In this document: positions 1-64,000 of the stretch, one piece after another
Numbering within the stretch: the stretch's first letter is position 1
How the letters are laid out: every line of letters begins with the position of its first letter
Origin: a virus
Virus record (IMG/VR): IMGVR_UViG_3300033047_000016
Strand: one strand, 5' to 3'
DNA: 64,000 bases
Program-made: the position numbers and the translations under genes
Notes under the pieces: model-generated
What the model saw: only the letters and a program-made list of their open reading frames with translations
Told to the model about the DNA's origin: nothing
The model's database searches: none

Positions 1-70
1 GCAACGGCAATCCCGGCAACGGCAATCCCGGCAACGGCAATCCCGGCAACGGCAATCCCGGCAACGGCAA
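1..70 (+). repeat. 15-bp tandem repeat GGCAACGGCAATCCC (GNGNP)
   Basis: About 4.5 perfect copies from position 1; 30-bp tandem repeats also at about 247-355. Confidence 0.95.
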
Positions 71-368
71 CAATGGGCATGGCAATGGGGACCAAAACGC
101 GCCGGGTAACTCTGGCGGAAACAACAACGCCGAAAACAGTGACAACTCCGGCAATGGTAACTCTGGTCAAGGCATCGGTGGCTCCGGCGTAGGTAACAGC
201 GGAAACGGTAATAACGGCCAAGGTAACGGCGACCAAGGCTCACCGGGTAACTCCGGCGGCAATGGTGGAGGCAATGGTAACTCCGGCGGCAATGGTGGAG
301 GCAATGGTAACTCCGGCGGTAACGGCAACGCTGGTGGTAATGGTAACTCCGGCGGTGGCAAGAAATAA
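1..368 (+). CDS. 3' end of Gly/Asn-rich low-complexity protein (5' truncated by window)
   Basis: Frame 3 is open from the window start to TAA at 366-368; GNGNP repeats, two NNGxGNGDQxxPGNSGGN motifs, ends GGGKK. Confidence 0.75.
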   Translation, partial: NGNPGNGNPGNGNPGNGNPGNGNNGHGNGDQNAPGNSGGNNNAENSDNSGNGNSGQGIGGSGVGNSGNGNNGQGNGDQGSPGNSGGNGGGNGNSGGNGGGNGNSGGNGNAGGNGNSGGGKK

Positions 369-375
369 GGGAATA

Positions 376-403
376 GTACGCCCCGCCTAACGGCGGGGTG
401 TAC
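376..403 (+). terminator. GC-rich hairpin, probable terminator
   Basis: GTACGCCCCGCC-TAAC-GGCGGGGTGTAC just after the stop codon; no strong U tract. Confidence 0.55.
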
Positions 404-445
404 AGCCTTACACAGCAGGTAGCAGACAAAATATACACATAAGGC

Positions 446-474
446 TTGACGAATCATTCTTCAGCCATTATGTA
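446..474 (+). promoter_or_regulatory. sigma70-like promoter with overlapping CGAATCA
   Basis: TTGACG-N17-TATGTA; AGGAGG RBS before ATG at 502. Confidence 0.7.
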
Positions 475-501
475 TTTCTCAACTGAACACAGGAGGAACC
501 A

Positions 502-777
502 ATGTCCCAAGAAACTAATCAACTGATCGACATGCTATACACTGCGAACATGGATGTGAGACGATTGACCGACGAGAACACACGTTTGGCTCAGAGACTC
601 ACCGCAGCGCAGAGCGATTTGCAGTATGCACAAAATCTTGTAAACACTGGGGAACTGGCAAAATATATCGCCACTACAGCTTCTGGTCTTATTGATGCCA
701 TCAAGGCATACCGCCGCATCACAGGTTATGGACTGAAAGTATCCAAGGAAGCCATCGAAGAGTTTTGGGTGGGCTGA
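502..777 (+). CDS. coiled-coil protein with ribosomal L7/L12 C-terminal-like domain
   Basis: IDAIKAYRRITGYGLKVSKEAIE resembles the L7/L12 CTD motif (IxxIKxxRxxTGxGLKEAKxxVE). Confidence 0.65.
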   Translation: MSQETNQLIDMLYTANMDVRRLTDENTRLAQRLTAAQSDLQYAQNLVNTGELAKYIATTASGLIDAIKAYRRITGYGLKVSKEAIEEFWVG

Positions 778-778
778 C

Positions 779-1453
779 ATGGAACAGGCATTACGTATTG
801 CAAAGAATCAATTGATCAATCTCCTGAAAGACGCTGGGATCGTACTTGACCCAGACGATATGATTGTTGGTGGTGTTGTTAGGGATATTCTTCTCGGTAA
901 AGAATTTGGGGACATCGACGTTTATTCACCTACGCGTCAGGGGTCCAATGTGACATTTTTGCCACAGTATTGGGATCGTGTCAACGTTAAGTTCACAGAC
1001 AAGACCCACGGCGGAATTGAATACATGAATGCAGTCTACAAGATGGGTGGGCTGACCATTGACCATAAATTCTATCCGCAGTCTGGATTAATGGCGTGTG
1101 AAGATGTTGAGCATCTGTTCATGGCGAGCATATGCCAGTGTGCGTACTCTCCTATGGAGGGGGTTTATGTGTCTAAGGCATTCCTCAAGACTATCCAGAA
1201 CAAGACGGTTACGTTTGACAGGGCGGTACCAAACTGGAACGAGACAGACGGTCGGGGAGCAAACCACCACAGAGATAAGTTGATGGCAAAATTCCCCGAT
1301 TATACCTTCGATAAGTTGCCAGCGGCTAAGGACACTGTCAATAAGACAAACACCAGCAGGCTACCAACCTCTGACGAGGTCTATGAATCAGAGAAAAATA
1401 AGCGGGCTTACGCCGCCTATGTCAACGGGGACGACGACGACTATGGAAGCTGA
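779..1453 (+). CDS. nucleotidyltransferase, CCA/poly(A) polymerase head-like
   Basis: VGGVVRDILLGKEFGDIDVY signature (GG-x-x-RD ... DxD). Confidence 0.75.
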   Translation: MEQALRIAKNQLINLLKDAGIVLDPDDMIVGGVVRDILLGKEFGDIDVYSPTRQGSNVTFLPQYWDRVNVKFTDKTHGGIEYMNAVYKMGGLTIDHKFYPQSGLMACEDVEHLFMASICQCAYSPMEGVYVSKAFLKTIQNKTVTFDRAVPNWNETDGRGANHHRDKLMAKFPDYTFDKLPAAKDTVNKTNTSRLPTSDEVYESEKNKRAYAAYVNGDDDDYGS

Positions 1454-1454
1454 T

Positions 1455-1943
1455 ATGGTACACATACGCACCAATCGCGGCTACTGGCGTGATGGTGGGC
1501 ATGGATATTGTAGTGAACCCGCTGACGCGGGCCTGTTTGAACGCACAGACGCTGAAGACACAATAAAAGACCTTGGCCCGGAATTCAACGCCAAGCTCGT
1601 AGCTGTAAAGGAGTCAAAAATGTTTACCCAAGGACAAGAAGTTTACAACAGCACCGGAGAGAAGTTTTTCTTTGACCATGTGCACGGCAACTCCGCTTAC
1701 GTGTATCCAATTGTGGTTGTTCAGAATATTTATGACGGTGGATACGAAGAAGACGAGGTTGCGGCTGAACATCTATTTGAAATACTGATGAAAAACTTGC
1801 AGGCACAACCACCGGTTGCAGCCATTGAAAAATCTATCGTCAATCTACGTGAGGAGAAGGCCGAGGCAAAAAGGCATTACACGAACTTCGGCAAAGTTCT
1901 ATTGTGGCCCGGAGAGAACTGGTGGAGCATGAAAAAGACTTGA
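1455..1943 (+). CDS. hypothetical protein with internal RBS/ATG at 1620; probably frameshifted into 1904-2458
   Basis: ORF track; AAGGAG before ATG at 1620; coiled coil continues in the -1 frame at 1868-1873. Confidence 0.55.
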   Translation: MVHIRTNRGYWRDGGHGYCSEPADAGLFERTDAEDTIKDLGPEFNAKLVAVKESKMFTQGQEVYNSTGEKFFFDHVHGNSAYVYPIVVVQNIYDGGYEEDEVAAEHLFEILMKNLQAQPPVAAIEKSIVNLREEKAEAKRHYTNFGKVLLWPGENWWSMKKT

Positions 1944-2458
1944 CCACATGGGAGAAGGAACACCCCATGTTCAAGGAGATTTTGGCACTGATGCGCGGCG
2001 AAGAAATGTATGCCTTGGCGTTACCGCCGTGGACTCACACATATCACATGCCCACAATTATGCAACAGAATGACATGCGTGTGTTGACGCTTAAAAACGT
2101 CGGTATGGGAACGTTCAAATGGATCGGACATTGGAATAAAGATTCTTGGGGTTCTGATGTTGTAACTGAAGTTGTCGAGTTTTTTGCTACTGAGAAAGAG
2201 TTGAACAAAGCTTTGGAGGTTTTGTGGATTTATGTACTGGAAGCGTTTGAAAAGCGTGAATCAGGCATAAAATTTGGCCCCGGATACGTTACAGGCAAGA
2301 TCGTAAACTACGCACAGTTGGAGAAATGGGTTGACAAGTTCCCATGCCTTGTGATACCAGACAGCGTGGAAGAGGACCGTGCGGCGTATACAGACGCCAA
2401 CAAGAAACGTCTGATTGAAGACGCGCGGGCAAAGTTGGAAGAATTGGAGGGAAAATGA
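1904..2458 (+). CDS. hypothetical protein, probable C-terminal half of the gene starting at 1620
   Basis: Frame is open upstream (KALHELRQSSIVARRELV); no obvious RBS. Confidence 0.55.
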   Translation: MARRELVEHEKDLTTWEKEHPMFKEILALMRGEEMYALALPPWTHTYHMPTIMQQNDMRVLTLKNVGMGTFKWIGHWNKDSWGSDVVTEVVEFFATEKELNKALEVLWIYVLEAFEKRESGIKFGPGYVTGKIVNYAQLEKWVDKFPCLVIPDSVEEDRAAYTDANKKRLIEDARAKLEELEGK

Positions 2459-2748
2459 CTGGCAGCGCACAAGTAACACTGCATCGTAATGTAGGCGGTG
2501 CAGCGGTGATGATTCCTGTTGACTTCGGCGCTGGCATTGAGTATGTCAAGGTTGGGATGCAGATCGTATCCGCGCCGAAGAGTTACAAAGATACCGCAGA
2601 GCACCGCACACGCTTGGAAGAAGCCTTCAAAGCGGCGTTGCATGATCCTGTTGATGTTACCATCACAGGAAAGAGTGCCAAGACACATAGACAACTACTC
2701 CACGTCGCGCTTTCGACGATTGTTGAGTGGAAAATGAAGGGTAAATAA
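2455..2748 (+). CDS. hypothetical protein
   Basis: ATGA overlap with previous gene, GGAGG RBS. Confidence 0.7.
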   Translation: MTGSAQVTLHRNVGGAAVMIPVDFGAGIEYVKVGMQIVSAPKSYKDTAEHRTRLEEAFKAALHDPVDVTITGKSAKTHRQLLHVALSTIVEWKMKGK

Positions 2749-2750
2749 TA

Positions 2751-2954
2751 ATGTGGATTGAATTTGACATTGTAGATTCAGAGGAAAAGATCACAAGGGT
2801 GCCAATCAATATGGACACCATCGTTCTTTTTTCCCCCATCGACGATTCCGCATATCCGAAAGCCAACTCCATTCTATATCCGAGTGGGGGACAGTTTACT
2901 TCACTGCCAGTAACGGCAATTTACGAGACAATCAAGGAGAGTCTAAATGTCTGA
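2751..2954 (+). CDS. hypothetical protein
   Basis: Tightly packed ORF in operon. Confidence 0.65.
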   Translation: MWIEFDIVDSEEKITRVPINMDTIVLFSPIDDSAYPKANSILYPSGGQFTSLPVTAIYETIKESLNV

Positions 2955-3249
2955 TTTTATTACTATCGAAGTGGTTTCGTTCACACCAGAACAACGGGGC
3001 CAACCATCACCAGAGTTCCCACAAGGGGAAGTTGTGGCACCCGCAAAGCACAACACGTTCAACATGTATGTGCGCCCGGAACACGTCGCCGCAACAAATG
3101 TGGTTGAGGAAGGTCCGACGGAGTCCATCAACAGTATCGTGTACTTCTCGTCGGAGTCCGCCTTGAAGCCGGTACTGTCTACCGCAACACCTGAAGACGT
3201 GGTAAGCGTGGTGGATGCAGCGTATGCGGCGTGGAATGCTGATGCGTGA
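2947..3249 (+). CDS. hypothetical protein
   Basis: AAGGAG RBS, overlapping start. Confidence 0.7.
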   Translation: MSDFITIEVVSFTPEQRGQPSPEFPQGEVVAPAKHNTFNMYVRPEHVAATNVVEEGPTESINSIVYFSSESALKPVLSTATPEDVVSVVDAAYAAWNADA

Positions 3250-3373
3250 TATCATCAGCGTATTTGCGCTTATCCTCCTGTTGTCTCTGATTATAGACCC
3301 AGAGGCAACGGGAGAAAACTTACGAGGCACTTGGGAGAGCTTCAACAGCGGATTAAGTGGAGACGACTATTGA
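3242..3373 (+). CDS. small membrane protein (43 aa)
   Basis: Manual translation MRDIISVFALILLLSLIIDPEATG...; fills the gap between genes. Confidence 0.55.
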   Translation: MRDIISVFALILLLSLIIDPEATGENLRGTWESFNSGLSGDDY

Positions 3374-3398
3374 CATAGTCGCCCACCACCCTTATATC
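3364..3398 (+). promoter_or_regulatory. sigma70-like promoter with inverted repeat over the -35
   Basis: TTGACA(3370)-N17-TATATC; CGACTAT-TGAC-ATAGTCG inverted repeat. Confidence 0.7.
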
Positions 3399-3429
3399 AG
3401 TTCCAACAGAAACACAGGAGGAACTGAAA

Positions 3430-3768
3430 ATGAGCACCATCACACACACAACCATCACCGTAACAAGTGAATTAGACCATGAATTTTGGGCCATGCGGTA
3501 TGCCGCAGTTGATATCTTCGGCGAAAGCGTATCACAACCGGCGCAAGGTACCGTAAATTCGTCGCAGACGTTTGTGATTGCCCCATCCGGTTCCAAGGAC
3601 GGCTGGCCAGACGCCGATCAGCATGACGAAAAGATCAAGAAATTCTCTCAACATGTATTCCGGGCTGAATTCCCCGGCGAAGTCGTGGTGACTCGGTTCA
3701 ACACAGACGATGGTTCTATCAAAGCCTACATCATGCGCAATTCGTACGATTGTGACTTGCACCGCTAA
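3430..3768 (+). CDS. hypothetical protein
   Basis: AGGAGG RBS; IAPSGSKDGW motif. Confidence 0.75.
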   Translation: MSTITHTTITVTSELDHEFWAMRYAAVDIFGESVSQPAQGTVNSSQTFVIAPSGSKDGWPDADQHDEKIKKFSQHVFRAEFPGEVVVTRFNTDDGSIKAYIMRNSYDCDLHR

Positions 3769-3785
3769 CGCGAATCAGCTACGGT
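3757..3785 (+). promoter_or_regulatory. sigma70-like promoter with CGAATCA in spacer
   Basis: TTGCAC-N17-TACGGT. Confidence 0.55.
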
Positions 3786-3810
3786 GTACGGGAAATGAAT
3801 GGAGGAACAC

Positions 3811-4023
3811 ATGACTAACCAAACTATCCTAGACCAGTACGGGACAAAGCAAGATGCTTTGGAGCACCTGTGCGACACCCTGATCGTTGAAGAGCCATAC
3901 GCGGCCCTGTTTAGTACTGAGCAAGAGGCGTTCCATGTGTGGGCGTTCAAGAATTCTGCCCACTACATTGATGGCGACTACATCGACTGGGTGGGCGCGT
4001 TCTATGATTGGCAGGACTTGTGA
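3811..4023 (+). CDS. hypothetical protein
   Basis: GGAGG RBS before ATG at 3811. Confidence 0.65.
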   Translation: MTNQTILDQYGTKQDALEHLCDTLIVEEPYAALFSTEQEAFHVWAFKNSAHYIDGDYIDWVGAFYDWQDL

Positions 4024-4460
4024 TGAAGCTTACTGTATCCCAAGGGTGTTTTTCCGGCAGTCCTGTGGCATTTGCCGCGTGGCGGCTGCTACTGGCTAAG
4101 GCGGCTGGGTTTGGGGTTGTCACGTTCCGAATTGACGACACACCATTGTTGGTGCCAGACCTTGATGTTGACATGCTGACCATGGAGAATATCATGGGCG
4201 TGTGGGAGACTGATCCAGAGGACATTATATTGGTGTTGCTGGCCCACTGTGACTATGAAGGTTGCATCTATCCAAACCACCTTATTCCACTGGCTGATCG
4301 ACTGGAAGCTTTGGCAGAGAACTTGATCGACTCCAGCGACTTCACATATAAGTCCCCAAAGCATTTAGAAGAAGTGGCACTGACCAGACGCTTTGCCGCC
4401 GGTCTCCGGGTAGCAGCCGCAGCTAACGTTGCTGTTGTATTCGAGTGTGAGGACATGTAG
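4023..4460 (+). CDS. hypothetical protein
   Basis: TGATG coupling; LLAHCDYEGCI motif. Confidence 0.7.
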   Translation: MKLTVSQGCFSGSPVAFAAWRLLLAKAAGFGVVTFRIDDTPLLVPDLDVDMLTMENIMGVWETDPEDIILVLLAHCDYEGCIYPNHLIPLADRLEALAENLIDSSDFTYKSPKHLEEVALTRRFAAGLRVAAAANVAVVFECEDM

Positions 4461-5152
4461 TGCCAGCCTATCTTGCAACAGTAGAGACAGACGAGGGAGC
4501 AGTTGGCGACATTCGTTTCGTCAATCACGCTGTTATAGCACGCCGCGAAGCCGCAAACGAACATAATGATGGTGAGTTTGGCGGCGTACATGTAACGCGT
4601 ATGGCTAAATTTGACAAATATGAAAACGCTGGATCAATCCCATTCTGGGAAATGATGAGCCTTGGATGGTGGGGCGAGTGCTGGGAGTGTGGCATACGCA
4701 TCGAGCAAGACTCTGAGGAAATGGATGATCTTGGTCTGTCCATAGTTGATGTTGTTGGTACGTTCGGAGGGCAAATATTTTGCTGCGAGGCACATAGTGA
4801 CGACCACAAGCGCACTAAGGAATACAGAAACAGGGTGACCGAGCAGTGGCGCAACAGGATGAAGGCCACCGTCGAAGGTAAGTATGGAACAGATGGAATC
4901 ACATTCGGAGGAATGTTTGACTGCACCATGGATTTGTGGGGAGATTCTATGCCAACCGTGCGTTATGCAACTATAGGTTTTAGCATCCCCGGAACAAATT
5001 CAGATGATATCCGCATGACTTACACTGCGGAAACAAATGATGAAAAAGAGAAATACAACCTGCACTTTTACAGGGAACATACTGACTTGGTTAGTGATTT
5101 TGTTTTCAAGCGTACTGGAAAAAAGCTTGACATACAAGATAAGTGTGACTAA
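4460..5152 (+). CDS. hypothetical protein with Cys motifs
   Basis: GWWGECWECG and FCC motifs; coupled GTG start. Confidence 0.7.
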   Translation: MPAYLATVETDEGAVGDIRFVNHAVIARREAANEHNDGEFGGVHVTRMAKFDKYENAGSIPFWEMMSLGWWGECWECGIRIEQDSEEMDDLGLSIVDVVGTFGGQIFCCEAHSDDHKRTKEYRNRVTEQWRNRMKATVEGKYGTDGITFGGMFDCTMDLWGDSMPTVRYATIGFSIPGTNSDDIRMTYTAETNDEKEKYNLHFYREHTDLVSDFVFKRTGKKLDIQDKCD

Positions 5153-5155
5153 GTA
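5127..5155 (+). promoter_or_regulatory. sigma70-like promoter
   Basis: TTGACA-N17-TAAGTA. Confidence 0.6.
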
Positions 5156-5187
5156 TAGCACAACAACAATTTCATGGAGGAACAAAA

Positions 5188-5541
5188 ATGGGGTCTGCAA
5201 AGAAGACATACCGAAAGCTGACAGACGCTGATCTGGCTGAGATTGCTGCGGAGTATCGCACCAAGCGTGCGTTTTACGATGGGGATTCGTCTGCATTCGT
5301 TACAGCGGCTCGTCGTGGAATTCTCTCGGACATCAGCACACACATGTTTACTGGCAGGTTCAAGTGGACGAAAGAAATGATCTTGAACGAGGCAAAGAAA
5401 TACAAGACACGCACCGATTTTGCTAACGGCAGTCGTGCGGCTTACACTGCTGCTAAGCGCCGAGGCTTCTTCGACGAGGCTTGCGCGCACATGCCGAGAT
5501 ATGTAAGCAAGAAGCAGAAAGAAAAGGAGGCCGCAGCATGA
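5188..5541 (+). CDS. basic repeat protein resembling the DNA-binding repeats of the GIY-YIG nuclease at 53417
   Basis: Two repeats of pattern A..Y.T...F......A...A.RRG......HM. Confidence 0.7.
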   Translation: MGSAKKTYRKLTDADLAEIAAEYRTKRAFYDGDSSAFVTAARRGILSDISTHMFTGRFKWTKEMILNEAKKYKTRTDFANGSRAAYTAAKRRGFFDEACAHMPRYVSKKQKEKEAAA

Positions 5542-5816
5542 TTATTGCACTAGACTTCGATGGTACATTTGATCAGGACGTGTTGGGGTGGACGACGTTC
5601 GCCATCCATATGCGTGTTCGTGGGCACAAGGTGATTGGTGTTACCATGAGGCACCCCCACGAAACTGCTGGTGACATGCAAGCATTTCACGCGGCATGCG
5701 AAGACGTACATTACACCAGCCGGAAAGCAAAGCAACCGTTTTTGGCGGCAAAGGGAATTAACGTAGACGTATGGATTGACGACAATCCACATTGGGTGAA
5801 CAACGATGCAAGATGA
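5538..5816 (+). CDS. small HAD-family phosphatase
   Basis: IALDFDGT motif I and WIDDNP motif IV. Confidence 0.8.
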   Translation: MIIALDFDGTFDQDVLGWTTFAIHMRVRGHKVIGVTMRHPHETAGDMQAFHAACEDVHYTSRKAKQPFLAAKGINVDVWIDDNPHWVNNDAR

Positions 5817-6648
5817 TTTAGGCGACCGCATGAAGGGCTACGAGGCCATTGAAGCGAAGCGACGCTTGGATACGTCGCTACCAGTAATCGCACGCCTAGA
5901 TGGGCGGGGGTTCTCGAAATTCACCAAGGGCTTTGAAAAACCCTTCTACTCTCGCATGACATACGCCATGGACGACGCAACTACACACCTAGTGAAAATG
6001 TCCGGTGCCGATATAGGCTACACACAGTCCGATGAAATAACACTGATCTGGGGTCCCAGCGATAATCCGCTGTCACAGATGTTCTTCAACGGACGCACAC
6101 AAAAACTGTGCAGTGTCCTTGCTAGTTCGTGCTCAATGGTGTTTGCCAAATCTCTTTCAAAACATATGGGAAACATCAACGCAGTATTTGACCGCATGCC
6201 ACACTTCGATTGCCGTGTATGGACCGTTCCATCCGAGGCAGAGGCTGCAAACACCTTACTGTGGCGGTCGCAAGACGCGCGTAGGAATGGTATAACTGTG
6301 TTCTGTCAGCAGTGGGTCAGTCACAAGAAATTACAGGGCCTGTGCCAGAAAGATATGCTTGAAGCGGCTCACGCCGCTGGGGCACCACCAGTGAGTGAAT
6401 ATTGTAGTAAACGAGAAAGGTTCGGGGGCTATTTCAAGAGCGTAACAGACACCAGAACCCTACCAACGGAGGTATGGAAACGCATGCCTGAAAAGAATCG
6501 ACCAAAACCGGGTACGCTATACACACGCAGCGACGTACGAATTGTTGCCAATTGCTATCTTGGCGATGTCGGTGATGCACAAGCGCGTGAAGACTTCATC
6601 TTCGACAAGTTTGGTGTGGAAGAACGGCGTAAGGCACTAGCATGCTGA
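5806..6648 (+). CDS. thg1: tRNA-His guanylyltransferase (Thg1)-like protein
   Basis: RLDGRGFSKFT, YTQSDEI, GRTQKL, FDCR and WRSQDARRN motifs. Confidence 0.92.
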   Translation: MQDDLGDRMKGYEAIEAKRRLDTSLPVIARLDGRGFSKFTKGFEKPFYSRMTYAMDDATTHLVKMSGADIGYTQSDEITLIWGPSDNPLSQMFFNGRTQKLCSVLASSCSMVFAKSLSKHMGNINAVFDRMPHFDCRVWTVPSEAEAANTLLWRSQDARRNGITVFCQQWVSHKKLQGLCQKDMLEAAHAAGAPPVSEYCSKRERFGGYFKSVTDTRTLPTEVWKRMPEKNRPKPGTLYTRSDVRIVANCYLGDVGDAQAREDFIFDKFGVEERRKALAC

Positions 6649-6815
6649 TTAACCCAAAAGTGTCTTATTACACCACACACGCTGATGGCTTAGTTCAGGT
6701 ATTTTCAAAGGTTGATACCGATTTTGGTGGGCCAGCCCACAACTTTATCGCTGAAAAAAATACAGAGGAAGAAGCAGAAGAACTGATCACCAAATTAAAA
6801 GCACTACTCCACTGA
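6642..6815 (+). CDS. hypothetical protein (57 aa)
   Basis: Manual translation MLINPKVSYY...LKALLH; overlaps the thg1 stop. Confidence 0.55.
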   Translation: MLINPKVSYYTTHADGLVQVFSKVDTDFGGPAHNFIAEKNTEEEAEELITKLKALLH

Positions 6816-6822
6816 TTGCTTG

Positions 6823-6851
6823 TTGAAAAGTATAGCAGTGTGTATTATATG
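6823..6851 (+). promoter_or_regulatory. sigma70-like promoter
   Basis: TTGAAA-N17-TATATG; TAAGGAGG RBS downstream. Confidence 0.6.
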
Positions 6852-6878
6852 TAAGTCAACCAATAAGGAGGACTCATT

Positions 6879-7307
6879 GTGGATGCACAGTACAAGATTA
6901 CTAAACGCCCTATCGGACGCTGTTGGAACCTGTTGAATGTTGGAGTAAATCCAGAGCTTGATTTGGCGTACGAGGTTGGGGTGTTCCTGACCAAGAAAGA
7001 AGCCATCGGCGTGTTGAAAAAGATACAGGAACACCCTGATCAATTATTCGCTGAGTGGTTTTTTGGTGATGCCGTCTTTCGTGTGCCAACAATGCCCGGA
7101 AAGACCGAGTTGGATACGGCGGATCAGTTTGCCATTATATTCTACCGCGCATGGAATATTGTAGCCCCGCACACGAAAGTAAGTAACATCGGAAAGCAGT
7201 TGCAACCGATGATCGACGCCATGTTTGTATGTCAGACATACTATACATCAACAATTTACGATCTTGAAATGGAAATTGCGATGCAACAAGCTGGGGAGGA
7301 TTGGTGA
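6879..7307 (+). CDS. hypothetical protein
   Basis: Strong RBS with GTG start. Confidence 0.7.
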   Translation: MDAQYKITKRPIGRCWNLLNVGVNPELDLAYEVGVFLTKKEAIGVLKKIQEHPDQLFAEWFFGDAVFRVPTMPGKTELDTADQFAIIFYRAWNIVAPHTKVSNIGKQLQPMIDAMFVCQTYYTSTIYDLEMEIAMQQAGEDW

Positions 7308-7549
7308 TGGGCGCTTTACAATTAGCTGTAAAGGCGTATGCACAAGCTGAAATGTGTGCGTATGACTCTCTGCCAAAAGTGGTTCGCGCTGTTTTTGCTA
7401 ACGCACCACAAGGTGTATCAGTTAGAAGCATGTTTAAACTTCCGGGTGTCGTGAAGGCGTACAAAGAACACCCACCAGAGCGCTTTGCCATGATACTTGA
7501 GAATCATTTTGTAGCGATGGCTAGAGACACACACACAAATAGTCCTTGA
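7307..7549 (+). CDS. hypothetical protein (DUF6525-like)
   Basis: MCAYDSLPKVVRAVFANAP recalls the M.AYD.LP..LR.....A pattern of a Rhodobacteraceae family. Confidence 0.5.
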   Translation: MGALQLAVKAYAQAEMCAYDSLPKVVRAVFANAPQGVSVRSMFKLPGVVKAYKEHPPERFAMILENHFVAMARDTHTNSP

Positions 7550-7574
7550 CATATGCCGCCAACCACTGTAGACA
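7546..7574 (+). promoter_or_regulatory. sigma70-like promoter
   Basis: TTGACA-N17-TAGACA. Confidence 0.55.
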
Positions 7575-7600
7575 AAAACAAAACTGAAAAGGAGTTTATT

Positions 7601-7861
7601 ATGATTAGACATGCTATGGCCCTGTTCTTGGGCTACTGCCTAGCCGCGTTGTTTTCATCGAGCGTGGCAATGACTGTGTCAGCAACCCTGTGGGGATCGG
7701 CGTGGACTTGGGGTATTTTGATTTTCTGGAGCCTGATGGGCTATCTGTTGATTATTCCTGTTCTATTTGCATTGTTCTTGGGGGTCTGTGCTACTGGTTT
7801 TGGTAGCCTGATGGGGGTGGCTTGGCTGCTTGACAAGATCAACGAGGTTAAAAACCGGTGA
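7601..7861 (+). CDS. membrane protein
   Basis: AAGGAG RBS; long hydrophobic segments. Confidence 0.7.
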   Translation: MIRHAMALFLGYCLAALFSSSVAMTVSATLWGSAWTWGILIFWSLMGYLLIIPVLFALFLGVCATGFGSLMGVAWLLDKINEVKNR

Positions 7862-8376
7862 GACAGGGGCTTGTAATAGATGTAGAGGCCACCGGACCCC
7901 ACCCGGTATCTTATTCCATGATTCAGATCGGCGCTGTCGATCTGAATGGAGCGGAATTCACCTGTAAGATGCGCCCAAGAATTGGATCGAACTGTGACGC
8001 AGGGGCGCTTAAAGCAATTGGTGTGACGTACGAAGAAGCGTGGGATCGTCCAAATCCAAAAACACAAATGCTGCTGTTTGATGAATTCCTACTCGACACA
8101 TATGGGAATAACCGGATAACCAGTTGGTCGGACAATCCAGCCTTTGATTGGCAGTTCATCAACGCAGATATGCACGAATATACTGGTGGCAACCGACTTG
8201 GATTCAGCATGCGCCGCATCGGTGACCTGTACGCCGGACACATGCAGGACCCGCGAAAGGCTACGGCGTGGAAGAAGTTCAGAAAAACGAGGCACACCCA
8301 CGATGCCTTAGACGACGCACGCGGTAATGCTGAAGCGTTGAAGAAAATCTTAGGGATGATTGAACGGAAGAAGTAA
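7858..8376 (+). CDS. DEDD 3'-5' exonuclease (RNase AS-like)
   Basis: IDVEATGP, AFDWQFI and HTHDALDDARG motifs. Confidence 0.85.
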   Translation: MRQGLVIDVEATGPHPVSYSMIQIGAVDLNGAEFTCKMRPRIGSNCDAGALKAIGVTYEEAWDRPNPKTQMLLFDEFLLDTYGNNRITSWSDNPAFDWQFINADMHEYTGGNRLGFSMRRIGDLYAGHMQDPRKATAWKKFRKTRHTHDALDDARGNAEALKKILGMIERKK

Positions 8377-8377
8377 G

Positions 8378-8980
8378 ATGAGATTCATTGGCGACATTCA
8401 TGGCGAGATTTTCTCGTACATGCCGATCATAGATGGTTCCACGGAATCAGTACAGGTAGGTGACTTCGGGATTGGATTCTTAAATGAATATGGTCTTGTT
8501 GATACTCTGCATGCAGACGGAAAACACAAATTCATTCGTGGAAACCACGACGACCCGGAGCTATGTAAAAAGCGTCCGGGATACATCGCTGATGGTACGT
8601 ACGACGACAGAGGAATTCTGTACGTTGGTGGTGCTTGGTCGATTGACTGGAAGTTCCGTACACCGGGATATACGTGGTGGCCAGAGGAAGAGTTGAATAC
8701 CCCAGAACTGGCGCGCATGCACGAACTATATGTGCACCACAAGCCACGCATCATGGTAACGCACGATGCACCTCTCTCAGTCTCTTTTGATATGTTCATT
8801 AGAGGGACTCAGAAGGTGTGGCACAAGACCAGAACAGCCGAAGCGTTGGAGGGCATGTTTCTCCGCCACAAGCCGGAAATATGGATATTTGGCCATTGGC
8901 ACGAGAACCGCGACGAAGTAATCGACGGTACCCGGTTCATATGTCTTGGGATTAATTCGTATATTGATCTGAAAGTGTAA
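8378..8980 (+). CDS. calcineurin-like metallophosphoesterase
   Basis: GDIHG, VGDFG, RGNHD, THDAP and FGHWH motifs. Confidence 0.9.
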   Translation: MRFIGDIHGEIFSYMPIIDGSTESVQVGDFGIGFLNEYGLVDTLHADGKHKFIRGNHDDPELCKKRPGYIADGTYDDRGILYVGGAWSIDWKFRTPGYTWWPEEELNTPELARMHELYVHHKPRIMVTHDAPLSVSFDMFIRGTQKVWHKTRTAEALEGMFLRHKPEIWIFGHWHENRDEVIDGTRFICLGINSYIDLKV

Positions 8981-8998
8981 GAAAGTTCCTCCGCGTCC

Positions 8999-9027
8999 TT
9001 GACAAGTATAGCCTGTGGTAATATATA
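8999..9027 (+). promoter_or_regulatory. sigma70-like promoter
   Basis: TTGACA-N17-TATATA; AAGGAGG RBS downstream. Confidence 0.7.
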
Positions 9028-9054
9028 GGTTACACAAACGCAAAGGAGGATCAC

Positions 9055-9165
9055 ATGGAAAAGTTTTTAGGATATGTTGTTGCCGCGCTGGCTGGCGCTG
9101 GCCTTATTGTCGTGGTTGACAAGAATTTGTTTGACCACCCGACGCTTCTGTTGAAGTGGTTGTGA
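9055..9165 (+). CDS. small membrane peptide (36 aa)
   Basis: Strong RBS; MEKFLGYVVAALAGAGLIVVV... Confidence 0.55.
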   Translation: MEKFLGYVVAALAGAGLIVVVDKNLFDHPTLLLKWL

Positions 9166-9167
9166 TC

Positions 9168-9422
9168 ATGGAAGAGGCACCAAAGAAAAAAGCACCCGTA
9201 CAACCGTTCGCCGAACTCGGAAACGCTATCTGGGCTGACGGATGGAAGACCGGCAGATCGGAAGGATTCTCTGAAGGATTCAAGGCCGGGAAAAGTGCCA
9301 TGTCTGGGTGGGCGATGCCTATCGTTATTTTGGTCACCCTTGTCATTGGTATGGCGTTTGGAGCGTTGTTTATTGCCTCCATGCCTGCAATTCAGCTTGA
9401 GCCGGGGGTGATCTATGACTGA
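9168..9422 (+). CDS. membrane protein
   Basis: C-terminal transmembrane segment. Confidence 0.6.
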   Translation: MEEAPKKKAPVQPFAELGNAIWADGWKTGRSEGFSEGFKAGKSAMSGWAMPIVILVTLVIGMAFGALFIASMPAIQLEPGVIYD

Positions 9423-10050
9423 TCCGCTTAACTTCGAAGGTCCTATCCCCAATGCCGTTGTTTATATGGTCGAAGACTTCCTCAAAACTCCGGTTGCCAG
9501 CGATGGCGGATGGGTTGATATCACTGACGAAGACTGGAAGATGCTTCATGAGATCGTTCACTCGATCATCGAGGCAAAGTTTCAACGCGACTGTGACAAC
9601 GATCAATCTGTGGGGTTTGCACTATGTAACCGCAAGAACGGCAGCATGGAGACAATACGGGTCCCGTACACGTTGGAGAGTCCACAGGACATGGAACAAG
9701 CTGTGCATGCAATGGGCCATGCCGCAAGCATCATTGACCGTTTGTCCAAAACTGTGTCATATATGATGTCAACCAAGCGCCTACGCGTAGAAAGAGGCAT
9801 AAAAATGCAGGCGGTCACCAGTTTTCTGGCAAGCTACGGGCACATCAGGGCATATGCCCGCGTAGATGGGTGGCTTAAAAGTGATGGGAGCGGGCTGTTC
9901 ATAGGTAAAGACGACAGTGTATGGGAACCTCTCGGCCTGACTTGCGCGGAACTGCAAGCTGTATACCGGGACAATTTAGGGAATGGTCGAAGCAACGACA
10001 TGCTGGACGAGACCCTGATTAATGCAACGAAATGTATGGAGGGAAATTAA
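9415..10050 (+). CDS. hypothetical protein
   Basis: Long ORF in operon. Confidence 0.7.
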   Translation: MTDPLNFEGPIPNAVVYMVEDFLKTPVASDGGWVDITDEDWKMLHEIVHSIIEAKFQRDCDNDQSVGFALCNRKNGSMETIRVPYTLESPQDMEQAVHAMGHAASIIDRLSKTVSYMMSTKRLRVERGIKMQAVTSFLASYGHIRAYARVDGWLKSDGSGLFIGKDDSVWEPLGLTCAELQAVYRDNLGNGRSNDMLDETLINATKCMEGN

Positions 10051-10051
10051 G

Positions 10052-10504
10052 ATGATTTTATACCGGCAACAATGGATCATGCGCAGCGACCTGATCAACA
10101 ACCCGAATGTGCTGTATCTCTTTGGTGACAACACCAAGCGGCGCGGACTAGGTGGACAGGCAAAAGAAATGCGTGGTGAGCAAAACGCCTGCGGCATCGC
10201 CACCAAAGCACTCCCATCCCAAATGGATGATTCCTATTTCAGTGACGACACTTTCTTGGCTAACGCCGAGATAATCTCTGGTGACTTCCGGCGGGCGTTC
10301 GCGCACCGAGAGACCAGAGAAATGATTGTCCTGCCCACCGACGGGCTTGGCACTGGTTTGTCAGAACTGCCGGAACGGGCACCAAAGACAAATGAATTTC
10401 TTTTGTGGTTGATCTACATGCTCGAATCAGGTAAAGAACCTGCATGGAAGCAACTGCTGAATGGAGGTTTCAATGACTACACTAAATGCGAACTGGCTGA
10501 CTAA
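10052..10504 (+). CDS. conserved phage protein, possibly macro-domain-like
   Basis: LFGDN...GLGGQAKEMRGEQNACGIATK and PTDGLGTGL motifs. Confidence 0.6.
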   Translation: MILYRQQWIMRSDLINNPNVLYLFGDNTKRRGLGGQAKEMRGEQNACGIATKALPSQMDDSYFSDDTFLANAEIISGDFRRAFAHRETREMIVLPTDGLGTGLSELPERAPKTNEFLLWLIYMLESGKEPAWKQLLNGGFNDYTKCELAD

Positions 10505-11672
10505 CCCCGCGTTCCTGCGCGTCACTACTGCGCTGGAAGAGGCAGGCTTTGAAGCATACGCCGTTGGTGGTTGTGTGCGGGACGCCCTAACGGGCGTTAC
10601 CGCTAAAGACATAGACGTAGCAACCAACGCACGCCCACATGATCTGCCAAAAATATTTGGCGTGAAACCTTATACCGGACAGAAAGAAACCATGCGTAAT
10701 GGTGATGTAGCCCTGTACCCAACAGGTGTTGCCCATGGCACGTGGACTGTCCGCGTAGGTACGGATGAGGTTGAAGTCACCTCATACCGTAAAGATGTTG
10801 ACACGGACGGGCGCAGGGCGACGGTTGAATTTGCCGACACCATGGAGGTTGACGCACAGCGGCGTGACTTCACCATGAACGCTCTGTACGCAGATCGACA
10901 TGGTAAGGTGTACGACCCAACCGGGGAAGGTCTTGACGATTTGAGCGCGGGAGACGTGCGCTTCGTAGGCAATGCAGAAGAGCGTGTGCAGGAAGACTAC
11001 CTGCGTATCCTGCGGCTGTTCAGGTTTCACGCACGTTTTGGGCGCAAAACTATGGGTATGTGGGAGAGCGCTGCGGCGCTGAAGTATGCGCAAAAGATAC
11101 AGAAAAACGTTTCTGGTGAACGGATATGGGACGAGTTGAAGAAAATAATGGCGCTGCCTCGCCCTTCGGAAGCCCTACGTGAAATGGAAGCCACTGGTGT
11201 TTTCATGGCGCTGTTTGGCACCAGCTTATCACCAACGCTATCAGATATGATGGTGAAAGAACGCCGTTACAATCTCACGCCTGAGTGGTCCAGACGCTAT
11301 TTCGCGGCAACAGGACGTATGGATATACCATTCCCAGCGTCCACTCGCGAACGCAAGCTGGTCGAAGGTACGTTTAAAGCATGCAATGACTACAAGATAT
11401 ATGGGCAGTCGGCTTTGGCGCATAAGTACGGGCAACAGGAAGCGATAACTGCGGCGATGGTGCGTGGCTTGTCCTTTGAACCAAGTGCGGTAGATAGAGG
11501 TACTGTTGCAGAAATGCCACTAAATGCCACAATGTTACTGAATCACGGCTTCACACCCGGACCAGTGATGGGAAAAGCGCTGTCGTTGGCGAAGGAGTAC
11601 TGGTACGCAACCAACCTTCAGGCGTCTGCACAGATGTTGCTCACTGTTGTCACAGAGGAGGTGGAAGAATGA
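10473..11672 (+). CDS. cca: CCA-adding tRNA nucleotidyltransferase (class II)
   Basis: VGGCVRD, DIDVAT, EVTSYR, DAQRRDFTMNAL, EDYLRILRLFRF and SGERIWDEL motifs. Confidence 0.92.
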   Translation: MTTLNANWLTNPAFLRVTTALEEAGFEAYAVGGCVRDALTGVTAKDIDVATNARPHDLPKIFGVKPYTGQKETMRNGDVALYPTGVAHGTWTVRVGTDEVEVTSYRKDVDTDGRRATVEFADTMEVDAQRRDFTMNALYADRHGKVYDPTGEGLDDLSAGDVRFVGNAEERVQEDYLRILRLFRFHARFGRKTMGMWESAAALKYAQKIQKNVSGERIWDELKKIMALPRPSEALREMEATGVFMALFGTSLSPTLSDMMVKERRYNLTPEWSRRYFAATGRMDIPFPASTRERKLVEGTFKACNDYKIYGQSALAHKYGQQEAITAAMVRGLSFEPSAVDRGTVAEMPLNATMLLNHGFTPGPVMGKALSLAKEYWYATNLQASAQMLLTVVTEEVEE

Positions 11673-12001
11673 ACTTTGTTTACGCACCAACCAGACGCAA
11701 CCACCGGGCCATCATAGGCCCGGTAGGCTGCATCAGCACCTCAAGAACAGACGGTAGAGGGCCTTTCGGAACGATTACGTACGACCGCCCCCTATCGAAA
11801 AATGAAATCGAGAAATGGGAGCTAAGCACGGTCGATATGCCGCGTGTTAACTATATCGTGTTTGGGGTAAGAGAGAATGGAAATCGCGAGCTTCTGTTGC
11901 GCTGGGAACGGGAAATGCCCGGAGCTTTTGATGCTGCACAAAAACGCGCCGATGAAATATCAGAGGAGTTTGTAGATTATGTCGTCACCCCAGAATCTTG
12001 A
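11669..12001 (+). CDS. hypothetical protein with DarA C-terminal-like N-terminal domain
   Basis: FGTITYDRPLSKNEIEKWEL resembles the G...Y.RPL...E...YEL pattern. Confidence 0.5.
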   Translation: MNFVYAPTRRNHRAIIGPVGCISTSRTDGRGPFGTITYDRPLSKNEIEKWELSTVDMPRVNYIVFGVRENGNRELLLRWEREMPGAFDAAQKRADEISEEFVDYVVTPES

Positions 12002-12182
12002 ACCAAAAATAGCTGATTACGATTACATTGGCAGCGCCGTAGGAAACGCATTCTTTTCTGGTGTGACTTTTGACACGTTGTGGGACTGTATTAACAACGC
12101 AAACACACGCGAAGGGGTGGATGCTAACGTATCGGCGGCAATTAATGCTAAAGAGGCCCTTGACAGCATGGTTTCAAAGTAA
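11979..12182 (+). CDS. hypothetical protein
   Basis: GAGGAG RBS. Confidence 0.6.
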   Translation: MSSPQNLEPKIADYDYIGSAVGNAFFSGVTFDTLWDCINNANTREGVDANVSAAINAKEALDSMVSK

Positions 12183-12183
12183 T

Positions 12184-12411
12184 ATGTCTGGACTTGATAC
12201 GCTGCTGAGTATGGTAAGAGCTAGAAATGTGTTCAAAAGCATAGCCAGTGGGCGGCGGTACAGGATGCCGTGTGGAGATAGCAGGCTGGTCGCGAGGATG
12301 CACATGTTTGGAGCAGTCCGACTGGTTTACCCGAAAGATCGGGAAATAACAACGTCGTGGGTCCTGACGGACCTTGGACTTAGTAAATTGGAGTTGATCA
12401 GTGGAATCTGA
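12184..12411 (+). CDS. hypothetical protein (winged-helix-like C-terminus)
   Basis: Packed ORF; WVLTDLG ending. Confidence 0.5.
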   Translation: MSGLDTLLSMVRARNVFKSIASGRRYRMPCGDSRLVARMHMFGAVRLVYPKDREITTSWVLTDLGLSKLELISGI

Positions 12412-12760
12412 ATGCCATTATTGTGGGACAACAGACAAACATAGGTGCAGAACACAGGAGAACGCTGATGTGTGTCTGAGTTACGCCCAGAAAGACATGC
12501 GACGCATTGATCTGACGAAGAAGACACCAGAGACGCTAAAAGACTTGCCTGAGTTGGCGCTGACACAGCGCCTGCAAAAGACAGTAATACGTGTTAGGAC
12601 ACACGTTGATGGCATACCGGGGCGAACATGTGTAGAGGTTACCAGTTCTAATCCTACTGGAGATATTGCGGCATTTGTTATTGAAACCAACGAGCTACCA
12701 AAGATTATCGAATTATTGCAACAGGTGCACGAGTACACCAAGAAAGGAATACTGAAATGA
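12401..12760 (+). CDS. hypothetical protein
   Basis: CHYC...H.C...C N-terminus; GGAG RBS. Confidence 0.6.
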   Translation: MESECHYCGTTDKHRCRTQENADVCLSYAQKDMRRIDLTKKTPETLKDLPELALTQRLQKTVIRVRTHVDGIPGRTCVEVTSSNPTGDIAAFVIETNELPKIIELLQQVHEYTKKGILK

Positions 12761-13122
12761 ACAACAAGATTGACATCATCATCGTGGACAACTTCAAAGT
12801 GTCACGCGACTTCCTCTTGAGCTTCTTTGGGATCAGCCCCGGAGTGCAAAACTTCGGCGCATTGGAACCATACGTCAAGCTCTTGGCGGCATTGCGGGCA
12901 CTCCCCCCGGCGGCGCTGGAAGACATTGCCCGCCCGTTGTTGGAAAACCTGTTCAGCGAAATGGGGTTTGACCCGCGCAAGGATCGCCTGAAGGCGGCAC
13001 CGTACGTCGATATGTTCGCGCTGTATATTCAGGATTCAGTTACCCTGCTTATCCAAAATATGGAACACCAAAATCAAGCGCAGGCGGCGCTTCGTTCTGG
13101 GCGCGGGAGTATGTTGATATGA
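12757..13122 (+). CDS. hypothetical protein
   Basis: ATGA overlap with previous gene. Confidence 0.7.
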   Translation: MNNKIDIIIVDNFKVSRDFLLSFFGISPGVQNFGALEPYVKLLAALRALPPAALEDIARPLLENLFSEMGFDPRKDRLKAAPYVDMFALYIQDSVTLLIQNMEHQNQAQAALRSGRGSMLI

Positions 13123-13307
13123 GGGTTTTTCGTGGCATTATAGCCGTTTGGCTGCTTGTGGTGGCGTTTGCATTTTATGGGTGGGGTTCAAATCTTGTCA
13201 ATGTTCTATCCATGGACAATATAGACTACAGCGACGGCACCACTGTCGCCCAACTTGTCGGAATACCATTTGCACCTCTTGGTGCCATTATGGGCTATAT
13301 TAAGTAA
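13119..13307 (+). CDS. small membrane protein
   Basis: YGW..NLV...LVGIPFAPLGAIMGY pattern typical of small phage membrane proteins. Confidence 0.7.
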   Translation: MRVFRGIIAVWLLVVAFAFYGWGSNLVNVLSMDNIDYSDGTTVAQLVGIPFAPLGAIMGYIK

Positions 13308-13609
13308 TGTTGGCACTCTCAGACATCACATTTGACAAGTATTTGTACGACGATAAGCCTACTCTTGTCATGTTTCATGCGGTGTTTGCCGGTACGTGCA
13401 ATATGTCTATGCCTGAATTTATCCAAGCGGCAAAGACTAGAAAAGATGTGAGGTTTGCCACGTTTGACTTAGATGGGAACCCAGACATTCCAGAACGATA
13501 TGGCGTTCGCGGTATCCCATTATTTGTCCTGTTCAAAGATGGGGTGCCCACCAATCCTACAATCGGGGCGCTGAATGAGGAACAGATATTGGAGGTGATT
13601 GATGGATGA
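13307..13609 (+). CDS. thioredoxin-fold protein with degenerate active site (AGTC)
   Basis: FHAVFAGTC in place of FWAxWCGPC; YGVRGIPLFVLFKDG and IGAL conserved. Confidence 0.85.
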   Translation: MLALSDITFDKYLYDDKPTLVMFHAVFAGTCNMSMPEFIQAAKTRKDVRFATFDLDGNPDIPERYGVRGIPLFVLFKDGVPTNPTIGALNEEQILEVIDG

Positions 13610-14006
13610 TACCAGAACACTTTTTGAAATACTTGTGCCGTGCCAGTGGAATGACGGCACGCCGATACGCACACGCCACCACCGTGAGTGGGACAGGCGC
13701 GTCAGAAAGATCACTAATGGACTGACCATAATGCGTCCTGCCAAAGGTCAGTGGATACACAAAGACGAATTATACGAGGATCGCGTTATCCCTGTTCGGT
13801 TGTGCTGCAAGCCTTCCGATATGGTTGAAATTGCTAACATAACCATCGCACACTACGAACAGAAAGCGGTGATGTATTACGAGATTAGCACATGGTGTGT
13901 GATACAAAATGCGACATCAAACCAAGAGAAAAAGTTCACACACGTTCGAAACACCGTAGCAACGGAGATAGCAAATGCCCTTAATTCCGACCATCAATGT
14001 TCGTGA
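13602..14006 (+). CDS. hypothetical protein
   Basis: GGAGG RBS; HHREWD..VR.IT.GLTI..P.KGQW. Confidence 0.7.
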   Translation: MDDTRTLFEILVPCQWNDGTPIRTRHHREWDRRVRKITNGLTIMRPAKGQWIHKDELYEDRVIPVRLCCKPSDMVEIANITIAHYEQKAVMYYEISTWCVIQNATSNQEKKFTHVRNTVATEIANALNSDHQCS

Positions 14007-14298
14007 CGACACGGGAAACAACGAGATATACCTAACCACTGTAGATCAATATAGCACCGCGCACGACGCGGCGTATGATCTGTGGACCAGCGTACACAAC
14101 GCCTCTAAGATTTTTGGTGGCAAGGCTTTACTGCGCACACCAAAGGACGGAGAACATGGTTATCTTGTCCGATGGGAACTAGGGCCTAAGCAATGGGCTG
14201 ACGCCTATGTCGTTTGTGATGGCGCTGACGCGCCCGGTTTTGCATCATCATCTGAATCTGTTGATGGCATGGAAGTACGATTTGTCGATTTAGATTGA
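13975..14298 (+). CDS. hypothetical protein
   Basis: GGAG RBS; VRWELGPKQWA. Confidence 0.7.
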   Translation: MPLIPTINVRDDTGNNEIYLTTVDQYSTAHDAAYDLWTSVHNASKIFGGKALLRTPKDGEHGYLVRWELGPKQWADAYVVCDGADAPGFASSSESVDGMEVRFVDLD

Positions 14299-14323
14299 CA
14301 CCAAACGAATCAATCCTTATATG
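14295..14323 (+). promoter_or_regulatory. sigma70-like promoter with CGAATCA in spacer, upstream of non-coding region
   Basis: TTGACA-N17-TATATG. Confidence 0.7.
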
Positions 14324-14329
14324 ACCAGT

Positions 14330-14555
14330 ACACGTTGCTTAGTATGCAACTAGGTGCGGATTTGCCCCGCGTCGGTGGGAAGGGATTTACTATCCTAAAA
14401 CAAAAGGCACCGGACCTCGGAGAGGATACGCCTTCGGTGGGCGGAAAGATGAAAGCGTGGAGGGTTCGCCCTATGAACCGTTACATCAGCCGACTACAAC
14501 TCATACTGTCTAGGACGTATATTCATTACGTCTTGGTAGAACTTACTTCTCTTCA
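14330..14555 (+). ncRNA. candidate structured non-coding RNA
   Basis: Promoter but no RBS-led ORF; at least 6 hairpins including AGGG-TTCG-CCCT; long-range GTCGG/CCGAC pairing; long terminal stem 14506-14539. Confidence 0.5.
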
Positions 14556-14645
14556 CATGATCTTTATCGTACGTCTGTAATAGGGCTAGAACGCGATCAA
14601 GAGATTCCCATTGCCCCTTTCTGTAGGCAGCTTCTATTTCCTCGG

Positions 14646-14846
14646 TCACAACTTCACCAGTTCGCCGTTGCACAGCTTACGAAGCCAGCGGTATCCTGTC
14701 ACCACTTGGTGGTCGTAGTACACAAACCCACATACATCACAAATACAGTCCCCACCAGCGCGCTTCCAGTCACCACGATCCACTCGGACAATGTCAGGGC
14801 GGTAAGGGCGAACACGCTCTAGTTGGGCATCATCTGGATAATCCAT
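14646..14846 (-). CDS. small Cys/His zinc-binding protein, paralog 2
   Basis: CICDVCG..Y..H...WLRKLCNGELVKL. Confidence 0.8.
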   Translation of the reverse strand: MDYPDDAQLERVRPYRPDIVRVDRGDWKRAGGDCICDVCGFVYYDHQVVTGYRWLRKLCNGELVKL

Positions 14847-15022
14847 TACAACTTCACCAACTCACCGTCGCATAATCTGCGCAACCATCCGTACCCCGGA
14901 ACACGGACGTGTTCGTCGTACCGACAACCGCAATCACACACATAACTTGCATGTGCTTCATCCCAGTCCCCGTCCTGAACGCGTATAACGTCAGGACGGG
15001 ATGGTATAGTAAGTCTTGCCAT
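14846..15022 (-). CDS. small Cys/His zinc-binding protein, paralog 1 (58 aa, not in ORF track)
   Basis: MARLTIPSRPDVIRVQDGDWDEAHASYVCDCGCRYDEHVRVPGYGWLRRLCDGELVKL; TGATG and TAATG couplings. Confidence 0.8.
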   Translation of the reverse strand: MARLTIPSRPDVIRVQDGDWDEAHASYVCDCGCRYDEHVRVPGYGWLRRLCDGELVKL

Positions 15023-18000
15023 CAGAGGTCCACATTACTTTCCGGGGCCTGCTGGGTTACCTTCAGGTACCAATAATAGCCACTCTTACCACGCTTGCCG
15101 CGCAATACCTGCGCCTCTGTACCATCGGACAAGGCCATGACTCGGCCTTCGTAGGTGCCAAGGAACTTGCCAAAGTTACGCGGGTCATACGTAGGCTCAT
15201 CGTCAACAGAACGCTTCAGACGTAGTGGCAGTTGCAGGTCACCCTGAATAGCCATCTGAATAAGATCAGGCTCACTTTGATCTGCGGAACGCATCAGCAC
15301 CGGCTTGTCGATGAACGTGGTCCACCAAGCGTCGAGGAACAATGTAATATCGTCTTCACCACCATCGCTGGCACGCTCTTTCAACTCGTCGCGGTTAGCT
15401 AAGAAGCCACCCATACCAGCATCGCGTAGGATGCCACCCATCACACGTGACCAATTTTCGTAAGAGTTTAAAACCACACTACTATCTCCTTCCATACCGT
15501 TTGCTACCCAATTCTGTATCAACGTCAGGCAAGCCCATACAAGCTCCCCGCGATTGTCAGCTATCCACCCTCGAATATCGCCGTGACGCCACCCTGTGCG
15601 GCTCTCTGGGCTTGATATGTTGGCATTAAGGTCAACCATGACCAGACGACGCACCAGTTCCGGGGAAAGGCGGACGTTGTTACCACAAAGAACCCAAACG
15701 GCGCGCACTTCTGTTTCTATCGACTGGGTCTTCCCCAGTTGCCGACCTTTATACTTAGGCGATGTAAGTGCAGAAGCCAATTCCCCACTGTCAACACTGT
15801 CACCAATGTTATCGAAGTAGATAATGTTTGAACCATCGGATAGGATGGTCAACAGTGTCTTAGACATTTCTTCTTTGTTGGTAGGTATTGACATTGCAGC
15901 CGTAACCTCGCCGTTGGCGATGATAGAACAAACATCGGTGAGCAATGATGCACCAGTACCGGGGGACGGTTTTGTAAGCAAGTGACCCGGCGTAGGACCA
16001 TCAACCATGTCGCGGCAGAACATCAACAGCAACATGGCTGTTGCATTTGTCAAGGCTGGCACCCCCGCACTTGCAGGGTTCAGCGCAGTCTCGACAATCT
16101 CATCGCGTGTCAGTCCCCCTAATGGAAAGTCCGCAAACACTTCTTCAACCAGAAGTCGTTTAGCTTTTGCAACGTCCTCTTCTGTGGGAACGTCTGGCAC
16201 TTGAGGGACGTCGAGAACACCATCATTCCAATAGAATAACCCACTTTCATGATAACCCGGCGTGGTGATTAAGGCACCATCACGTGTGAATGTTGGCGTA
16301 GTCACTAGACCGCGCAATTTAGGATACACTGTGTGTGCTGATGAAAACAATTGGGATACTACCTCTGTTGGGATCGAAACCGCACGGCGTCGCTCGATAT
16401 CACCCATGGCAGAAATGTGGTGCCACTTAGTGAATTGGTTCATTTCAGCAGAAAACTGCTTTTCAGTTAGCATTCGAATTCTTGGCAGACGATCTGCCGT
16501 TTCTTCGATGCGCGCCACGTCGTCAATGTAGTGGAACAGTCGTGGACGTTCTGCGTTGGCGTCTTGGATTCTTTTATTGCCCCAAGATACCATTTCGCTG
16601 AAGTCCCACTGGTTTACCACTGGAATAGCATCTGTGTCTTGATTGTTTTCTGCGGCTTCTTCACGCTGTCTGCGGGCGTGATCATTACGAACATCAGCCC
16701 ACATCTTACGTAGTTGTGTTTTGTTGAGGCGCGTTTGCGTGGACAATACATCATTTATTGCCCCCTGTGTAGTTAAATCAGCACCCAATTTGAAATGCCT
16801 CTTAATGAATTTGCGAATCTTTGCCTCAGTTGAGTCGTTAGTGAATTCAGCCGCCTCTTGTTCCGGCGTCTTAGGTCCAGCCTCTTCTTCCACCACGTCT
16901 TCTGGGGAATCTGCTTCGCCCATATTCCATTCATCATCCCTCAACAGCGTTTCGTCAAACCACGCATCGTCAAGCATTTGCTTGAGGAATTCCAACTTGT
17001 CCCGACCCTGACAAGCATCGTGCTTGCAGAACATCGTCCAGTACCCGTGTTCGCTGTTAGCGTCCGGGTTCATGGCCATGGTGGCGGTGCCACCCTCTGT
17101 TGTATGCTCGTGCTCGAACGGGCATTCCAAGTGAACGGAACCCACCTTTTCGCCGCCCGCTTTGCGGAGTTTGTCTTGACAGAAGGATTCGATAACGTCA
17201 GCCATCATGAAGCGTTCTTTGTGCTTCGTGTGCCAGCGGTTAAGGTTCAACCCTTTAGGAGAGTAGAATGTGTCGCGATCATCCGCGCCATTGCCCCCGG
17301 TACCTTCCATGAACGGGTCTTCGCCCGCGCCACGTGTCTTGACATATGTTGCCTTGCTGTATGGTTCAATGTCTTCGAAACGCAGAGGCGTTCCTTGGAT
17401 TATGGCACTGTACCACTCTGCACCCGGCGGGTGGCGGGGTGTGAAAAACAAACGGTTGACGTCGCAGGACGTAGAGTCAAACGACACGTCGATCATATTG
17501 ACTGCCACGCCTGTTACAGCGTCCGCCCAGACCTCTTTCCACCCTGTTACGGTTGGTGCTAGGTCAGAAAGCTTTACAGGCACTGCAAGCGGCAGAATTA
17601 CGCGGAACTTATCCAACGGCGGGGTTTCGATAATGACACGCAGACCTTCGGCGGTTTGCTTGCGAAATTCAATTACCTTGATACTGTCGATGAAGGGTTC
17701 GTCATAGCGATCTTTGTGATGCTCACGCATGTATTGCTGAACCTGCGCCCGGTTTGGCGTAGCGTCCAACTTCATCTTACGCATAATATCGTCGTGCTTC
17801 AGTTCCAGCTTGGTTTTGCCGTGACTGTGCGACGTGTAGACAATGGCGAACAGGCCAAGCTTTTTCAACTTTTCGATCACGACGTCCAATGAAGCGCCGC
17901 TGTCAACGTCCAGCCCGATTGAACTCATTGTTTCAATTGCTGCATCCTTACGGGAACCGCCGATTGCGTCGGCGAAGACAATTGATGCACCTTCTTTGGT

Positions 18001-18777
18001 TTTGGACTCCGGGTGACGTGACAAGCCCCATGTATTTTTACCTTTGTCCGCGCCAACCAACCACGCCAGCAATGGCATGTCTGAGCGCTGCCAGTCTTTG
18101 TCTTGCGTGTTGCGGCGGTCGTGTTGCCCGTACATGTTGCCGGTCATGCAGACGAATGGCTTATTCAGTAGCTCCTGCATTTCTTCTGTGCTTTCGCCCA
18201 GAAGTTCTGCGTCATTCATCATCTGAATTTCAGTCAGTTCTGGCTCCGAATCTTCTTCAGGAGATTCCGATTCTCCCTCTTCGTCAGCCACCACAGAATC
18301 CTCCAACGGTACCTGTGTATATACATCGTCAGTGACATCGTCACCCCCTTCTGATTGTGTATCTGCCAGCACATCATCAGGCACCGCGCTGACGCGCGAC
18401 ACTAAGTCTTCGAACAGATGTAATGGAGAATTGTCGCCAAGCGCATAGGACCAACCAAGACCCACAGGAATATCCAACGAGAATACATCTTGGTCAACCT
18501 TATCAGCGCTGACAGGAACGTCAAGGACGTATATTCCAAACACTTTGTCACCTTTAGTGTGCACCAGCGTCGCAAACTCTAAGGGAAGTGTGTCGGAAGC
18601 TACCGCAAACACCTCACCATCAAGTTCAAAGTCGAGTCTCCCATCAGGCATATCCATGATGAGTTGGTCTAAATCCAATGTCAGGTCTGTGATAGTGCGG
18701 TCTTCTACGTCGTCAAATACAACAAATCCGGTTTCGCCTTCACCAAAAATGTGGCTGGCAAGCTCTATGACGTTCAT
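15022..18777 (-). CDS. large primase/helicase-type replication protein
   Basis: AEP-like GLDVDSG, YTSHSH and KFRVILPL; Zn finger CPFEHEH...CKHDAC; P-loop-like PGTGASLL, YFDNI and LCGNN...RR. Confidence 0.75.
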   Translation of the reverse strand: MNVIELASHIFGEGETGFVVFDDVEDRTITDLTLDLDQLIMDMPDGRLDFELDGEVFAVASDTLPLEFATLVHTKGDKVFGIYVLDVPVSADKVDQDVFSLDIPVGLGWSYALGDNSPLHLFEDLVSRVSAVPDDVLADTQSEGGDDVTDDVYTQVPLEDSVVADEEGESESPEEDSEPELTEIQMMNDAELLGESTEEMQELLNKPFVCMTGNMYGQHDRRNTQDKDWQRSDMPLLAWLVGADKGKNTWGLSRHPESKTKEGASIVFADAIGGSRKDAAIETMSSIGLDVDSGASLDVVIEKLKKLGLFAIVYTSHSHGKTKLELKHDDIMRKMKLDATPNRAQVQQYMREHHKDRYDEPFIDSIKVIEFRKQTAEGLRVIIETPPLDKFRVILPLAVPVKLSDLAPTVTGWKEVWADAVTGVAVNMIDVSFDSTSCDVNRLFFTPRHPPGAEWYSAIIQGTPLRFEDIEPYSKATYVKTRGAGEDPFMEGTGGNGADDRDTFYSPKGLNLNRWHTKHKERFMMADVIESFCQDKLRKAGGEKVGSVHLECPFEHEHTTEGGTATMAMNPDANSEHGYWTMFCKHDACQGRDKLEFLKQMLDDAWFDETLLRDDEWNMGEADSPEDVVEEEAGPKTPEQEAAEFTNDSTEAKIRKFIKRHFKLGADLTTQGAINDVLSTQTRLNKTQLRKMWADVRNDHARRQREEAAENNQDTDAIPVVNQWDFSEMVSWGNKRIQDANAERPRLFHYIDDVARIEETADRLPRIRMLTEKQFSAEMNQFTKWHHISAMGDIERRRAVSIPTEVVSQLFSSAHTVYPKLRGLVTTPTFTRDGALITTPGYHESGLFYWNDGVLDVPQVPDVPTEEDVAKAKRLLVEEVFADFPLGGLTRDEIVETALNPASAGVPALTNATAMLLLMFCRDMVDGPTPGHLLTKPSPGTGASLLTDVCSIIANGEVTAAMSIPTNKEEMSKTLLTILSDGSNIIYFDNIGDSVDSGELASALTSPKYKGRQLGKTQSIETEVRAVWVLCGNNVRLSPELVRRLVMVDLNANISSPESRTGWRHGDIRGWIADNRGELVWACLTLIQNWVANGMEGDSSVVLNSYENWSRVMGGILRDAGMGGFLANRDELKERASDGGEDDITLFLDAWWTTFIDKPVLMRSADQSEPDLIQMAIQGDLQLPLRLKRSVDDEPTYDPRNFGKFLGTYEGRVMALSDGTEAQVLRGKRGKSGYYWYLKVTQQAPESNVDL

Positions 18778-18803
18778 TCTTAATCCTCTCGTGGCAAGGG
18801 TGA

Positions 18804-18832
18804 ACCCTATACCTACTTTACTCGACTGGCAA
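18804..18832 (-). promoter_or_regulatory. sigma70-like promoter for the primase gene
   Basis: TTGCCA-N17-TAGGGT on minus strand. Confidence 0.55.
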
Positions 18833-18855
18833 CCCTTTGAAAACTTTGGGTCAGT

Positions 18856-19029
18856 TTAGCTGCGCGGAAACTTTTTACGCATGTGGCGGCGCGCAGCCAA
18901 AAAGGCACGCCGCTGCTTGCGGTTACCCTCAAGGGGTGGTGTCTTAGACGAAATGGCACGCAACTTATCCCCAACGGGGCGTAGCGGCATATTCATTTCC
19001 TGTAACATCAATTTGTCACTTTTTTGCAT
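18856..19029 (-). CDS. small basic protein (57 aa)
   Basis: Manual translation MQKSDKL...GNRKQRRAFLAARRHMRKKFPRS; TGATG coupling. Confidence 0.6.
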   Translation of the reverse strand: MQKSDKLMLQEMNMPLRPVGDKLRAISSKTPPLEGNRKQRRAFLAARRHMRKKFPRS

Positions 19030-20195
19030 CAGTCGCGTCTTTCTGAGGTAAATCCGTAGTCAAGTACCACCCCAAACCTCGGGATTCCGTCTGGAGTCAA
19101 CTCAAAATATCGAACTGTTGCCCACACAGGGACGCTATCGTCAGTAAAGAGTTCAGCCATGTGTTCGTATGTACCACGAACGCCCGCACCAAAGTGTACA
19201 CCAGAAGGAAGTGACAAAGTGAAACGCTTCACTGCCCCAGCCCAATTACCGTCACCCTCGTGGACGCTGACAACTGGAAACTCTTCTGTGATGAACTCTT
19301 TACGCTTAATCAAGGAGTTTGACCGGCGGTGATCATACGGGGTGTCCAAACGGATCATCTGCCCTTCATACCCTTCCGCAGTCCAGCGACCGTACAAGGC
19401 GTCAAGTTGCTCCATGGAAGTTACTTTGCGAGTCTGGACGATACGCAGGCACCCATCATTAGGTATTTTCAATAGAACATTACCCAATTCGGCCTGACGA
19501 CGACTGAACAAACTATCGGCATCGACGATGTCATATATGTGATACTGCAACAGCGTCTGCGCCTTTTTAAGCTCAGCGTCTGTCAGTGTTTGCTTTCTTA
19601 CCAGAGAAGTTATCGTGTTAAAATCGTCGTGCAAGTCATGGTTGTATAGTTCCCCGTCGAGGACAATATCAGGATTTTCCGCAAATACTGGCTTCAACGC
19701 ATCGAAGATGTGTTTGGCTGAGATTGAGATTGGTTTGCCAGTTCTGGTCCACAACCCGTCGGCCCGCGCAATACAGCGGATTCCATCCAGTTTAGGCTGA
19801 GCGTGCACGCCAGCTTCCACCGACACATGCTTCTGGCGGTCTTCCCATTTGGTGGCCAACATAGGTTTAACAAACGGAACCTCATCAACGGCCCCGATAT
19901 CTTCGAAATAACCGCGAGCGAGTTTCTTCTTATATAGGGCGACAATCTCAGCACGCGCCTGCCCAACCGAAGTCGTTTCGTTCTTCTTTCCAACGTTCTT
20001 TGGAACACCAACGGTCCAACCAGAGTTGGTTTCCTTACCATCCAGAACCCCAGACACGACGCGATGGGCACCAGTAAGGCCACCACCTTTTACGACTTCT
20101 CCGAATTCCATTTTCCACGTGCGTACTTCACCTTTGACGCCGCGCTTATATAGAACAGCACTCCCAACAATATCACCGAACATTGATTTCTCCAT
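19029..20195 (-). CDS. lig: ATP-dependent DNA ligase
   Basis: KPMLA, QPKLDGIRC, LDGELY, YEGQMIR, LIKRKEF and PRFG motifs. Confidence 0.93.
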   Translation of the reverse strand: MEKSMFGDIVGSAVLYKRGVKGEVRTWKMEFGEVVKGGGLTGAHRVVSGVLDGKETNSGWTVGVPKNVGKKNETTSVGQARAEIVALYKKKLARGYFEDIGAVDEVPFVKPMLATKWEDRQKHVSVEAGVHAQPKLDGIRCIARADGLWTRTGKPISISAKHIFDALKPVFAENPDIVLDGELYNHDLHDDFNTITSLVRKQTLTDAELKKAQTLLQYHIYDIVDADSLFSRRQAELGNVLLKIPNDGCLRIVQTRKVTSMEQLDALYGRWTAEGYEGQMIRLDTPYDHRRSNSLIKRKEFITEEFPVVSVHEGDGNWAGAVKRFTLSLPSGVHFGAGVRGTYEHMAELFTDDSVPVWATVRYFELTPDGIPRFGVVLDYGFTSERRD

Positions 20196-20214
20196 TTATT
20201 TTTTACACACATAG

Positions 20215-20254
20215 CCCAAAAAGAAATTACGCGCAAGAACTTTCTTGCGCGTAA
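20215..20254 (-). terminator. intrinsic terminator after nadV (13-bp perfect inverted repeat)
   Basis: TTACGCGCAAGAA-CT-TTCTTGCGCGTAA at 20227-20254, followed by TTTCTTTTT on minus strand; overlaps a TTGCGC-N17-TATGTG promoter for the ligase. Confidence 0.7.
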
Positions 20255-20270
20255 CATAGAATTGTTGCGC

Positions 20271-21668
20271 TTAAAGTGAGGCGCGCTCCCGAATGGCCTC
20301 AAACGTGTCGTCAACAAGAAGCTTTCCATTCTTGTACACTGGGCGCAGATAGTTTTTCTCTGACCCATGTGCTCCGACAACCAAACTGTCGCGGCGCACA
20401 GTTTTGAACCCGAACCCACGCTTAACTAGGGCTTGCATACCCTTCTTTGACTTCTTGTCATGATCTGTCATAGGGTCTTTGTACACGTCCTGCCACACAC
20501 CATCAATCTCGATTGCGTTAGCCTTCATGGCATATTTCAAGGTATCCCTGTCGATCTTTTGCAGCAGACCACCGCCCATACCAACAGCGAAATTGTCCCC
20601 TGAGATACCGTGATCGTGCGCAGCAATCACCAATTGAGTGATCTTTTCGATATCCATGCCATCACCTTGAAGCACACGAATTTGCGGCGGAAGAACCTTG
20701 AACCCCTTGGAATTAGTCGTATAACCGAACTGTTCCATAAGAATTTCGATGATATTGAGAGGCATATGGACAGGATCACCACTGTCCGGGCGGGCCACAA
20801 ATACCCCGTCTCTGGCCATGATACGGTCGCGCAGCTTACCGCCAATGATATTGCGCGCAAAGTGCACAGCATCATAGCTGTCAATAACACAGGCGAGCAT
20901 GCCGGTGGGGTGTGCGTCGAGATAGTGCTCCAACATGGCTACTTCGCCATCGCGACCCCAAGCTGTCACAGTGCTGTGCTCTGATGCTGGGATAGAGAAT
21001 CCAACCGGACCATCGGCATTGTAATACATGATTGGTCCGATAAGCGCCTCGACGGTATCGGTGCCCATGAAGTTCACCAAGTGACCCATTCCACCAAGCA
21101 TTGCTGCCTCGGAACATGACGCACCACGTGAGCCAAAGTCGTGTAGTTTGAATGGGATTTCTGCATCTGGATTGTCGGACGTAATCCGCAAGCCGTTGTA
21201 AATAATCTTCTTCACCTTTCGGCTCACGGTGGCAACTGTTGATGGATACCAAACAGCGCGCAGCAGGGCCGTTTCCACGTAGGAGGTAAGCCAAGGAAGG
21301 CGCGGATCAGTGTTGACGACCTGCACCTGAATGTTGCCAGTGGGTAGTACAGTACCTTCAGCAACGGCACTGATTTCGATTGGTAACAACCCATCATGCT
21401 CGTTGACGATGATCATCCAGTCAGCTTCATTGAACGGTTCTCCGTGGGCCTCAAGAAGCTTTTTGGCCATCTTTACATCATCCGAAGTGATCGGGGTAAG
21501 AAGGTATTCTTTGATGAACGCCTGTAATCCGAAGAACACAGTTTCCCGGAACTTACCGCCGCGCGCTTCGATATAGGACGACACACGCGTAGCATTTTCA
21601 GGATACTGAGCGAAGTGAGACACCTTGTAAGAGTCGGTGCGGGTGATTACATTAAGTAGTTTGTGCAT
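20271..21668 (-). CDS. nadV: nicotinamide phosphoribosyltransferase
   Basis: TDSYKVSH, LHDFGSRG, PASEHS, DSYD, RPDSGDP, LQGDG and GMGGGLLQ motifs. Confidence 0.97.
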   Translation of the reverse strand: MHKLLNVITRTDSYKVSHFAQYPENATRVSSYIEARGGKFRETVFFGLQAFIKEYLLTPITSDDVKMAKKLLEAHGEPFNEADWMIIVNEHDGLLPIEISAVAEGTVLPTGNIQVQVVNTDPRLPWLTSYVETALLRAVWYPSTVATVSRKVKKIIYNGLRITSDNPDAEIPFKLHDFGSRGASCSEAAMLGGMGHLVNFMGTDTVEALIGPIMYYNADGPVGFSIPASEHSTVTAWGRDGEVAMLEHYLDAHPTGMLACVIDSYDAVHFARNIIGGKLRDRIMARDGVFVARPDSGDPVHMPLNIIEILMEQFGYTTNSKGFKVLPPQIRVLQGDGMDIEKITQLVIAAHDHGISGDNFAVGMGGGLLQKIDRDTLKYAMKANAIEIDGVWQDVYKDPMTDHDKKSKKGMQALVKRGFGFKTVRRDSLVVGAHGSEKNYLRPVYKNGKLLVDDTFEAIRERASL

Positions 21669-21712
21669 TAGAAAATCCCTTTCTATATTGCGTCCACAGG
21701 TCTATCCTGTGG
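21669..21712 (-). promoter_or_regulatory. two-hairpin leader element before nadV
   Basis: CCACAGG-ATAGA-CCTGTGG, ACGC, then TAGAAA-GGGAT-TTTCTA directly before ATG. Confidence 0.7.
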
Positions 21713-22238
21713 TTATGATGGATTCACATTTGAATCCTTTGTGTAATTTCCATTCCCCTGACATCACCCGGTACAACCCTGATACATCCATCCCCATTTC
21801 ACGACAAAAAGCAGATAAACCGTGAATAACTTCTTTCTTACCGCAGGGGTGTGTCACCAAATATTTCTTGGCGCGAGGGTGTGCAGAGCCGCCCCGCCCC
21901 TTCATCGGACTTGTGTGACCTAATTCACGGTATCTGTGTCTATGGTTATCACCGCGCGTCAACCACTCCAGATTAACCAAACGATTGTCAGATTTATTGC
22001 CATTAAGATGGTTACAATCCATCCCATCACCACCACCGACAAAGGCTTGTAACACCAGCCGGTGGATATAGCGGCGCATAGGTTTCTTCTTCCAAGTACG
22101 TAGATTTACTTGAAAATATCCTGATCCATTGTGGCACGGTTGAAGTATTCTACCAGAATTATAGTTTGATCGCACACGCCCTTCGGAAGACACTTCGTAC
22201 ATACCTCCCGTGTTTGGCACATGCGCCCATCTTTCCAT
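21702..22238 (-). mobile_element. NUMOD4-HNH homing endonuclease inserted in the NAD operon
   Basis: YEVSSEGRVRS (NUMOD4); IHRLV and CNHLNGNKSDNRLVNLEW (HNH). Confidence 0.9.
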
Positions 22239-23266
22239 CAGATTTGCACCATACACTGAATCAAATCGAAATGGTCTTCGAACAGCGCATCGCGGCGCAG
22301 GTTTGCGATAGGAACCCATTTTGCTTTTGCAGCGTCGTCTCCACCACGTATTTTCGGTAGCTCGGTATTGTCCCGTAGGTCAATTTTGAACGCGGTAGTA
22401 ACTGTGCGGCCACGCTGCGATCTATAAGGATCGTCGAATACCTGCCAACTTGTGATGCTGCGATTCAGGAATTCAGGGCGAAGATTGATATTTGTTTCTT
22501 CGATCAACTCTCTAATAGCAGCGTCGCGTGGCGATTCATAACGGTTTACAAATCCGCCCGGAAGCGCCCACAACCCTTTTCCGGGTTGGGCACCACGTTT
22601 AACTAGAAGAATGTGGCCAGATTGAACAACAATTGCGTCGGCAGTATAAAATACCGGTGGATAGGGGGCAAACTCCCACTGCTTGGCATAGGAGATAAGA
22701 TGTTCCTGTTCTGCTTTTACCTGCTTGTAGGCATCGGACATTTGCCAATCTTCCAGCCAGTCTGATACTTCCGCCGGTAAGTGCCACCCATCTGACGTGG
22801 GGCGGTGGCCTTTGAATAAGGCGTTACGAATACCCGTCGCATTCAAATTATTGAAGTTAGGAACTTCTACAGAATCCCACGTAGGGAAACTGCGCAAATA
22901 GAACGAAGACTGGTCTTTTGAGTGTCCGATCAATCCTATGTGTACTGGATCAGGAGTGAACGGCGTGTTGGCAACAGTCATGACTCCAGCCTGAACTCCA
23001 CCCAACCATCGCTGCAAATTATACACGTGATCAACCTGTGGGACGAAGTGGATATAACCAGCAGCGACTTCGTCCGGGTAAACGGCTGAAATCATTGCAA
23101 TACGTTCTGTGGTTGTGAATGGGTTTCGCGCGGTGCGCGGCTGCTGATCGCTCCCAATCACAATAGCCACTTTTTTGGCGCGCATTAGGGCAGTATCAAC
23201 GACAGCCTTGTGTCCCATGTGGAACGGCTGAAAACGGCCAATGAAAGCCAGTACATCATAATCCAT
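22238..23266 (-). CDS. nadM: bifunctional NMN adenylyltransferase / ADP-ribose pyrophosphatase (NadM-Nudix)
   Basis: IGRFQPFHMGH, RNPF, NATGIR; Nudix box GGFV..YESPRDAAIRELIEET; GGDDA; FEDH. Confidence 0.95.
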   Translation of the reverse strand: MDYDVLAFIGRFQPFHMGHKAVVDTALMRAKKVAIVIGSDQQPRTARNPFTTTERIAMISAVYPDEVAAGYIHFVPQVDHVYNLQRWLGGVQAGVMTVANTPFTPDPVHIGLIGHSKDQSSFYLRSFPTWDSVEVPNFNNLNATGIRNALFKGHRPTSDGWHLPAEVSDWLEDWQMSDAYKQVKAEQEHLISYAKQWEFAPYPPVFYTADAIVVQSGHILLVKRGAQPGKGLWALPGGFVNRYESPRDAAIRELIEETNINLRPEFLNRSITSWQVFDDPYRSQRGRTVTTAFKIDLRDNTELPKIRGGDDAAKAKWVPIANLRRDALFEDHFDLIQCMVQI

Positions 23267-23308
23267 AACGAAATCCCTTCGTTTGTATGCGTCTGTCTAT
23301 CCAACGAC
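23267..23308 (-). promoter_or_regulatory. two-hairpin leader element before nadM-Nudix
   Basis: GTCGTTGG-ATAGA-CAGAC GC, then AACGAA-GGGAT-TTCGTT directly before ATG. Confidence 0.7.
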
Positions 23309-23316
23309 TTGTTGTT

Positions 23317-23345
23317 GGTATACACCCGCTGACGCGGGCTGTCAA
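23317..23345 (-). promoter_or_regulatory. sigma70-like promoter of the NAD operon; spacer holds the CCCGC-GTCA-GCGGG hairpin
   Basis: TTGACA-N17-TATACC on minus strand. Confidence 0.7.
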
Positions 23346-23346
23346 G

Positions 23347-23832
23347 TCAATATAGTCCGGGATTGTGTAATCCATCAGAGAATGTGAAAGTTTCCACATT
23401 TCCACCTGTGTAAGCATCATAGTGCATAGCCGTTTTAACTGACTCTTCTGCTGATTTTCCTGCATGCAAAGCACCAAGCGCATAGGTGGAACCACTTCCT
23501 ATAGCTTCGTACTCACCGGTCAAGCGCAGGGAACTACCATCACTACCGATTGACCAGATGCGGCGGTCTTTCCCAACCAGCATGACAGTGCCAGATAATT
23601 CCCCCATATCTGGCATGTCTTCCAAATGCAGATAGAAATCTTGAGGAGCGACATCGTCTGGGATTAAATCAATCCACGCATACATGCGGTGCATTATAGC
23701 CAAGTGCCCAACGAAACCAAACAGATAATCGTCCAACCTACCAACTTTTTTCACGCCGTTACAAAGCTCACTGTTGAACGACATCATAGTATCCCCGGCG
23801 ATGATTCCGTCTTTGTAACAAATAGTACTCAT
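23347..23832 (-). CDS. proteasome-subunit/HslV-like Ntn peptidase
   Basis: N-terminal STI.Y.DG.IAGD and AIGSGSTYALGAL...D.YTGG. Confidence 0.8.
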   Translation of the reverse strand: MSTICYKDGIIAGDTMMSFNSELCNGVKKVGRLDDYLFGFVGHLAIMHRMYAWIDLIPDDVAPQDFYLHLEDMPDMGELSGTVMLVGKDRRIWSIGSDGSSLRLTGEYEAIGSGSTYALGALHAGKSAEESVKTAMHYDAYTGGNVETFTFSDGLHNPGLY

Positions 23833-24326
23833 GTGTTGACCACCAGCACTTTGTCAAACCCTTCCGCCTCTGTGGGCACCACCATGCAGTTGCGCATAGA
23901 AAGGTCGATGTGGTCCGGGATGGTCTTACCCGGACGCCCCAACAAGCGCGTCTGCCGCGTGGTTTCGTCCGTCTGCACAAAAATGCAGAGAGTGAAATAT
24001 GTCGCAGGAATCTGAGACAGCACACCCTTCCGCTTCTTCTCAGTCAGGTTGGTCTGATCCCAGACAATCGACGCACCATCCTTCAGTGCTTGCTTAAACG
24101 CCGCATGAACTGCGGAGGTGGCAGGCTTAATCTCCGCAGCAAACACGTCGTTATATGTCAACCCACGCCACCCAGCGGCGTCCTCGATCAAGTCGTCCGT
24201 AGACAGATGTACACCATCACCCTCGAATTGGGCACGAATTGTGCTTTTACCAGACGCTGGGAGTCCGCTCAACATAACGAAGAACGGCCCCGAATGTTGT
24301 ATCCCGCTCAAAAAACCATCGTTCAT
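23829..24326 (-). CDS. polynucleotide kinase-like P-loop protein (AAA_33)
   Basis: LSGLPASGKST, STDD and VWDQTNL...R motifs. Confidence 0.85.
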   Translation of the reverse strand: MNDGFLSGIQHSGPFFVMLSGLPASGKSTIRAQFEGDGVHLSTDDLIEDAAGWRGLTYNDVFAAEIKPATSAVHAAFKQALKDGASIVWDQTNLTEKKRKGVLSQIPATYFTLCIFVQTDETTRQTRLLGRPGKTIPDHIDLSMRNCMVVPTEAEGFDKVLVVNT

Positions 24327-25585
24327 TTTGAATCCTCCTTAATATTCCATTCGTTGTCAAGCGCAGTGAATACCGTGCTATCAACAAGACTTTGACGCAT
24401 TTCAGCCCACTTCGTTTCCGATGTCAAGCCGCTATTTATGATCTTCATGACTCCGTCATATGGTGTCTCAACTTTACCATCCCACAAGCCAAACACTTGT
24501 GCACGCTCCAGATTGGTCAAATCTCCTTCGGAACCTATGGCGAAGTCCTTCTTAGATACATAACCATCCCGTGACCTATTGTAAAGAGCCGAGACGTCTG
24601 TAGCCAAGGTATAGACAAAACCCCAGAACGAGTCAACATACGCTGACACCTTTTTACGCTCGTCCTCCGGCAACAGCGGCAACAAGTCGTCAACCTTCCC
24701 TTCAAGGATGGCCTCAACAAGAGTACGCTCAGTACGCGACGCCTCTTTCACCTTGTGCAAGATGCTGTACGTAGCCGTCTTCACCTTCACACGGTGACCA
24801 CTTTCCCACTGTACGACGATGCCTTCATCAAAATCGTCGCTGGCTTTAACAGCGTCGATGTAGAGTGTCGGATCACCTTCAATAGGATCGTAAGTACGCG
24901 CTGACGGAACGCCAAAACGTTTTGCAATTGCAGCCACCGCGTCCGGCAACATGTACCGCCCACTGTCGTTGTAGCGAATGGCTAGAAGGACCATATCAGG
25001 TTCCTCGCCATAGTTAACCACAATGCGATTTGCAGGAGATATGTATTCGAACAATGGCGTGTAGCCGTGCTCTATGTAGTAATTAGCAATCGCTGCGTAG
25101 CGCGGATGCTGCTGAATCCACGCCTCGGCGTCCAACGCGGTGTCGGTGATGCCCATCTTTGTGCCCCAGCGGATGCCCGCAGAAGTCCACAACGGACGCA
25201 GCATTGACCCGTCAACCTTGTCACACACCCAGTGTGGCGCAGAGAAGTCCAACACAGAAATATCAACACCTTCGTTCTCACCGGCGTTGAAAAACTTGTG
25301 AAACGGACGAGAAGCCAGCGCACCTGATGCCGTGTGAAACGCGATACCGCGACACTCACGACGCACAGCGGCACGAAGGTTCCACTCGTCAACACAGTGC
25401 TGATCATATGGATCGTACGGGTACGCCTCTGTTTCAAACGGTGGGAAAGTGTCAGCGCCCATCTTCACATAGTTGATGAACGTGTGGCCACTATCTTTCT
25501 CAACAACGCGAAAACTGTCCTCGTCGATGTGTGGAAGAACGTGAGAAATGTGTTGGATGAGCGGGAAGTCGTAAGAATGTTCCAT
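24323..25585 (-). CDS. T4 Rnl1-family RNA ligase
   Basis: RECRGI, FHKFFN, KVDGS, FEY.SP.NRIVV.Y, EGIVV and KVK motifs. Confidence 0.9.
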   Translation of the reverse strand: MEHSYDFPLIQHISHVLPHIDEDSFRVVEKDSGHTFINYVKMGADTFPPFETEAYPYDPYDQHCVDEWNLRAAVRRECRGIAFHTASGALASRPFHKFFNAGENEGVDISVLDFSAPHWVCDKVDGSMLRPLWTSAGIRWGTKMGITDTALDAEAWIQQHPRYAAIANYYIEHGYTPLFEYISPANRIVVNYGEEPDMVLLAIRYNDSGRYMLPDAVAAIAKRFGVPSARTYDPIEGDPTLYIDAVKASDDFDEGIVVQWESGHRVKVKTATYSILHKVKEASRTERTLVEAILEGKVDDLLPLLPEDERKKVSAYVDSFWGFVYTLATDVSALYNRSRDGYVSKKDFAIGSEGDLTNLERAQVFGLWDGKVETPYDGVMKIINSGLTSETKWAEMRQSLVDSTVFTALDNEWNIKEDSK

Positions 25586-25598
25586 GGTTGTTCCTCCT

Positions 25599-25647
25599 TG
25601 ATTCGGTTATGTCAGCCGTTGATAGCGTCTTACAAGAACAATGTCAA
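25599..25647 (-). promoter_or_regulatory. sigma70-like promoter with downstream CGAATCA
   Basis: TTGACA-N17-TATCAA; CGAATCA-AGGAGG before ATG. Confidence 0.7.
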
Positions 25648-25652
25648 TATGA

Positions 25653-25916
25653 TCATTCGTCAGGTTCCAGATAGCGCCAAGCGAACTCTCTAAAACACAC
25701 CAACGCGATGCTAAGCATGGTTGTGGTAACGCCACCCGAACAACCATATGGCACAGAGTTAATGTAGTCAGATGCAGTCTTACGCAGCAGACATTCGCCG
25801 ATCATACCATCAGCCGAAAGACGTTCGTAATCCCCAAGCACTGTCTCCATATCTTCGTCAGACAGCGTTGATAATACGAAATCATCCAGCGTTTGCAGTT
25901 TCTTATCGGCGCTCAT
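25653..25916 (-). CDS. hypothetical protein
   Basis: Packed ORF. Confidence 0.65.
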   Translation of the reverse strand: MSADKKLQTLDDFVLSTLSDEDMETVLGDYERLSADGMIGECLLRKTASDYINSVPYGCSGGVTTTMLSIALVCFREFAWRYLEPDE

Positions 25917-26218
25917 GTTATGAACTCATTTGGTAGAACAGGAACCGCCGCGCGCCAGTGATTGAGTCCAGCATCCATAACCGACGCCAACCACTTTTCC
26001 GCGTATTCTTTGAAACATTCCGGTCCACACAGGTTTTCAAAATTCATTTGTGGCACATTGTACCCACTGTAACCATGTCGCGACCTGACATGCACATTAA
26101 CACACAACAGTTCGGTGTTGCGCCGAGAGAACCCAGAAACGAACGAATCCCCCTCCGCGTCACGGTAATCAACACGTTGTCCGCAGCAATCACATGTATA
26201 TTTAATCTCTTTTACCAT
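25913..26218 (-). CDS. hypothetical Cys-rich protein
   Basis: YTCDCCG...LCGPEC; GGAGG RBS. Confidence 0.7.
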   Translation of the reverse strand: MVKEIKYTCDCCGQRVDYRDAEGDSFVSGFSRRNTELLCVNVHVRSRHGYSGYNVPQMNFENLCGPECFKEYAEKWLASVMDAGLNHWRAAVPVLPNEFIT

Positions 26219-26864
26219 CTGGTTCCTCCATGGTCATAACGTTTTCACGCACATTAAAATTGTCTATCTTGGCGGCAAGCTCCACAAGTTTATCCGGGTC
26301 AAGATGCGGATTGTAAATGGACCGCCCTTTGTACCTGAACCACTCTTTTAGTTCGTGCATTTCAGCACGCTCAAGGGCGTGAAACACTATACCGACAACT
26401 TCTTGGCGACACATATGTGGCGACAGATAGTGCTTACCACCACGCCAAGGGTTCTTCTTCCCAGCTATTGGGTCAAAGGAAATCTCAGCCTCTTCGGTGA
26501 CGCCAATCTGAACCCACATACGATCACCATCAATACCGACACGGAAATACCACCCCGGTTTGTACGTGATCTGTCCGATAATTGCTCCGAATTCCAGCCA
26601 CTTAGCCGCCGCAGGATCGTGCCCACTGTAGCGCAGCTTGTACAGGGTTTCTTTGCCAAACAAGATTCTAAGCGATGCAACGGAGGCGTCCACATTCCCC
26701 GGCAACTTGATGGTGTTCTGATCGTGGTTGACTTTCATCATACCGCACGGTCCGGCCATGAGATACTCATGACCGTACCCGTCGGTTGCTCCGCAGCCGT
26801 CACAAATAACATCGTAATAGCTACTCATAGACGACCGCGTTTTGTGCGTTTCGTGCCACCCCAT
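26202..26864 (-). CDS. hypothetical protein
   Basis: ITYKPGW, WRG.K.YLS.HM and E.HE..EWFRY.G..IYNPH motifs. Confidence 0.7.
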   Translation of the reverse strand: MGWHETHKTRSSMSSYYDVICDGCGATDGYGHEYLMAGPCGMMKVNHDQNTIKLPGNVDASVASLRILFGKETLYKLRYSGHDPAAAKWLEFGAIIGQITYKPGWYFRVGIDGDRMWVQIGVTEEAEISFDPIAGKKNPWRGGKHYLSPHMCRQEVVGIVFHALERAEMHELKEWFRYKGRSIYNPHLDPDKLVELAAKIDNFNVRENVMTMEEPDGKRD

Positions 26865-27466
26865 CAGAAATCCCCTTCCGCCACCTGAATGACCGGAATA
26901 CCATTCTCCCTCCACATTTTCACAACCTGATCCCGGTCGTCAAACACAACGTCAGGGACCCAACCGTCCGCCCTTGCAGCGTCCAGCAGTTCCTTCTTGA
27001 CGATGTAGTCGGCGCGGTAGTCAGGCATCGGGTCACCCTTGCGGGTCAGCTTGACCGAACCGTCAGCATTGTACACAAACTCACGCCGCATATACAGGGC
27101 GTCATACGGAACATGATATTGTTCCATCCACGCCACTGTGGCAATCTTTTGTGTCTCCCGCCGACCAGAGCACATGACAACTTTCCAACCAGCATCATGC
27201 AGACGCTGGACAGCGCCGATGATGTGATGGATAGGAGCGTCGTCGATGATGCCCTTCTCAAACGCCGGGTAGTTCTTCGGCTTGGTGGCAACATACACAC
27301 GGCGATGTTCGAGGTCAGCGATTGTACCGTCGATATCACAGAACAGTGTTCCGTACATGCCAGTCCAGATCGACGTATATCCAAGATGGACGTCTTCCAT
27401 GACCAGCCATTGATCCTCTGGAACGTGCTTTGGCAGCAGGCCAGTCTTTGGGGTGATGTATTCCAT
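26864..27466 (-). CDS. PseT-like HAD 3'-phosphatase (PNKP C-terminal domain)
   Basis: CDIDGT, SGR, LYMR, D.R.D..VK.E and FDDRDQVVKMWRENG...QVAEGDF motifs. Confidence 0.9.
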   Translation of the reverse strand: MEYITPKTGLLPKHVPEDQWLVMEDVHLGYTSIWTGMYGTLFCDIDGTIADLEHRRVYVATKPKNYPAFEKGIIDDAPIHHIIGAVQRLHDAGWKVVMCSGRRETQKIATVAWMEQYHVPYDALYMRREFVYNADGSVKLTRKGDPMPDYRADYIVKKELLDAARADGWVPDVVFDDRDQVVKMWRENGIPVIQVAEGDF

Positions 27467-27470
27467 ATAA

Positions 27471-28151
27471 TTATCCTCCATACATGTTGTCTACCAAGTC
27501 AGCCCAACGCTCACTCGTTTCGATATATCCTTCGGTGGTCAATAGATTCCGGTGACCAACCATTTTCTGCACGTCTTTCAGACTATTGCCAAAGGCATTT
27601 GCCTTACGCGCGCTGATCGTGATGAACGTCCGCCGCCCACTGTGGGACGAAAAGGTATCCATATTCAAAGCTACATATATGCGACTAATGCGCATTTTCA
27701 AGGCGTGTGCCCGAAGTTTTAATCCTTGCGATGCGCGCTCGGTACCACTGGGGACAATGAACGGCACAGCTTTGTTGCGTGCAGTATAACCATCCTTCAA
27801 AGCTTCCGCCAAGTGGCGGCTTATCGGCACAACGCGACGCATGCCTAATTTACCGATATCGTCGCTTATGATCAACACAGGCACCGGACGGGTGATTAAT
27901 TCTCCGTCAGCATCTTTTACCGCCGCTCCATTAGTGTCGAACACAGGGAACTGCTCAGTCCGCAAAAAACCATCGTGGGTCATTACATGCTTGACCCACT
28001 GCAATCCAGCAATTTCCTGAACGCGCAAGCCTGCATAATACGATAGCATAAACGCCAATCGCATTATCTCAGGATTCTTGGCTTTCGCGGTAACCGCACG
28101 CAAGAGTTCTGGCAGTTCTCCGTCTTTGATAATGTCTGCGACGCCGGACAT
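27471..28151 (-). CDS. tyrosine recombinase/integrase (catalytic domain only)
   Basis: GLRVQE, K, HSGRRT, GH and TEGY catalytic residues; GAGGAG RBS before ATG at 28151. Confidence 0.88.
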   Translation of the reverse strand: MSGVADIIKDGELPELLRAVTAKAKNPEIMRLAFMLSYYAGLRVQEIAGLQWVKHVMTHDGFLRTEQFPVFDTNGAAVKDADGELITRPVPVLIISDDIGKLGMRRVVPISRHLAEALKDGYTARNKAVPFIVPSGTERASQGLKLRAHALKMRISRIYVALNMDTFSSHSGRRTFITISARKANAFGNSLKDVQKMVGHRNLLTTEGYIETSERWADLVDNMYGG

Positions 28152-28181
28152 ATGTTCCACTCCTCTTGTTTCGATGAGGTA

Positions 28182-28210
28182 TGGGTACAGCAAGTCTAAG
28201 TGATTCGCAA
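28182..28210 (-). promoter_or_regulatory. sigma70-like promoter with CGAATCA over the -35
   Basis: TTGCGA-N17-TACCCA on minus strand. Confidence 0.55.
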
Positions 28211-28230
28211 GGATTATTTATCCTATAAAA

Positions 28231-28635
28231 TCAGTTGCGCCACGAGTGTTTTGTCTCTATACCAATATACATGGAGTCATATTTATCGCGCAGCATCAGA
28301 TACCAGTACTCAGAATGTGCCATGGCTATGTTATTCAGAACAGGGTCTCCGATTTGGCCCATGTAAGCAGAATTGAATAGTTCAAAGCGAAGGTGGGACA
28401 TATAGAAATAAGCGAGCAATTGATCCATAGAACCTCGGACGTAGATTCCTTCGAAGTCAAGCGGGGCCAGAAGGTCGAAATCCTCCCAACCAAGAAGTTC
28501 ACACACTTCTTCAGCCATTTCTGCGTTGGTTATATCCATGTCGTTTGCGATGTTAGGATTACGGTCGTCCAGCACCGCGCATGCTAAATCATCATATTCT
28601 TCGAATATGTTTAGGGACAGGTCTTCATCACTCAT
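28231..28635 (-). CDS. acidic hypothetical protein
   Basis: AGGAG RBS, ATGA overlap. Confidence 0.7.
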   Translation of the reverse strand: MSDEDLSLNIFEEYDDLACAVLDDRNPNIANDMDITNAEMAEEVCELLGWEDFDLLAPLDFEGIYVRGSMDQLLAYFYMSHLRFELFNSAYMGQIGDPVLNNIAMAHSEYWYLMLRDKYDSMYIGIETKHSWRN

Positions 28636-28811
28636 TCAGTTATCTCCTGATAACCATGCTGCGGACAGTCACGGTCATATACATGTACCTTGGAGCGATC
28701 TATAGTACGTTTTCGCCCCACAATCGTCACTGCCCCCGGCTCTTCCAGAACGATCCGGTTAGCTTTGGGAATTGCGCGCCAGTCGTCAGCGCATGTGCAG
28801 TCGTCATTCAT
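28632..28811 (-). CDS. small CxC...CPxHG protein (59 aa, not in ORF track)
   Basis: MNDDCTC...DRDCPQHGYQEITE; AGGTGG RBS. Confidence 0.65.
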   Translation of the reverse strand: MNDDCTCADDWRAIPKANRIVLEEPGAVTIVGRKRTIDRSKVHVYDRDCPQHGYQEITE

Positions 28812-28845
28812 ATATCCACCTATTTAAGTAATGGCAAGCACTATT

Positions 28846-28910
28846 TTTTTAGCATTAAACCATTTTCCTGTCAACTAACCCTTGCGAATCGGTCTAAAGC
28901 CTCCTATCTA
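28846..28910. promoter_or_regulatory. back-to-back divergent sigma70-like promoters
   Basis: Minus: TTGACA(28874)-N17-TAAAAA; plus: TTGCGA(28882)-N17-TATCTA with CGAATCG. Confidence 0.65.
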
Positions 28911-28955
28911 GTACTCATCGAGACGCCGAAGAATGATTTATGGAGGTATAACCGA

Positions 28956-31127
28956 ATGATTACTAATACACAAGCCAGCGCAGTGAATACTGCAACGACT
29001 GAGTCCCGCGACTTCACCATCAAAGCCGACGGAAAGGCTTTTCGCATCTTGATCAACGGTCTTTACGAGAACAAAATCCAGTCAATCGTGCGTGAAATCT
29101 GGGCGAACGCCTTGGATAGCCACGTCGCAGCCGGAACCCCGGAGCGCCTGTTTGACGTTACGTTCCCATCAATCTTTGATCCGGTATTCTCGGTTCGCGA
29201 CTATGGTACTTCACTATGTCATGAAGACGTCATGGGTCTGTACTCGACTGTGTTTGAGTCCACTAAAGAGGACACAAACGACGCCGTCGGAAAGTTCGGT
29301 CTTGGGTCCAAGTCGCCATTTGCCTACACTGACACATTCTCGGTCACGGCATATATGGATGGCGAGAAGCGCTATTACAGTGCCTTGATTGCCGAAAACG
29401 GTGTGCCACAGATTCACTTCATGGGGACGGAAGAAACCACTGAGGTAAACGGCATTGAAGTGTCGTTCCCCATTGCTACCAAAGACATTCGCGCCTTCCG
29501 TTCAGCAGCAAACCGTGTCAGTCACGGCTTTGAATTCAAGCCAAATGTGGTGACAAAAGAAGACGATGAGCCATTTTCTGGTTGGCCCACACTGGAGATT
29601 CTGTCGGAAGGTGACGGTTGGAAGCTTCTAAGCGGAGCCGTAGAAGGCTATAACACACGCGCTTACGCGCGAATGGGGTGTGTTCTTTATCCCATCAACG
29701 TCGAAGCTCTGTCTGATCTTAGCAGCGAAGAGAAGCGGTTGCTGAGCCAAAGCACAATGATCATTGACTTCGCCATGGGCGATCTTGAAATCAGCGCATC
29801 GCGGGAGTCCTTGTCGTATGGACCAAAAGACCCGACCGCAGATTCCATCAAAAACCGGATCAGGACCATCATTGCAGAAATGGTTTCGTCGTTCACTGAT
29901 CAATATGCCGAGGCCGACACGTATTGGGATGCGTGCATCTTGTTCCGCGAACATTGTGGGTCTGGTGGCATCCCGCAAGCGGTGAAGAATGTTCTGGAAA
30001 AGAACGCGGTGTACAAAGGGCAGGCGCTGAAGAAAGTAATTTCTGTAGGCGTGCGTAGCACGGCTGACGTGGTCGTTGGCGCGGGCTTCTCCATGACGTC
30101 CATGACAACTAAGCTGTCGAACCAAATGTACCGGTTCGATTATTACTGTGACTTGGTCTCTATTTCTCCCGGTCATAGCACTGTTGTGTTCATTGAAAAC
30201 ATGGAAGGTAAAGTGAAGCCAAAGCGGGCTGCGGCAAAGATCAAGATTGCACAGGTTGCCGCGAAGTATACACAGGTTATTTGGATTAAGTATGAAGGTG
30301 GAAAAGAAGGCGCAGCATCAATGGTTCGGTTCCTTGAAATGTTTGATGGCATGGAAATTATCGACATTGATGATCTTCCAGAAATCACCCGCCTGACTGG
30401 TGGTGATGGCATCCGCCGCCCTGTACAGGTGCGTAAGCATTATAGGGGTGGCTTTGATGAGCGGGTAGATATCACACCAGAACAGTTTGAAGATGGTGGT
30501 TATTATGTTCCGCTGGAGCGCATGACCCCGGTAAAGCCGAGCCAATGTTCTGGGCCTGAATGTGTTTGGGACGCTCTACAGAGAAATGGAACGGTTGACA
30601 GCACTGCGCCCCTTTACGGTGCTCCGAAATCTCTATGGAAGCTGTTCAAAGGCGACCAGTGGATCAATATTTACGAATTGGCCGCAGAAACCTTCAAGGC
30701 GAGCAATCATAAGAGGAAGGCAGTAGGAACAGCACATATGATAAGCAAAGTCATTAGTGACACCACGCTGTGCCACATTTCTTCAAAGATCATCACCGCC
30801 GAGTTGCACAAAGACTCAAAGGCGCTGGCCGCAATTGCGTACCGCGCCAAGGTTGCACAGATGAATAAACCAGCAGTTGAGGGTATTATTCTTCTGGCCA
30901 GCGCGCTTGGCATGGATCAGGTAATTGAAGAGTGGTCCAACAAAGAGGCCCCAGAACTGAACCAGCATCTGGCGGCTATTGAAGAGGCGTATCCTTTGCT
31001 GGATCAGTTTGACTCATATTATCTCAGAAATGAGGTTGACAAGCTGACCAAATATGTGCAAATGTGCGACAAGGCCGCAGCATATGATTCGCTGACCAAC
31101 CCTACAACCGCCGCAGTAGCGGCCTAA
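28956..31127 (+). CDS. rIIA: rIIA-like protein (GHKL ATPase)
   Basis: LYENKI.SIVRE...NA.DSH, RDYGT and STK......GKFGLGSKSPFAYTDTF; GGAGG RBS before ATG at 28956. Confidence 0.92.
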   Translation: MITNTQASAVNTATTESRDFTIKADGKAFRILINGLYENKIQSIVREIWANALDSHVAAGTPERLFDVTFPSIFDPVFSVRDYGTSLCHEDVMGLYSTVFESTKEDTNDAVGKFGLGSKSPFAYTDTFSVTAYMDGEKRYYSALIAENGVPQIHFMGTEETTEVNGIEVSFPIATKDIRAFRSAANRVSHGFEFKPNVVTKEDDEPFSGWPTLEILSEGDGWKLLSGAVEGYNTRAYARMGCVLYPINVEALSDLSSEEKRLLSQSTMIIDFAMGDLEISASRESLSYGPKDPTADSIKNRIRTIIAEMVSSFTDQYAEADTYWDACILFREHCGSGGIPQAVKNVLEKNAVYKGQALKKVISVGVRSTADVVVGAGFSMTSMTTKLSNQMYRFDYYCDLVSISPGHSTVVFIENMEGKVKPKRAAAKIKIAQVAAKYTQVIWIKYEGGKEGAASMVRFLEMFDGMEIIDIDDLPEITRLTGGDGIRRPVQVRKHYRGGFDERVDITPEQFEDGGYYVPLERMTPVKPSQCSGPECVWDALQRNGTVDSTAPLYGAPKSLWKLFKGDQWINIYELAAETFKASNHKRKAVGTAHMISKVISDTTLCHISSKIITAELHKDSKALAAIAYRAKVAQMNKPAVEGIILLASALGMDQVIEEWSNKEAPELNQHLAAIEEAYPLLDQFDSYYLRNEVDKLTKYVQMCDKAAAYDSLTNPTTAAVAA

Positions 31128-31143
31128 CAAGGAGATAGTTAAC

Positions 31144-32406
31144 ATGTCTAACTTTCCATTTACGGTCACAGAGACCAACATCACAATCCTGATCAACGGA
31201 GCCTTGAACAAGATTCCGCGCACACATGCCGGATTCAACGCACTGTCTGAACACCTGAAGGGGTCAAAGCACGACGCCGGATTGATCACACAACTTCTGG
31301 ACAAGCGCGCGGCAATGGCCCGTCTGACATCTGGTAAGGTGAAGGTTGTCGGCAGCACCGTGTTCTACAATGGCGCGCCTGTTCACAATGCGTTGGCGAC
31401 ACGGCTGGTGTTGATGATGGACGAGGGCTTTGACGCCGCACCGTGGGTCAATTTCATGAACAACGTCATGCAGAATCCGTCGAAAGTGTCCCGCGATTGT
31501 CTGTTTGAATTCATCATACGGTTCGATACACCGTTGACCGAAGATGGCTGCTTCGTGGCCTTCAAAGGTGTCCGCGACGACTATACCGACGTCCACAGTG
31601 GTACATTCGACAACAGCCCCGGCAAGGTAGTTAAAATGGACCGCGCCGATGTGGTGGAGGACCCCACACGGACTTGTAGTGCTGGTTTGCATGTGTGTGC
31701 ATCCCATTATCTGGACTCGTTCTGGGGCAACAAAACGGTTATCGCTGTGAAGGTCAACCCACGGGACGTGGTGTCGGTGCCGAATGACTACAACTATTCC
31801 AAGATGCGCGTATGTGAATATTTGGTTCTTGGCGATGTTGAGGACGAGCGCCACCGGGACAAGATCGAAAGCGCCCAAGTTGTTGCTTCTACGCCGGATG
31901 AAAACCGCATCGACGCCGCCAAACCAACGGCAATGGCCAACGGCTATATCGTGCCGGATGAGTGGGAACTGCATGATGAATGGCCTGAAGATGGTGACTG
32001 TGTTATCAAGCCGGGAAGCCTCGAAATTGGCACTGTCACTTATCAGGAATGTATCGACGTAACCGATGTAGATCACCCGGACAACGCTGCTTGGGACGCC
32101 GGAGATATTGCCCGCAACAGCGTAGGGGATTACTCCTTGTTTTCGGTACACTTCTATGATGGCGATGAAGTATTCGTGTCGCCAGATGGTGAAGAGTCCG
32201 TTCTTCGTGTCGTCATACCCATCGAGGAAGAAGAAGTAGCTGAGGAAACACTCACGTTTTTGCATGAGGCCACTCGGCAGGCGTTCACAGCCACACAGGT
32301 CGTCAATATCGTTGATGATATCGGGCAGCGTGGCTTCCAGCGGGAATATGATATCCCACGCACGACTGTACAAGAATGGCTGAAAGCCATCCGAGCCGCC
32401 GCGTAA
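31144..32406 (+). CDS. rIIB: rIIB-like protein
   Basis: NPS, TEDGCFVAFK.VR.DY.D.HSG, CSAGLH and VKVNPRDVVSVP.DY...KMRVCEY motifs. Confidence 0.92.
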   Translation: MSNFPFTVTETNITILINGALNKIPRTHAGFNALSEHLKGSKHDAGLITQLLDKRAAMARLTSGKVKVVGSTVFYNGAPVHNALATRLVLMMDEGFDAAPWVNFMNNVMQNPSKVSRDCLFEFIIRFDTPLTEDGCFVAFKGVRDDYTDVHSGTFDNSPGKVVKMDRADVVEDPTRTCSAGLHVCASHYLDSFWGNKTVIAVKVNPRDVVSVPNDYNYSKMRVCEYLVLGDVEDERHRDKIESAQVVASTPDENRIDAAKPTAMANGYIVPDEWELHDEWPEDGDCVIKPGSLEIGTVTYQECIDVTDVDHPDNAAWDAGDIARNSVGDYSLFSVHFYDGDEVFVSPDGEESVLRVVIPIEEEEVAEETLTFLHEATRQAFTATQVVNIVDDIGQRGFQREYDIPRTTVQEWLKAIRAAA

Positions 32407-32413
32407 CAAGATA

Positions 32414-32438
32414 GCCTCGCAGCACCATGTTGCGGGGC
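32414..32438 (+). terminator. hairpin after rIIB
   Basis: GCCTCGCAGCA-CCA-TGTTGCGGGGC; no U tract. Confidence 0.4.
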
Positions 32439-32459
32439 ACCACCATCTAGGAGAAGAAA

Positions 32460-32876
32460 ATGGGTTACTCATCCGACGGAATTTTGGTTTATGGCATCTT
32501 GCTAGAGGGCGAAGACGGTGACGTTCCTGAGTTTTTCAAGCAGGTATTAACTGAAGAAGAACTGGACGACTACGGTGTCGATATGGACAAGTACATTGAC
32601 ATCGTTTCAGACACCGAAGACGCGGAATACGCTGTTAGGAAAAAAGCTCACGATTCGTACCCAGTTGGTTTGTGTATGCACTGCTCTTACGACTATGCAA
32701 TGTACATACTGGCGGTACCAAATACCGAAGTAACCGCCAGTAGAGGTTACCCACACGGATTCAAGGATGGGTTGCCAGAGGTTTCCCCAATGGCTGTTAG
32801 CTTGTTCACTGCGTGGGCAAAAGAACACGATATTCAGGGTGAGCCTTGCTGGATTTTGTGTTCACTTGCGGGTTAA
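32460..32876 (+). CDS. acidic hypothetical protein
   Basis: AGGAG RBS. Confidence 0.7.
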   Translation: MGYSSDGILVYGILLEGEDGDVPEFFKQVLTEEELDDYGVDMDKYIDIVSDTEDAEYAVRKKAHDSYPVGLCMHCSYDYAMYILAVPNTEVTASRGYPHGFKDGLPEVSPMAVSLFTAWAKEHDIQGEPCWILCSLAG

Positions 32877-32905
32877 CACCACACGAATTATATCAGGAGA
32901 AGAAA

Positions 32906-33088
32906 ATGGACCAGTTGCGCATGACCGTCATAGTTGACGGTAAAGAAGAGACACGCCCAGTGTCACACACACAGATCAACCCAATCACACGTATGTGGGA
33001 AGATCAGCCTGTTGTGAATTACGGGGAACTAATTTCACGTGACCAAAATGGTGTGGTCACCATCATAAAAGGGGTGCACAGCCAATGA
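32906..33088 (+). CDS. hypothetical protein
   Basis: AGGAG RBS before ATG at 32906. Confidence 0.6.
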   Translation: MDQLRMTVIVDGKEETRPVSHTQINPITRMWEDQPVVNYGELISRDQNGVVTIIKGVHSQ

Positions 33089-34089
33089 GCAAATTCCAAA
33101 AACTGACAAGCATTGAATCGTTTGCCCACGTCTACCGCCACCAGCAATATTTTGACACCCCGGCTGTTGTTCAGTACGGTGCAAAGATCAAATTGCATGG
33201 GTCAAACGCGGCTGTGCGTTTGGGCGGGGACGGTACAGTGGTAGCACAATCACGTTCGCGTGACATCTTCGTTGGTGATGATAACTACGGGTTTGCTGCT
33301 TGGGTCAAGGAGAACGAGGAAGCGTGGCGCATGCCTAGCACCGACAAGCTGCGTGCGATGGTCGGAGACGTTATTTACTACGGAGAATGGGGCGGATTGG
33401 GTATCCAAAAAGGGGATGCTGTGACCAAACTTGATGCCAAGTATTTCTTCGTCTTCGCCGTGCGTACAGGTGACAATTACATCACCACACCAGCCGACAT
33501 TGAGTTGACCATCCCAGACCTCGACAACATCATCGTAATTCCGTGGGACATCATCTTTGAAGAGTCGGTTGACTTTGGTAACGCTGATGAATGTGAATCA
33601 TTCGGAGATATGTTGAACGAACGTGTGAAAGATATCGAGGAACGCGACCCATTCATTCACGGAATCTTTGGCATCGACGCACCGGGGGAGGGCTGGGTTA
33701 TCAGCCCTGTCTGCAACCCCGGAAGTGATCCGCTGGACGGACAGCTAGACGTTGATTGGTACAATCACCTGACGTTCAAGGTCAAGGTTGAGGGTCACAA
33801 CGTTAACAAAGGGCCATCGGCTGCACGCGACATCGTTGTGCCAGAGGGTGTTTCGGAGTTCGTTGAAATGTTTGTCACCGAGGCGCGGTGCCAACAGGGC
33901 CTGTCTGAGGAGCTTGGTGGAAACGCCATTCCAGAGAAGACAGGGCATTTCCTCAAATGGGTAAACACGGATATCATCAAGGAATCTGTGGAGGAACTTT
34001 CAGATGCGGGGCTTGTTTGGAAAGATGTACAGCGTGGGGTTGCTGGCGCAGCCCGGACATGGTTCTTGGAAAAATGTAAGGAGATATGA
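33085..34089 (+). CDS. Rnl2-family RNA ligase
   Basis: KIKLHGSN, DNYGFA, YGEWGG.GIQKG, GEGWV and FKVK motifs. Confidence 0.85.
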   Translation: MSKFQKLTSIESFAHVYRHQQYFDTPAVVQYGAKIKLHGSNAAVRLGGDGTVVAQSRSRDIFVGDDNYGFAAWVKENEEAWRMPSTDKLRAMVGDVIYYGEWGGLGIQKGDAVTKLDAKYFFVFAVRTGDNYITTPADIELTIPDLDNIIVIPWDIIFEESVDFGNADECESFGDMLNERVKDIEERDPFIHGIFGIDAPGEGWVISPVCNPGSDPLDGQLDVDWYNHLTFKVKVEGHNVNKGPSAARDIVVPEGVSEFVEMFVTEARCQQGLSEELGGNAIPEKTGHFLKWVNTDIIKESVEELSDAGLVWKDVQRGVAGAARTWFLEKCKEI

Positions 34090-34093
34090 AGTC

Positions 34094-34252
34094 ATGAAAA
34101 ACGAAAATAACACAAACACAGTGAATGAAGTGGTGACTAAGCCGCCGTCGCGGCAAGTTCGTCGGCAGATGCAGCGCGCCAAGGACAAGGCTGGTACACG
34201 GCACCTTAACGAGAGCGTCATGAGAAAGAATCAAAAGCGCGGAGCGCGCTGA
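34094..34252 (+). CDS. small basic protein
   Basis: SRQVRRQMQR; TGATG coupling. Confidence 0.5.
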   Translation: MKNENNTNTVNEVVTKPPSRQVRRQMQRAKDKAGTRHLNESVMRKNQKRGAR

Positions 34253-34773
34253 TGTTCGAAGTGACAGTTACCCGTGACATGGTCGGGGAGTCATTCGTAA
34301 AGGCGCAAGAAATTGGTGTGTTGCACAACTCCATAGAAAAGGGGGAGGGCAATTTAATTGGCTGCATCGGCGAGTTTGTTGTTGCGCAGGCGCTTGACGC
34401 TGACGTAGATAACACGTTTGATTACGATCTTGTTAAAGACGGAAAGACCGTTGATGTAAAGACCAAGAAGTCTGGACCGAAACCAAAAGGTAATTACGAG
34501 GCGTCGGTTGCAGACTTCAACACCGCACAAAAATGTGACTATTATTTCTTTGTGAGGGTCACTCCGCGCATGCACAAAGCGTATGTACTGGGGTTTTATC
34601 CGAAGACAGCGTTCTACGCCGACAGTAAGTTTCACACGAAGGGAGAATACGACTTCTCCAACAACTTCAAATTCCACGCCGATTGCCACAACATACGACA
34701 TGATTTGTTGCTTGGCTGGGATGCAAAAACACCGGAAGAGCTAAGAAAAGCATGGCAGCATTTGACCGCATAA
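34252..34773 (+). CDS. PD-(D/E)XK-like nuclease
   Basis: GCIGE...DYDL.....VDVKTK. Confidence 0.6.
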   Translation: MFEVTVTRDMVGESFVKAQEIGVLHNSIEKGEGNLIGCIGEFVVAQALDADVDNTFDYDLVKDGKTVDVKTKKSGPKPKGNYEASVADFNTAQKCDYYFFVRVTPRMHKAYVLGFYPKTAFYADSKFHTKGEYDFSNNFKFHADCHNIRHDLLLGWDAKTPEELRKAWQHLTA

Positions 34774-37646
34774 ACGGTGAATTCACCACACGATTTGCAG
34801 ATGGACGATCAGGGTGTAAAAAGCCGGATCGTTTCATGTTTAAAAGGAATGGATGGTCGTGGGACGTCAATACGAAGGGGTGGACCACACCAGACATTGA
34901 GAACGCACGTCCACTCATAAAGCACGCGGTCGGTGCCGCCAAAGAGCATCTGGTAGTGGCTGAGCGCGTGCGCGAGGCTATTGTAGCGGAATCTTGGGCC
35001 GAGGATACCGAAACAATCTTTCCGGCCCCTGACGGGGAGCATTACCTACCCTTTCAAAAGGCTGGGATAGAGTACGCCATAAAACGCAAACACACTCTGA
35101 TCGCTGACCCACCCGGTCTAGGTAAATCGCAACCAGTAGATGAGCCTGTGTTGACCCCGAATGGGTGGACAACCATGGGAGAGTTGCGTGTTGGGGATTT
35201 TGTGGTTGGGGTGGACGGGAGAAAAACCAAAGTAGTTGGAGTTTTTCCGCAAGGTATTTTAGATACATATCAGGTAAAGTTTTCTGACGGTGCGTCCACT
35301 TTCTGTAGCAATTCACACTTATGGGCTGTGGCAGATTCCAATAGACGTAAACGCACAAACGATTTTACTGTAAAACCTCTATCTGAAATATCTGATCGTG
35401 GATTGAAAGAAGGTACACGCAAAAAGTGGACTGTACCGGTTATGGGTCCTGTGGAATTTCCCGAGAGAAAGTTTGTGATACCCCCATATACATTGGGGGT
35501 GCTGCTGGGTGATGGGAGTTTACATCAATCCAGCCCATGTGTGTCAATCGCAAATTTTGAGTCAGAAATAAAAGATAGACTGGAAGCAGAGATTCTGCCG
35601 GGATACCGACTACACAGCGCCCGAAAAGCAGATAAAACTAATCGCTGTAAGCAGTATACAATAAGTCGCCCACGCTGTGGCTCATCTCCATCAACATATA
35701 TGACCGAATTACGGCGATTAAATCTGGCAGTTAAGGGTGATAAAAAAAGAATTCCAGCGGAATATTTAACAGCCTCAGCAGAACAACGGCTTGAGCTTTT
35801 GCGGGGTCTCATGGATTCTGATGGAAGTGCACGCCAAAACAGAATAACGTTCCATTCGTGCAATCCTTATCTGGCGGCGGACGTACAGCAGCTTGTGTGG
35901 TCTTTAGGAGGCATTGCCAGTGAGCGTACCTACGTGCGACACGATGGAAAGTCCGATGAAACGAGAATCAACGTAACGCTCGACACATGCCCGTTTCACT
36001 TGACTAGAAAAGCCACCGAATGGTCCCCAAATCGCAGGCACCACCGTGTCCGAAGGTTTATTGACTCTATTACCAAGGTAGGGAAGAGTCCTCACGTATG
36101 TATTTCTGTAGCTGCGGCTGACAACTTATACGTCACTAGAGATTATGTTGTGACACACAATACAATTCAGGCAATCGGAGTGCACAATGCAACAAAAGCC
36201 AAACGTGTTTTAGTGGTGTGCCCAGCGTCATTGAAAGTGAACTGGAAGCGGGAATGGGAAAAATGGGATGTGCATGGCCTTTCCGTAGGCATTGCACACT
36301 CAAAAACCAGAACAAAAACAGTAAAAGAAATAGTCGAAGGCGTGGAAGAAAAGTGGGTAAAGCGCTGGACTGAGCACGTGTGGCCTGACACAGATGTTGT
36401 GATGATAAATTACGACATGCTGGATGCGTTTAACGACGCCGTAAAAGATGTGTCGTGGGACTTGCTGATTTGTGATGAGGCGCATCTTTTAAAAACAAAG
36501 ACGGCACTGCGCACATTATGTGTGTTCGGCGGGGCACGAAAGGGTGCCAGAAAAAATGGAATACAAACCAGAAAGCCAAAGACCTATACTGCAATTGAAG
36601 CAACCAAGACACTGTTTCTGACCGGAACACCTATTCTATCCAAGCCGGTTGAGCTATGGAACCTTATTAGAATCTGTGATCGTCCCGGTCTCGGTAAGAA
36701 CTATGATGATTTTGTCTTCGACTTCTGCGGTGCATATTATGAAGGTGACCATTTAAATGTTATGGGAGCATCCAATTCCGACGAATTGAATCGGCTGATG
36801 CGTGAGAGATTTATGGTACGCAGAGACAAGCGCTCTGTATTAAAAGAATTGCCAGACAAGACTCGCGAATTGATAATGTTGCCGCAGGATAAATTAGAGA
36901 AGCCAGTTAAAAAAGAACTGTCTCGAATGGAATCTGCGCTGAATGTGTACGAAAGTATAATTGGAATAAGCGAAGAAGACCGGTCATTCCGATACATAAA
37001 GGCCATTGAATCTCTCACAGACAAGCTTGCAAAAGCACTCGAAGAACAAGACAGCGAAACTCCTAATTGGGATTTAGCTGTAAAGACAATGGAAGAACCT
37101 GATCAAATTTTGTTCACAGAAATAAGTCTGGCACGAGAAGAAGTTGCAATTGCAAAAGTTGGAATGGTGGTAGAACACATCAAGAAGCTGGTAGATTCCG
37201 AGGAGCCAGTGATTTGTTTTGCGTATCACAAGTCTGTGATATCGACAATAAAAGAACGCTTGGAGAAGGTAGGCATAAGCGTTGGTGTGGTCACAGGATC
37301 AGTGGCATCAAACAAGCGGCAGCAGGTCGTTGACGACTTTCAATCAGGTTCGTACGATGTGATCCTTGGAAACATAATCGCCATGGGTGTTGGCTTCACG
37401 CTAACGCGTGCCAGTTTCGTTGTGTTCGCTGAGTTGGATTGGGTGCCAGCACTCATCGAACAGGCTGAAGACAGGGCGTGGCGGTACGGCCAACTTAATG
37501 CTGTACTTGTCCAGCATCTTGTGGTAGATGGGTCCATCGAAGCACGGATGGCGATTGCGCTGTTGGACAAAATGGGAGTAATACATGACACACTGGATTA
37601 TCGCGATACCCCTTATCCTTATGACGACGATGTCAGCGATGGCTGA
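34752..37646 (+). CDS. SNF2/SF2 helicase containing an intein
   Basis: LIADPPGLGK|T, VCPAS, DEAH, LTGTP, GVGFTL and QAEDRAWRYGQ motifs. Confidence 0.93.
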   Translation: MAAFDRINGEFTTRFADGRSGCKKPDRFMFKRNGWSWDVNTKGWTTPDIENARPLIKHAVGAAKEHLVVAERVREAIVAESWAEDTETIFPAPDGEHYLPFQKAGIEYAIKRKHTLIADPPGLGKSQPVDEPVLTPNGWTTMGELRVGDFVVGVDGRKTKVVGVFPQGILDTYQVKFSDGASTFCSNSHLWAVADSNRRKRTNDFTVKPLSEISDRGLKEGTRKKWTVPVMGPVEFPERKFVIPPYTLGVLLGDGSLHQSSPCVSIANFESEIKDRLEAEILPGYRLHSARKADKTNRCKQYTISRPRCGSSPSTYMTELRRLNLAVKGDKKRIPAEYLTASAEQRLELLRGLMDSDGSARQNRITFHSCNPYLAADVQQLVWSLGGIASERTYVRHDGKSDETRINVTLDTCPFHLTRKATEWSPNRRHHRVRRFIDSITKVGKSPHVCISVAAADNLYVTRDYVVTHNTIQAIGVHNATKAKRVLVVCPASLKVNWKREWEKWDVHGLSVGIAHSKTRTKTVKEIVEGVEEKWVKRWTEHVWPDTDVVMINYDMLDAFNDAVKDVSWDLLICDEAHLLKTKTALRTLCVFGGARKGARKNGIQTRKPKTYTAIEATKTLFLTGTPILSKPVELWNLIRICDRPGLGKNYDDFVFDFCGAYYEGDHLNVMGASNSDELNRLMRERFMVRRDKRSVLKELPDKTRELIMLPQDKLEKPVKKELSRMESALNVYESIIGISEEDRSFRYIKAIESLTDKLAKALEEQDSETPNWDLAVKTMEEPDQILFTEISLAREEVAIAKVGMVVEHIKKLVDSEEPVICFAYHKSVISTIKERLEKVGISVGVVTGSVASNKRQQVVDDFQSGSYDVILGNIIAMGVGFTLTRASFVVFAELDWVPALIEQAEDRAWRYGQLNAVLVQHLVVDGSIEARMAIALLDKMGVIHDTLDYRDTPYPYDDDVSDG
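35127..36161 (+). mobile_element. intein with LAGLIDADG endonuclease (345 aa) in the helicase Walker A
   Basis: SQPVDEPVLTPNGW...HLW...LGVLLGDG...LRGLMDSDGS...VCISV...VTHN|T. Confidence 0.92.
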
Positions 37647-37941
37647 GACTCCGTGTCGAACGAATCACCGAGGTCAAGCCGTCTGTAAAGACGCCGCTGG
37701 TGACCAGTGGACCCAGCGAAAAGACCATCGAGACAGGACCATTTGGGTCAATCAAAGAACACATGAACGGGTTCGCGAGCGGGTGAACAACAACCGTGGC
37801 GTGGACTTCATCGCATCCAATGGCGCAACCGTTGGACGCACCACTAAGCGATCCGGGAATCGGACCCGCATTGAATCCAGCGGGGGTATTCTCGTGTGCC
37901 GACCTGATCCTAAAAGGCTCATACGCTGTCATAAAGAGTAA
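37585..37941 (+). CDS. putative exported basic protein
   Basis: Signal-peptide-like N-terminus; GGGAG RBS. Confidence 0.6.
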   Translation: MTHWIIAIPLILMTTMSAMAETPCRTNHRGQAVCKDAAGDQWTQRKDHRDRTIWVNQRTHERVRERVNNNRGVDFIASNGATVGRTTKRSGNRTRIESSGGILVCRPDPKRLIRCHKE

Positions 37942-37948
37942 TTACCTG

Positions 37949-37977
37949 TTGACACGTTGTAAAACACCTAGTACAAA
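37949..37977 (+). promoter_or_regulatory. sigma70-like promoter for the HD / PvuII-like / Pol A operon
   Basis: TTGACA-N17-TACAAA. Confidence 0.65.
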
Positions 37978-38002
37978 GCTATCACACAAATAAGGAAAAA
38001 GC

Positions 38003-38617
38003 ATGGAAAGCCCATGGATTTTAACGGCATCAGGCCGTAAGTACCACTATTTGAATAACGACCCGACTGAATTTCACGTACCAGACATGGCAGCATCGCT
38101 GTCGAGAATATGTCGGTACAACGGGCACCTGTCAGATCAATACGACGACGACATTTACAGCGTGGCACAACACAGTGTGTATGTGTACTGGCTGTTGGTG
38201 AAGGTCGGTGCCCCAAAGCGCGCACTGCCGTGGGCCATTGCTCATGATATGCCAGAAGCCTATTGGACTGATGTGCCAAGCCCTCTCAAATCCATTCTGC
38301 CGGAATACAAGCGCTTGGAGCACGGCGCTGGGGAGCTTATGCGCCACTATCTAGGCATTCCGCACGACGACGAAATTGAACGTGTTGTCAAGTGGGCTGA
38401 TATGCAGATTCTCTATGCCGAAAGTCAGGAGATAACCAGCATCCCATCGGAACTGTGGGATACTGGAATGAAAGCCGATTACACGCTACAGGAGATTGAC
38501 GAAAACTTCTGCCTGTGGCGTCCGAGATTGGCAAGGAAAATGTTCATGCAGGAGTACGACAAAGCAATGCAACACGCACACAAATCAGGAGGGCTGCAGT
38601 ATGCCAACGCATCTTAA
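38003..38617 (+). CDS. HD-domain 5'-deoxynucleotidase (YfbR/YfdR-like)
   Basis: LSRICRYNGH, YSVAQHS, HDMPEAY..D.PSPLK and K.AD motifs. Confidence 0.88.
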   Translation: MESPWILTASGRKYHYLNNDPTEFHVPDMAASLSRICRYNGHLSDQYDDDIYSVAQHSVYVYWLLVKVGAPKRALPWAIAHDMPEAYWTDVPSPLKSILPEYKRLEHGAGELMRHYLGIPHDDEIERVVKWADMQILYAESQEITSIPSELWDTGMKADYTLQEIDENFCLWRPRLARKMFMQEYDKAMQHAHKSGGLQYANAS

Positions 38618-39134
38618 TATGCGCTACGCGGAGATTGAATCTCTGTGGCCCGGAATCCAAGCATTCCAAGCCCTCGCCGACCAATACGGCGTGCCGGATA
38701 TTTTTGCTGACAACGGCGGAAAGGTTGTTCAACTTGCCGTTGCAACAGGTCTCGATATTGTGCCCGGACGAATGGGAGCAGACTACGCCGACCGCATGGG
38801 AAATGAATACGAGGTCAAGACGGTAAACACCGCCAAGAACGTTCGGGGTTTCACTACCAATCACCATCTAACCAAGAAGACGATTGGTAATTACCGCACG
38901 CGTCGGTGGGTGTTTGCAATGTACGACAACATCACGCTGGATGAAGCATACCTTGTAGAGTCAATAGAAATGGAATCAATTTTCATGAAGTGGGAGTTGG
39001 CACTTGGGGGAAAGAGGGACCACCTCAACAATCCAAAAATCCCCATTGACTTCGTCCGCCAAGTTGGTACGGTCATGTATATGAAAGACGTGGCCCCGGC
39101 ATGGATTTCTGGTAAGAAAATGGCGGTGGCGTGA
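38601..39134 (+). CDS. PvuII-family restriction endonuclease
   Basis: Colinear with R.PvuII: LWP.IQ, DIF.DNGGK, PGR.G.D..D..G.EYE.K, GF.T.HH, NNPKIP. Confidence 0.9.
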   Translation: MPTHLNMRYAEIESLWPGIQAFQALADQYGVPDIFADNGGKVVQLAVATGLDIVPGRMGADYADRMGNEYEVKTVNTAKNVRGFTTNHHLTKKTIGNYRTRRWVFAMYDNITLDEAYLVESIEMESIFMKWELALGGKRDHLNNPKIPIDFVRQVGTVMYMKDVAPAWISGKKMAVA

Positions 39135-39433
39135 CACACACTAAATTTCTTGAAGCAATGGTCCTCGTCACGCTATTCTGCGTGGTGGGGGCGACAACGG
39201 CCTACGGAGAAGATGTAGACTTCTTCTGCAACAGTGCTACCGCCGCCGAGGCATCTGTGGACCCAGAAATACGAAAGCAACTAATTGAGACCACTACCTG
39301 TGGCTATTTTACACAGAGATATGGTTTCATGTCTAAAGGCACGCTGACACACGTAAAAGATGTTGACGGGACAGACAAGTCAGTCTATTTTGTTGACTAT
39401 GGAAATGGCACCTACACATACACGGTAAAATAA
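39131..39433 (+). CDS. putative exported protein
   Basis: Signal-peptide-like N-terminus. Confidence 0.6.
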   Translation: MTHTKFLEAMVLVTLFCVVGATTAYGEDVDFFCNSATAAEASVDPEIRKQLIETTTCGYFTQRYGFMSKGTLTHVKDVDGTDKSVYFVDYGNGTYTYTVK

Positions 39434-41670
39434 TGCAATCAGCATTCGATCACATAATCTTCGACATTGAAACGAACGGGCTGCTCCCGGCGCACATTGA
39501 CCCGCCGTTCTGCATGGACCGTATTCATTGCCTGTCTATAAAAGACATAGAAACCGGAGAGCATCGCAGTTATGTGAACGACGATTTATTTCCTCTGAAT
39601 TCTCTGGTCCTTGATGCCCTGCGTGAGTTGGGCCACAATTACGTGCGTCCATTGTCTGAAGGTATTGAGTTATTGTCGAATGCCGTGACCTTGATCGGTC
39701 ACAACATAATTGACTTTGATCTACCAGCAATTGAAATGATCTATCCAGACTTTCAAACGGACGCGCGCATAATCGACACACTGGTTATGGTGCGCATGTG
39801 CTTTGCTGACATCAAAGAAAAAGACTTCAGGATGGCTGCACGTGGCACACTTGAGGGTAAGTTCATTGGTACGCAGGGTTTGGAAGCTTGGGGACAGCGG
39901 CTTGGTTTGGCCAAAGGCGATTACAAAAAAGATCGCGAATTAGAATTGAAGGCGCTACACAAAGAGCGCAGCCTAGAGCCGCCCACAAAAGAAGAACTGC
40001 ACCACTATGTGTGGGGCACGTGGAATGTGCCAATGCACGATTACATGGTTCTCGACGTGGACGTCAACGACAAATTGTGGATCAAGATTGACGAAACCAA
40101 TTGGTCGCGCGAGTCGATGCGTCTTGAGCACGAAATTCACGCACTTATGGTGCAGCAGGAACGCAACGGGTTCTTCTTTGATGAAGTCCGCGCACGCAAG
40201 CTTGGAGACAAGTTGCAGGCCGAATATGATATTTTTGCAGGCGAAGCAACCGACGAGATTGGACGCTGGTTCCGCCCATCACGTTGGCATTCTCAAGAAG
40301 AGGATGGCTCTGGAATTGATTTAGATCGCGGCGAGAATAAAAAACGCCGTTCGTGGGGCAACATCGACGTACCAAAGCGCACGATAAGCTACTCCAAATC
40401 GAATGCAAAACTAGATGGCGACTATCGAAAGATGCGCGCCAGTACTGTAAAAGACGTGCCATTCGTACGTGTGGAACTGCGCGACTTTAACCCCAATAGT
40501 CGCCAGCAGATTGTTGATCGGCTGTCACATCTTTATGGGTGGACACCGCAGGACTTCACCGAGAAAGGTAGCCCCAGAGTTGACGATGAGATTCTGCGTA
40601 ACTTAGTAGACGAGATACCGCTGGCAAGGGTGCTCGCTGAGTTGTTCTACTACAAAAAGCGTATAGGGATGGTTGTAGACGGAAAGAACGGCTGGTTGAA
40701 GCTCCTACGAAGCGACGGGCGTATTCATGGGCGAGTTAACGTCGGTGGCACTGTCACCGGTCGCGCTACGCACTCACGTCCAAATATCTCTCAGGTACCC
40801 GCCGTAAAAGTATTGGAGACGAAGGATTACAACAAGGGCCTAGATTGGATTGTCGAGCACAAGGATGCTGGGACATTCGTGGACGCCAGTTGGAGCGAGA
40901 AAAAGGGTGAATGGGCTATCTATGTTCGTGGGCGTAAAGGCGACCACGGGTGGGATTGCCGTGAGTTATTTACTGTTCCGGTTGGATATAAATTAGTTGG
41001 TTGTGACCTGTCCGGCATTGAATTCCGATGCCTTGCAAATCTGACATTCCAGTTCGATGATGGTGAACTTGTTGATATCGTTCTCAACGGGGATATCCAC
41101 CAGAGGAATGCAGACAGCGCCGGTATTTCGCGGTCCATCGCCAAGCGTCTTTTGTACGCAGCCATGTATGGAGGTGGGGACGGCAAGTTAGGATCAATCG
41201 TTGAGCCACTAGCTTCTGAAGGACGCCAGCGTTCACTAGGAAAGCAGTTGCGTGCCAAACTTATGGCAGCTATGCCGTCCTTGAACAAAGCGATCAAGGA
41301 GATTCATAAAGAAGCGCGTAAGAACGGCAACACTATTGCGGGCCTCGACGGACGCCGCCTTTATATTAGGGCCAAGCACGCCGCCTTGAATATGCGGTTG
41401 CAGTCAGATGGGGCTTTGATCGCCAAGAAATGGTGTCTCATGGTTGACGACGCCTTCTATGCGGAAGGCTGGGATCACGGCGTAGGTAAGGAATACGCGT
41501 TCTGTAGCTGGTCTCACGACGAGATTCAAATCTCAGTGCGTGAAGACTTGGCAGAACGCGCCGCCGAGATTATGGAACAGATGGCACCTGAAGCTGGCAA
41601 GTACTTCGGGTTCAACTGCCCTGTGGCGGCGGAGTCGAATATAGGTATGACGTGGGCTGAAACTCACTAA
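39433..41670 (+). CDS. polA: T7-type family A DNA polymerase with 3'-5' exonuclease
   Basis: FDIETNGL, GHNIIDFD, FNPNSR, TGRATHSRPN, DLSGIEFR, AKRLLYA.MYG and HDE motifs. Confidence 0.96.
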   Translation: MQSAFDHIIFDIETNGLLPAHIDPPFCMDRIHCLSIKDIETGEHRSYVNDDLFPLNSLVLDALRELGHNYVRPLSEGIELLSNAVTLIGHNIIDFDLPAIEMIYPDFQTDARIIDTLVMVRMCFADIKEKDFRMAARGTLEGKFIGTQGLEAWGQRLGLAKGDYKKDRELELKALHKERSLEPPTKEELHHYVWGTWNVPMHDYMVLDVDVNDKLWIKIDETNWSRESMRLEHEIHALMVQQERNGFFFDEVRARKLGDKLQAEYDIFAGEATDEIGRWFRPSRWHSQEEDGSGIDLDRGENKKRRSWGNIDVPKRTISYSKSNAKLDGDYRKMRASTVKDVPFVRVELRDFNPNSRQQIVDRLSHLYGWTPQDFTEKGSPRVDDEILRNLVDEIPLARVLAELFYYKKRIGMVVDGKNGWLKLLRSDGRIHGRVNVGGTVTGRATHSRPNISQVPAVKVLETKDYNKGLDWIVEHKDAGTFVDASWSEKKGEWAIYVRGRKGDHGWDCRELFTVPVGYKLVGCDLSGIEFRCLANLTFQFDDGELVDIVLNGDIHQRNADSAGISRSIAKRLLYAAMYGGGDGKLGSIVEPLASEGRQRSLGKQLRAKLMAAMPSLNKAIKEIHKEARKNGNTIAGLDGRRLYIRAKHAALNMRLQSDGALIAKKWCLMVDDAFYAEGWDHGVGKEYAFCSWSHDEIQISVREDLAERAAEIMEQMAPEAGKYFGFNCPVAAESNIGMTWAETH

Positions 41671-41678
41671 AATAACTC

Positions 41679-41729
41679 TTGACAAGGATTGAAGCTCTGA
41701 TATAAGGGCACTACTAAGGAAACGAATCA
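41679..41729 (+). promoter_or_regulatory. sigma70-like promoter with CGAATCA at the start codon
   Basis: TTGACA-N16-TATAAG; AAGGA-AA-CGAATC-ATG. Confidence 0.6.
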
Positions 41730-42346
41730 TGAACGTACTATTTTTTGACACAGAAACAACCGGGCTTACGAAGCCAAAGTTGGATCACTGCCACCCAGAC
41801 CAGCCAATGCCTGTTCAGTTAGGTATGAAGTTGGATGCTGCAAACCGTGCGGAAATGGGTGCCGTTAACTTCATGATCAAAACTCATGGACAATGGAAAG
41901 TAGACCCTAAAGCTGCGGAAATCACTGGCATCACAAATGCTCTGGCTGACGAGTTTGGGACTGAGCTTATTTCTGCATACGAGGTGTGGCTCGATTACGT
42001 CGCCACAGCCGATATCTTGGTTGCGCACAATGCCGCGTTCGATATTGTAGTAATGCGTCACGCAGGAAAAGTGTATGCGGACGAAACCGGCACCGAATAC
42101 CGCGATCCGTTTGAAGGGAAGAAAGTTATCTGCACGATGCTTGCCAGCATTGATCTGATCAAGGCCACGCCAAAGAGGCGCAGGCAGTGGAAGTGGCCAA
42201 AACTGGAAGAGTGTACACAGAAGCTGTTTGGGTACAAATCTGACGGAGCACACGATGCGCTAGTGGACGTCAGAGACACAGCCAGAGTATTTTATTACCT
42301 CATGGATACGGGAGTATTCGAACGTGAGCAATCTAAAACTAAATGA
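41729..42346 (+). CDS. DnaQ-like DEDDh exonuclease
   Basis: FDTETTG, AHNAAFD, CTM, WPKLEE and AHDALVD motifs. Confidence 0.9.
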   Translation: MNVLFFDTETTGLTKPKLDHCHPDQPMPVQLGMKLDAANRAEMGAVNFMIKTHGQWKVDPKAAEITGITNALADEFGTELISAYEVWLDYVATADILVAHNAAFDIVVMRHAGKVYADETGTEYRDPFEGKKVICTMLASIDLIKATPKRRRQWKWPKLEECTQKLFGYKSDGAHDALVDVRDTARVFYYLMDTGVFEREQSKTK

Positions 42347-42358
42347 AGGTATTGTCCA

Positions 42359-43498
42359 GTGACTAAGACATATTTTGATGAACTGATCGCCAATGGTGTG
42401 CCGGATTCAATCCCACAAGATGGTTTTGCGTTCGAAGACCTTTACGACGAACACATTGCCAACAACCAAAAGACGTGGAAACAAGATCGTCGGTTGACAG
42501 TCGGTGCGTCTGAGTGCTTTGGGTGTATCCGTAAGACGTGGTTCACCAAGCGCGGACACGAGTTCGGCGTCAAGACAGACCCGGATCACGAAGACAATTG
42601 GGGTGCTATGGAACGTGGCAACATGATAGAAAACCACTTCATTGTCCCGGCAATGGAGAGTGGTCTGCGCCGACGTGGTATGGACTTGATCATGGCAGGA
42701 GACGGACAAGACACCATCATTGATGGCATCCATTCCGCGACACTTGACGGACTCGTTATCGACGCCCCTTCCGATGTTTTGGCATTCTACGATGTGCCTG
42801 ACATTAAGTCCGATTGTTTCAATCTTGAAATGAAATCGTTTGACCCGCGCCTGACGCTGGAACACGAAAAGCCGGTTCACCGTGGGCAGGTGCAAATGCA
42901 GATGGGATTGGTTCGTGACACCACGGACTACAAGCCAGAGTTCTCGGCTCTGATGTACATCAACGCATCTTGGTTGACAGACATGCGCTTGTTCCCTATT
43001 CCGTACGACGACGCGGTTTACAATATTGGGCGCGCCCGCAACGAAAAGGTTTTTGCAGAAGACACAGCCAACGCGTTTGCCACAGAAGGCAAGCTGGATG
43101 GCCTATGCAAGTACTGCAATTATCAGGACGCCTGCAACGAAATAACGCGGGAGCGGGTACCTTCAGCAAGAAAAGCGTTGAACAAGCAAGAAATCAGCGA
43201 ACAGGACCAGAAATTCATTGACAGCCTTACGCCCCTTGTGTTACAACGAAATACCCTCAGTAAAGTTGGTAAAGAAACAAAGGTCGCCCTTGAGGAAATC
43301 AACGAGCAAATCAGGCAAGCGTTGATCGCCAAGGGAGAAAGTCGCGTAGTTGGCGGAGATTGGAAAGTCACATACACATCACAGGCTGGACGAAAAACCC
43401 TGTCGAAAGCATTAATGATTGCTGACGGCGTTGACCCCGATAGATATATGCAGGAAGGCGGCAGCTTTGAAAAGCTGACTGTTACGGCAGTACAATGA
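42359..43498 (+). CDS. Cas4/RecB-like PD-(D/E)XK exonuclease
   Basis: C.RK, ATLDG, LEMKS, QVQMQM and CKYC.Y...C motifs. Confidence 0.8.
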   Translation: MTKTYFDELIANGVPDSIPQDGFAFEDLYDEHIANNQKTWKQDRRLTVGASECFGCIRKTWFTKRGHEFGVKTDPDHEDNWGAMERGNMIENHFIVPAMESGLRRRGMDLIMAGDGQDTIIDGIHSATLDGLVIDAPSDVLAFYDVPDIKSDCFNLEMKSFDPRLTLEHEKPVHRGQVQMQMGLVRDTTDYKPEFSALMYINASWLTDMRLFPIPYDDAVYNIGRARNEKVFAEDTANAFATEGKLDGLCKYCNYQDACNEITRERVPSARKALNKQEISEQDQKFIDSLTPLVLQRNTLSKVGKETKVALEEINEQIRQALIAKGESRVVGGDWKVTYTSQAGRKTLSKALMIADGVDPDRYMQEGGSFEKLTVTAVQ

Positions 43499-43770
43499 AC
43501 GCAAAAGAACAAACATACATCGACACTATCTTTGCCAAGGCAACAGTGTCAATGCAAAAGGCCAAGAAAAAATTCCCCCAGCCAAATTATGTCGCGCTAA
43601 AAGTGGCAGAAGAAGCTGGTGAAGTTGTCCGTGCGGCAGTACATTACGCCGAGGATCGCCTAACTTGGGAAGAGCTTGAGGGTGAGGTGGTCCAAACCAT
43701 CGCCATGCTCTTGCGCTTACTGACTGAGGGTGATCAGGTCAATGGGGTGATCCCACCACATCTTAAATAG
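43495..43770 (+). CDS. MazG-like NTP pyrophosphatase
   Basis: EEAGEV...E.EVVQ.IAM. Confidence 0.7.
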   Translation: MNAKEQTYIDTIFAKATVSMQKAKKKFPQPNYVALKVAEEAGEVVRAAVHYAEDRLTWEELEGEVVQTIAMLLRLLTEGDQVNGVIPPHLK

Positions 43771-43869
43771 AATTCCGCATGAGCGGATTGTCGTCACACT
43801 TGTCGGTGGGTGTGTCGGGTTAATTTAAGCACCGTCAAACAAGAGACCAAAAAACAAGGAAACCATACG

Positions 43870-44676
43870 ATGAGTAATTCACTGGTAGATCAGTCTGCAC
43901 AGAACGCAGTAATGAACCACGAAGGCGCTGACCCGTTCAGCGCAGGCGCGGAAGCCGGAATGTCCACCTACGTTAAGTTTCGTGGGGCCAGCGGCGAGTA
44001 TCTCGCAGGTTCGGACGAAGACGAAATCGCCCACGGTACTAAGTTCATCGCGAACATCTTTGAAGCGCGTTGGATTTGGTCGTTCTGGTGGGATGGCAAG
44101 GTGATGGGAACGGTTGATGAACTCCTTCGGGAACAACCGTTGCTGAATAAGCACATGCCAGACTTCTTGCCGGATGATCCTGAAGGCGACATTGATATGA
44201 CGCTGGACGAAATCCGCAAGATGCAGAAGGAAGACCCGGCTAATTTCCGGGACGGGTGGAGCATCCAAGCTTCGTTCGAAATGCTGTCCATGGACGGCAA
44301 CGACGAGGAATACACCATGCGCTTGGGTGGAGGAGTCAGCATTCGCGGCTTTGATGCACTGCGTAAGGCGTTTGGTCGTCGTTACAAGATCGAGGCCGGT
44401 AAAGACCCGGTTATCGAACTGACGACTAACAAGTACAAGTCGAAAGTGAAGGGTGTTGGTACTCGCCACGCCCCTGTGATGAAGATTGTTGACTGGCTGT
44501 CGCCGGAAGACATGATGGCCGCGACTGGCGAAAATGATGCAGACTATGATGATGATGTGGCGGACGCTCCGGCACAAGAGTCAGAAAAGGTAGCGGATAC
44601 GCCAGCAACGGAGAAAAGTGAGGCCCCCACAGGCCGCGCCGGACGCCGGGGTGCGCGCACCAAGAATCTTGGTTGA
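43870..44676 (+). CDS. probable single-stranded DNA-binding protein
   Basis: Replication-cluster position; YVKF..G.Y, PVIEL..Y, P.MKIVDW; acidic tail. Confidence 0.65.
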   Translation: MSNSLVDQSAQNAVMNHEGADPFSAGAEAGMSTYVKFRGASGEYLAGSDEDEIAHGTKFIANIFEARWIWSFWWDGKVMGTVDELLREQPLLNKHMPDFLPDDPEGDIDMTLDEIRKMQKEDPANFRDGWSIQASFEMLSMDGNDEEYTMRLGGGVSIRGFDALRKAFGRRYKIEAGKDPVIELTTNKYKSKVKGVGTRHAPVMKIVDWLSPEDMMAATGENDADYDDDVADAPAQESEKVADTPATEKSEAPTGRAGRRGARTKNLG

Positions 44677-44729
44677 CACGTAGATTCTAATGAAATAAGG
44701 TAAGCCCATCCCGACATGGGCTTACCTTA
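44673..44729 (+). promoter_or_regulatory. promoter overlapped by a 14-bp perfect inverted repeat
   Basis: TTGACA-N17-TAAGGT; TAAGGTAAGCCCAT-CCCGAC-ATGGGCTTACCTTA at 44696-44729. Confidence 0.65.
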
Positions 44730-44751
44730 ATCACATCACAAGGAGATAACT

Positions 44752-45066
44752 ATGTTTATTACACCAAAGACCGTGGCCCAAGCAATCGCGCCATTTGAGA
44801 AGATCAAGACCAACTTGAAGATTGTTCTGGATGCACAGCGTGCACGGAAGGCTAGTGCGGAAAGTCGTATCAAGACCGCCCGCGCAACCGTTAAGCAGGT
44901 CGAGAACACCGAGAATGCAACAATCAAGTCCGCCGTGGAAGAAGAACTCCGCGCCGCAGCCTTGATCGCAAATCTCGAAAAGTTGTTCAGTGCTGACGCT
45001 CCCGTCAATGTTGATGCCATGTCGCCATCCAAAAAGGCCGACGCCGGACACAAACTGGAAAGCTAA
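44752..45066 (+). CDS. coiled-coil hypothetical protein
   Basis: AAGGAG RBS. Confidence 0.7.
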   Translation: MFITPKTVAQAIAPFEKIKTNLKIVLDAQRARKASAESRIKTARATVKQVENTENATIKSAVEEELRAAALIANLEKLFSADAPVNVDAMSPSKKADAGHKLES

Positions 45067-45070
45067 GCAA

Positions 45071-46462
45071 ATGGGCATTACGCTTACAGATCATCAGTGG
45101 GCCGCTGTGAAGCGGGCCGCTGATTGGTATGAGAATGCCAGTCAGCACTACGAACCGAGTTATGATCGGTTCTTCGGAGACACAACAGAAGATAGTTCAG
45201 TCGTTGGCCAGTCTTTTGTGTTCGCAGGATATGCCGGATCGGGTAAATCAACCTGTGTTGGCACAATGATCGACCACCTGAAATTGACCGAAGAACAGGT
45301 CATGTACATGGCACCGACAGGCAAGGCGGCGAAAGTCTTGACCGGTAAGCTGCGTGCTGATGGGTGGAACCAACCGGCTACGACAATCCACAAAGCTATT
45401 TATATGCCGCGTGGAGCCAAGGCTGACGTTATCCAAAAGGATTTGGAAGCAGCAGAAATGGCACTCGAAACGCGCCGTGACGCCGACAGTGATGCTGACG
45501 ACAGATTCGAGGCTATGTCAGATCGAGAGCTTGAAGTGCGTGTGGCAGAACTTGAAAATGCACTGCGTGAAGCAATGGATTCTGAGGGACCATCATTCGC
45601 CCTCAAGCGCCCAGAGGATATACCTCCGGGAATCAAGCTATTCGTTGTTGATGAAGCGTCAATGGTAGGCACAGAAGTGGCCAACGATCTTCTACGATTC
45701 AACGTCCCTGTGCTGGCTATCGGCGACCCCGGACAGTTGCCGCCCGTGGCAGACGAGTGGGGTTTTGCCATGGAAGAACCAGACGTTTTCCTGACAGAAA
45801 TTCATCGGCAAGCTGCTGACAATCCGATAATTCGGCTGGCGACGCTGGCGCGAAAGGGTGAGTTGTTGCGCCCCGGTGACTACGGTGATGGTGTGAAGGT
45901 CGTGAAGAGGCAAGACGACGACGTTACCCTAAACATGGATCGTGATGCCATGATACTTGTTGGCACACACAAAAAGCGGTGGATGATCACCAAGAAAATT
46001 CGGGCGGCTTTAGGTATCACTGCCACCGGCCCGATGGCTGGTGAACCAATCTTGGTGAACAAGAACTCTCGCCAATTCCCATCACTGGTAAACGGTACCA
46101 TCCTCATGAACACGACTGATCACGGAGACTTGATCGGCGGAAACACTCGTATTAAACTGGACCTTTTGGACCCAGAGGCGGAGAACCTTCCGTACGGATT
46201 GTGGGGCGCGCAGTGCTTCTTTGAAGAGCACTTGTTCCGCAAGCGCAACAGCTATAGTGGGTCACCACAAGAAGTGTTTCGCGCTAAGGTATCGTGTGAG
46301 CAAATGGATTGGGGCCACGTGCTGACGGTCCACAAGTCGCAGGGATCGGAATGGGACGACGTTGTCGTGCACGACGAAAGTGGTGTGTTCAGGGATCAAG
46401 GGGCGCGGTGGCTGTATACTGGAATCACGCGTGCGGCAAAGCAGCTAACGGTGGTGATATGA
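45071..46462 (+). CDS. SF1B RecD/Dda-like helicase
   Basis: GYAGSGKST, APTGKAA, VDEASM, GDPGQLPPV, HKSQGSE and YTGITRA motifs. Confidence 0.93.
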   Translation: MGITLTDHQWAAVKRAADWYENASQHYEPSYDRFFGDTTEDSSVVGQSFVFAGYAGSGKSTCVGTMIDHLKLTEEQVMYMAPTGKAAKVLTGKLRADGWNQPATTIHKAIYMPRGAKADVIQKDLEAAEMALETRRDADSDADDRFEAMSDRELEVRVAELENALREAMDSEGPSFALKRPEDIPPGIKLFVVDEASMVGTEVANDLLRFNVPVLAIGDPGQLPPVADEWGFAMEEPDVFLTEIHRQAADNPIIRLATLARKGELLRPGDYGDGVKVVKRQDDDVTLNMDRDAMILVGTHKKRWMITKKIRAALGITATGPMAGEPILVNKNSRQFPSLVNGTILMNTTDHGDLIGGNTRIKLDLLDPEAENLPYGLWGAQCFFEEHLFRKRNSYSGSPQEVFRAKVSCEQMDWGHVLTVHKSQGSEWDDVVVHDESGVFRDQGARWLYTGITRAAKQLTVVI

Positions 46463-46662
46463 TACAAGAAGAAGACGTTGAATATATTCGCAAGAATACA
46501 GACATGCTGGGAACGGTATTAAGTGTTGACTCCGATGATTTGGCTGTATACATTCAAGACCTAAGTGAACTGGTACTGAAAATGGCCGCACAAATTAAAG
46601 AACAGCAAGCGAAACTAACATCGCTTGAGAACCGCCTATGGATGGCAATGAACGAAGGTTAA
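46459..46662 (+). CDS. hypothetical coiled-coil protein
   Basis: ATGA overlap with previous gene. Confidence 0.6.
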   Translation: MIQEEDVEYIRKNTDMLGTVLSVDSDDLAVYIQDLSELVLKMAAQIKEQQAKLTSLENRLWMAMNEG

Positions 46663-46664
46663 CT

Positions 46665-47348
46665 ATGACGACACCTATTGTAGTGGCATTCACTGGGAAG
46701 CGCGGTTCTGGTAAATCCGAAGCGGCGCGAGTTCTGGTAGAGAAACTTGGTTTCCGTGAACTTAAATTTGCGGACCAATTGAAGAACATGCTTCGCGCCA
46801 TGTACCAGACATGTGGCGTTGATGTTAACACGGTCGAACGCAAGATCGAGGGCGACCTAAAAGAGGTTCCGTGTGAATGGCTTATGGGGAAGACTCCACG
46901 CTATGCCATGCAAACACTTGGCACTGAATGGCGCAACATGATCAACACACAGTTGTGGTCAGAAATGTTCAGGAAGGCTGTTCTGTCTGGTAATCTTGGA
47001 GACAGGATCGTTTGTTCTGATTATCGCTTCGAGCACGAAGGGGTGATTCTAGATGAGCTTGGTGCCGTCAAATATCGCATCGTTCGCCCGACCGCTGACG
47101 CGGTCTCAGATAAAGCATCACAGCACGCATCTGAAACGGAGCTTGATAATATCCCTACAGACTTCGACATCATAAATGACAGAAGTATCGGTGATCTACA
47201 AGTATCCGTGCTGGAACTAGTCATGGATGGAATGAAAATTAGTGGTATCAATGTGTTTCCAACACGTTACCCAGAGGGTGGGTGCATGTCCAAACCACTA
47301 GACGAAGACTGGTTTAAACACAATCATCAAACAGTTCGGATAGACTGA
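46665..47348 (+). CDS. deoxynucleoside monophosphate kinase
   Basis: GKRGSGKS, FADQLK, PRYAMQTLGTEW, DYRF..E and HASE motifs. Confidence 0.92.
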   Translation: MTTPIVVAFTGKRGSGKSEAARVLVEKLGFRELKFADQLKNMLRAMYQTCGVDVNTVERKIEGDLKEVPCEWLMGKTPRYAMQTLGTEWRNMINTQLWSEMFRKAVLSGNLGDRIVCSDYRFEHEGVILDELGAVKYRIVRPTADAVSDKASQHASETELDNIPTDFDIINDRSIGDLQVSVLELVMDGMKISGINVFPTRYPEGGCMSKPLDEDWFKHNHQTVRID

Positions 47349-47824
47349 TGTACCGAAACGACTCGATAACTGCTACCCAGATCGAAGACGCTCTATTCAA
47401 GAGACACGACAAAGATATGTGTTTTCGCGAATTACGCCTGTCGTCTGGGTTTGCAAATCAGAGTCGTGTTGATTTCTTGGCGCTGAACGTCGCCCCTTCT
47501 ACAGGCAATAAGGTAGATGCGTACGAGATTAAAATCTCTCGCGCCGACTTTCGCCGGGATTCCTTCATCAAACAGCGCGGCGCTAGACTGTTTTCTGATC
47601 GGTTCTGGTACATCGCCCCGGTTGATATAATCCCTCGCGACGAGATTCCAGATTGGGCTGGATTGCTTGAGATTGACTGGCACTGTTACAAATATACCAG
47701 TTCCAAACCTTTCTTAAGAATTAAAGAGGTGATTTCTGCGCCTAAGCGTGATAAGGACATCCCAGCATGGGGCCTTGTTGTGTCAATGGTACGCAACGCA
47801 GTGAAGGAGAGTAATCGTGAATGA
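47348..47824 (+). CDS. MmcB-like PD-(D/E)XK protein
   Basis: E...RVD...YEIKISRADF..D...F....P......EIPDWAGL. Confidence 0.75.
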   Translation: MYRNDSITATQIEDALFKRHDKDMCFRELRLSSGFANQSRVDFLALNVAPSTGNKVDAYEIKISRADFRRDSFIKQRGARLFSDRFWYIAPVDIIPRDEIPDWAGLLEIDWHCYKYTSSKPFLRIKEVISAPKRDKDIPAWGLVVSMVRNAVKESNRE

Positions 47825-48068
47825 TGCGGAATTCAGCATAGCCGGAGAGCTTAGAGAGTGGCGTAAGCACGTATGCCGGTCTGATGGAACATACGTGCTA
47901 TGGGGCTTCATTTACGACGACGTTCGTAACAGATTTCCAGATGGTCAGTGGGTGCACACCTCCCGCATTGATAATATTGTTGGGGACTTGGCCTACACAT
48001 TTACTGGATCGGTCTACCGATTGGTCGGAGATAAGGCAGGAGAGGACGTTAACATATGGGCATCCTGA
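47817..48068 (+). CDS. conserved small phage protein
   Basis: WG.IY.D...RF.DG...HTS...T.S.YRL. Confidence 0.7.
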   Translation: MNDAEFSIAGELREWRKHVCRSDGTYVLWGFIYDDVRNRFPDGQWVHTSRIDNIVGDLAYTFTGSVYRLVGDKAGEDVNIWAS

Positions 48069-48406
48069 AATTAGCTGCACTGTTGTTTGTTGGGGCATGC
48101 GCGTCAGCGCCTGCCTACGCCGGAAATGATCAATTGATACACTTCATCTGTGAGACACCAGACGAAGTTATTCCAGTGATCCACATGGTTGAAGGTGGTG
48201 ACCTTGTATATGGAATCACCGATCTACCCGGATCGTGTCAGTGGGCCAGAGACGTATATCCAGAAATGCACGCCCGCGTGGGTTCGATTGGAAAGTTATT
48301 TGAAAGCGTCCGTCTGGATAATGGCGACCGTGTGTGGGTCGGAGAAGTTACCATGCCTAATGGCAAGGTCCATTACTCGGCAGGATATTACAATTTAGTG
48401 TCTTAG
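48056..48406 (+). CDS. putative exported protein
   Basis: Signal-peptide-like N-terminus. Confidence 0.6.
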   Translation: MGILKLAALLFVGACASAPAYAGNDQLIHFICETPDEVIPVIHMVEGGDLVYGITDLPGSCQWARDVYPEMHARVGSIGKLFESVRLDNGDRVWVGEVTMPNGKVHYSAGYYNLVS

Positions 48407-48415
48407 GGGATACAC

Positions 48416-48670
48416 ATGATCGAGAGATTGCAGAGAGAGATACGCGAACGCGAAGAGCTTATTGCGAAGATTAGAAAAGAATGTGCCCACCCGGAGTCCG
48501 CCGTTGATATAGAGCCTACTTCGGTGCGCCACAGTGTATATGAAGACAGCGATGATGGATTCATTGGCGGATTTGTTGAAAAGACTCTGGAGGGCGAGCG
48601 GCACCATTGTGGCCTGTGTGGCAGCATCTGGACCATGGTGGATGGGGCGGTATGGACCAGAATGTGGTAA
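48416..48670 (+). CDS. hypothetical Zn-ribbon protein
   Basis: CAHP...CGLCG. Confidence 0.65.
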   Translation: MIERLQREIREREELIAKIRKECAHPESAVDIEPTSVRHSVYEDSDDGFIGGFVEKTLEGERHHCGLCGSIWTMVDGAVWTRMW

Positions 48671-48803
48671 CCGGACAAATAACCGGCAACAAACATCGGC
48701 AAAAATAGCTATTGACATCATTAAGCCTTTGTGCGAAAACATTAATACAGAAAACAAAGTCGGCAACGAACCGGCCAAACAACCGGCAAAATAAGTGGCA
48801 AAC
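48670..48803 (+). repeat. array of seven degenerate (A/T)CGGCAA repeats
   Basis: GG cores at 48673, 48685, 48698, 48762, 48773, 48785 and 48797 in an A-rich intergenic gap. Confidence 0.7.
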
Positions 48804-48808
48804 CAGAT

Positions 48809-49447
48809 ATGAAGACGTGCACCAAATGTCACATACCAGCGCCAGAAGTGGGTATTGGTACTAACAGATATTGGTGCAAGAAGTGTCGAGCCAAAGCCGC
48901 AAGAGACTCCCGAAAAAAGCCAGAGGTAAAGTCCAAGTCCAAGTCCAAGTCCAAGTTAAAACTTAAGCGTCTATCTGAAATAACCGATACAGAAAAGACG
49001 TGTGTAGACTGTCGTGAGTGGAAGGCACATAGTGAGTTTCACAAAAGCAAGAGAGGGCGGAGAGGGCTAAGCGCTTACTGTAAACCCTGTGTGAAGAAAA
49101 GATATTATGATGCAGATAAAAGTCGAGAAGCCTCTACCCGGTACAGAAAAAACCATCCAGAAAGACGCAGATCGCAGCAAAGGCTATATCAATTCAAGAG
49201 GCGCACTCAGATAGAAATAACGAGTGACAAGTCTGTGACCGATGCCTTCTTAAAACAATTGTATGCCCAAACGCATTGCCATTATTGCAAAAAACCTATA
49301 CAACGAAAGCATAGAACCGCAGATCACAAGACTCCGCTATCCAGAAATGGTGCGCACACGGCGACAAATTTAACGATGGCGTGTGGAACATGCAACAGTA
49401 AAAAAAGAAACCTAACAGAACAAGAGTTCAAGGACAAAACAGAATGA
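48809..49447 (+). mobile_element. HNH endonuclease with Zn-ribbon repeats
   Basis: KTC..C repeats; CHYC...TADHKTPLSRNGAH...NL..AC..CN..K. Confidence 0.88.
48929..48956 (+). repeat. in-frame hexamer microsatellite (AAGTCC)4
   Basis: Encodes KSKSKSKSK. Confidence 0.9.
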
Positions 49448-50397
49448 CAATAACAGCAAAAGTTATCGCCGATAGTATCGGCCCAAACACCTCCCGCCTC
49501 ACCACCTTTCAATTGAAATACCCACGGTTCATTCATGCTGAATTTTTAACTCACCGCCAGTTTAGCCGGAACGCATCGTCCAGTCGAGCCATCCCTGTTG
49601 AGAAGCAAATTCAGATGATCCGCGAAGACACAGCGATGCCTATTCATTGGGGCAAGAATCAGAAGGGCATGCAGGCGGACGAGGCAACCGATGCACCAGT
49701 CAATCTGTGTAAAGCAACACAAGGATACGACCGAGTATACAGAGATTTCACGGCGCAGGAAGCGTGGCTTGAAGCCCGCGACCGGGCGATTGAGGTTGCT
49801 GAAGCTTTTGTTAAGGCGGGTTACCACAAGCAAATCGTCAACCGCATTCTCGAACCATTTTCTCACATTGTTGTAGTGGTCACAGCGAGTCAGTACGACA
49901 ATTTCTTTGCATTACGTTGCCACCCAGACGCCCAGCCGGAGATTCGGGCACTGGCTGACGCTATGTATGCTGCGAGAGATTCGTCAATACCGCGCTACCT
50001 TCCCGTTGCTCTGGATTCAAGAGAACAATTAACAACATCAAATTGGCATTTGCCATATGTAACTGAGCAGGAACAAATCCAAAATCAGCATGAACCTTCC
50101 GTGTATCCGATAGGCAATTTAATCAAGTGCAGCGCCGCACGTTGCGCGCGTGTGAGCTATCTGACACATGATGGGGCCTCTCCATCCTTAGAAGCTGACT
50201 TGGCACTGCACGACCGCCTTGTTGGGTCTCAGCCTATTCACGCGTCCCCTACAGAACACCAAGCAACGCCTGACACCAGAATATGGGTCGAAGACCTAGA
50301 TATGTGGGAGCACCCATACTTGCATGGCAACCTCAGTGGGTGGCAGCAATATCGCAAGATGATTGATGGAGAATGTGTCGCCACCTACGTCCGATGA
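49444..50397 (+). CDS. thyX: flavin-dependent thymidylate synthase
   Basis: THRQFSRNASSSRA, HKQIVNR.LEPF, LR.HPDAQPEI, SAARCARVSY and HASP.EH motifs. Confidence 0.93.
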   Translation: MTITAKVIADSIGPNTSRLTTFQLKYPRFIHAEFLTHRQFSRNASSSRAIPVEKQIQMIREDTAMPIHWGKNQKGMQADEATDAPVNLCKATQGYDRVYRDFTAQEAWLEARDRAIEVAEAFVKAGYHKQIVNRILEPFSHIVVVVTASQYDNFFALRCHPDAQPEIRALADAMYAARDSSIPRYLPVALDSREQLTTSNWHLPYVTEQEQIQNQHEPSVYPIGNLIKCSAARCARVSYLTHDGASPSLEADLALHDRLVGSQPIHASPTEHQATPDTRIWVEDLDMWEHPYLHGNLSGWQQYRKMIDGECVATYVR

Positions 50398-50639
50398 AGG
50401 CCACGATAACCTTCACTGACCGGGGTGCTAGGACGGTAGAATTCGACCTAGATATCGACGTTCCAGATGAGGACAAAGACTTGGATCGCCCAACTCCGGC
50501 GGCGATCCTGTCCCTCGCCACCAAGGCCATGTTCGAAAACGGAATGCTCGCAAGGGCTGGGCAAATAGCATTGGAGGGCGCTTCAGATGGGATAAACCCG
50601 GCAGACGCAATCAAAGCGCACTTTAAAGAGAATAAATAA
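50394..50639 (+). CDS. hypothetical protein
   Basis: ATGA overlap with previous gene. Confidence 0.6.
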   Translation: MKATITFTDRGARTVEFDLDIDVPDEDKDLDRPTPAAILSLATKAMFENGMLARAGQIALEGASDGINPADAIKAHFKENK

Positions 50640-50640
50640 A

Positions 50641-50997
50641 ATGACAGCACCAACACGTGACGATCTTATAAATTTACGTGAGACTGAGGGCATGACGCGA
50701 GAACAAATCGCTAAGCATTACAATGTAAGTCTCACAACGGTACGCCGCTGGATCAAAGACATGAACATACCACGCCCGACCAAGCAGGCGCGGAACACAC
50801 ACGCGAGCCACCTAACAAGATTTGGAGAGATTGTCGCTGAACCCGATGATGGGATCACGGTAATGGAGCGCGCAGAAACTATTCTTGGTGCACGGCTCAC
50901 TGTACGGCGTGGGTATGGATATTACCTAGATGGTAAACCAGCCAATACGGAAAAGGTAATTCGCACGGCTGGGCTAAAATTTAAGGATGAGAAATGA
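50641..50997 (+). CDS. helix-turn-helix DNA-binding protein
   Basis: GMTREQIAKHYNVSLTTVRRWI. Confidence 0.8.
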   Translation: MTAPTRDDLINLRETEGMTREQIAKHYNVSLTTVRRWIKDMNIPRPTKQARNTHASHLTRFGEIVAEPDDGITVMERAETILGARLTVRRGYGYYLDGKPANTEKVIRTAGLKFKDEK

Positions 50998-51203
50998 CTA
51001 TGAACATCGAGAGAACATCGGACGAGTGGTTGGCACAACCAGCGTTTTCAGGGGTACTTATAATGGACCCAGACGGTTGGGACCGAAAGAATCTGGAACA
51101 AAGTTGGGGCGAGAAGATTACACAACGAGAGTTTGAATCTCGCATGATTCGGAGTACTGTGCAAATTCTACCAGACAGCCCGATGCACCCAAGAAATATG
51201 TGA
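50994..51203 (+). CDS. conserved small phage protein
   Basis: IMDPDGWDR....SW.E.IT..EF..R...ST. Confidence 0.7.
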   Translation: MTMNIERTSDEWLAQPAFSGVLIMDPDGWDRKNLEQSWGEKITQREFESRMIRSTVQILPDSPMHPRNM

Positions 51204-51237
51204 AACATAACCCTGTGGCTCTTGACAGTGGTTTAGT

Positions 51238-51344
51238 TTGACTCTGGCTAATTATTGGCCTACGTTACTAGAACATGCTACCAGTGTAGCAACCCCCACA
51301 ACCTATTGTGCCGTAACACGCGCCGACCGGCCTGCGTGACGGCA
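51238..51344 (+). promoter_or_regulatory. nrdJ promoter and leader with NrdR-box-like site and hairpins
   Basis: TTGACT-N17-TACGTT; CACAACCTATTGTG at 51297-51310; stem at 51309-51344. Confidence 0.5.
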
Positions 51345-51368
51345 TCTTTTGTTCAATTGGAGAACTTC

Positions 51369-53417
51369 ATGACAAACCAGAGTATCCGCGCGCAGATTGT
51401 CGAGCGCCGCACTTACTTACGTCCAACCAATTCAAGCGGTACTGAATTTGAGACGCCGAAACAAGCATGGCGCAGAGTTATCAACCACCAGCATTGGCTG
51501 TGGGAGCGAGCTAAAGGTGAACCTCTGGACATTGTGGAACTGGCTGAACTTGAAGAGCTTTATGGATTATTCATGAGCCGAAAAGTTACTGTGTCCGGGC
51601 GCACGCGCTGGCTTGGCGGTACAGATGTTGCTAAAAAGCGCGAATCTTCGCAATTTAATTGTGCGTTCGGTGAAGTCCAGACCGTACACGATGTGGTCGA
51701 TACGATCTGGTTGTTGCTGCAAGGCTGTGGCGTCGGGTTCCGGGCTAATGTTGGTGTTCTAAATGGATTCACTGTACACATTGACGAGATTGAGATTGTT
51801 CGGTCAACCAAAGTATTGCCGCGCGACAAAGACGGCAATCCTATTTCCGATACGGCGCTCAAAGGCAACCCAAAGAATGTAGAGACATTTGACAAAACCA
51901 CTGGCGTGTGGACCATCACGGTTGGGGACAGTGCCGAAGCTTGGGCAAAGTTTTTTGGAAAGATCATGGCGTTCAAAGGCCGCGCCAAGAAGCTTGTCGT
52001 AATTTGTTCTGAGATTCGTCCGGCTGGATATCGCTTGTCTGGTTACGGTTGGATTTCTTCTGGCGACTCTCAATTAATTCTCGCCGTCGAAGGAATCTTC
52101 GAAGTAATGAACCGTAGCGCTGGAAGAATCTTGTCAGCCATCGACGTGTTGGATATCGAGAATCACCTTGGAACCATCTTGTCTTCACGGCGCTCTGCGG
52201 AAATTGCATTGTACGAATACGGCGGTCCTGAGTGGGAAGCATTTGCAGTAGCAAAGAAAGATCACTTTGAGAAGGGTTTACCACATCGCGGCATGTCCAA
52301 CAACAGCCTCGTGTTTTATCACAAGCCAACCCGGCGTCAGTTGAATAAAATCTTCAAGATGATCGAGCAAGCTGGTGGGTCAGAACCCGGATTCATCAAC
52401 GGCGAAGCAGCACTAAAGCGTGCCCCTTATTTCAAGGGTGTCAATCCGTGCGCCGAGATTCTTCTCGGAGACAAATCATTCTGTAACTTGGTAGAAACGG
52501 CTGTGTCACGGTTCAACGGCGACGAGAAGGGGCTGCACCGCGCTCACTGGCTTATTGCCCGTGCAAACTACCGCCAGACATGCGTAAACTTGGACGACGG
52601 CGTCCTACAGCGCACATGGCACGAGTTGAATGAATTCCTGCGCCTGTGTGGTGTTGGTGTTACTGGCATCGTCGGCTGGGAGTTTCACAAGGACCCGGAA
52701 GCGTGGCAGGAGCTACGTGAGGTAGCCACCGACGGTGTCAACAGTATGGCAGACGAACTAGGTCTGCCACATGCTAAGCTGGTTACTACAGTCAAGCCCA
52801 GCGGCACACAGACAAAGGTGTTTGGACAGGTCGGGGACGAACTTGGTGAAGGTGCCCACAAGCCTATGGCGCGGTACATTTTCAACCGCATCAACTTCTC
52901 GAAGGACGATCCTATTGTCGCTGCATGCGCCGAAGCCGGATATGAGATAGCGGTCAACCCTTACGACGATACTGGAAGGATCATTACCATTCCAGTAGAA
53001 TTCACCGGCATGGAATTTGACACTGTTGAAATGGTGGTTGGAGGAGAGACTCGCACAGTTGAAGTGAACTTGGAAAGCGCAATCGACCAATTGGATCGCT
53101 ACAAGTTGCTCCAAGAGAATTACGTCGATCACAATTGCTCGATCACTGTGTCATATGATCTTGGCGAAGTGCCAGACATTGTTGATTGGTTGATGGACAA
53201 CTGGGACACCTACGTTGGGGTATCTTTCCTGTATCGGACAGACCCGACGAAGACTGCAAAAGACCTTGGCTTTCCATATTTGCCACAACAACCTGTGGAT
53301 GAGAAGACATACAACGATTACGTTCAAGTGCTTTCGACTGTTAATTTCGAAGGAACGGATCGTGATGAGCTATTGGATTTGGATGATTGCAGTTCCGGTA
53401 TGTGCCCAATAAGGTGA
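51369..53417 (+). CDS. nrdJ: class II (B12-dependent) ribonucleotide reductase
   Basis: RRTYLR, SGR, FNC, RRSAEI, NPCAEI, FCNL, TTVKPSGT, HNCSITV and C-terminal CSSGMCPIR. Confidence 0.93.
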   Translation: MTNQSIRAQIVERRTYLRPTNSSGTEFETPKQAWRRVINHQHWLWERAKGEPLDIVELAELEELYGLFMSRKVTVSGRTRWLGGTDVAKKRESSQFNCAFGEVQTVHDVVDTIWLLLQGCGVGFRANVGVLNGFTVHIDEIEIVRSTKVLPRDKDGNPISDTALKGNPKNVETFDKTTGVWTITVGDSAEAWAKFFGKIMAFKGRAKKLVVICSEIRPAGYRLSGYGWISSGDSQLILAVEGIFEVMNRSAGRILSAIDVLDIENHLGTILSSRRSAEIALYEYGGPEWEAFAVAKKDHFEKGLPHRGMSNNSLVFYHKPTRRQLNKIFKMIEQAGGSEPGFINGEAALKRAPYFKGVNPCAEILLGDKSFCNLVETAVSRFNGDEKGLHRAHWLIARANYRQTCVNLDDGVLQRTWHELNEFLRLCGVGVTGIVGWEFHKDPEAWQELREVATDGVNSMADELGLPHAKLVTTVKPSGTQTKVFGQVGDELGEGAHKPMARYIFNRINFSKDDPIVAACAEAGYEIAVNPYDDTGRIITIPVEFTGMEFDTVEMVVGGETRTVEVNLESAIDQLDRYKLLQENYVDHNCSITVSYDLGEVPDIVDWLMDNWDTYVGVSFLYRTDPTKTAKDLGFPYLPQQPVDEKTYNDYVQVLSTVNFEGTDRDELLDLDDCSSGMCPIR

Positions 53418-54163
53418 TGTCTGCCTATAAATGGCATAAAGCGGCAATCGCAGACGAAGCGTCCCGATACAGGAATCGGGGTGCCTTCCGCATGGGGAGT
53501 AAACAGGCGTACGAAGCAGCCCGTCGCCAAAATATATTGGAAGAAATGTGTTCACACATGGCACCACCACAATATAAACGAAATGTAGATGATGTAATTA
53601 CTGCCGCTAAACCGTATAATACAATGTCTGAATTCATTGCAGAATGCCCCAAAGATTACGACAGTGCTAGGAAAAATGGTTGGCTTGCTGTTATACGGGT
53701 GGGAATGGAACCAGCCACATTACCTTGGACCGAAAATAGAATTAGAGAATCGGCGTTTACCTGTGAATCTAGAATGGAATTTAAACATGAATATTATGGG
53801 GGATACCAAGCCGCCCAACGCTTAAATATTTTAGATAGCGTCTGCGCTCACATGATTAAAAAACCAAAGGTCCATGTGTATATGTACGCTGATACTGTCA
53901 ATGCTTATGTAGGTATATCTGGATACCCCGATTCCTATAGACATCAAGATCATAAAAGAAGAAACGATGCAGTCGGAGAATTAACGCGTTCAGTTAGCTT
54001 AGTAATATTGACTAAAGATAAAATTCCGTGGGCGGAAGCCCGTGAATTGGAAAAGAATACAATAATACAAATGGCAAAAACACATAGAATTCTTAATATC
54101 CAAGATAATCCACAGAGGAAAGGTCATGATAAGTTTTACGCTGTACAAGCAAGTAGATGTTGA
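53417..54163 (+). mobile_element. free-standing GIY-YIG-type endonuclease with N-terminal helical repeats
   Basis: Three R..F...Y.AA.R...L...C.HM-type repeats; VYMY...AYVGIS...RHQDH...A.ELE...LN; AT-rich. Confidence 0.7.
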
Positions 54164-54386
54164 ATGCAAATGGTGTGACAAATCTGTCACACTAATCCAC
54201 TCATATGGCTTGGAGTGCGACGTGCGCCCGCTGACGCGGGAGAAGCTGTTAGTGTGGGCAGAGAAAGCCCACATGAAGACAGTGCCAATCATTTATCACG
54301 GTATGCGCCTCGTCGGTGGGTTCGACCAGTTGGAAAGTTACATCGACAATATAAGAGGCCAAAGATGGCCGGTAAACCGCCGCTGA
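54126..54386 (+). CDS. glutaredoxin-like protein
   Basis: CKWC, TVPII and VGGFDQL motifs. Confidence 0.85.
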   Translation: MISFTLYKQVDVECKWCDKSVTLIHSYGLECDVRPLTREKLLVWAEKAHMKTVPIIYHGMRLVGGFDQLESYIDNIRGQRWPVNRR

Positions 54387-54458
54387 CGCGGCTTATGGGT
54401 CATGTATGGCCCATTACACCGTCATATGGTTCACGTGTGACGCAATAAGGAGACTATC

Positions 54459-54557
54459 ATGTTGACAACCATTCTATGTGTCGTAGCATTTTTGGCGGGA
54501 CTGTACTTGGGTCCTGCGGCTGAAGATGTCCTCAACTCAATCACCAATAAGAATTAG
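54459..54557 (+). CDS. small membrane peptide (32 aa)
   Basis: AAGGAG RBS; MLTTILCVVAFLAGLYLG... Confidence 0.5.
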   Translation: MLTTILCVVAFLAGLYLGPAAEDVLNSITNKN

Positions 54558-54566
54558 GATACTATC

Positions 54567-55019
54567 ATGCTAAATATTCCCGACAATGTCCCAACAAAGT
54601 TATTGACTGTGGGGGCGAAACTTCCAACTTACGGTAGCGCTGAAGCCGCAGGCATGGACTTGTACGCCGACTTTACAAACGAAAATACGGAGTCGATTGT
54701 CTTAACACCCGGCACACGAAAACTGTTCAAGGTAGGGATCGCCGTGCAAATGCCACAAGGGGTATATGGACGCATTGCTCCGCGTTCTGGCATGGCATAC
54801 AAGCACGGCATTGACGTAATGGCTGGTGTCATTGACAGCGATTACCGGGGCGAAATCGGTGTCATTCTGATCAATCACGGAGACGCAAACTACTGTGTTG
54901 GACACGGCGACAGGATCGCTCAGATGATTATTACCCCGTATATTCGCGGGGATATATTTTCGTCGGAATTGACCGAAACGGAACGTGGTGGCGGAAAATA
55001 CGGGAGTACCGGTAAATGA
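54567..55019 (+). CDS. dut: dUTPase (trimeric)
   Basis: AAGMDL, IAPRSG, GVIDSDYRGE, GDRIAQ and RGGGKYGSTG motifs. Confidence 0.96.
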   Translation: MLNIPDNVPTKLLTVGAKLPTYGSAEAAGMDLYADFTNENTESIVLTPGTRKLFKVGIAVQMPQGVYGRIAPRSGMAYKHGIDVMAGVIDSDYRGEIGVILINHGDANYCVGHGDRIAQMIITPYIRGDIFSSELTETERGGGKYGSTGK

Positions 55020-55022
55020 AAT

Positions 55023-55050
55023 AGGCCCGCGTCAGCGGGCCTTTTCTTTT
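55023..55050 (+). terminator. intrinsic terminator at the convergence point
   Basis: AGGCCCGC-GTCA-GCGGGCCT followed by TTTCTTTT. Confidence 0.8.
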
Positions 55051-55343
55051 GCTGTTTGATTAAAATCATCTATAATACTGATCGTCGTACGCAAGTCACG
55101 TTTACAGTGCTCAGCCATTTGCGTCAGCGACACTAAATGAATAGCCACGTCCCGTTGCGTTATCTCTGGATCGTCTGGATCAGGTGCCAACGGTAACTGC
55201 GGACAGCTTCTGTTCTGCGGTGGAATTGTTATCTCAGCGATATGCGTCTGTACCAATGGTCCATTTTGTCCAGTACAAGCGGACAAACTAGCGGTGACGC
55301 AAAGCGCGAAGAGTATTTTCGAGAACTGGGGCAATAGCACCAT
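55032..55343 (-). CDS. o-spanin (Rz1-like lipoprotein)
   Basis: Lipobox SLSAC, Pro-rich, overlaps the i-spanin 3' end. Confidence 0.75.
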   Translation of the reverse strand: MVLLPQFSKILFALCVTASLSACTGQNGPLVQTHIAEITIPPQNRSCPQLPLAPDPDDPEITQRDVAIHLVSLTQMAEHCKRDLRTTISIIDDFNQTAKEKAR

Positions 55344-55656
55344 CGTCTTCATCCCTTGCACGTATGGCATCGTCACTTATCTGACGCAATTCTCCCTCAC
55401 GGCGTTCGGCTTCAAGCCGCGCCAACTCAGAGATTGCTGCCGTGCGGTGCATTTGCTCTGTTAGGGCTTTCTGGGTGGATATTTCACCTTCCTGAATTTG
55501 GATGGTGATCGCTTGCTCCGCAACTATGCGGGCATTATCTACGGCGGTGTTCACAAATGAAACTACCTGTATCATAAGGAATCCAGCAATCAAAGCTCCT
55601 GCCAAATACATGAGCTTCTTGGGGCTGGAAAAGAATCCTATGATCGTTAGTAACAT
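55288..55656 (-). CDS. i-spanin (Rz-like)
   Basis: N-terminal TM, coiled coil, DGAIAPVL C-terminus; GAGG RBS. Confidence 0.75.
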   Translation of the reverse strand: MLLTIIGFFSSPKKLMYLAGALIAGFLMIQVVSFVNTAVDNARIVAEQAITIQIQEGEISTQKALTEQMHRTAAISELARLEAERREGELRQISDDAIRARDEDDGAIAPVLENTLRALRHR

Positions 55657-55669
55657 AGCCGCCTCGTGA

Positions 55670-55939
55670 TTAATCTTTGGATTTAAGCATATTCCCGATG
55701 CCGCCATTGTAGTCAATGACAGAACCTGTAACATATGCTGCAACAGTTGTCAACACCAACGTTGATGCTGCGCCCATGTACAATTCCATAACAGGTCCAG
55801 TTACAATCCAACCGAAACCAGACATGGCAGCAAAAATGGCCATGGTACCAAGACAGAATAACGTCACACGAGATATGAATCGGTGGCGTCTTGCCCGGTC
55901 AACCGGTTGCTGAATTGATATTTCTGCTATTTCTGTCAC
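55670..55939 (-). CDS. putative holin
   Basis: Two TM segments within the lysis cluster. Confidence 0.55.
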   Translation of the reverse strand: MTEIAEISIQQPVDRARRHRFISRVTLFCLGTMAIFAAMSGFGWIVTGPVMELYMGAASTLVLTTVAAYVTGSVIDYNGGIGNMLKSKD

Positions 55940-56421
55940 GCCTTTGGCCTCGGTGGTTTCTTCGTTTTTGGTGGGCGCAGTTTGCTTGGATTACATCGCT
56001 GCCCCGGAGCACCGTTTTCAGGAACACCCCTCAACGCTAATTCCATACGGATCATTGCACCCTCTAATAGCGAGGATATCACGCTTACGTCTATCGAGTC
56101 CACCTTTGCATCGGCGTTCATTTTGTCGATACTGTCGGTGCCTGTTTCTTCTGCCACTAACAGAAGTCCGGTTGCCTGTGACGTCGCTTGAAGTGTATCG
56201 GTAGCCTTCTTCACGAATTGGTTATATTCTACAATGTGCGGCCACACGGCTCCACAAGGATGCGCGGCATGCACAGATTTTAATGTTTCATCTGCCGCAC
56301 CTAACGCCGCACGGGCATAATCGTATGCTGCAACTTGAAGTGTTGCCTTGACGTTTATCAAGGTCATGCGAATTGCCGCTACGTCTTTTTCACTGCTTCC
56401 GAGTATTGTGTTGATGTCCAT
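55936..56421 (-). CDS. hypothetical protein
   Basis: ORF in the lysis cluster; start taken at MDINTILG. Confidence 0.55.
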   Translation of the reverse strand: MDINTILGSSEKDVAAIRMTLINVKATLQVAAYDYARAALGAADETLKSVHAAHPCGAVWPHIVEYNQFVKKATDTLQATSQATGLLLVAEETGTDSIDKMNADAKVDSIDVSVISSLLEGAMIRMELALRGVPENGAPGQRCNPSKLRPPKTKKPPRPKA

Positions 56422-56720
56422 GATTGCCTTTCCAGCTTTTCTACGCGGTGAAGAGATTCCGCACAATGATCGTATTCTTTGAACCAAAATATGGCGTCGG
56501 TAATTATTTCCAGTGCCTTCCAGACGAAACGGTACTTATGGCGCTCCCGTACATGGAAGCCGATGCAGGAAGATAATGTTGGCCCCCACGCTCCACCCAT
56601 AATCATGAAGTGAACCCATTGCGACACTACTGCGATTATGTCTTCCCAAGGAATTCCTTGTTGTCGGACCCGCGCTACAGTTATGCCAAAAAGAATTATA
56701 AGGAGCGCAAGCCAGATCAT
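56379..56720 (-). CDS. membrane protein
   Basis: N-terminal TM; TLSS...D.IFW....HC.ES. Confidence 0.6.
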   Translation of the reverse strand: MIWLALLIILFGITVARVRQQGIPWEDIIAVVSQWVHFMIMGGAWGPTLSSCIGFHVRERHKYRFVWKALEIITDAIFWFKEYDHCAESLHRVEKLERQSWTSTQYSEAVKKT

Positions 56721-56731
56721 TTAAGTCTCCG

Positions 56732-57538
56732 TCAGATTTTTCTGAGGTAGGCTTCGTGCACCCACCCATCATCATTTCCATTCAAGTCTATGCGACGCCA
56801 ACTGCCCCTCGCATCCACTACTCCAACAATATCTCCACGATGCACAGAATTTATTACACTGAAATTGGTTCCCGGCCCTTGGCGAACGTTTAAGGAACCT
56901 GCGGTGACCTGATAAGCGTCTGTAGTGTCCTCACGAGGCTCAGAGAGGGTCAACAGGCGCTTGTAGCGGTCCATTGGAAACATGGGTCCCGGATCAGTCT
57001 TCCAGCCGCGTGTGTCAATCTCTTCATGCGATACTATGTCAATGATACCATACTCAGAGATAATGTCACGCGTCAAAGCTTCAACGGCTTCAAGTTGTTT
57101 GTCTGGATATTCTGGCCACCAGAATGTACCACTACCTACACGAGAATTTGTGTACGCCCCCATCCTTGGCATGTCAGATTCTTTACGGCGGATATTGTCG
57201 CGGAAATATGTTGTCCCACTTTTTCTGAACCATCCGGCGTTGACAATCTCGATCCCGATGGAATACTGATTCAGACCATTATACCCCATGTGCCGTGATG
57301 GTCCAGCATGCCACGCTGCAACGTTATACGGAACGTGTTGGTACACGGTACCATCAAGATCAACTGTCAACTGCGCGCTGACGCGTGACGACTTAGATTC
57401 AAAAGTTGACACGGCACTTGCTGCCGTGAACCCAGCGGTATAGTGCATGACAATAAACTTCGGAACAATTGGTCCACTGAAATTTGGCGATGGCTTCTGA
57501 ATCGCGTACGTTACTTTGTGATCTTTTATATATGACAT
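56732..57538 (-). CDS. endolysin: N-acetylmuramoyl-L-alanine amidase (Amidase_2) plus SH3
   Basis: VMHYTA, AWHAG.S, SIGIEIVN, HEEI...KTDPGP; LNVRQGPG...GWV. Confidence 0.93.
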   Translation of the reverse strand: MSYIKDHKVTYAIQKPSPNFSGPIVPKFIVMHYTAGFTAASAVSTFESKSSRVSAQLTVDLDGTVYQHVPYNVAAWHAGPSRHMGYNGLNQYSIGIEIVNAGWFRKSGTTYFRDNIRRKESDMPRMGAYTNSRVGSGTFWWPEYPDKQLEAVEALTRDIISEYGIIDIVSHEEIDTRGWKTDPGPMFPMDRYKRLLTLSEPREDTTDAYQVTAGSLNVRQGPGTNFSVINSVHRGDIVGVVDARGSWRRIDLNGNDDGWVHEAYLRKI

Positions 57539-57556
57539 GAGTCTTCTCCTGTAGAA

Positions 57557-58507
57557 TTAAGCCGACGCAATTAAACCGACTTCTGCGGCGTTTACACCTG
57601 TCTGATCCCAAGCCAAGGAATCTGAAGGGTCCAACTCAAAGTTTTCAATGTAGTTTTCCACACTTGTACTCAGAGTTTGTGCCGCCCCATCATAATCCGT
57701 GGAGCCTATTCTTAACGTCTGTTTTAACGTTTGTGGTGCGCCAGAACCAGCCGAAGCTCGACAATTAAGAACCACTGCTGCTATACTACTACCACTACTA
57801 TAGGTGTCCATATTGGCTGATTGTCTGTCGGTTGCAGTGTCAGTGAACATGCTGGTAGCATCATCATCATCACCCAAATCAGCCACGGCCCCGGACCAAG
57901 CCGTGTAATTACCAGCGGTGGATGGATCAATGCGATCAACGCGTGCATTTCTAGTATTGTCAGCCGCCACTAAAAATTCAGACATGTTGAATAATCCATT
58001 ATCTATTTGATTAAATTCAAGACGTCTCCCTACCCCCAAACCTCCCGTATTCAACGCTGTGGCTGTTGATTGTAGTGCTTGCCCTAAATAGTATTCCAAA
58101 GTTATACCACTACCATTAACCGTAAGTTTTAGGTCAAATTCTAATATAGAGGCATTACCAATAACTCCAGCAAAAGCCCCCGTAACAGTTGTATCTCCGT
58201 ATACTTTTGCCCCAAACAGTCCATCAAGCAGGTCAACTTCAGCTATGATGGTTCCACCAGAATCTTTTATGACACACATCGAACCATCGTCCAAAACATC
58301 CAGTGAACTGTTAAACTTCGCACGCCAATGATACCAAACAACATCACCCGAAGGAGCTAAATGGTTACTCTTCATAGGTGTATTTGTATTGTTTGGCATT
58401 TCTATAGCATATGGAACCCTAGCACTGTCATAATTAACTGCGGTCGTGTTTGTGGCTGGGGAATTTCCCCAGTCGGTTTTGTTATTTGATGCAAAAAGTA
58501 CTTCCAT
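57557..58507 (-). CDS. virion/tail protein
   Basis: Beta-rich Gly/Thr/Ser composition; DPS...AW....VNA.EVG C-terminus; tail cluster. Confidence 0.65.
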   Translation of the reverse strand: MEVLFASNNKTDWGNSPATNTTAVNYDSARVPYAIEMPNNTNTPMKSNHLAPSGDVVWYHWRAKFNSSLDVLDDGSMCVIKDSGGTIIAEVDLLDGLFGAKVYGDTTVTGAFAGVIGNASILEFDLKLTVNGSGITLEYYLGQALQSTATALNTGGLGVGRRLEFNQIDNGLFNMSEFLVAADNTRNARVDRIDPSTAGNYTAWSGAVADLGDDDDATSMFTDTATDRQSANMDTYSSGSSIAAVVLNCRASAGSGAPQTLKQTLRIGSTDYDGAAQTLSTSVENYIENFELDPSDSLAWDQTGVNAAEVGLIASA

Positions 58508-58514
58508 AGTGTCC

Positions 58515-59375
58515 TCAATTAGTTATAACGTATACGGTTTGTTCGTGTGCAGATTGGTGGTCCTTTACACCGAATCCAGTAATTACATATGTAGACTGTT
58601 CTCGTACGGCTTGATTATCCTTCTGTGCAATGCCTGCAACAGCATATACACTTTGGATGTGCACTCTTTGTATAATGTCTACGGGTGCGGAATTCACAGA
58701 CACTAAGACACCGGCCTGTCCATCGGTTACGCTTTGTGTAATGGTGGCAGTCCCAGTAGCAGCAGCCGTTTCAAGGGGTCTCGTTCCGAAGGTAAGACCT
58801 ATTCCGACAGTTCCCCCAATTCCTATTTCACTTTGTTTTGTATATCCGGCTGGGTACCCAAATGGGGCATAATCGTCCCCGTCAAACCCAACAAATGCCA
58901 ATATCAAGCTATCATTTTCCACTGTCGTAATTGAGGGTATAACAATGTCAGAAGCTCCATTAACAAACTCGTAAACTCCCATTATACCCATTACCACACT
59001 TATTGTCGCGTGTGACAAGTGGATCATGAATCCGGCCCTATTTACGGAGGTTCCAGTAGAAGCCTCCAAAGCCATGGTACCAGTTTCAGTGCCGTTGGCA
59101 ATCCTTGAATAGATATTAACCACATTGTCGGATACTCCATTCCCTCCAGACCCTTCTAGTACCCATCCAACAGGAGTAGAATACTGGTTTACGCCGGAAG
59201 ATGAATCGGTAGCAGCGCCAATTAGCAGTAAATCTCCAGAAGAAATACTGGGTGGATATGTTAGAACAAGATCACTCGTGGAAAAACCCAGAACATTCGA
59301 TGTGAAGGCCATGTCTGGGATGTCTGCGCCGCCGCCTAAAACGGTTTTGGAGCCAGCGATTATACCAAGAAACAT
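58515..59375 (-). CDS. tail fibre/adhesin-like protein
   Basis: MFLGIIA start; P.....GDLLL...TPVGW motif. Confidence 0.65.
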   Translation of the reverse strand: MFLGIIAGSKTVLGGGADIPDMAFTSNVLGFSTSDLVLTYPPSISSGDLLLIGAATDSSSGVNQYSTPVGWVLEGSGGNGVSDNVVNIYSRIANGTETGTMALEASTGTSVNRAGFMIHLSHATISVVMGIMGVYEFVNGASDIVIPSITTVENDSLILAFVGFDGDDYAPFGYPAGYTKQSEIGIGGTVGIGLTFGTRPLETAAATGTATITQSVTDGQAGVLVSVNSAPVDIIQRVHIQSVYAVAGIAQKDNQAVREQSTYVITGFGVKDHQSAHEQTVYVITN

Positions 59376-61366
59376 TATGCCCTGTCTCCCATCAATGTCG
59401 CCTCAGTGCCTGACTTGAATTTGATTGCAACAACTGAGTATTGACCATTGGTGGCAATTAACGCTCCGTTGGATCGTAGAGTAAATCCAGCGCCTGCGGT
59501 TACGGTGATAACACCAGTACCGTTTTGCTCCAGAGTTATTTCATCATCGGCAGAAAATATTCCAGTATTCAAGGTTACCGTAATGGCACCAGCGTTTGTG
59601 AATTCGATCCAATCGCCGATATCTCCGGCAGCAAGAACGCGCGCGGTTGTGGCGTCTGTAGTTATACTGCTTGAAGCGCCGCCGCCCGGAATGGTTACGG
59701 TTGCAACTCCGGCAGTGTCTGTTGCTGTTACGCCTGCGCCAACAAAGTTTATTGCCGTTGGTGCCGCAGTGACCGTTGATCCTTCTTCTTGAACGGGTAC
59801 GTCAACGTTGCCCGGAATTGTTATATCAACACCGTTGGCACCATCAACTGTTACGACAACACCAGCACCAATGAAATCGAAGGCCAATGGGTCAGCCTCG
59901 ATCACGGTGCCTTCGTCTTTAACCGATGGCGCAATTATGTCAACTGTAGCAACCCCAGAAACATCACTGATCGACACACTGCTCCTAGTGATGAAGTTTA
60001 ATACTGTGGCCCCAGTTACCACATCTACCGCACCAGACTGAACATCAATACCAGAACCACCACCCGGAATGGTTACCGTGGCAACGCCAGCCGTGTCAGT
60101 TGCAGTAACACCAGCGCCAACGAAGTTGATCGCGGTAGGTGAGGCGGTGACAGTCGCACCTTCTTCTTGAACCGGTACAGCAGCGGCCCCAGCCGGAATG
60201 GTCACAGTAGCAACACCGGCAATGTCAGTCGCCGTGACGCCAGCGCCAACGAAGTTGATCGCGGTAGGTGCGGCGGTGACAGTCGCACCCTCTTCTTGGA
60301 CCGGTACAGCAGCGGCACCAGCCGGAATGGTCACAGTAGCAACACCGGCAATGTCAGTCGCTGTGACTCCCGCACCAACAAAGTTGATTGCCGTGGGTGC
60401 CGCAGTTACAGTAGAACCCTCTTCTTGTACCGGTACAGCGGCGGCACCCGCCGGAATGGTCACAGTAGCAACACCGGCAATGTCAGTCGCCGTGACGCCA
60501 GCGCCAACGAAGTTGATCGCGGTAGGTGCGGCGGTGACAGTAGAACCCTCTTCTTGGACAGGCACGTCCACGTTGCCAGCAATGGCAATCTGTGTGACGT
60601 CAGCAGATGGATTCGTAGTGACAACGCCCGCGCCAGTGAAGTTCATCGTATCTGTCGCCACGACAATCTGAACACCATCGTCTTGGGTCTCGATAGCGGA
60701 CCCACCACCCGGAATGGTTACAGTCGCAACTCCGGCAGTGTCTGTAGCTGTGACGCCAGCCCCAACAAAGTTAATTGCCGTGGGCGTCGCAGTGACCGTG
60801 GCACCCTCTTCTTGGACAGGAACATCAACGTTTCCGGGGATTGTGATGTCGGCACCAGTACCATCTAATGTAGCAACGACGCCAGCGCCCACGAAGTTAA
60901 TGAACGTCGGATCAGTGACTACATCAGCACCACCTTCATCCTTGACTCCCATAGAGAATCCCGACGCAGATGCTACGGCGATAATATCCAGACCGTCCGC
61001 AAACACCAGCGTGGCTTGCCCAGACGCTACCACTACTGTCGTACCTGCACCATGTGTAATGGTTATGGAATCTGTACCAGCATTATCGAAAATGATGAAC
61101 CGGTTTGTGGTGACAGTGGGTCCGCTACCAATAGTCGTTGGAATTGTCAATGTGCGTGCAACAACGCCGCCCGTCCCTCGGAATAGTTGGTAGCGAGTTA
61201 GTTGCGATTCTAGCATAGTAACGTTACCAGAAGAAAAGTCAAGCGCTACCAGACGATTCAAAGCATCGTCGAATGCTTGCATCGCTGTGTTTGAAAGAAT
61301 ATATTTATTGTTGTCATTTTCCGCCATAAGCGGAATTTGCAAGTACGATGTATTGCCTAGAGGCAT
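59375..61366 (-). CDS. tail fibre protein with ten ~43-aa repeats
   Basis: VQEEG.TV...PTAINFVGAGVTATD.AGVATVTIP repeats; Q.G.G.IT...GD C-terminal domain. Confidence 0.8.
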   Translation of the reverse strand: MPLGNTSYLQIPLMAENDNNKYILSNTAMQAFDDALNRLVALDFSSGNVTMLESQLTRYQLFRGTGGVVARTLTIPTTIGSGPTVTTNRFIIFDNAGTDSITITHGAGTTVVVASGQATLVFADGLDIIAVASASGFSMGVKDEGGADVVTDPTFINFVGAGVVATLDGTGADITIPGNVDVPVQEEGATVTATPTAINFVGAGVTATDTAGVATVTIPGGGSAIETQDDGVQIVVATDTMNFTGAGVVTTNPSADVTQIAIAGNVDVPVQEEGSTVTAAPTAINFVGAGVTATDIAGVATVTIPAGAAAVPVQEEGSTVTAAPTAINFVGAGVTATDIAGVATVTIPAGAAAVPVQEEGATVTAAPTAINFVGAGVTATDIAGVATVTIPAGAAAVPVQEEGATVTASPTAINFVGAGVTATDTAGVATVTIPGGGSGIDVQSGAVDVVTGATVLNFITRSSVSISDVSGVATVDIIAPSVKDEGTVIEADPLAFDFIGAGVVVTVDGANGVDITIPGNVDVPVQEEGSTVTAAPTAINFVGAGVTATDTAGVATVTIPGGGASSSITTDATTARVLAAGDIGDWIEFTNAGAITVTLNTGIFSADDEITLEQNGTGVITVTAGAGFTLRSNGALIATNGQYSVVAIKFKSGTEATLMGDRA
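60060..60562 (-). repeat. four near-identical 129-bp tandem repeats
   Basis: Period of 129 bp (e.g. units starting near 60171, 60300 and 60429). Confidence 0.9.
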
Positions 61367-61386
61367 GAGATTCTCCTATATGTCAT

Positions 61387-61415
61387 TTTGTACGACATGT
61401 AAACTGTGTTGTCAA
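61387..61415 (-). promoter_or_regulatory. sigma70-like promoter before the tail fibre gene
   Basis: TTGACA-N17-TACAAA; AGGAG RBS. Confidence 0.6.
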
Positions 61416-61425
61416 GGAATGACGG

Positions 61426-64000
61426 TTATGGGGCCAACCCAACTTTGCGTGGAAATCCTCGACCTACTTGTGCACTTAGTTGGTACACTACCACATATAT
61501 AGTGTCAGCCAGCGTGATACCTTCTGCGCCTAATTCAGCCGCAGTAACCACAGCCTGTTCGCTGTTGACAACTTTCCGCTGTAAGTAAGTTGAAGCATTT
61601 AATGGATCAAATGCTGCCAAGCTGGCTGGAGTGGTGCCAATTAAATAGAATTCATATGCTTCGGTATCTTCGTTCAGTGGAACAGTTTCCACACCAGTAC
61701 CAAACATATTCCACTCGCCACCAATACGCGTGCGGCGATTCCACTCAATTGTAAGGTCAGTACCATCATCACTGCGCACCAGATTGCTAGGAGCATATGG
61801 CTGCAAGTCCCTTCCAACGAACTCCGCACTTATTGAGGTTTGCGCCCCCAGTAAAGCACCACGGGATACGGCTTTAAAATATTGTGTTGAGCCAATTATG
61901 GCAAGAGGGTTCACCTGTGGAAGAACACCAGAATCCTTAAGAAGAATGAAGAATTCACCATCTATGTGGTCTTCTACCATATAATCGGTACCACGCCGTC
62001 CACGTAATAATGTGTCTAATGTGACTGTCCCATTTCCATTGACAGTCACATTTTGGAATTGTAGAATTTCCCCTACACCACTTTCCGCGTCCCACACCAA
62101 AGCACGGTTAGTTTCGTTATTAAGCATGTCGTCGTATGTGGTTGAGGTGATATCACCGTTATCTACAGACAGTACAACAGTTATCGTGTTTTCAGTATCC
62201 AAAGTCCACAAAGATCGTGGGGCGCGTAGCGTTGTAGTAACCTGTCCCCAAGTCACGTCTGTGATTGCCGTGTCGAATGTGGCGTACGTATTAGCGTCTG
62301 GAGACTGATACAAATCGGCGCTTAAGAACTGCACAGTGTCGGAGCCTACAGATGCGTAAAAACGCGAAGACGCCCTAGACAGGTCGTGGTAGTCGTACAG
62401 CAACGGAATATCGAAAACGAACATCTTCGAAAACACTGGCGTAATTATTGAGTTGATAGGAATGTTCGACGAACTGATTGGTGCATTTATTTGCGGCACA
62501 TACACCGGATCACCTGATCGTGCAGTGTCAAGCTCTATCTCAAAATTGGCCCCCATGGTTGTACGCGCTATACGATCAGTAAGAATACGCCCGTCATTAA
62601 GCGCGTACTCTATTATATCAGTAGGGTCCAGATCGGCATGCGTCCACGCTATGCTTGCTTTAGTTGTGTCGCGAGACATCCATGTCAGATATAGAAGTCT
62701 TTGTGCAATATCTTTAGCTTCATTTTCTTGTAGCACTAAAGGCATTTCAATGTTGTGTATTTTATCAGAATACATTACCGGTGCTGGCTGAGATATACGG
62801 CGCTGGTGCGCTGATCCTTGCTGATAATCACGGTCTTGATCAACGTATATCATCGCAATTTCTGAAGGTAAGTCGTATTCAGGGTGACGTGTTTCCAACA
62901 GAAAAACATCCCCGGTTGCGGCTTTTACTGGCCCCAGTTCATCCTCATTTATTGTACGTACAGCCGTTGTTGTTTTACTTCTGAATACAATTTCCCAATC
63001 AGATTCAATGCCATCCACAAAATGGGCCACAAGCAAACTTTCCAGCGCCTTACGACCTGTTACCGGTCTACCGACTGAGTAACCTCTTACAGCGAAGTCT
63101 CCGACTATATTTGAGACGTTGAATTCATCTGCCTTCATGCCTGAACGTTCACATATGTCTGTAATAATAGTCGCCAGATCAGTACTGTAAAGGCTGGCAC
63201 TTAGCCTAGAAAATTGGACGCGATTAGGTACTCCACCAACCCATGTGAATAATGACGCACTATTGCCTGTGTATATTTGTGCCGCTTGAGACACTGCCGC
63301 AGATAGAACACCAGTGAATTCTGTAGAAGACCCATCGGACACATCTATAGATATTACTGAGGTACCATTAGCGTACGCTAATACACTGGTGTTAACAGTT
63401 GACCTTTGCATGCCAGATTTATCGTTGGGTGGGGCAAGGGATAGAGTCTCAGAGTATAGTTCGTATGGATCACTAACCGTGCCTTCCGCATCTGGATCAA
63501 AGCGTTTTATCTTGCCCGCACCGCCGGAGCTTAGCAAAACCAAAACTGACCCAGTCGAGCTATCATATATTACCGATTTTGGTCTTTCACCAGTGCCTAC
63601 TTCGTTGATTAGTGTGGTGAACGCTATGGTTGGAGTAGTTGCGTTGTTAGCACTGAAGTCTATGTCTATTAGATATAGCGTCCATGTCGCGCCATCATCT
63701 GCCGCCCAAAATACTTTAGACTTTCCGGGGGTACCTCCGCCAGAGGCCATAGGACCAGCACCAACGGCACTAAATACATCTGATCCAACCCCCCACACAA
63801 CAGTGGTGAAAACACTCCCGACGTTGTACACATAAAAGTCACCAGAAGCGTTGCAACCTGCGATTAGGGTTCTACTAGCATTGACCCCAGCCGAGCACGC
63901 ATAGGTTATAGCAGCAGCACCAGAATCCATAGTCGGAGTAGTGTAAGAGTACCACGCGCCTGTAGCAGCACCAAGTATCGCTAAGGATGTATTGGCTACA
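61426..64000 (-). CDS. tail tip / host-specificity protein (GTA-like, Phage-tail_3); 5' truncated
   Basis: LP.E....Y.D..RDYQ, LDP.D, EILQF, LLRGRRGT, W.RRTRIGGEW, VPL.E..EAY and YQLSA.VGRG motifs. Confidence 0.88.
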   Translation of the reverse strand, partial: VANTSLAILGAATGAWYSYTTPTMDSGAAAITYACSAGVNASRTLIAGCNASGDFYVYNVGSVFTTVVWGVGSDVFSAVGAGPMASGGGTPGKSKVFWAADDGATWTLYLIDIDFSANNATTPTIAFTTLINEVGTGERPKSVIYDSSTGSVLVLLSSGGAGKIKRFDPDAEGTVSDPYELYSETLSLAPPNDKSGMQRSTVNTSVLAYANGTSVISIDVSDGSSTEFTGVLSAAVSQAAQIYTGNSASLFTWVGGVPNRVQFSRLSASLYSTDLATIITDICERSGMKADEFNVSNIVGDFAVRGYSVGRPVTGRKALESLLVAHFVDGIESDWEIVFRSKTTTAVRTINEDELGPVKAATGDVFLLETRHPEYDLPSEIAMIYVDQDRDYQQGSAHQRRISQPAPVMYSDKIHNIEMPLVLQENEAKDIAQRLLYLTWMSRDTTKASIAWTHADLDPTDIIEYALNDGRILTDRIARTTMGANFEIELDTARSGDPVYVPQINAPISSSNIPINSIITPVFSKMFVFDIPLLYDYHDLSRASSRFYASVGSDTVQFLSADLYQSPDANTYATFDTAITDVTWGQVTTTLRAPRSLWTLDTENTITVVLSVDNGDITSTTYDDMLNNETNRALVWDAESGVGEILQFQNVTVNGNGTVTLDTLLRGRRGTDYMVEDHIDGEFFILLKDSGVLPQVNPLAIIGSTQYFKAVSRGALLGAQTSISAEFVGRDLQPYAPSNLVRSDDGTDLTIEWNRRTRIGGEWNMFGTGVETVPLNEDTEAYEFYLIGTTPASLAAFDPLNASTYLQRKVVNSEQAVVTAAELGAEGITLADTIYVVVYQLSAQVGRGFPRKVGLAP

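Follow-up and report, generated by a model that had tools for sequence, protein, structure and literature searches.

A dispersed, strand-polar TGAC hairpin in DSS3phi8-like roseophages as a possible single-stranded DNA signal of the phage primase-helicase

Ten copies of a short hairpin with the core CGCTGACGCG are dispersed through the window, by which we mean the whole 64-kb stretch of viral DNA analysed here, part of a DSS3phi8-like roseophage of ~145-150 kb. Because its fold is kept, because the chromosome arm rather than the genes dictates which way it points, and because it travels with the family of the primase-helicase encoded in the window, the signal is most likely read on ssDNA in replication. 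The explanation we favour, although we rate its probability as only about even, is that the hairpin is the cognate ssDNA signal of the phage primase-helicase, used for priming or loading, of the GCGNNAGC type and distributed genome-wide.

Eight core copies lie on the + strand and two on the - strand of the window (Table 1), and every position and strand given for them in the preliminary description of this DNA is right. The chance expectation of about 0.1 copy given there compares with 0.16 copies on average, and never more than 1, in dinucleotide shuffles of the window. The enrichment also survives the codon-preserving shuffle on which that description had staked its claim, as seven copies lie inside called ORFs of the window against 0.28 expected and at most 2 in 200 synonymous-codon shuffles. 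The hairpin unit is 14 nt or longer (NN-CGC-TGAC-GCG-N'N'), and the reported complementary flanks were reproduced, with at least two extra Watson-Crick pairs in 8 of the 10 copies, a G-T pair in the copy at 57376 and one extra pair in that at 48100. Copies are indeed found in genes of both orientations (+ ORFs and - ORFs, e.g. 56732-57538), in a promoter spacer and in a terminator. The promoter lies upstream of the nadM-Nudix gene and its layout is kept in L201. The family exceeds these ten copies: if all hairpins with a T-N-A-C loop, a closing C-G pair and a stem of at least 4 pairs are included, the window holds 22 on the + strand and 3 on the - strand.

Table 1. Positions of hairpin copies, related hairpins and the primase-helicase gene in the window
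Feature	Position	Core at	Strand	Context
CCCGC-TGAC-GCGGG	1518..1531	1520	+	within + ORF 1383-1943, read as P-A-D-A-G
GGCGC-TGAC-GCGCC	14221..14234	14223	+	within + ORF 13975-14298; identical hairpin at orthologous site of MD18, MAL1
CGCGC-TGAC-GCGCG	18385..18398	18387	+	antisense within primase-helicase gene, codons S-R-V-S-A
CCCGC-TGAC-GCGGG	23325..23338	23327	+	intergenic; occupies 17-nt spacer of - strand TTGACA/TATACC promoter (23345-23317)
GACCGC-TGAC-GCGGTC	47090..47105	47093	+	sense within + ORF 46638-47348
GCGC-TGAC-GCGC (4 bp)	48099..48110	48100	- (minority strand)	antisense within + ORF 48056-48406
CCCGC-TGAC-GCGGG	54227..54240	54229	+	sense within + ORF 54126-54386
GCCGC-TGAC-GCGGC	54379..54392	54381	+	loop supplies the TGA stop codon (54384-54386) of ORF 54126-54386
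AGGCCCGC-TGAC-GCGGGCCT, 8 bp	55023..55042	55028	-	convergent gene junction, T-runs on both strands
CGCGC-TGAC-GCGTG, one G-T pair	57374..57387	57376	+	antisense within - ORF 56732-57538
Weaker hairpin copy	14196-14205			near the copy at 14221..14234
ACCTC-TGAC-GAGGT, other stem	1367..1380		+	family member
GGTCC-TGAC-GGACC, other stem	12360..12373		+	family member
CCCC-TGAC-GGGG	35026..35037		+	family member within SNF2 helicase gene
Loop variant CGCGC-TTAC-GCGCG	29658..29671		+	
More T-N-A-C variants	loops at 388, 4424, 6369, 10261, 10588, 12125, 37402		+	
1251-aa AEP primase and D5/DUF5906-like SF3 helicase fusion	15022..18777		-	DIDSG motif, Zn-type Cys/His cluster

The flanks lengthen the stem through true covariation. 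In 135 of the 144 copies from six genomes the first flanking pair is Watson-Crick, as is the second in 119 of 135 (G-C in 54, C-G in 52). Compensatory double changes are seen between orthologous intergenic copies (e.g. GGGCCGC/GCGGCCC vs GGGCGGC/GCCGCCC), and the orthologous copies of the hairpin at 18385..18398 in L201 and L202 also differ by compensatory stem changes. One coding site in the primase gene has the stems CGCGC, CCCGC and ACCGC in three lineages, its pairing being retained partly via non-synonymous changes. Intergenic copies are conserved at orthologous positions, with compensatory stem changes, and coding copies turn over. Coding copies exceed synonymous-codon shuffles (7 vs 0.28, 23 vs 1.6 and 18 vs 1.65), and the fold is under selection. 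The loops were counted as TGAC 169, TAAC 49, TCAC 27 and TTAC 15 over a background of ~6 per loop, and loop swaps are seen at orthologous sites.

Five sequenced relatives, with DNA polymerase identities of 64-67%, contain 31, 23, 23, 29 and 28 core copies, and controls only 0-2. The GC content of the relatives is 56-62%, that of the window with its 10 copies 49%. Their motif density is ~20x that of host-family genomes, and in 81 Rhodobacteraceae genomes the motif reaches only ~1.6x control, roughly 10 per Mb; the signal belongs to these phages and not to the host. Distant relatives have few copies. In the structural-gene third of the genomes copies are 3-4x fewer and show little polarity (14:13 for all hairpins, 15:7 for core copies). 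A literature search found no description of the motif.

Regarding the type of structure, the preliminary description pointed to a C-GNNA-G loop. The complement of the core, CGCGTCAGCG, contains GCGTCAGC, which places the opposite strand within the documented GCGNNAGC class of mini-hairpin DNA (PMC13037366). Mini-hairpins of the GCGNNAGC/GCGNAGC type comprise the G4 priming site, ssiA, which is recognised by the AEP primase RepB', and the N4 hairpin promoters, and SSB binds them poorly (PMC13037366; PMC8567376). Among the possible NN loops of such mini-hairpins only NN=TC is enriched (234 vs control 45), and since this does not extend to the whole class, stability alone is not the explanation. 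The nearest-neighbour DNA folding energy is only ~-5.5 kcal/mol, calculated with parameters that do not model the mini-hairpin fold. As a counterpoint to the mini-hairpin reading, we noticed that the T of G-T-N-A is unexplained by the fold and that the loop variation follows the RNA UNAC rule.

Of the 26 TGAC hairpins located in gene blocks whose transcription opposes that of the neighbours, 24 lie on the neighbours' strand, so that, as in ssi-type signals, strand placement is independent of transcription. The counter-transcribed block of NAD-salvage, ligase and primase genes carries TGAC hairpins 11:1 antisense in six genomes, and again 11:1 in five further metagenomic relatives. There are also lineages with this block co-oriented with its neighbours; here its genes hold sense copies (13:3), and the small reversed block of the same lineages holds antisense ones (2:0). 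A two-change-point test of polarity fixed only the flip near 124-132 kb and was not significant in DSS3P8, and some conserved intergenic copies, e.g. upstream of recD, have the minority orientation.

The product of the gene that had been called a primase in the preliminary description is predicted to fold as an AEP primase plus helicase. The top PDB fold match of its AlphaFold model (pLDDT 85) is the AEP domain of S-2L PrimPol (E 7e-4), the other best matches are CAPP Prim-Pol and the AEP domains of poxvirus D5/E5, and the C-terminal half is similar to primase-helicase/DUF5906 clusters. A 45%-identical homologue is encoded on an 8.4-kb integrative island of Silicimonas algicola. This island contains hairpins in both orientations, with 8-9 core copies and 14 T-N-A-C hairpins, and five hairpins share ~320 nt of non-coding DNA. 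It makes up 0.2% of the genome and carries 8 of its 46 S-CGCTGACGCG-S copies. Hairpins number 4-12 per 20 kb at each of the seven Rhodobacteraceae loci that have an N-terminal homologue and 0, 0 and 1 at three loci with a different helicase relative, and they are present too at four loci matching only via the helicase half. The co-occurrence of the signal with an element-encoded primase, another feature of the ssi type, is an association only; the loci were picked by searching with the primase and may share other genes.

According to the proposed mechanism, the phage AEP primase/D5-like helicase would unwind the duplex and the excluded strand would snap into a small stable hairpin poorly bound by SSB. 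The primase part would recognise the loop bases together with the C-G/G-C closing pairs and start a primer there, or, as an alternative step, the helicase would load at the hairpin. The hairpins would then be ssi-type signals, as RSF1010 ssiA/ssiB or the G4 origin hairpin, spread over the whole replicated arm and oriented onto the strand becoming single-stranded. The reader of the hairpin, the strand read and the direction of the forks are what we infer. A structure-plus-sequence signal on ssDNA with the primase as candidate reader had been among the options in the preliminary description, and it is the best-supported one, as the orientation ignores transcription and the hairpins co-occur with homologues in unrelated islands, although the T-N-A-C variation fits an RNA UNAC loop on the other strand equally; for a cruciform, packaging or stoperator signal we found no support. 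A more tentative and clearly less probable version is that the D5-like AEP primase-helicase starts or loads for lagging-strand synthesis only at the hairpin, that ~40 oriented copies are written into phage genes, and that Rhodobacteraceae islands use hairpin clusters as origin. If so, the 150-kb phage had to write these copies even at the cost of amino-acid changes.

Recognition sites of dsDNA phage primases are usually regarded as trinucleotides, and to our knowledge structured ssi signals have been described only at the origins of plasmids or ssDNA phages, in one or two copies. If our reading is true, a base-paired, strand-polar signal occurring dozens of times in coding DNA would represent a new replisome template marking. 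In the less probable version it would be the first genome-wide structured 'priming code', with a new primase-signal pair common to phages and satellite-like islands. In this abundant group of marine phages the sequence would reveal the direction of replication, and the hairpin would limit the choice of codons and even of amino acids. The Rhodobacteraceae primase islands may be satellites sharing the replication signal of a helper phage. The primase gene plus hairpins, as a possible minimal replicon, would be a simple experimental handle, and three phage-host pairs are culturable (DSS3phi8/Ruegeria pomeroyi, MD18/Phaeobacter inhibens and RcXuper/Rhodobacter capsulatus).

The main rival, which we consider rather unlikely, is an RNA hairpin with a UNAC (GNRA-like) tetraloop in early/middle transcripts, acting as a terminator/attenuator stem, a 3'- or 5'-end stabiliser or the site of a phage RNA-binding/antitermination protein. 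UNAC loops mimic the GNRA fold and are present in phi21 boxB (PMC5311481, PMC12550061). The loop variation matches U-N-A-C exactly, the predicted RNA folding energy is ~-8 kcal/mol at 5 bp, long-stem copies directly follow stop codons or occupy the 5' leader of rIIA, and several copies have U-tracts. The overall sense:antisense ratio of 110:68, the ~34% of copies that are intergenic (vs ~13% non-coding DNA) and the hairpin density, which peaks in the early region and is lowest in late genes, also speak for RNA. However, an RNA hairpin should lie on the sense strand, and in the counter-transcribed blocks the sense:antisense ratio is 2:24; with antisense copies at ~18x chance density, the RNA reading would need long antisense read-through RNAs. 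Moreover, most copies are within ORFs, so that a 5-bp stem would be melted by the ribosomes, the promoter-spacer copy is upstream of the transcription start of that promoter, islands contain up to five copies of both orientations in ~320 nt of non-coding DNA, and an Rfam search found no matching family.

It seems improbable that the hairpin is recognised by an ssDNA nuclease, nickase or recombinase, of HUH, Ssn or HNH type, or serves, like Chi, as a polar signal that protects replication intermediates or virion DNA nicks or directs how they are processed. Chi, KOPS and T5-type nicks show strand-specific polarity too, there is precedent for ssDNA nucleases that recognise hairpins, and the phage genes include exonucleases and HNH or other endonucleases; but Chi and KOPS are linear words without a pairing requirement, and the primase-helicase co-varies with the hairpin, whereas no such link was found for any nuclease gene. 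A host-read polar word of the Chi/KOPS type should be enriched in the host and was rejected on the 81 Rhodobacteraceae genomes. Very improbable, in our opinion, is a selfish or neutral repeat, REP/MITE-like mini-element or mutational by-product, functionless for the phage. An alphaproteobacterial MAG (OZ244186.1) does contain 215 hairpin copies as a fixed part of a ~120-nt composite repeat with GTAG tags, but the phage unit is just 14 nt without shared flanks, sits in frame in many different reading frames, arises via point substitutions, compensatory ones included, and not via insertion, and keeps a steady copy number of 23-31 over genomes of 56-62% GC. REP/BIME elements were rejected, as 7 of 10 window copies are in ORFs and their flanks are unshared; the extragenic GTAG-tag feature was found only in the bacterial MAG. 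An operator or stoperator, i.e. a dsDNA dimer site, was rejected because the outer pairs swap between G-C and C-G (54:52) and G/G and C/C combinations are rare.

Among known systems, RSF1010 ssiA/ssiB (PMC8567376; PMC13037366) resemble the phage signal in being short ssDNA hairpins with a mini-hairpin motif served by an element-encoded AEP-superfamily primase, and the islands are RSF1010-like in having inverted copies on both strands adjoining the primase gene. RSF1010, however, has two 40-nt signals at one origin and only a leading-strand mode, whereas in the phage 25-40 copies of 14 nt, polar by chromosome arm, are spread over ~150 kb. The phage loop is GTCA/TGAC, that of RSF1010 GAA, and the phage primase is fused to a D5-like helicase and has its best fold match in PrimPol, not in RepB'. 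The G4 complementary-strand origin hairpin GCGAAAGC (PMC13037366) is likewise a GCGNNAGC-class mini-hairpin and a priming site on SSB-coated ssDNA, but a single site of an ssDNA phage, primed by host DnaG. The N4 virion RNA polymerase promoters (PMC13037366) share a 5-7-bp stem, a small purine-containing loop and extrusion as ssDNA in a dsDNA phage; they differ in their three sites, 3-nt loops and RNA polymerase reader. No phage RNA polymerase is mentioned for DSS3phi8 or annotated in the RcXuper stretch. The 17-bp palindrome TGTTCGGNNNCCGAACA of Cluster O mycobacteriophages is also dyad-symmetric, with >30 copies per genome in and between genes, but its arms are invariant, as a dsDNA protein site, without covariation or meaningful orientation (PMC4351075). 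In T4 intercistronic C(UUCG)G hairpins and lambdoid boxB one stable tetraloop hairpin also recurs, with intergenic copies after stop codons, but those are sense-strand RNA between genes and the phage copies are mostly intragenic and blind to gene direction. Chi and KOPS are similarly over-represented, strand-polar and encoded in coding DNA by codon choice, but they are linear words that are host-enzyme-read and host-enriched, and the phage hairpin is a paired structure not enriched in the host family.

Some intergenic copies have a second role or a special setting: the one at 55023-55042 is also a terminator stem, that at 23325-23338 occupies a promoter spacer, and a 5' leader is a further location. 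Because of the T-runs on both strands at the convergent junction, the terminator stem is bidirectional; T-runs occur at this one of the ten window copies and at a few copies in relatives, and the other nine lack the GC-rich stem followed by a U-tract of an intrinsic terminator. Many intergenic copies lie 5-20 nt past stop codons, like RNA elements.

The preliminary description had listed ten copies of the 10-mer CGCTGACGCG in the window, and all of their positions and strands proved exact. In dinucleotide-preserving shuffles of the window the 10-mer appeared 0.16 times on average, with a maximum of one. A codon-preserving shuffle had been set beforehand as the refutation test; with synonymous codons permuted inside each called ORF, the seven in-ORF copies compared with 0.28 in shuffles (200 trials, maximum 2 copies). 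The flanks were complementary as noted, lengthening the CGC/GCG stem to at least 5 bp in eight copies. The longest stem among the ten core copies has 8 bp (55023-55042), copy 57376 has one G-T pair and copy 48100 a single extra pair. We use CCCGCTGACGCGGG for the hairpin-bearing single-strand sequence with the loop TGAC, and GCGTCAGC and GCTGACGC for the two DNA strands of the hairpin core, GCGTCAGC being on the TGAC-complementary strand. The coding copies differ in reading frame and use both strands (A-D-A, L-T-R, R-V-S-A, A-S-A), and a peptide motif was therefore excluded.

The wider family in the window, defined by T-N-A-C loops, a C-G closing pair and stems of at least 4 pairs, has 22 members on the + strand and 3 on the - strand. 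Among members with the loop variant TAAC, the longest is the 12-bp hairpin GTACGCCCCGCC-TAAC-GGCGGGGTGTAC at 376-403 (+). Hairpins closed by T-A, with TTGACA inside a palindrome, resemble -35 boxes and were kept out of the family. In such cases (window 3364-3381, +; RcXuper 16845 and 135847) the loop and closing pair make up TTGACA, a -35-like box within a 6-7-bp palindrome, and they are probably a different, promoter-associated class. An Rfam search of the window found no family.

A megablast search of GenBank phages with 9 kb of window sequence gave no match; the window has no close relative at the DNA level among deposited phages, and relatives were reached by protein search instead. The family A DNA polymerase of the window is 64-67% identical to those of DSS3_MAL1 (MAL1), the Phaeobacter phage MD18, the Roseobacter phage DSS3P8 (DSS3phi8), vB_RpoS-V10 (left out of further analysis), RpAliso and the Rhodobacter phage RcXuper. 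These relatives are siphoviruses of 146-150 kb with hosts in the Rhodobacteraceae, and their gene order is common to the window, whose 1251-aa protein is encoded on a 144 kb contig. Window DNA was present in sequencing runs labelled as seawater and subsurface metagenomes. The five relatives contain 31, 23, 23, 29 and 28 exact core copies and 0-2 copies of the word read backwards, and their in-ORF copies were far more numerous than in synonymous shuffles in MAL1 (23 vs 1.6) and RcXuper (18 vs 1.65). The comparison phages phiCbK and a Microcystis phage have 0 and 2 copies, and distant metagenomic relatives have few, one each on contigs of 57.7 kb and 32.5 kb. Across 81 genomes of the host family the core word reaches only ~1.6x its control, at ~10 per Mb vs ~190 per Mb in the phages. 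The motif belongs to the phage group, not to the host, and a host-type terminator or REP element was rejected for its lack of enrichment in the host.

Among all hairpins with a stem of at least 5 bp and a 4-nt loop, 178 of 1669 have TGAC/GTCA. With a C-G closing pair, TGAC occurs 169 times, TAAC 49, TCAC 27 and TTAC 15, the average loop being counted ~6 times. Of 144 copies from six genomes, 135 have a Watson-Crick first flanking pair (C-G 102, G-C 26, A-T 6), and the second pair is Watson-Crick in 119 of 135 (G-C 54, C-G 52, A-T 9, T-A 4); pairs beyond the second are so in ~55% of cases. The motif is a fold rather than a word. Conservation at orthologous sites held for the intergenic copies, which differ through compensatory changes and loop swaps within T-N-A-C; most coding copies turned out to be lineage-specific, with copy number per genome maintained. 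At nt 380 of the primase-helicase gene the stems are CGCGC in the window, CCCGC in L201 and ACCGC in L202 (both homologous loci), the pairing being preserved in part by non-synonymous substitutions (Ala to Gly, Ser to Asn). A count of G-T vs A-C mismatches in extended stems, made to identify the folding strand, showed no asymmetry.

Positions and orthologous forms of the hairpins.
Feature	Genome	Position or sequence	Strand	Remark
CGCTGACGCG	window	1520, 14223, 18387, 23327, 47093, 54229, 54381, 57376	+	exact match
CGCTGACGCG	window	48100, 55028	-	exact match
TGAC loops on other stems	window	1367, 12360, 14196, 35026	+	family members
Hairpin containing the stop codon of its own ORF	window	54379-54392		
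Orthologous intergenic stem pair	MAL1 vs DSS3P8	GGGCCGC/GCGGCCC vs GGGCGGC/GCCGCCC		
Orthologous intergenic copies	MAL1 vs DSS3P8 vs RpAliso	CGGGCCGC vs CGAGCGGC vs CGGCCCGC		

Overall, sense and antisense copies stand at 110:68. The block at 15.0-28.6 kb of the window, with the NAD-salvage genes, the ligases and the gene for the 1251-aa protein, is informative because it is transcribed against both neighbours. Within this block in the six genomes, TGAC hairpins are antisense 11:1 and T-N-A-C variants 6:1. We added nine further metagenomic relatives (24-kb stretches around the homologous gene, 40-62% protein identity). Five of them have the window's gene order and repeat the 11:1 antisense ratio in the block. 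The other four have an alternative order, with the block running in the direction of its neighbours; there its genes have mostly sense copies (13:3), and the hairpins of a small reversed block are 2:0 antisense. The strand bias of the block in both gene orders shows that orientation is a property of the chromosome arm rather than of the genes, and that it was established anew after rearrangement. A polarity flip lies near the divergent early region, at 124-132 kb in the coordinates of the relatives, and the structural third of the genomes is sparse in hairpins and nearly unpolarised. In a two-change-point fit, moderately significant per genome, the 124-132 kb flip recurs and the other boundary is ill-defined; in DSS3P8 the change-point test was not significant. 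The idea of two diametrically opposite flips was withdrawn. GC3/AT3 codon-position skew did not reveal fork direction, as AT3 skew follows the expression class of gene blocks.

The phage group has two gene orders, one in the window and in L200, L201, L202, L205 and L206, where the NAD-salvage/ligase/primase block runs opposite to the early and replication genes, the other in L198, L199, L203 and L204, where that block is co-oriented and only a small integrase/PNKP block is reversed.

The 1251-aa protein had no match in Pfam or PDB sequence searches, and its reading as a primase-helicase came only from PHROGs, the ESM Atlas and a fold search. Its PHROG match is labelled DNA polymerase/primase. 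The N-terminal half resembles RepB_primase, Prim-Pol, PriCT_2 and D5_N clusters, the C-terminal half primase-helicase/DUF5906 clusters, and a DIDSG motif and a Cys/His cluster are common to 40 homologues. An AlphaFold model of residues 1-720 (pLDDT 85) had its best PDB fold matches in the AEP domain of cyanophage S-2L PrimPol (E 7e-4), CAPP Prim-Pol and the AEP domains of poxvirus D5/E5. Together, the PHROG, cluster, motif and fold evidence identifies the protein as an AEP primase with a fused D5-like helicase. For DSS3phi8, no primase gene had been reported in the phage's paper.

The window also encodes an RNA-repair-like set of a CCA-adding enzyme, two RNA ligases and a DNA ligase (10461-11672, 24323-25585, 33085-34089 and 19029-20195), to which relatives add polynucleotide kinases and a Thg1-like gene. 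An SNF2-family helicase gene (34752-37646, +) encodes 964 aa vs ~620 aa in relatives and has a LAGLIDADG_3 domain (residues 344-404), suggestive of an intein or a homing endonuclease insertion.

Homologues of the 1251-aa protein were found in small integrative islands of Rhodobacteraceae. Core copies number 8-9 in the 8.4-kb island of Silicimonas algicola, and T-N-A-C hairpins 14, with both orientations represented; five lie within ~320 nt of non-coding DNA, and the flanking chromosome has none. Of the 46 flank-restricted (S-CGCTGACGCG-S) copies in the 4.3-Mb genome, 8 fall in this island. In Thalassococcus lentus, hairpin copies bracket the homologue gene. Hairpins number 4-12 per 20 kb at each of the seven loci that have an N-terminal homologue, 2-5 at four loci matched through the helicase half only, and 0, 0 and 1 at three loci with a different helicase relative. 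This co-occurrence is guilt by association, and other shared genes are possible because the loci were found through the primase. Several islands (L207, S. algicola CP034588; L208/L229, T. lentus; L230-L235) bear an integrase, a ~1090-aa homologue and hairpin clusters, and may be satellite-like replicons sharing the phage replication signal.

What reads the hairpin was judged on these results together. Agreement of both half-sites is not what a dimeric dsDNA-binding protein would force, and the stem covariation led us to reject a dsDNA operator. Stems of 5 bp are too short for cruciform extrusion, which was likewise rejected. Of the options raised in the preliminary description, a single-stranded-DNA signal with the primase as candidate reader is left as the best explanation.

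On the TGAC-complementary strand the core is GCGTCAGC, which places it in the GCGNNAGC class of DNA mini-hairpins. This class is known from the G4 priming site, ssiA (read by the AEP primase RepB') and the N4 hairpin promoters, and it binds SSB poorly (PMC13037366; PMC8567376). Only NN=TC is enriched in the genomes studied here. Stability alone would not explain this; specific loop bases must matter too, an indication of a protein reader. A single-stranded-DNA signal for priming or helicase loading is favoured by the polarity, the phage specificity, the mini-hairpin precedent and the co-occurrence with the primase-helicase, and we would give this reading about an even chance. Its main rival is an RNA hairpin with a UNAC tetraloop, which we consider rather improbable; it was kept because T-N-A-C is equally the rule of RNA UNAC tetraloops (PMC5311481, PMC12550061) and many intergenic copies resemble RNA elements.

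No account of the hairpin motif turned up in the papers searched on these phages, including those on DSS3phi8 and MD18, and a literature search with the literal hairpin sequence returned primers only. Among published phage motifs, the closest counterpart of such dispersed dyads is a 17-bp palindrome in Cluster O mycobacteriophages, with invariant arms and no meaningful orientation.

About one third of copies are intergenic or at gene edges, vs ~13% non-coding DNA. Long-stem copies (7-10 bp) lie 5-20 nt past stop codons or in the rIIA 5' leader, and a few of them have T-runs. Some copies clearly have secondary uses. The copy noted in a terminator indeed forms a bidirectional terminator stem at a convergent junction (55023-55042), and the one noted in a promoter (23325-23338) takes up the 17-nt spacer between the TTGACA and TATACC elements of a promoter, an arrangement kept in relative L201. 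In MAL1 (MN602268.1; 59892-59960 and 80412-80480, -) a ~55-nt intercistronic cassette is found near-verbatim after nrdZ and after rIIB, with the hairpin followed by TG(T/C)CCTCCCGGAAAGAA..GACA-ATG, and looks like a shuffled regulatory cassette.

A 14-mer scan of bacterial genomes had scattered GC-rich genomes among the matches listed. One alphaproteobacterial MAG of 1.9 Mb (OZ244186.1; G009, locus L126) contains 215 copies of C(C/T)CCGCTGACGCGGGG vs 9 of the control, evenly spread over the two strands. Every copy sits as a fixed module in a ~120-nt composite multi-hairpin repeat with GTAG tags, which looks REP/BIME-like, and a related genome (G013) has 97 copies.

Follow-up and report, generated by a model that had tools for sequence, protein, structure and literature searches.

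The NAD-salvage genes nadM-Nudix and nadV of the phage studied here are each preceded by a copy of a compact two-hairpin RNA leader, and this leader is widespread: phages and some bacteria carry it, almost exclusively 5' of genes for the making of NAD. Its structure, its pattern of conservation, its gene association and its position at the ribosome-binding site are established by the comparative data presented below. The leader is uncatalogued. The window, by which we mean the whole stretch of 64 kb that was analysed, gave no Rfam 15 match at gathering score, and at the leader positions themselves (window 21600-23420 and seven other motif-bearing loci) there was no match at E 10 or better; Rfam 15 includes the NAD+-I, NAD+-II, PyrR (RF00515) and mini-ykkC families. 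A literature search combining nadV or nadM with riboswitch, leader or RNA motif yielded no description of the element.

Together, nadV and nadM-Nudix make up NARP2, a counter-defence with which phages restore NAD+ once NAD-depleting immune systems have acted (10.1101/2024.02.11.579819). NARP2 is reported to overproduce NAD+ and to be metabolically costly because of its consumption of PRPP, which gives the phage a reason to throttle the expression of both genes. No leader is mentioned in that paper (10.1101/2024.02.11.579819), and a dedicated RNA element on these genes would give the pathway its first known layer of regulation. The element is compact enough for direct testing.

The NAD-salvage unit and its two leaders

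The phage of the window is related to the roseophages DSS3P8, vB_RpoS-V10, RcXuper, MD18 and RpAliso, which measure ~147 kb and with which it shares about 68% of nucleotides where the DNA is coding. As in these relatives, its minus strand carries in succession the genes of an RNA ligase, a polynucleotide-kinase-like and a proteasome-beta-like protein, nadM-Nudix, a small variable gene, nadV and a DNA ligase. A promoter-like site lies 5' of the nadM leader and a terminator-like hairpin follows nadV (Table 1), and the unit can therefore be read as promoter, leader, nadM, HNH, leader, nadV, terminator. The promoter-like site was not listed by a simple promoter scan because its -10 element lacks the final T; a TTGACA-N17-TA.... 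arrangement is present at the equivalent place in four relatives (DSS3P8, RcXuper, MD18 and RpAliso). From the predicted promoter the transcript would begin a few bases 5' of the nadM hairpin 1. The nadM leader would lie near this predicted 5' end, and the nadV leader reads as internal to the operon mRNA.

Table 1. Features of the nadM-HNH-nadV unit in the window
Feature	Position	Strand	Description
Putative promoter of the unit	23317..23345	-	TTGACA (23345-23340), 17-nt spacer, TATACC (23322-23317); read from sequence
nadM-Nudix leader	23307-23267	-	hairpin 1 23307-23289, loop AUAGA 23300-23296; linker 23288-23284; hairpin 2 23283-23267, loop GGGAU 23277-23273; ATG at 23266
nadM leader letters			UCGUUGG-AUAGA-CAGACGC, linker AUACA, AACGAA-GGGAU-UUCGUU, ATG
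nadM-Nudix, NMN adenylyltransferase fused to ADP-ribose pyrophosphatase domain	22238..23266	-	Pfam CTP_transf_like + NUDIX; same annotation in relatives
HNH homing-endonuclease gene, variable nadM-nadV slot	21702..22238	-	Pfam NUMOD4 + HNH_3
nadV leader	21712-21669	-	hairpin 1 21712-21694, loop AUAGA 21705-21701; linker 21693-21686; hairpin 2 21685-21669, loop GGGAU 21679-21675; ATG at 21668
nadV leader letters			CCACAGG-AUAGA-CCUGUGG, linker ACGCAAUA, UAGAAA-GGGAU-UUUCUA, ATG
nadV, nicotinamide phosphoribosyltransferase	20271..21668	-	Pfam NAMPT_N + NAPRTase
Intrinsic-terminator-like hairpin 3' of nadV, closing the unit	20226..20255	-	13 pairs + T-run

The slot between nadM and nadV is occupied in the relatives by three unrelated small gene families, none of whose members was found elsewhere in the window. 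In the window it holds the HNH gene, the start codon of which overlaps the nadM stop codon (TGATG). The stop codon of this gene (UAG, 21704-21702) falls within the loop of the nadV hairpin 1, as the first-pass annotation had noticed. Its further suggestion that the element outlasted the insertion of the HNH gene is borne out by the closest relative (L028), which has no HNH gene in this place: the middle gene there, of the DSS3P8 gp111 type and with an internal stop, also ends (...T-G-stop) at the loop UAG. Since both genes end at the same loop UAG, the HNH gene has replaced the older one upstream of hairpin 1, reading out through its old end. The stop codon in the loop was also considered as a general coupling device and was rejected, being present in 16 of 196 copies, compared with 12 and 8 in the control frames.

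The leader proposed in the first-pass annotation to stand before both NAD-salvage genes is real, and all the letters that were quoted for it are present on the minus strand. The two copies share one design of 41–44 nt, in which a stem of about 7 bp with an AUAGA pentaloop is followed by a G-poor linker, a 6-bp stem presenting the Shine–Dalgarno (SD) sequence in a pentaloop, and the ATG; in both, the loop of hairpin 1 is closed as G-AUAGA-C and that of hairpin 2 by an A-U pair. Exact matches to the identical cores GGATAGAC and AAGGGATTT number three apiece in the 64 kb, of which two in each case are the leader sites. GACGCA, which had been named as a third core, is no homologous one, since it belongs to the 3' arm in one leader and to the linker in the other and is not conserved across the family. 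The statement that the stems differ and nevertheless pair holds for hairpin 2 in both leaders (6/6) and for hairpin 1 of nadV (7/7), but in the nadM hairpin 1 only five of seven positions pair. In both leaders the ATG directly follows the fully paired stem of hairpin 2, so that this hairpin does hold the SD and abut the start codon as described. The loop GGGAU common to the two window copies is rare, being found in 4 of 164 copies of the family.

The two leaders are of unequal quality. The covariance model R1 gives the nadV leader 45.6 bits and the nadM leader 33.8 bits. R3, a model built from IMG/VR sequences only, with no window sequence among them, and biased towards the word AAAGGAGUUUU, ranks the same two sites first (nadV, 34.4 bits, E 1.2e-5) and second (nadM, 12.9 bits, E 0.88, which by itself is not significant) in the window, a ranking that, for the pair, speaks against chance. 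The nadV copy is canonical, and the nadM copy is a weak, degenerate member of the family and the weakest of its clade; its hairpin 1 leaves two positions unpaired, and its linker is of the shortest class (5 nt). The consensus fold of this hairpin 1 amounts to just -0.6 kcal/mol and, in free folding, loses to a competing CCAAC/GUUGG hairpin. In position, the copy is the homologue of the strong nadM leaders of the relatives. In one of the two closest relatives (L029) the nadM leader is intact and scores 52.5 bits; compared with this relative, one base pair of hairpin 1 has switched in the window from A-U to U-A, a double change.

Structure and distribution of the leader family

The two-hairpin element stands before both nadM and nadV in DSS3P8, RcXuper, MD18 and RpAliso, and likewise in jumbo-phage contigs found via NadV. 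In an alignment that had not been fitted to the structure (A3; 20 copies, 49 columns), from which R1 was made, 93.5% of the cells are paired, versus 56.8% after shuffling and 30–53% in slid controls, and 12 of the 13 pairs have changed on both sides. A larger alignment of 138 sequences to the model, which is fitted to the structure and with which the unfitted A3 agrees, has 92.7% paired versus 52.8% shuffled and 30–43% in slid controls, and here all 13 pairs have changed on both sides.

The architecture is uniform in 164 distinct copies. Loop 1 (A-N-A-G-A) is AUAGA in 75% and AGAGA in 12% of them, the rest being ACAGA, AGUGA or AAAGA; there is no variation at its positions 1, 4 and 5 (entropy 0), whereas the stems drift at every position. 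In 77% of the copies a G-C pair closes hairpin 1; copies with the loop AGAGA or AGUGA have C-G there instead. The second loop reads GGANN and sits on an A-U pair in 96%, the linker measures 5–16 nt with only 6% G, and the ATG lies 0–3 nt 3' of hairpin 2 or shares the final base of its stem. The top-scoring column pairs by mutual information in the 164 copies are the 13 helix pairs. Between helix 1 and helix 2, or between a helix and the linker, nothing exceeded 0.32 bits, and a pseudoknot, kissing loops and an alternative pairing were rejected, there being no mutual-information signal besides the two helices. The hairpins are thus independent modules with invariant loops, as in operators read by proteins. 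G-U wobbles are frequent and 155 of 156 matches in nadM-oriented loci lie on the nadM strand, which indicates that the structure is one of the RNA and not a DNA palindrome.

When the window and 17 further loci were scanned with R1, only nadM and nadV leaders matched. In each of five phage genomes of 146–330 kb (four complete roseophages and one 330-kb jumbo phage) R1 finds exactly two strong copies; a phage-wide promoter or repeat was rejected, since the window has just two copies and so has each complete genome among the relatives. For a broader survey, 89 viral and 80 bacterial loci were fetched via NadM alignment. The viral loci gave 122 matches, all on the gene strand, and the bacterial ones 34, in Xanthomonas, Stenotrophomonas, Lysobacter, Luteimonas, Asticcacaulis, Caulobacter, Burkholderia, Ralstonia, Marinobacter, Budvicia, Sulfurovum and others. 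The gene directly downstream encodes NadM in 68 cases, NadV in 70 and other proteins in 18, among them quinolinate synthase NadA and several small proteins without a Pfam family.

A second search, which began from the motif and was independent of any protein, applied an exact pattern across IMG/VR. It returned 90 stretches, and R2, run on the 80 loci listed, gave 112 matches: 46 before NadV, 46 before NadM and 20 before other genes. Nearly all the matches of at least 32 bits are in stretches that encode nadM or nadV, the two exceptions (L225 and L247) being short stretches in which the downstream gene is cut off. Chance-like matches score below 28 bits, and one borderline match (L204, 31.5 bits) has no NAD gene nearby. 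Where nadV is split, one leader stands before each half. Both the covariation and the gene association lie far beyond chance, in agreement with the earlier claim that the element is structured and specific to NAD-salvage genes. The covariance-model scan upstream of homologs, proposed at the same time as a check, did find the element before nadM and nadV in phages and bacteria, but many nadM and nadV loci are without it. No copy was found in the Psychrobacter (closest bacterial NadM, 52% identity) and Moraxella loci, nor by R1 in four phage loci (L011, L012, L014 and L015), and a random set of 150 Pseudomonadota genomes gave no matches, at low sensitivity. The covariance model can serve as an annotation marker for genes of the NAD regulon. 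Besides nadM and nadV, it flagged nadA and several small genes of unknown function as members of the same regulon.

A candidate translational operator and the competing explanations

The leader most probably governs how much of the two enzymes is made by translation. The interpretation that we prefer, holding it plausible rather than probable, is that the mRNA carries here a translational operator specific to the pathway, and that the factor which reads it is passed on together with the cassette. That the element represses, that a protein reads it and which protein this may be are matters that we infer from the sequences. Hairpin 2 would cage the ribosome-binding site, with the SD (GGA) held in the 5-nt loop behind an essentially invariant A-U closing pair; since the start codon is at the foot of the stem, the 30S subunit would have to melt this hairpin to initiate. 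Hairpin 1, a stem of any sequence that carries an invariant pentaloop, may be the recognition handle for a trans-acting reader, free stems combined with fixed loop letters being the signature of a handle that is read by sequence. A reader bound to hairpin 1, and probably contacting hairpin 2 as well, would keep the site closed or block the G-poor standby linker, and the outcome would be reduced translation of nadM and nadV and, in other genomes, also of nadA and small neighbours.

As to the nature of this reader, the element is present in phages of many hosts and in bacteria of alpha, beta, gamma and epsilon type, and it precedes internal cistrons as well as 5' ends, so that its reader should be expected to travel with the cassette. 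The middle gene was rejected for this role because the slot holds three unrelated families in the relatives and an HNH gene in the window. NadM and NadV are both present in every motif-bearing genome that could be checked; in three contigs of at least 108 kb with nadV and the motif and no nadM in the stretch examined, NadM is encoded elsewhere on the contig. Since the two proteins always co-occur with the motif, the constant partner is inseparable between them, in a set of loci found mostly through NadM and biased towards such co-occurrence. With the middle gene and CsrA (see below) excluded, and with NadM-Nudix and NadV as the constant companions, autogenous control is favoured and NadM-Nudix is the likelier reader of the two; it carries the greater part of the weight that we give to the operator interpretation, although overall, as a candidate, it has considerably less than an even chance. 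NadM-Nudix acting in this way would regulate its own synthesis by feedback, on which NAD, NMN or ADP-ribose might have an influence when bound by the enzyme, and, if true, a metabolic enzyme moonlighting as an RNA-binding repressor would be new. The presence of the motif changes at least 10–17 times on the NadM tree, and in 10 independent contrasts, an underpowered comparison, no column of NadM was consistently different with the motif. We know of no reported RNA-binding activity of NadM-Nudix. The many nadM and nadV loci that lack the motif, and the weakness of the nadM copy in the window, likewise count against the operator interpretation.

The same features could be produced by a very small riboswitch, in which the RNA itself takes up a metabolite of the pathway (NAD+, NMN, ADP-ribose, nicotinamide or PRPP), with an effect on how readily the ribosome-binding-site hairpin opens. 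The strict pathway specificity across nadM, nadV and nadA fits this explanation, as does the occurrence in phages and several proteobacterial classes with no constant partner gene besides the regulated ones, and two short hairpins with invariant loops, a free linker and the SD in the second one are the design of guanidine-II (mini-ykkC). Against it speak the small number of invariant bases (about 8, three of which are the SD) and the lack of any internal loop, junction or pseudoknot. Neither hairpin covaries with the other or with the linker, the length of which ranges over 5–16 nt. The loops lack complementarity, which leaves a kissing complex of the guanidine-II type without support, and neither NAD+-I, NAD+-II nor any other Rfam model matches. 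With independent hairpins and a free linker length, an operator read by a protein fits better than a folded aptamer, and we regard metabolite sensing by the RNA as possible, if doubtful. A slightly more doubtful version is that the 45-nt element represents a new, exceptionally small riboswitch class for NAD+, NMN or ADP-ribose, turning the NARP2 genes on only upon defence-driven NAD depletion. If true, it would be a third, very small NAD-related riboswitch, which would also be new.

It is improbable, in our estimation, that the element has no dedicated reader at all and that its hairpins merely tune or insulate initiation and protect the mRNA, hairpin 1 being a 5' or intercistronic stabiliser and hairpin 2 a fixed brake. 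A constant mild brake would suit the weakness of hairpin 2 (-1.9 to -3.1 kcal/mol in the window leaders), and the element does stand on internal cistrons and on both halves of split nadV; a pure stability element, however, would not fix A1, G4 and A5 of loop 1 while the stems drift, nor would it be expected at NAD genes only, in two copies per genome of 146–330 kb. Reading by a global RNA-binding protein of the host (CsrA/RsmA, Hfq, ProQ or ribosomal protein S1) is less probable again. The A-GGA loop of hairpin 2 over the SD is indeed a site of CsrA type, but loop 1 has no GGA, even in its jumbo-phage variant, and two of the five motif-bearing genomes examined, those of Asticcacaulis and Burkholderia, gave no match to the CsrA domain (PF02599); these two observations rule out CsrA as a universal reader. 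The site of a global regulator would, moreover, not be confined to two NAD genes per genome. A signal acting in the DNA, such as a transcription-factor operator palindrome of the NrtR kind or a hairpin promoter, seems to us hardly credible: hairpin 1 is an inverted repeat and NrtR-type control of nadM and nadV is known in bacteria, but the arms may have any sequence, the 5-nt spacer alone being constant, the common G-U wobbles become A-C mismatches on the opposite strand, the copies track the coding strand, and the nadV copy lies within the operon, just past a coding region.

Comparison with known RNA elements

Several known systems share a part of the properties of the NAD leader. The likeness to CsrA/RsmA sites is limited to the A-GGA over the SD in hairpin 2, loop 1 and the restriction to NAD genes setting the leader apart. 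In jumbo phages hairpin 1 takes the form CC-AGAGA-GG, which is similar to the conserved loop of the PyrR leaders (RF00515); PyrR itself is enzyme-like and recognises a leader hairpin in the pathway to which it belongs. Unlike the PyrR leaders, the NAD leader has no antiterminator/terminator switch, most of its copies are G-AUAGA-C, its pathway is that of NAD and not of pyrimidines, and it has no Rfam match. With NAD+-I (nadA motif) and NAD+-II (pnuC motif) it has in common that it is a cis-acting leader of genes for NAD biosynthesis or transport, and the NAD+-II riboswitch also overlaps the SD; those RNAs, however, have conserved internal loops and are built of bulged stems or a pseudoknot, whereas the NAD leader has neither an internal loop nor a pseudoknot.

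In design, the closest system is guanidine-II, which likewise consists of two small hairpins with invariance in the loops only, a free linker and translational control via the SD. Its identical ACGR tetraloops pair with each other, in contrast to the different, non-complementary pentaloops of the NAD leader, between which there is no covariation. In its way of working the element seems closest to the autogenous translational operators of thrS (bound by ThrRS in E. coli), of T4 gene 43 and gene 32 and of the MS2 coat/replicase system. The NAD leader differs from these in placing one design on two to four genes of one pathway, in having spread by transfer among many phages and bacteria, and in its loops ANAGA and GGANN, which match none of theirs. 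While it would be a member of neither group, it has in common with these operators short hairpins with covarying stems and with sequence-specific loops at the SD or start codon, control at the step of initiation, and a place on the regulated genes themselves.

Genes headed by the leader

In two phage contigs, the two-hairpin leader stands before the gene of quinolinate synthase NadA, an enzyme of the de novo route to NAD. The element also heads genes for small proteins next to nadM or nadV. These proteins, 81-215 aa long, fall into six or more families, none of which gave a Pfam match, and they are candidates for inclusion in the phage NAD regulon. A variant of the leader was seen in the locus L013 (788-842 and 2925-2979), where hairpin 1 (GGAUAGACC) is retained before both nadM and nadV and the usual hairpin 2 is replaced by CUCC-CAAAU-UGGAG, in which the SD itself is paired with an anti-SD.

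Genes and elements located in the window and in the compared loci (L numbers; coordinates within the locus)
Feature	Location	Strand	Remark
NadA	L069:1870-2804		led by the element
NadA	L076:1792-		led by the element
Small protein	L052:2323-2967		leader-headed; no Pfam family
Small protein	L090:2661-2984		leader-headed; no Pfam family
Small protein	L114:2084-2455		leader-headed; no Pfam family
Small protein	L113:2455-2808		leader-headed; no Pfam family
Small protein	L105:2523-2987		leader-headed; no Pfam family
Small protein	L261:3018-3260		leader-headed; no Pfam family
HNH gene	window 21702-22238	(-)	immediately 5' of nadV leader
389-aa ORF	L240:1514-2683		immediately 5' of nadV leader; N-terminus GIY-YIG-like by eye
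NNCGCGTCAGCGNN hairpin	window 1518, 14366, 18385, 23325, 47091, 54227, 54379, 55026, 57374	both	9 copies

Endonuclease-type genes and split nadV

Free-standing endonuclease-type genes lie directly 5' of the nadV leader in unrelated phages, namely the HNH gene of the window and the L240 ORF, for which a Pfam search gave no match. This slot may be a favoured landing site for such genes. In L263 (6967-9650) nadV itself is interrupted by a 378-aa GIY-YIG/SegE-like ORF (Pfam matches below the cut-off) and is thereby divided into a 236-aa N-terminal and a 233-aa C-terminal half; it is likewise split in L208 and L242. Each half of the split nadV possesses its own two-hairpin leader (covariance-model scores of 43.7 and 52.4 bits).

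Neighbourhood and repeated hairpin

Directly upstream of the NAD genes (window 23347-25585, minus strand), RNA ligase, polynucleotide-kinase-like and proteasome-beta-like genes form an arrangement common to the window and its relatives, which reads as an RNA-repair module adjoining the NAD-reconstitution module. In the closest relative, L028, the DSS3P8 gp111-type gene between nadM and nadV (925-1240) contains an in-frame stop, which points to a pseudogene or else to an error in sequencing.

The GC-rich hairpin NNCGCGTCAGCGNN occurs far more often in the window than the 0.42 copies expected, and the outer pairs of its copies covary. In the promoter-like site of nadM, the spacer is filled by one of the copies. 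The copy at 55026 (+) is the only one of the nine with a T-run after it. In RpAliso, the same 14-mer forms the terminator 3' of nadV (L004:5342).

Follow-up and report, generated by a model that had tools for sequence, protein, structure and literature searches.

A solitary PvuII-family nuclease gene in DSS3phi8-like roseophages and a restriction-site purge that probably stems from host systems

Results

Organization of the nuclease locus

The stretch of viral DNA analysed here, hereafter the window, comprises 64,000 nucleotides (IMG/VR record IMGVR_UViG_3300033047_000016) and carries a predicted restriction endonuclease gene between genes for nucleotide metabolism and DNA replication. The features of the locus are as follows.

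34752..37646, + strand: SNF2-family helicase with an intein-like LAGLIDADG insert, 964 aa (Pfam SNF2-rel_dom, LAGLIDADG_3 and Helicase_C)
38003..38617, + strand: HD-domain deoxyribonucleoside 5'-monophosphate phosphatase (PHROG 318, E 3e-47; weak Pfam YfbR-like match, E 0.005)
38587..38592, + strand: Shine-Dalgarno sequence AGGAGG, 8 nt 5' of the nuclease ATG (sequence reading)
38601..39134, + strand: solitary PvuII-family Type II restriction endonuclease, 177 aa (PF09225, PDB PvuII, conserved residues, dN/dS)
39131..39433, + strand: 100-aa ORF with a hydrophobic N-terminus (ORF list)
39433..41670, + strand: T7-like family A DNA polymerase, Pol I (64-67% identity to Pol I of DSS3phi8-like phages; PF00476 in relatives)

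The 3' end of the HD phosphatase gene overlaps the start of the nuclease gene by 17 nt, and the 100-aa ORF, which adjoins the Pol I gene, shares 4 nt with the end of the nuclease gene. The HD phosphatase, the nuclease, the small ORF and Pol I are thus arranged as a translationally coupled block, in agreement with the original prediction of an apparent operon with an HD deoxynucleotidase and Pol A. Counterparts of the HD phosphatase in relatives are annotated as HD superfamily hydrolases, and a gene further downstream in relatives is annotated as an exonuclease. The 100-aa ORF gave no match in Pfam or PHROG, and a small ORF lies at the same place between the nuclease and Pol I genes in several relatives. 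A 144,372-bp scaffold carries an identical nuclease and represents the same phage; the Pfam domains of the SNF2 helicase were found on the identical product of this scaffold and on relatives, and in other relatives the helicase lacks the insert (612-627 aa, versus 964 aa here). The ATG at 38601 is favoured over an upstream TTG at 38496 as the nuclease start, because AGGAGG precedes it at a spacing of 8 nt and the homologues all begin with MPTHLN.

A conserved member of the PvuII family

In Pfam, the 177-aa protein scores against PF09225 (Endonuc-PvuII) with E 3e-39 and 134.9 bits (cut-off 25 bits), the match spanning profile positions 6-155 of 155, and the solved PvuII chains (PDB 1pvi/1eyu) match its residues 9-157 end to end with E 8e-37. 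The two alignments agree in supporting the end-to-end correspondence with R.PvuII, and the retention of its key residues, that had been claimed at the outset. In the alignment to solved PvuII, the catalytic residues D58, E68 and K70 of the PD-(D/E)XK motif correspond to D61, E71 and K73 of the phage protein, D34 to D37, H84/H85 to H88/H89, and N140/N141 to N143/N144. All eight recur in 95-96 of the 96 phage homologues and do not vary in a 42-sequence alignment (A1). The contact roles of D34, H84, H85, N140 and N141 in PvuII reportedly derive from a 1994 paper on the PvuII-DNA structure. The role of His84 is cited in PMC4705667.

The single departure noted earlier, GFTTNHH opposite GFSTHHH of PvuII, was recovered in the PDB alignment. 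Asparagine stands at the position of PvuII His83 in 90 of the 96 phage sequences, as it does in most of the bacterial homologues (GFSTNHH); judged from these sequences, GFTTNHH is near the family consensus and PvuII, with His83, is the exception.

The homologues recovered from the phage clade by database search number 96 (protein clusters), with identities of 52-85%, many of them on contigs of 50-147 kb, and dN/dS within the phage clade is 0.03-0.11. The bacterial PvuII family comprises at least 5009 clusters, none of which exceeds 48% identity to the phage clade. By these sequence criteria, the phage nuclease is an old, selectively maintained and solitary member of the PvuII family. Its activity and specificity are predicted from the conservation of the key residues, and the specificity is most likely the canonical CAGCTG.

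Absence of a linked methyltransferase

No DNA methyltransferase was detected in the window by tblastn with three methyltransferase types, and the sole [DNS]PP[YFW] motif falls within Pol I. Neither an adjacent m4C methylase nor a controller protein gene was found beside the nuclease gene, whose neighbours are the HD phosphatase and the Pol I side; the claim that the window lacks a methyltransferase holds in the tblastn and motif searches. A search beyond the window had also been called for, and its outcome is divided. No PF01555 (M.PvuII-type) gene was present in DSS3P8, MAL1, RcXuper, MD18 or the complete genome G108, but the same 144,372-bp scaffold carries, approximately 67 kb from the nuclease, an NPPW-motif protein (P0281) that matches PHROG 799 "DNA methyltransferase" with E 7e-31. 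P0281 is a 55% identical homologue of a small NPPW protein annotated as "DNA methylase" in RcXuper, and this protein is conserved in G108 and in all cultured relatives, including one that lacks the nuclease, RpAliso. P0281 is thus a predicted DNA methylase of a family other than PF01555 and unlinked to the nuclease. Since the genome has no CAGCTG sites, such a methylase has nothing to protect.

Complete loss of SAGCTS in the window

CAGCTG, CAGCTC, GAGCTG and GAGCTC each occur 0 times in the window, whereas CAGCTA, CAGCTT, GAGCTA and GAGCTT (SAGCTW) together occur 55 times; an earlier manual scan had counted about 50 CAGCT/GAGCT pentamers, all followed by A or T. AAGCTG (26), AAGCTC (15) and TAGCTG (11) are common, as had been stated. 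The proposed comparison with a Markov expectation gave approximately 51 SAGCTS sites under an order-1 model, 38 under order 3 and 20 under order 4, versus 0 observed. Nor does SAGCTS occur in another 20.5 kb of this phage available on the 144,372-bp scaffold. The long ORFs of the window encode 91 Glu-Leu dipeptides, none by GAG-CTG or GAG-CTC, which confirms the reported lack of GAG-CTG despite abundant Glu-Leu pairs; the avoidance of SAGCTS is synonymous. In the absence of CAGCTG from the genome, a canonical enzyme cannot cut the phage's own DNA.

In the window, SAGCTS is accompanied by roughly twenty other purged words. Forty-three hexamers are missing, nearly all of them restriction-type palindromes or degenerate palindromes, and the absent words are listed here.

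1..64000, no strand: approximately 20 restriction-type words absent besides SAGCTS, comprising CCWGG, RGATCY, GRGCYC, CGATCG, CGGCCG, CTCGAG, GCCGGC, GGCGCC, CCCGGG
1..64000, no strand: the same, continued, CCGCGG, GTCGAC, ATCGAT, ATGCAT, AGGCCT, TCCGGA, GCTAGC, CCTAGG
1..64000, no strand: absent non-palindromic word GATGAC (hexamer count)

Distribution of the nuclease and of its sites in the phage clade

By Pol I and nuclease, the window groups with the DSS3phi8-like roseophages of approximately 145 to 147 kb, at 64-69% amino acid identity. Megablast of the window against the phage collection gave no match. Six named relatives belong here, namely DSS3P8, vB_RpoS-V10, MD18, RcXuper, DSS3_MAL1 and RpAliso, and in all but RpAliso the nuclease gene lies between the HD and Pol I genes, a position that is fixed in all carrier relatives examined. 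A scan of IMG/VR with a single Pol I protein gave no matches, and an alignment-based Pol I scan yielded no further relatives clearly without the nuclease.

Four cultured carriers (DSS3P8, MAL1, RcXuper and MD18) were analysed genome-wide. All have 0 CAGCTG, yet they hold 113-237 CAGCTC/GAGCTG sites, at or above expectation; GAGCTC is absent from three of the four, together with GRGCYC, and MD18 has regained both. CAGCTG is at 0 in up to 150 kb in every carrier except G108, which has an intact-looking nuclease and one CAGCTG, along with one each of CGGCCG, CTCGAG and GGCGCC; either a single CAGCTG is tolerated in G108 or its enzyme differs. GCCGGC, CGATCG, CGGCCG, CAGCTG, CTCGAG and GGCGCC are absent or near-absent in 10 of 10 clade genomes, and CAGCTG is not special among the avoided palindromes of the clade.

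The window and most uncultured relatives (L048-L056, L139, L141, L004 and others) are CAGCTC-free and constitute what we term the S class, with 4 CAGCTC sites pooled versus 168 expected; in the C class, CAGCTC is at normal frequency. On the Pol I tree, the S state has at least three origins: the main S clade, L139 with L141, and L004, which nests next to MD18 and MAL1. No nuclease column separates the classes, and the base-reading residues are invariant across both. The best correlates of class are nuclease positions 124 (M/L), 38 (N/A), 36, 42 and 43, which follow phylogeny and fail as class markers in L004 and L066; PvuII itself has the "S-type" residue at several such positions. L004/L150 has a C-type (MAL1-type) nuclease, yet 0 CAGCTC in 25 kb. 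The possibility that L004 acquired a foreign nuclease by recombination was rejected, since its Pol I, too, groups within the C clade.

When every hexamer was screened without bias for words depleted in S and normal in C, CAGCTC and CTGCAG (PstI) emerged; CTGCAG (observed/expected 20/176 in S versus 1148/520 in C) co-varies with CAGCTC. The reverse scan, C versus S, returned TGGCCA and GAGCCC. Several unrelated restriction sites thus distinguish the two classes, the mark of different host restriction repertoires. A loss of GAGCTC as a mere consequence of GRGCYC avoidance was rejected for most S-class loci, which retain GAGCCC but have neither GAGCTC nor CAGCTC. Nor does mere possession of the NPPW methylase account for the S/C difference, because the window's own scaffold has the homologue; this methylase may differ in specificity between the classes.

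The purge in phages without the nuclease

RpAliso has no PF09225 gene anywhere in its genome, in which the HD gene adjoins Pol I; the same search recovers the gene in carriers. RpAliso has 0 CAGCTG versus 43.5 expected, despite 1096 one-mutation precursors. Its nucleotide identity to its nearest relatives is 72%, and neutral regain of CAGCTG would proceed at approximately 365 sites per substitution per site. The zero count thus requires either that the gene was lost within the last approximately 0.008 substitutions per site of a branch of at least 0.14, or that selection acts without the gene. MD18, which is 82% identical to MAL1, calibrates this clock within the clade, having regained 13-42 sites per palindrome that is no longer avoided.

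The PF09225 gene is also absent from five roseophages of other families (DSS3phi2, EE36phi1, DSS3_VP1, DSS3_PM1 and SIO1). Two of these are N4-like. DSS3phi2, whose host is R. pomeroyi DSS-3, has observed/expected counts of 0/52 for CAGCTG, 0/52 for CAGCTC plus GAGCTG, 0/52 for GAGCTC and 131/44 for AAGCTG; for EE36phi1, which infects Sulfitobacter, the corresponding values are 0/49, 0/49, 0/49 and 118/43. CTGCAG occurs 0 times in DSS3phi2 and twice in EE36phi1, and 27 and 23 six-base palindromes, respectively, are wholly missing, within a range of 16-27 per roseophage genome. The Naomviridae phages DSS3_VP1 and DSS3_PM1 show a 3- to 20-fold depletion of the CAGCTG, CAGCTC/GAGCTG and GAGCTC words. 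SIO1 is rich in CAGCTG (74/33) and depleted in CAGCTC (7/29) and GAGCTC (2/25).

The full SAGCTS purge in DSS3phi2 and EE36phi1 shows that the purge does not depend on the gene. The original prediction had treated equal depletion in relatives lacking the gene as a pointer to a host system, and equal depletion is what these two phages exhibit, as does RpAliso for CAGCTG. DSS3phi8 and DSS3phi2 both plate on R. pomeroyi DSS-3, but the former is CAGCTC-rich and the latter CAGCTC-free; the selecting pressure would thus have to come from other natural hosts.

Discussion

The observation from which this analysis started, a PvuII-family nuclease gene in DNA devoid of SAGCTS, is confirmed; the interpretation attached to it is partly supported. 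We consider it rather probable that the gene encodes a functional CAGCTG nuclease that has long been solitary in this clade, and that the purge arose from restriction-modification (R-M) systems of Roseobacter hosts and not from the nuclease. The purge is not the nuclease's own footprint, because it is equally seen in unrelated roseophages that lack the gene. The DSS3phi8-like clade would long have kept the solitary gene in its replication and nucleotide-metabolism operon, and a CAGCTG-free genome would have allowed it to do so without a cognate methylase. Host R-M systems of the Roseobacter group would drive the broad synonymous purge, including that of CAGCTG, and the extra loss of CAGCTC/GAGCTG in the window phage and its uncultured relatives would reflect encounters with a host system that recognizes SAGCTS, as opposed to a changed phage enzyme.

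The nuclease probably cuts host or competitor DNA. We speculate that it acts early in infection on unmethylated CAGCTG in host or co-infecting DNA, after which the neighbouring exonuclease and dNMP-handling enzymes may recycle the fragments, or rival elements may be excluded. Nucleotide recycling would suit a gene that lies next to those for a dNMP phosphatase and Pol I and that has, in relatives, a gene annotated as exonuclease downstream. Two points weigh on the reading as a whole. In the Roseobacter genomes here, no host R-M system with SAGCTS or CAGCTG as its target was identified, and if the selecting hosts methylate CAGCTG, their DNA resists the phage enzyme, which narrows a role in host degradation.

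The original prediction held that the window homologue has a relaxed SAGCTS specificity and that the genome shed all SAGCTS to escape its own enzyme. We now regard this as very improbable. In its favour, SAGCTS behaves as a single coherent degenerate target, as seen in the S-class loci that retain GAGCCC and lack GAGCTC and CAGCTC, and it is a superset of the CAGCTG of the family; an avoided degenerate word would be a superset of the family site by chance with a probability that we put at very roughly 0.1-0.2, a rough estimate from the number of known specificities and not a calculated figure. A natural m4C system for SAGCTS makes the specificity biochemically possible, m4C being also the modification of the PvuII system, and the five nuclease positions named above correlate with class. 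However, those positions follow phylogeny, with PvuII itself carrying the "S-type" residue at several, and all residues that read bases directly are invariant between the classes. Four carriers with the same base-reading residues hold 113-237 CAGCTC/GAGCTG sites, L004/L150 combines a C-type nuclease with a lack of CAGCTC, the N4-like roseophages show the identical full purge without the gene, and a SAGCTS enzyme cannot explain the co-varying loss of CTGCAG. A site-free genome would permit drift to SAGCTS specificity. A scenario in which the nuclease, as a weapon, drifted to SAGCTS within the SAGCTS-free subclade, and in which phage-borne nucleases help to purge co-occurring unrelated roseophages through co-infection conflict, is in our judgement extremely improbable.

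A narrower role for the enzyme in the purge deserves more weight, although it too seems unlikely to us: the phage's own canonical CAGCTG nuclease could be the main agent that keeps CAGCTG out of carriers, with host systems responsible for the other sites, including CAGCTC. Selection by an enzyme of the phage itself would recur at each infection cycle, and CAGCTG is at zero in all carriers but G108, even in MD18, where several other sites have relaxed. Nevertheless, G108 tolerates one site, CAGCTG behaves like five other universally absent palindromes for which there is no phage nuclease, DSS3phi2 and EE36phi1 have none without the gene, and neutral absence from the gene-free RpAliso needs a very recent gene loss. 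These same gene-free phages speak against the nuclease as the explanation of the purge. Decidedly improbable, in our estimate, is that the protein is no longer site-specific and has become a DNA-binding, nicking or recombination factor, or a selfish hitch-hiking gene. Its embedding in a replication operon, the viability of RpAliso without it, the listing of the family as "unknown function" in PHROGs and the inactivity of some bacterial solitary restriction endonucleases without a methylase (PMC3488263) agree with such a fate, but the catalytic triad and the sequence-reading residues are kept over 96 diverged homologues at low dN/dS, as would be expected of an enzyme that still cleaves DNA and still reads CAGCTG.

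Several characterized systems resemble the phage enzyme in part. R.PvuII of Proteus vulgaris (Type IIP, CAGCTG; PDB 1PVI) belongs to the same fold family and aligns end to end with it, and its catalytic D/E/K, minor-groove Asp, His-His and Asn-Asn are all kept; the phage gene differs in having no adjacent PF01555 m4C methylase or controller, in residing in a replication operon and in encoding Asn for His83. In the bacterial PvuII-family R-M loci examined, such as that of Thiothrix subterranea, a homologous nuclease gene lies divergently beside a PF01555 N4/N6 methylase gene, whereas the phage gene is solitary. Chlorovirus Type II restriction enzymes degrade host DNA, an offensive use that feeds virus replication, as we propose here; chloroviruses guard their own DNA with a cognate methylase, whereas the phage would rely on having no site at all. 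Solitary restriction endonucleases of prokaryotes (Ershova et al. 2012, PMC3488263) also comprise Type II enzymes without an adjacent methylase, but they are chromosomal and mostly explained by a distant methylase or inactivity, whereas the carriers here are a lytic-type phage clade with a site-free genome.

Phages lose palindromic Type II sites synonymously under host R-M pressure (Rusinov et al. 2018, PMC6286503), and such host-driven avoidance fully accounts for the SAGCTS observation; in comparison with that work, the extent here is unusually large, and degenerate and non-palindromic words are included. SAGCTS is the documented motif of natural m4C Type II systems, M.Ble402III and M.Ble401III of Beggiatoa leptomitoformis, which match the purged motif exactly but come from an unrelated gammaproteobacterium. 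In searches for a PvuII-family nuclease in the Beggiatoa SAGCTS system, this organism was not among the best 80 genome loci, nor among the 120 listed of the 5009 PvuII-family homologues, and a search of Thiotrichales gave Thiothrix. A clade-wide solitary restriction endonuclease in site-free phage genomes appears to be undescribed in the literature searched, both parts being separately known. The papers on DSS3phi8 and MD18 mention neither restriction, PvuII nor methylation. Some GenBank records already annotate the phage gene as a PvuII-type restriction enzyme.

Should the enzyme be active, the DSS3phi8-like phages would possess a clade-wide Type II nuclease without a methylase, which is safe only through a site-free genome, and this would represent a simple route from a host defence enzyme to a viral weapon for the breakdown of host DNA or the exclusion of competitors. 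The culturable DSS3phi8/R. pomeroyi system allows this to be tested directly. More broadly, roseophages of at least four families carry very deep and partly shared purges of restriction sites, including the degenerate SAGCTS; the shared purges point to a rich and largely uncharted R-M landscape in the Roseobacter group, of which phage genomes offer a readout from sequence alone.

Loss of restriction-type words

DSS3phi2 (FJ591093) and EE36phi1 (FJ591094), two N4-like roseophages outside the clade, wholly lack 27 and 23 six-base palindromes, respectively, of the approximately 51-54 that are testable in their whole genomes, and are also without CCWGG, GRGCYC-type and GGGCAC words. This purge ranks among the deepest restriction-site purges that we have seen, and no mention of it was found in the literature that could be searched.

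Within the clade, non-palindromic words resembling Type IIS sites were lost lineage by lineage, as observed in the whole genomes of the cultured phages DSS3P8, MAL1, RcXuper and RpAliso: CTCCTC is close to zero in the first three, CTGAAG occurs twice in RpAliso (81 expected) and CTCCAG twice in DSS3P8 (84 expected). GATGAC/GTCATC, for which 40 occurrences are expected in the window, is wholly missing from it and from the uncultured loci L049, L004/L150 and L349; its frequency is normal in most relatives. Such a loss could record the exposure of only a few lineages to a Type IIS, Type III or Type I system.

The sole CTGCAG (PstI) site of the 64-kb window lies at 38594-38599, after the Shine-Dalgarno sequence of the nuclease gene and before its ATG. 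Elsewhere, CTGCAG is purged in the subclade of the window (20 observed versus 176 expected, pooled).

Methyltransferases and inserted elements

Two types of methyltransferase gene were recorded in the clade:

G108 (IMGVR_UViG_3300028844_004840) 22058-22942, C5-cytosine methyltransferase (PF00145, E 3e-47)
L349 10001-10573, small NPPW-motif SAM methyltransferase (PHROG 799)
RcXuper 9794-10435, small NPPW-motif SAM methyltransferase (PHROG 799)

G108 is the most divergent member of the clade, and CCWGG and RGATCY sites are tolerated in its lineage only; its C5-cytosine enzyme may exemplify the replacement of avoidance by methylation. The NPPW protein, which has no match in Pfam or NCBIfam, is kept in the complete clade genomes examined, and in L349 its gene shares a 144-kb scaffold with the nuclease of the window. 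The gene is located in an accessory region that holds a tRNA cluster in cultured relatives. Its homologues number more than 6000, including chromosomal copies in Rhodobacterales that carry the name 'class I SAM-dependent methyltransferase'.

An insert was also observed in a helicase gene of the window:

Window 34752-37646, +, SNF2 helicase with an intein-like insert containing a LAGLIDADG homing-endonuclease domain

The helicase reaches 964 aa because this insert splits it; among relatives, it is either uninterrupted (612-627 aa) or interrupted. In some relatives, Pol I is likewise enlarged by sizeable inserts, to 961-991 aa in the uncultured loci L049 and L054.

Return of purged sites

GRGCYC, CCCGGG and GGGCCC are back in the whole genome of the cultured phage MD18 (MT270409), with 13-42 sites each, whereas all three are wholly missing from its 82% identical sister DSS3_MAL1 (MN602268). 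This pair thus provides an internal clock for the rate at which purged sites return after selection ends.
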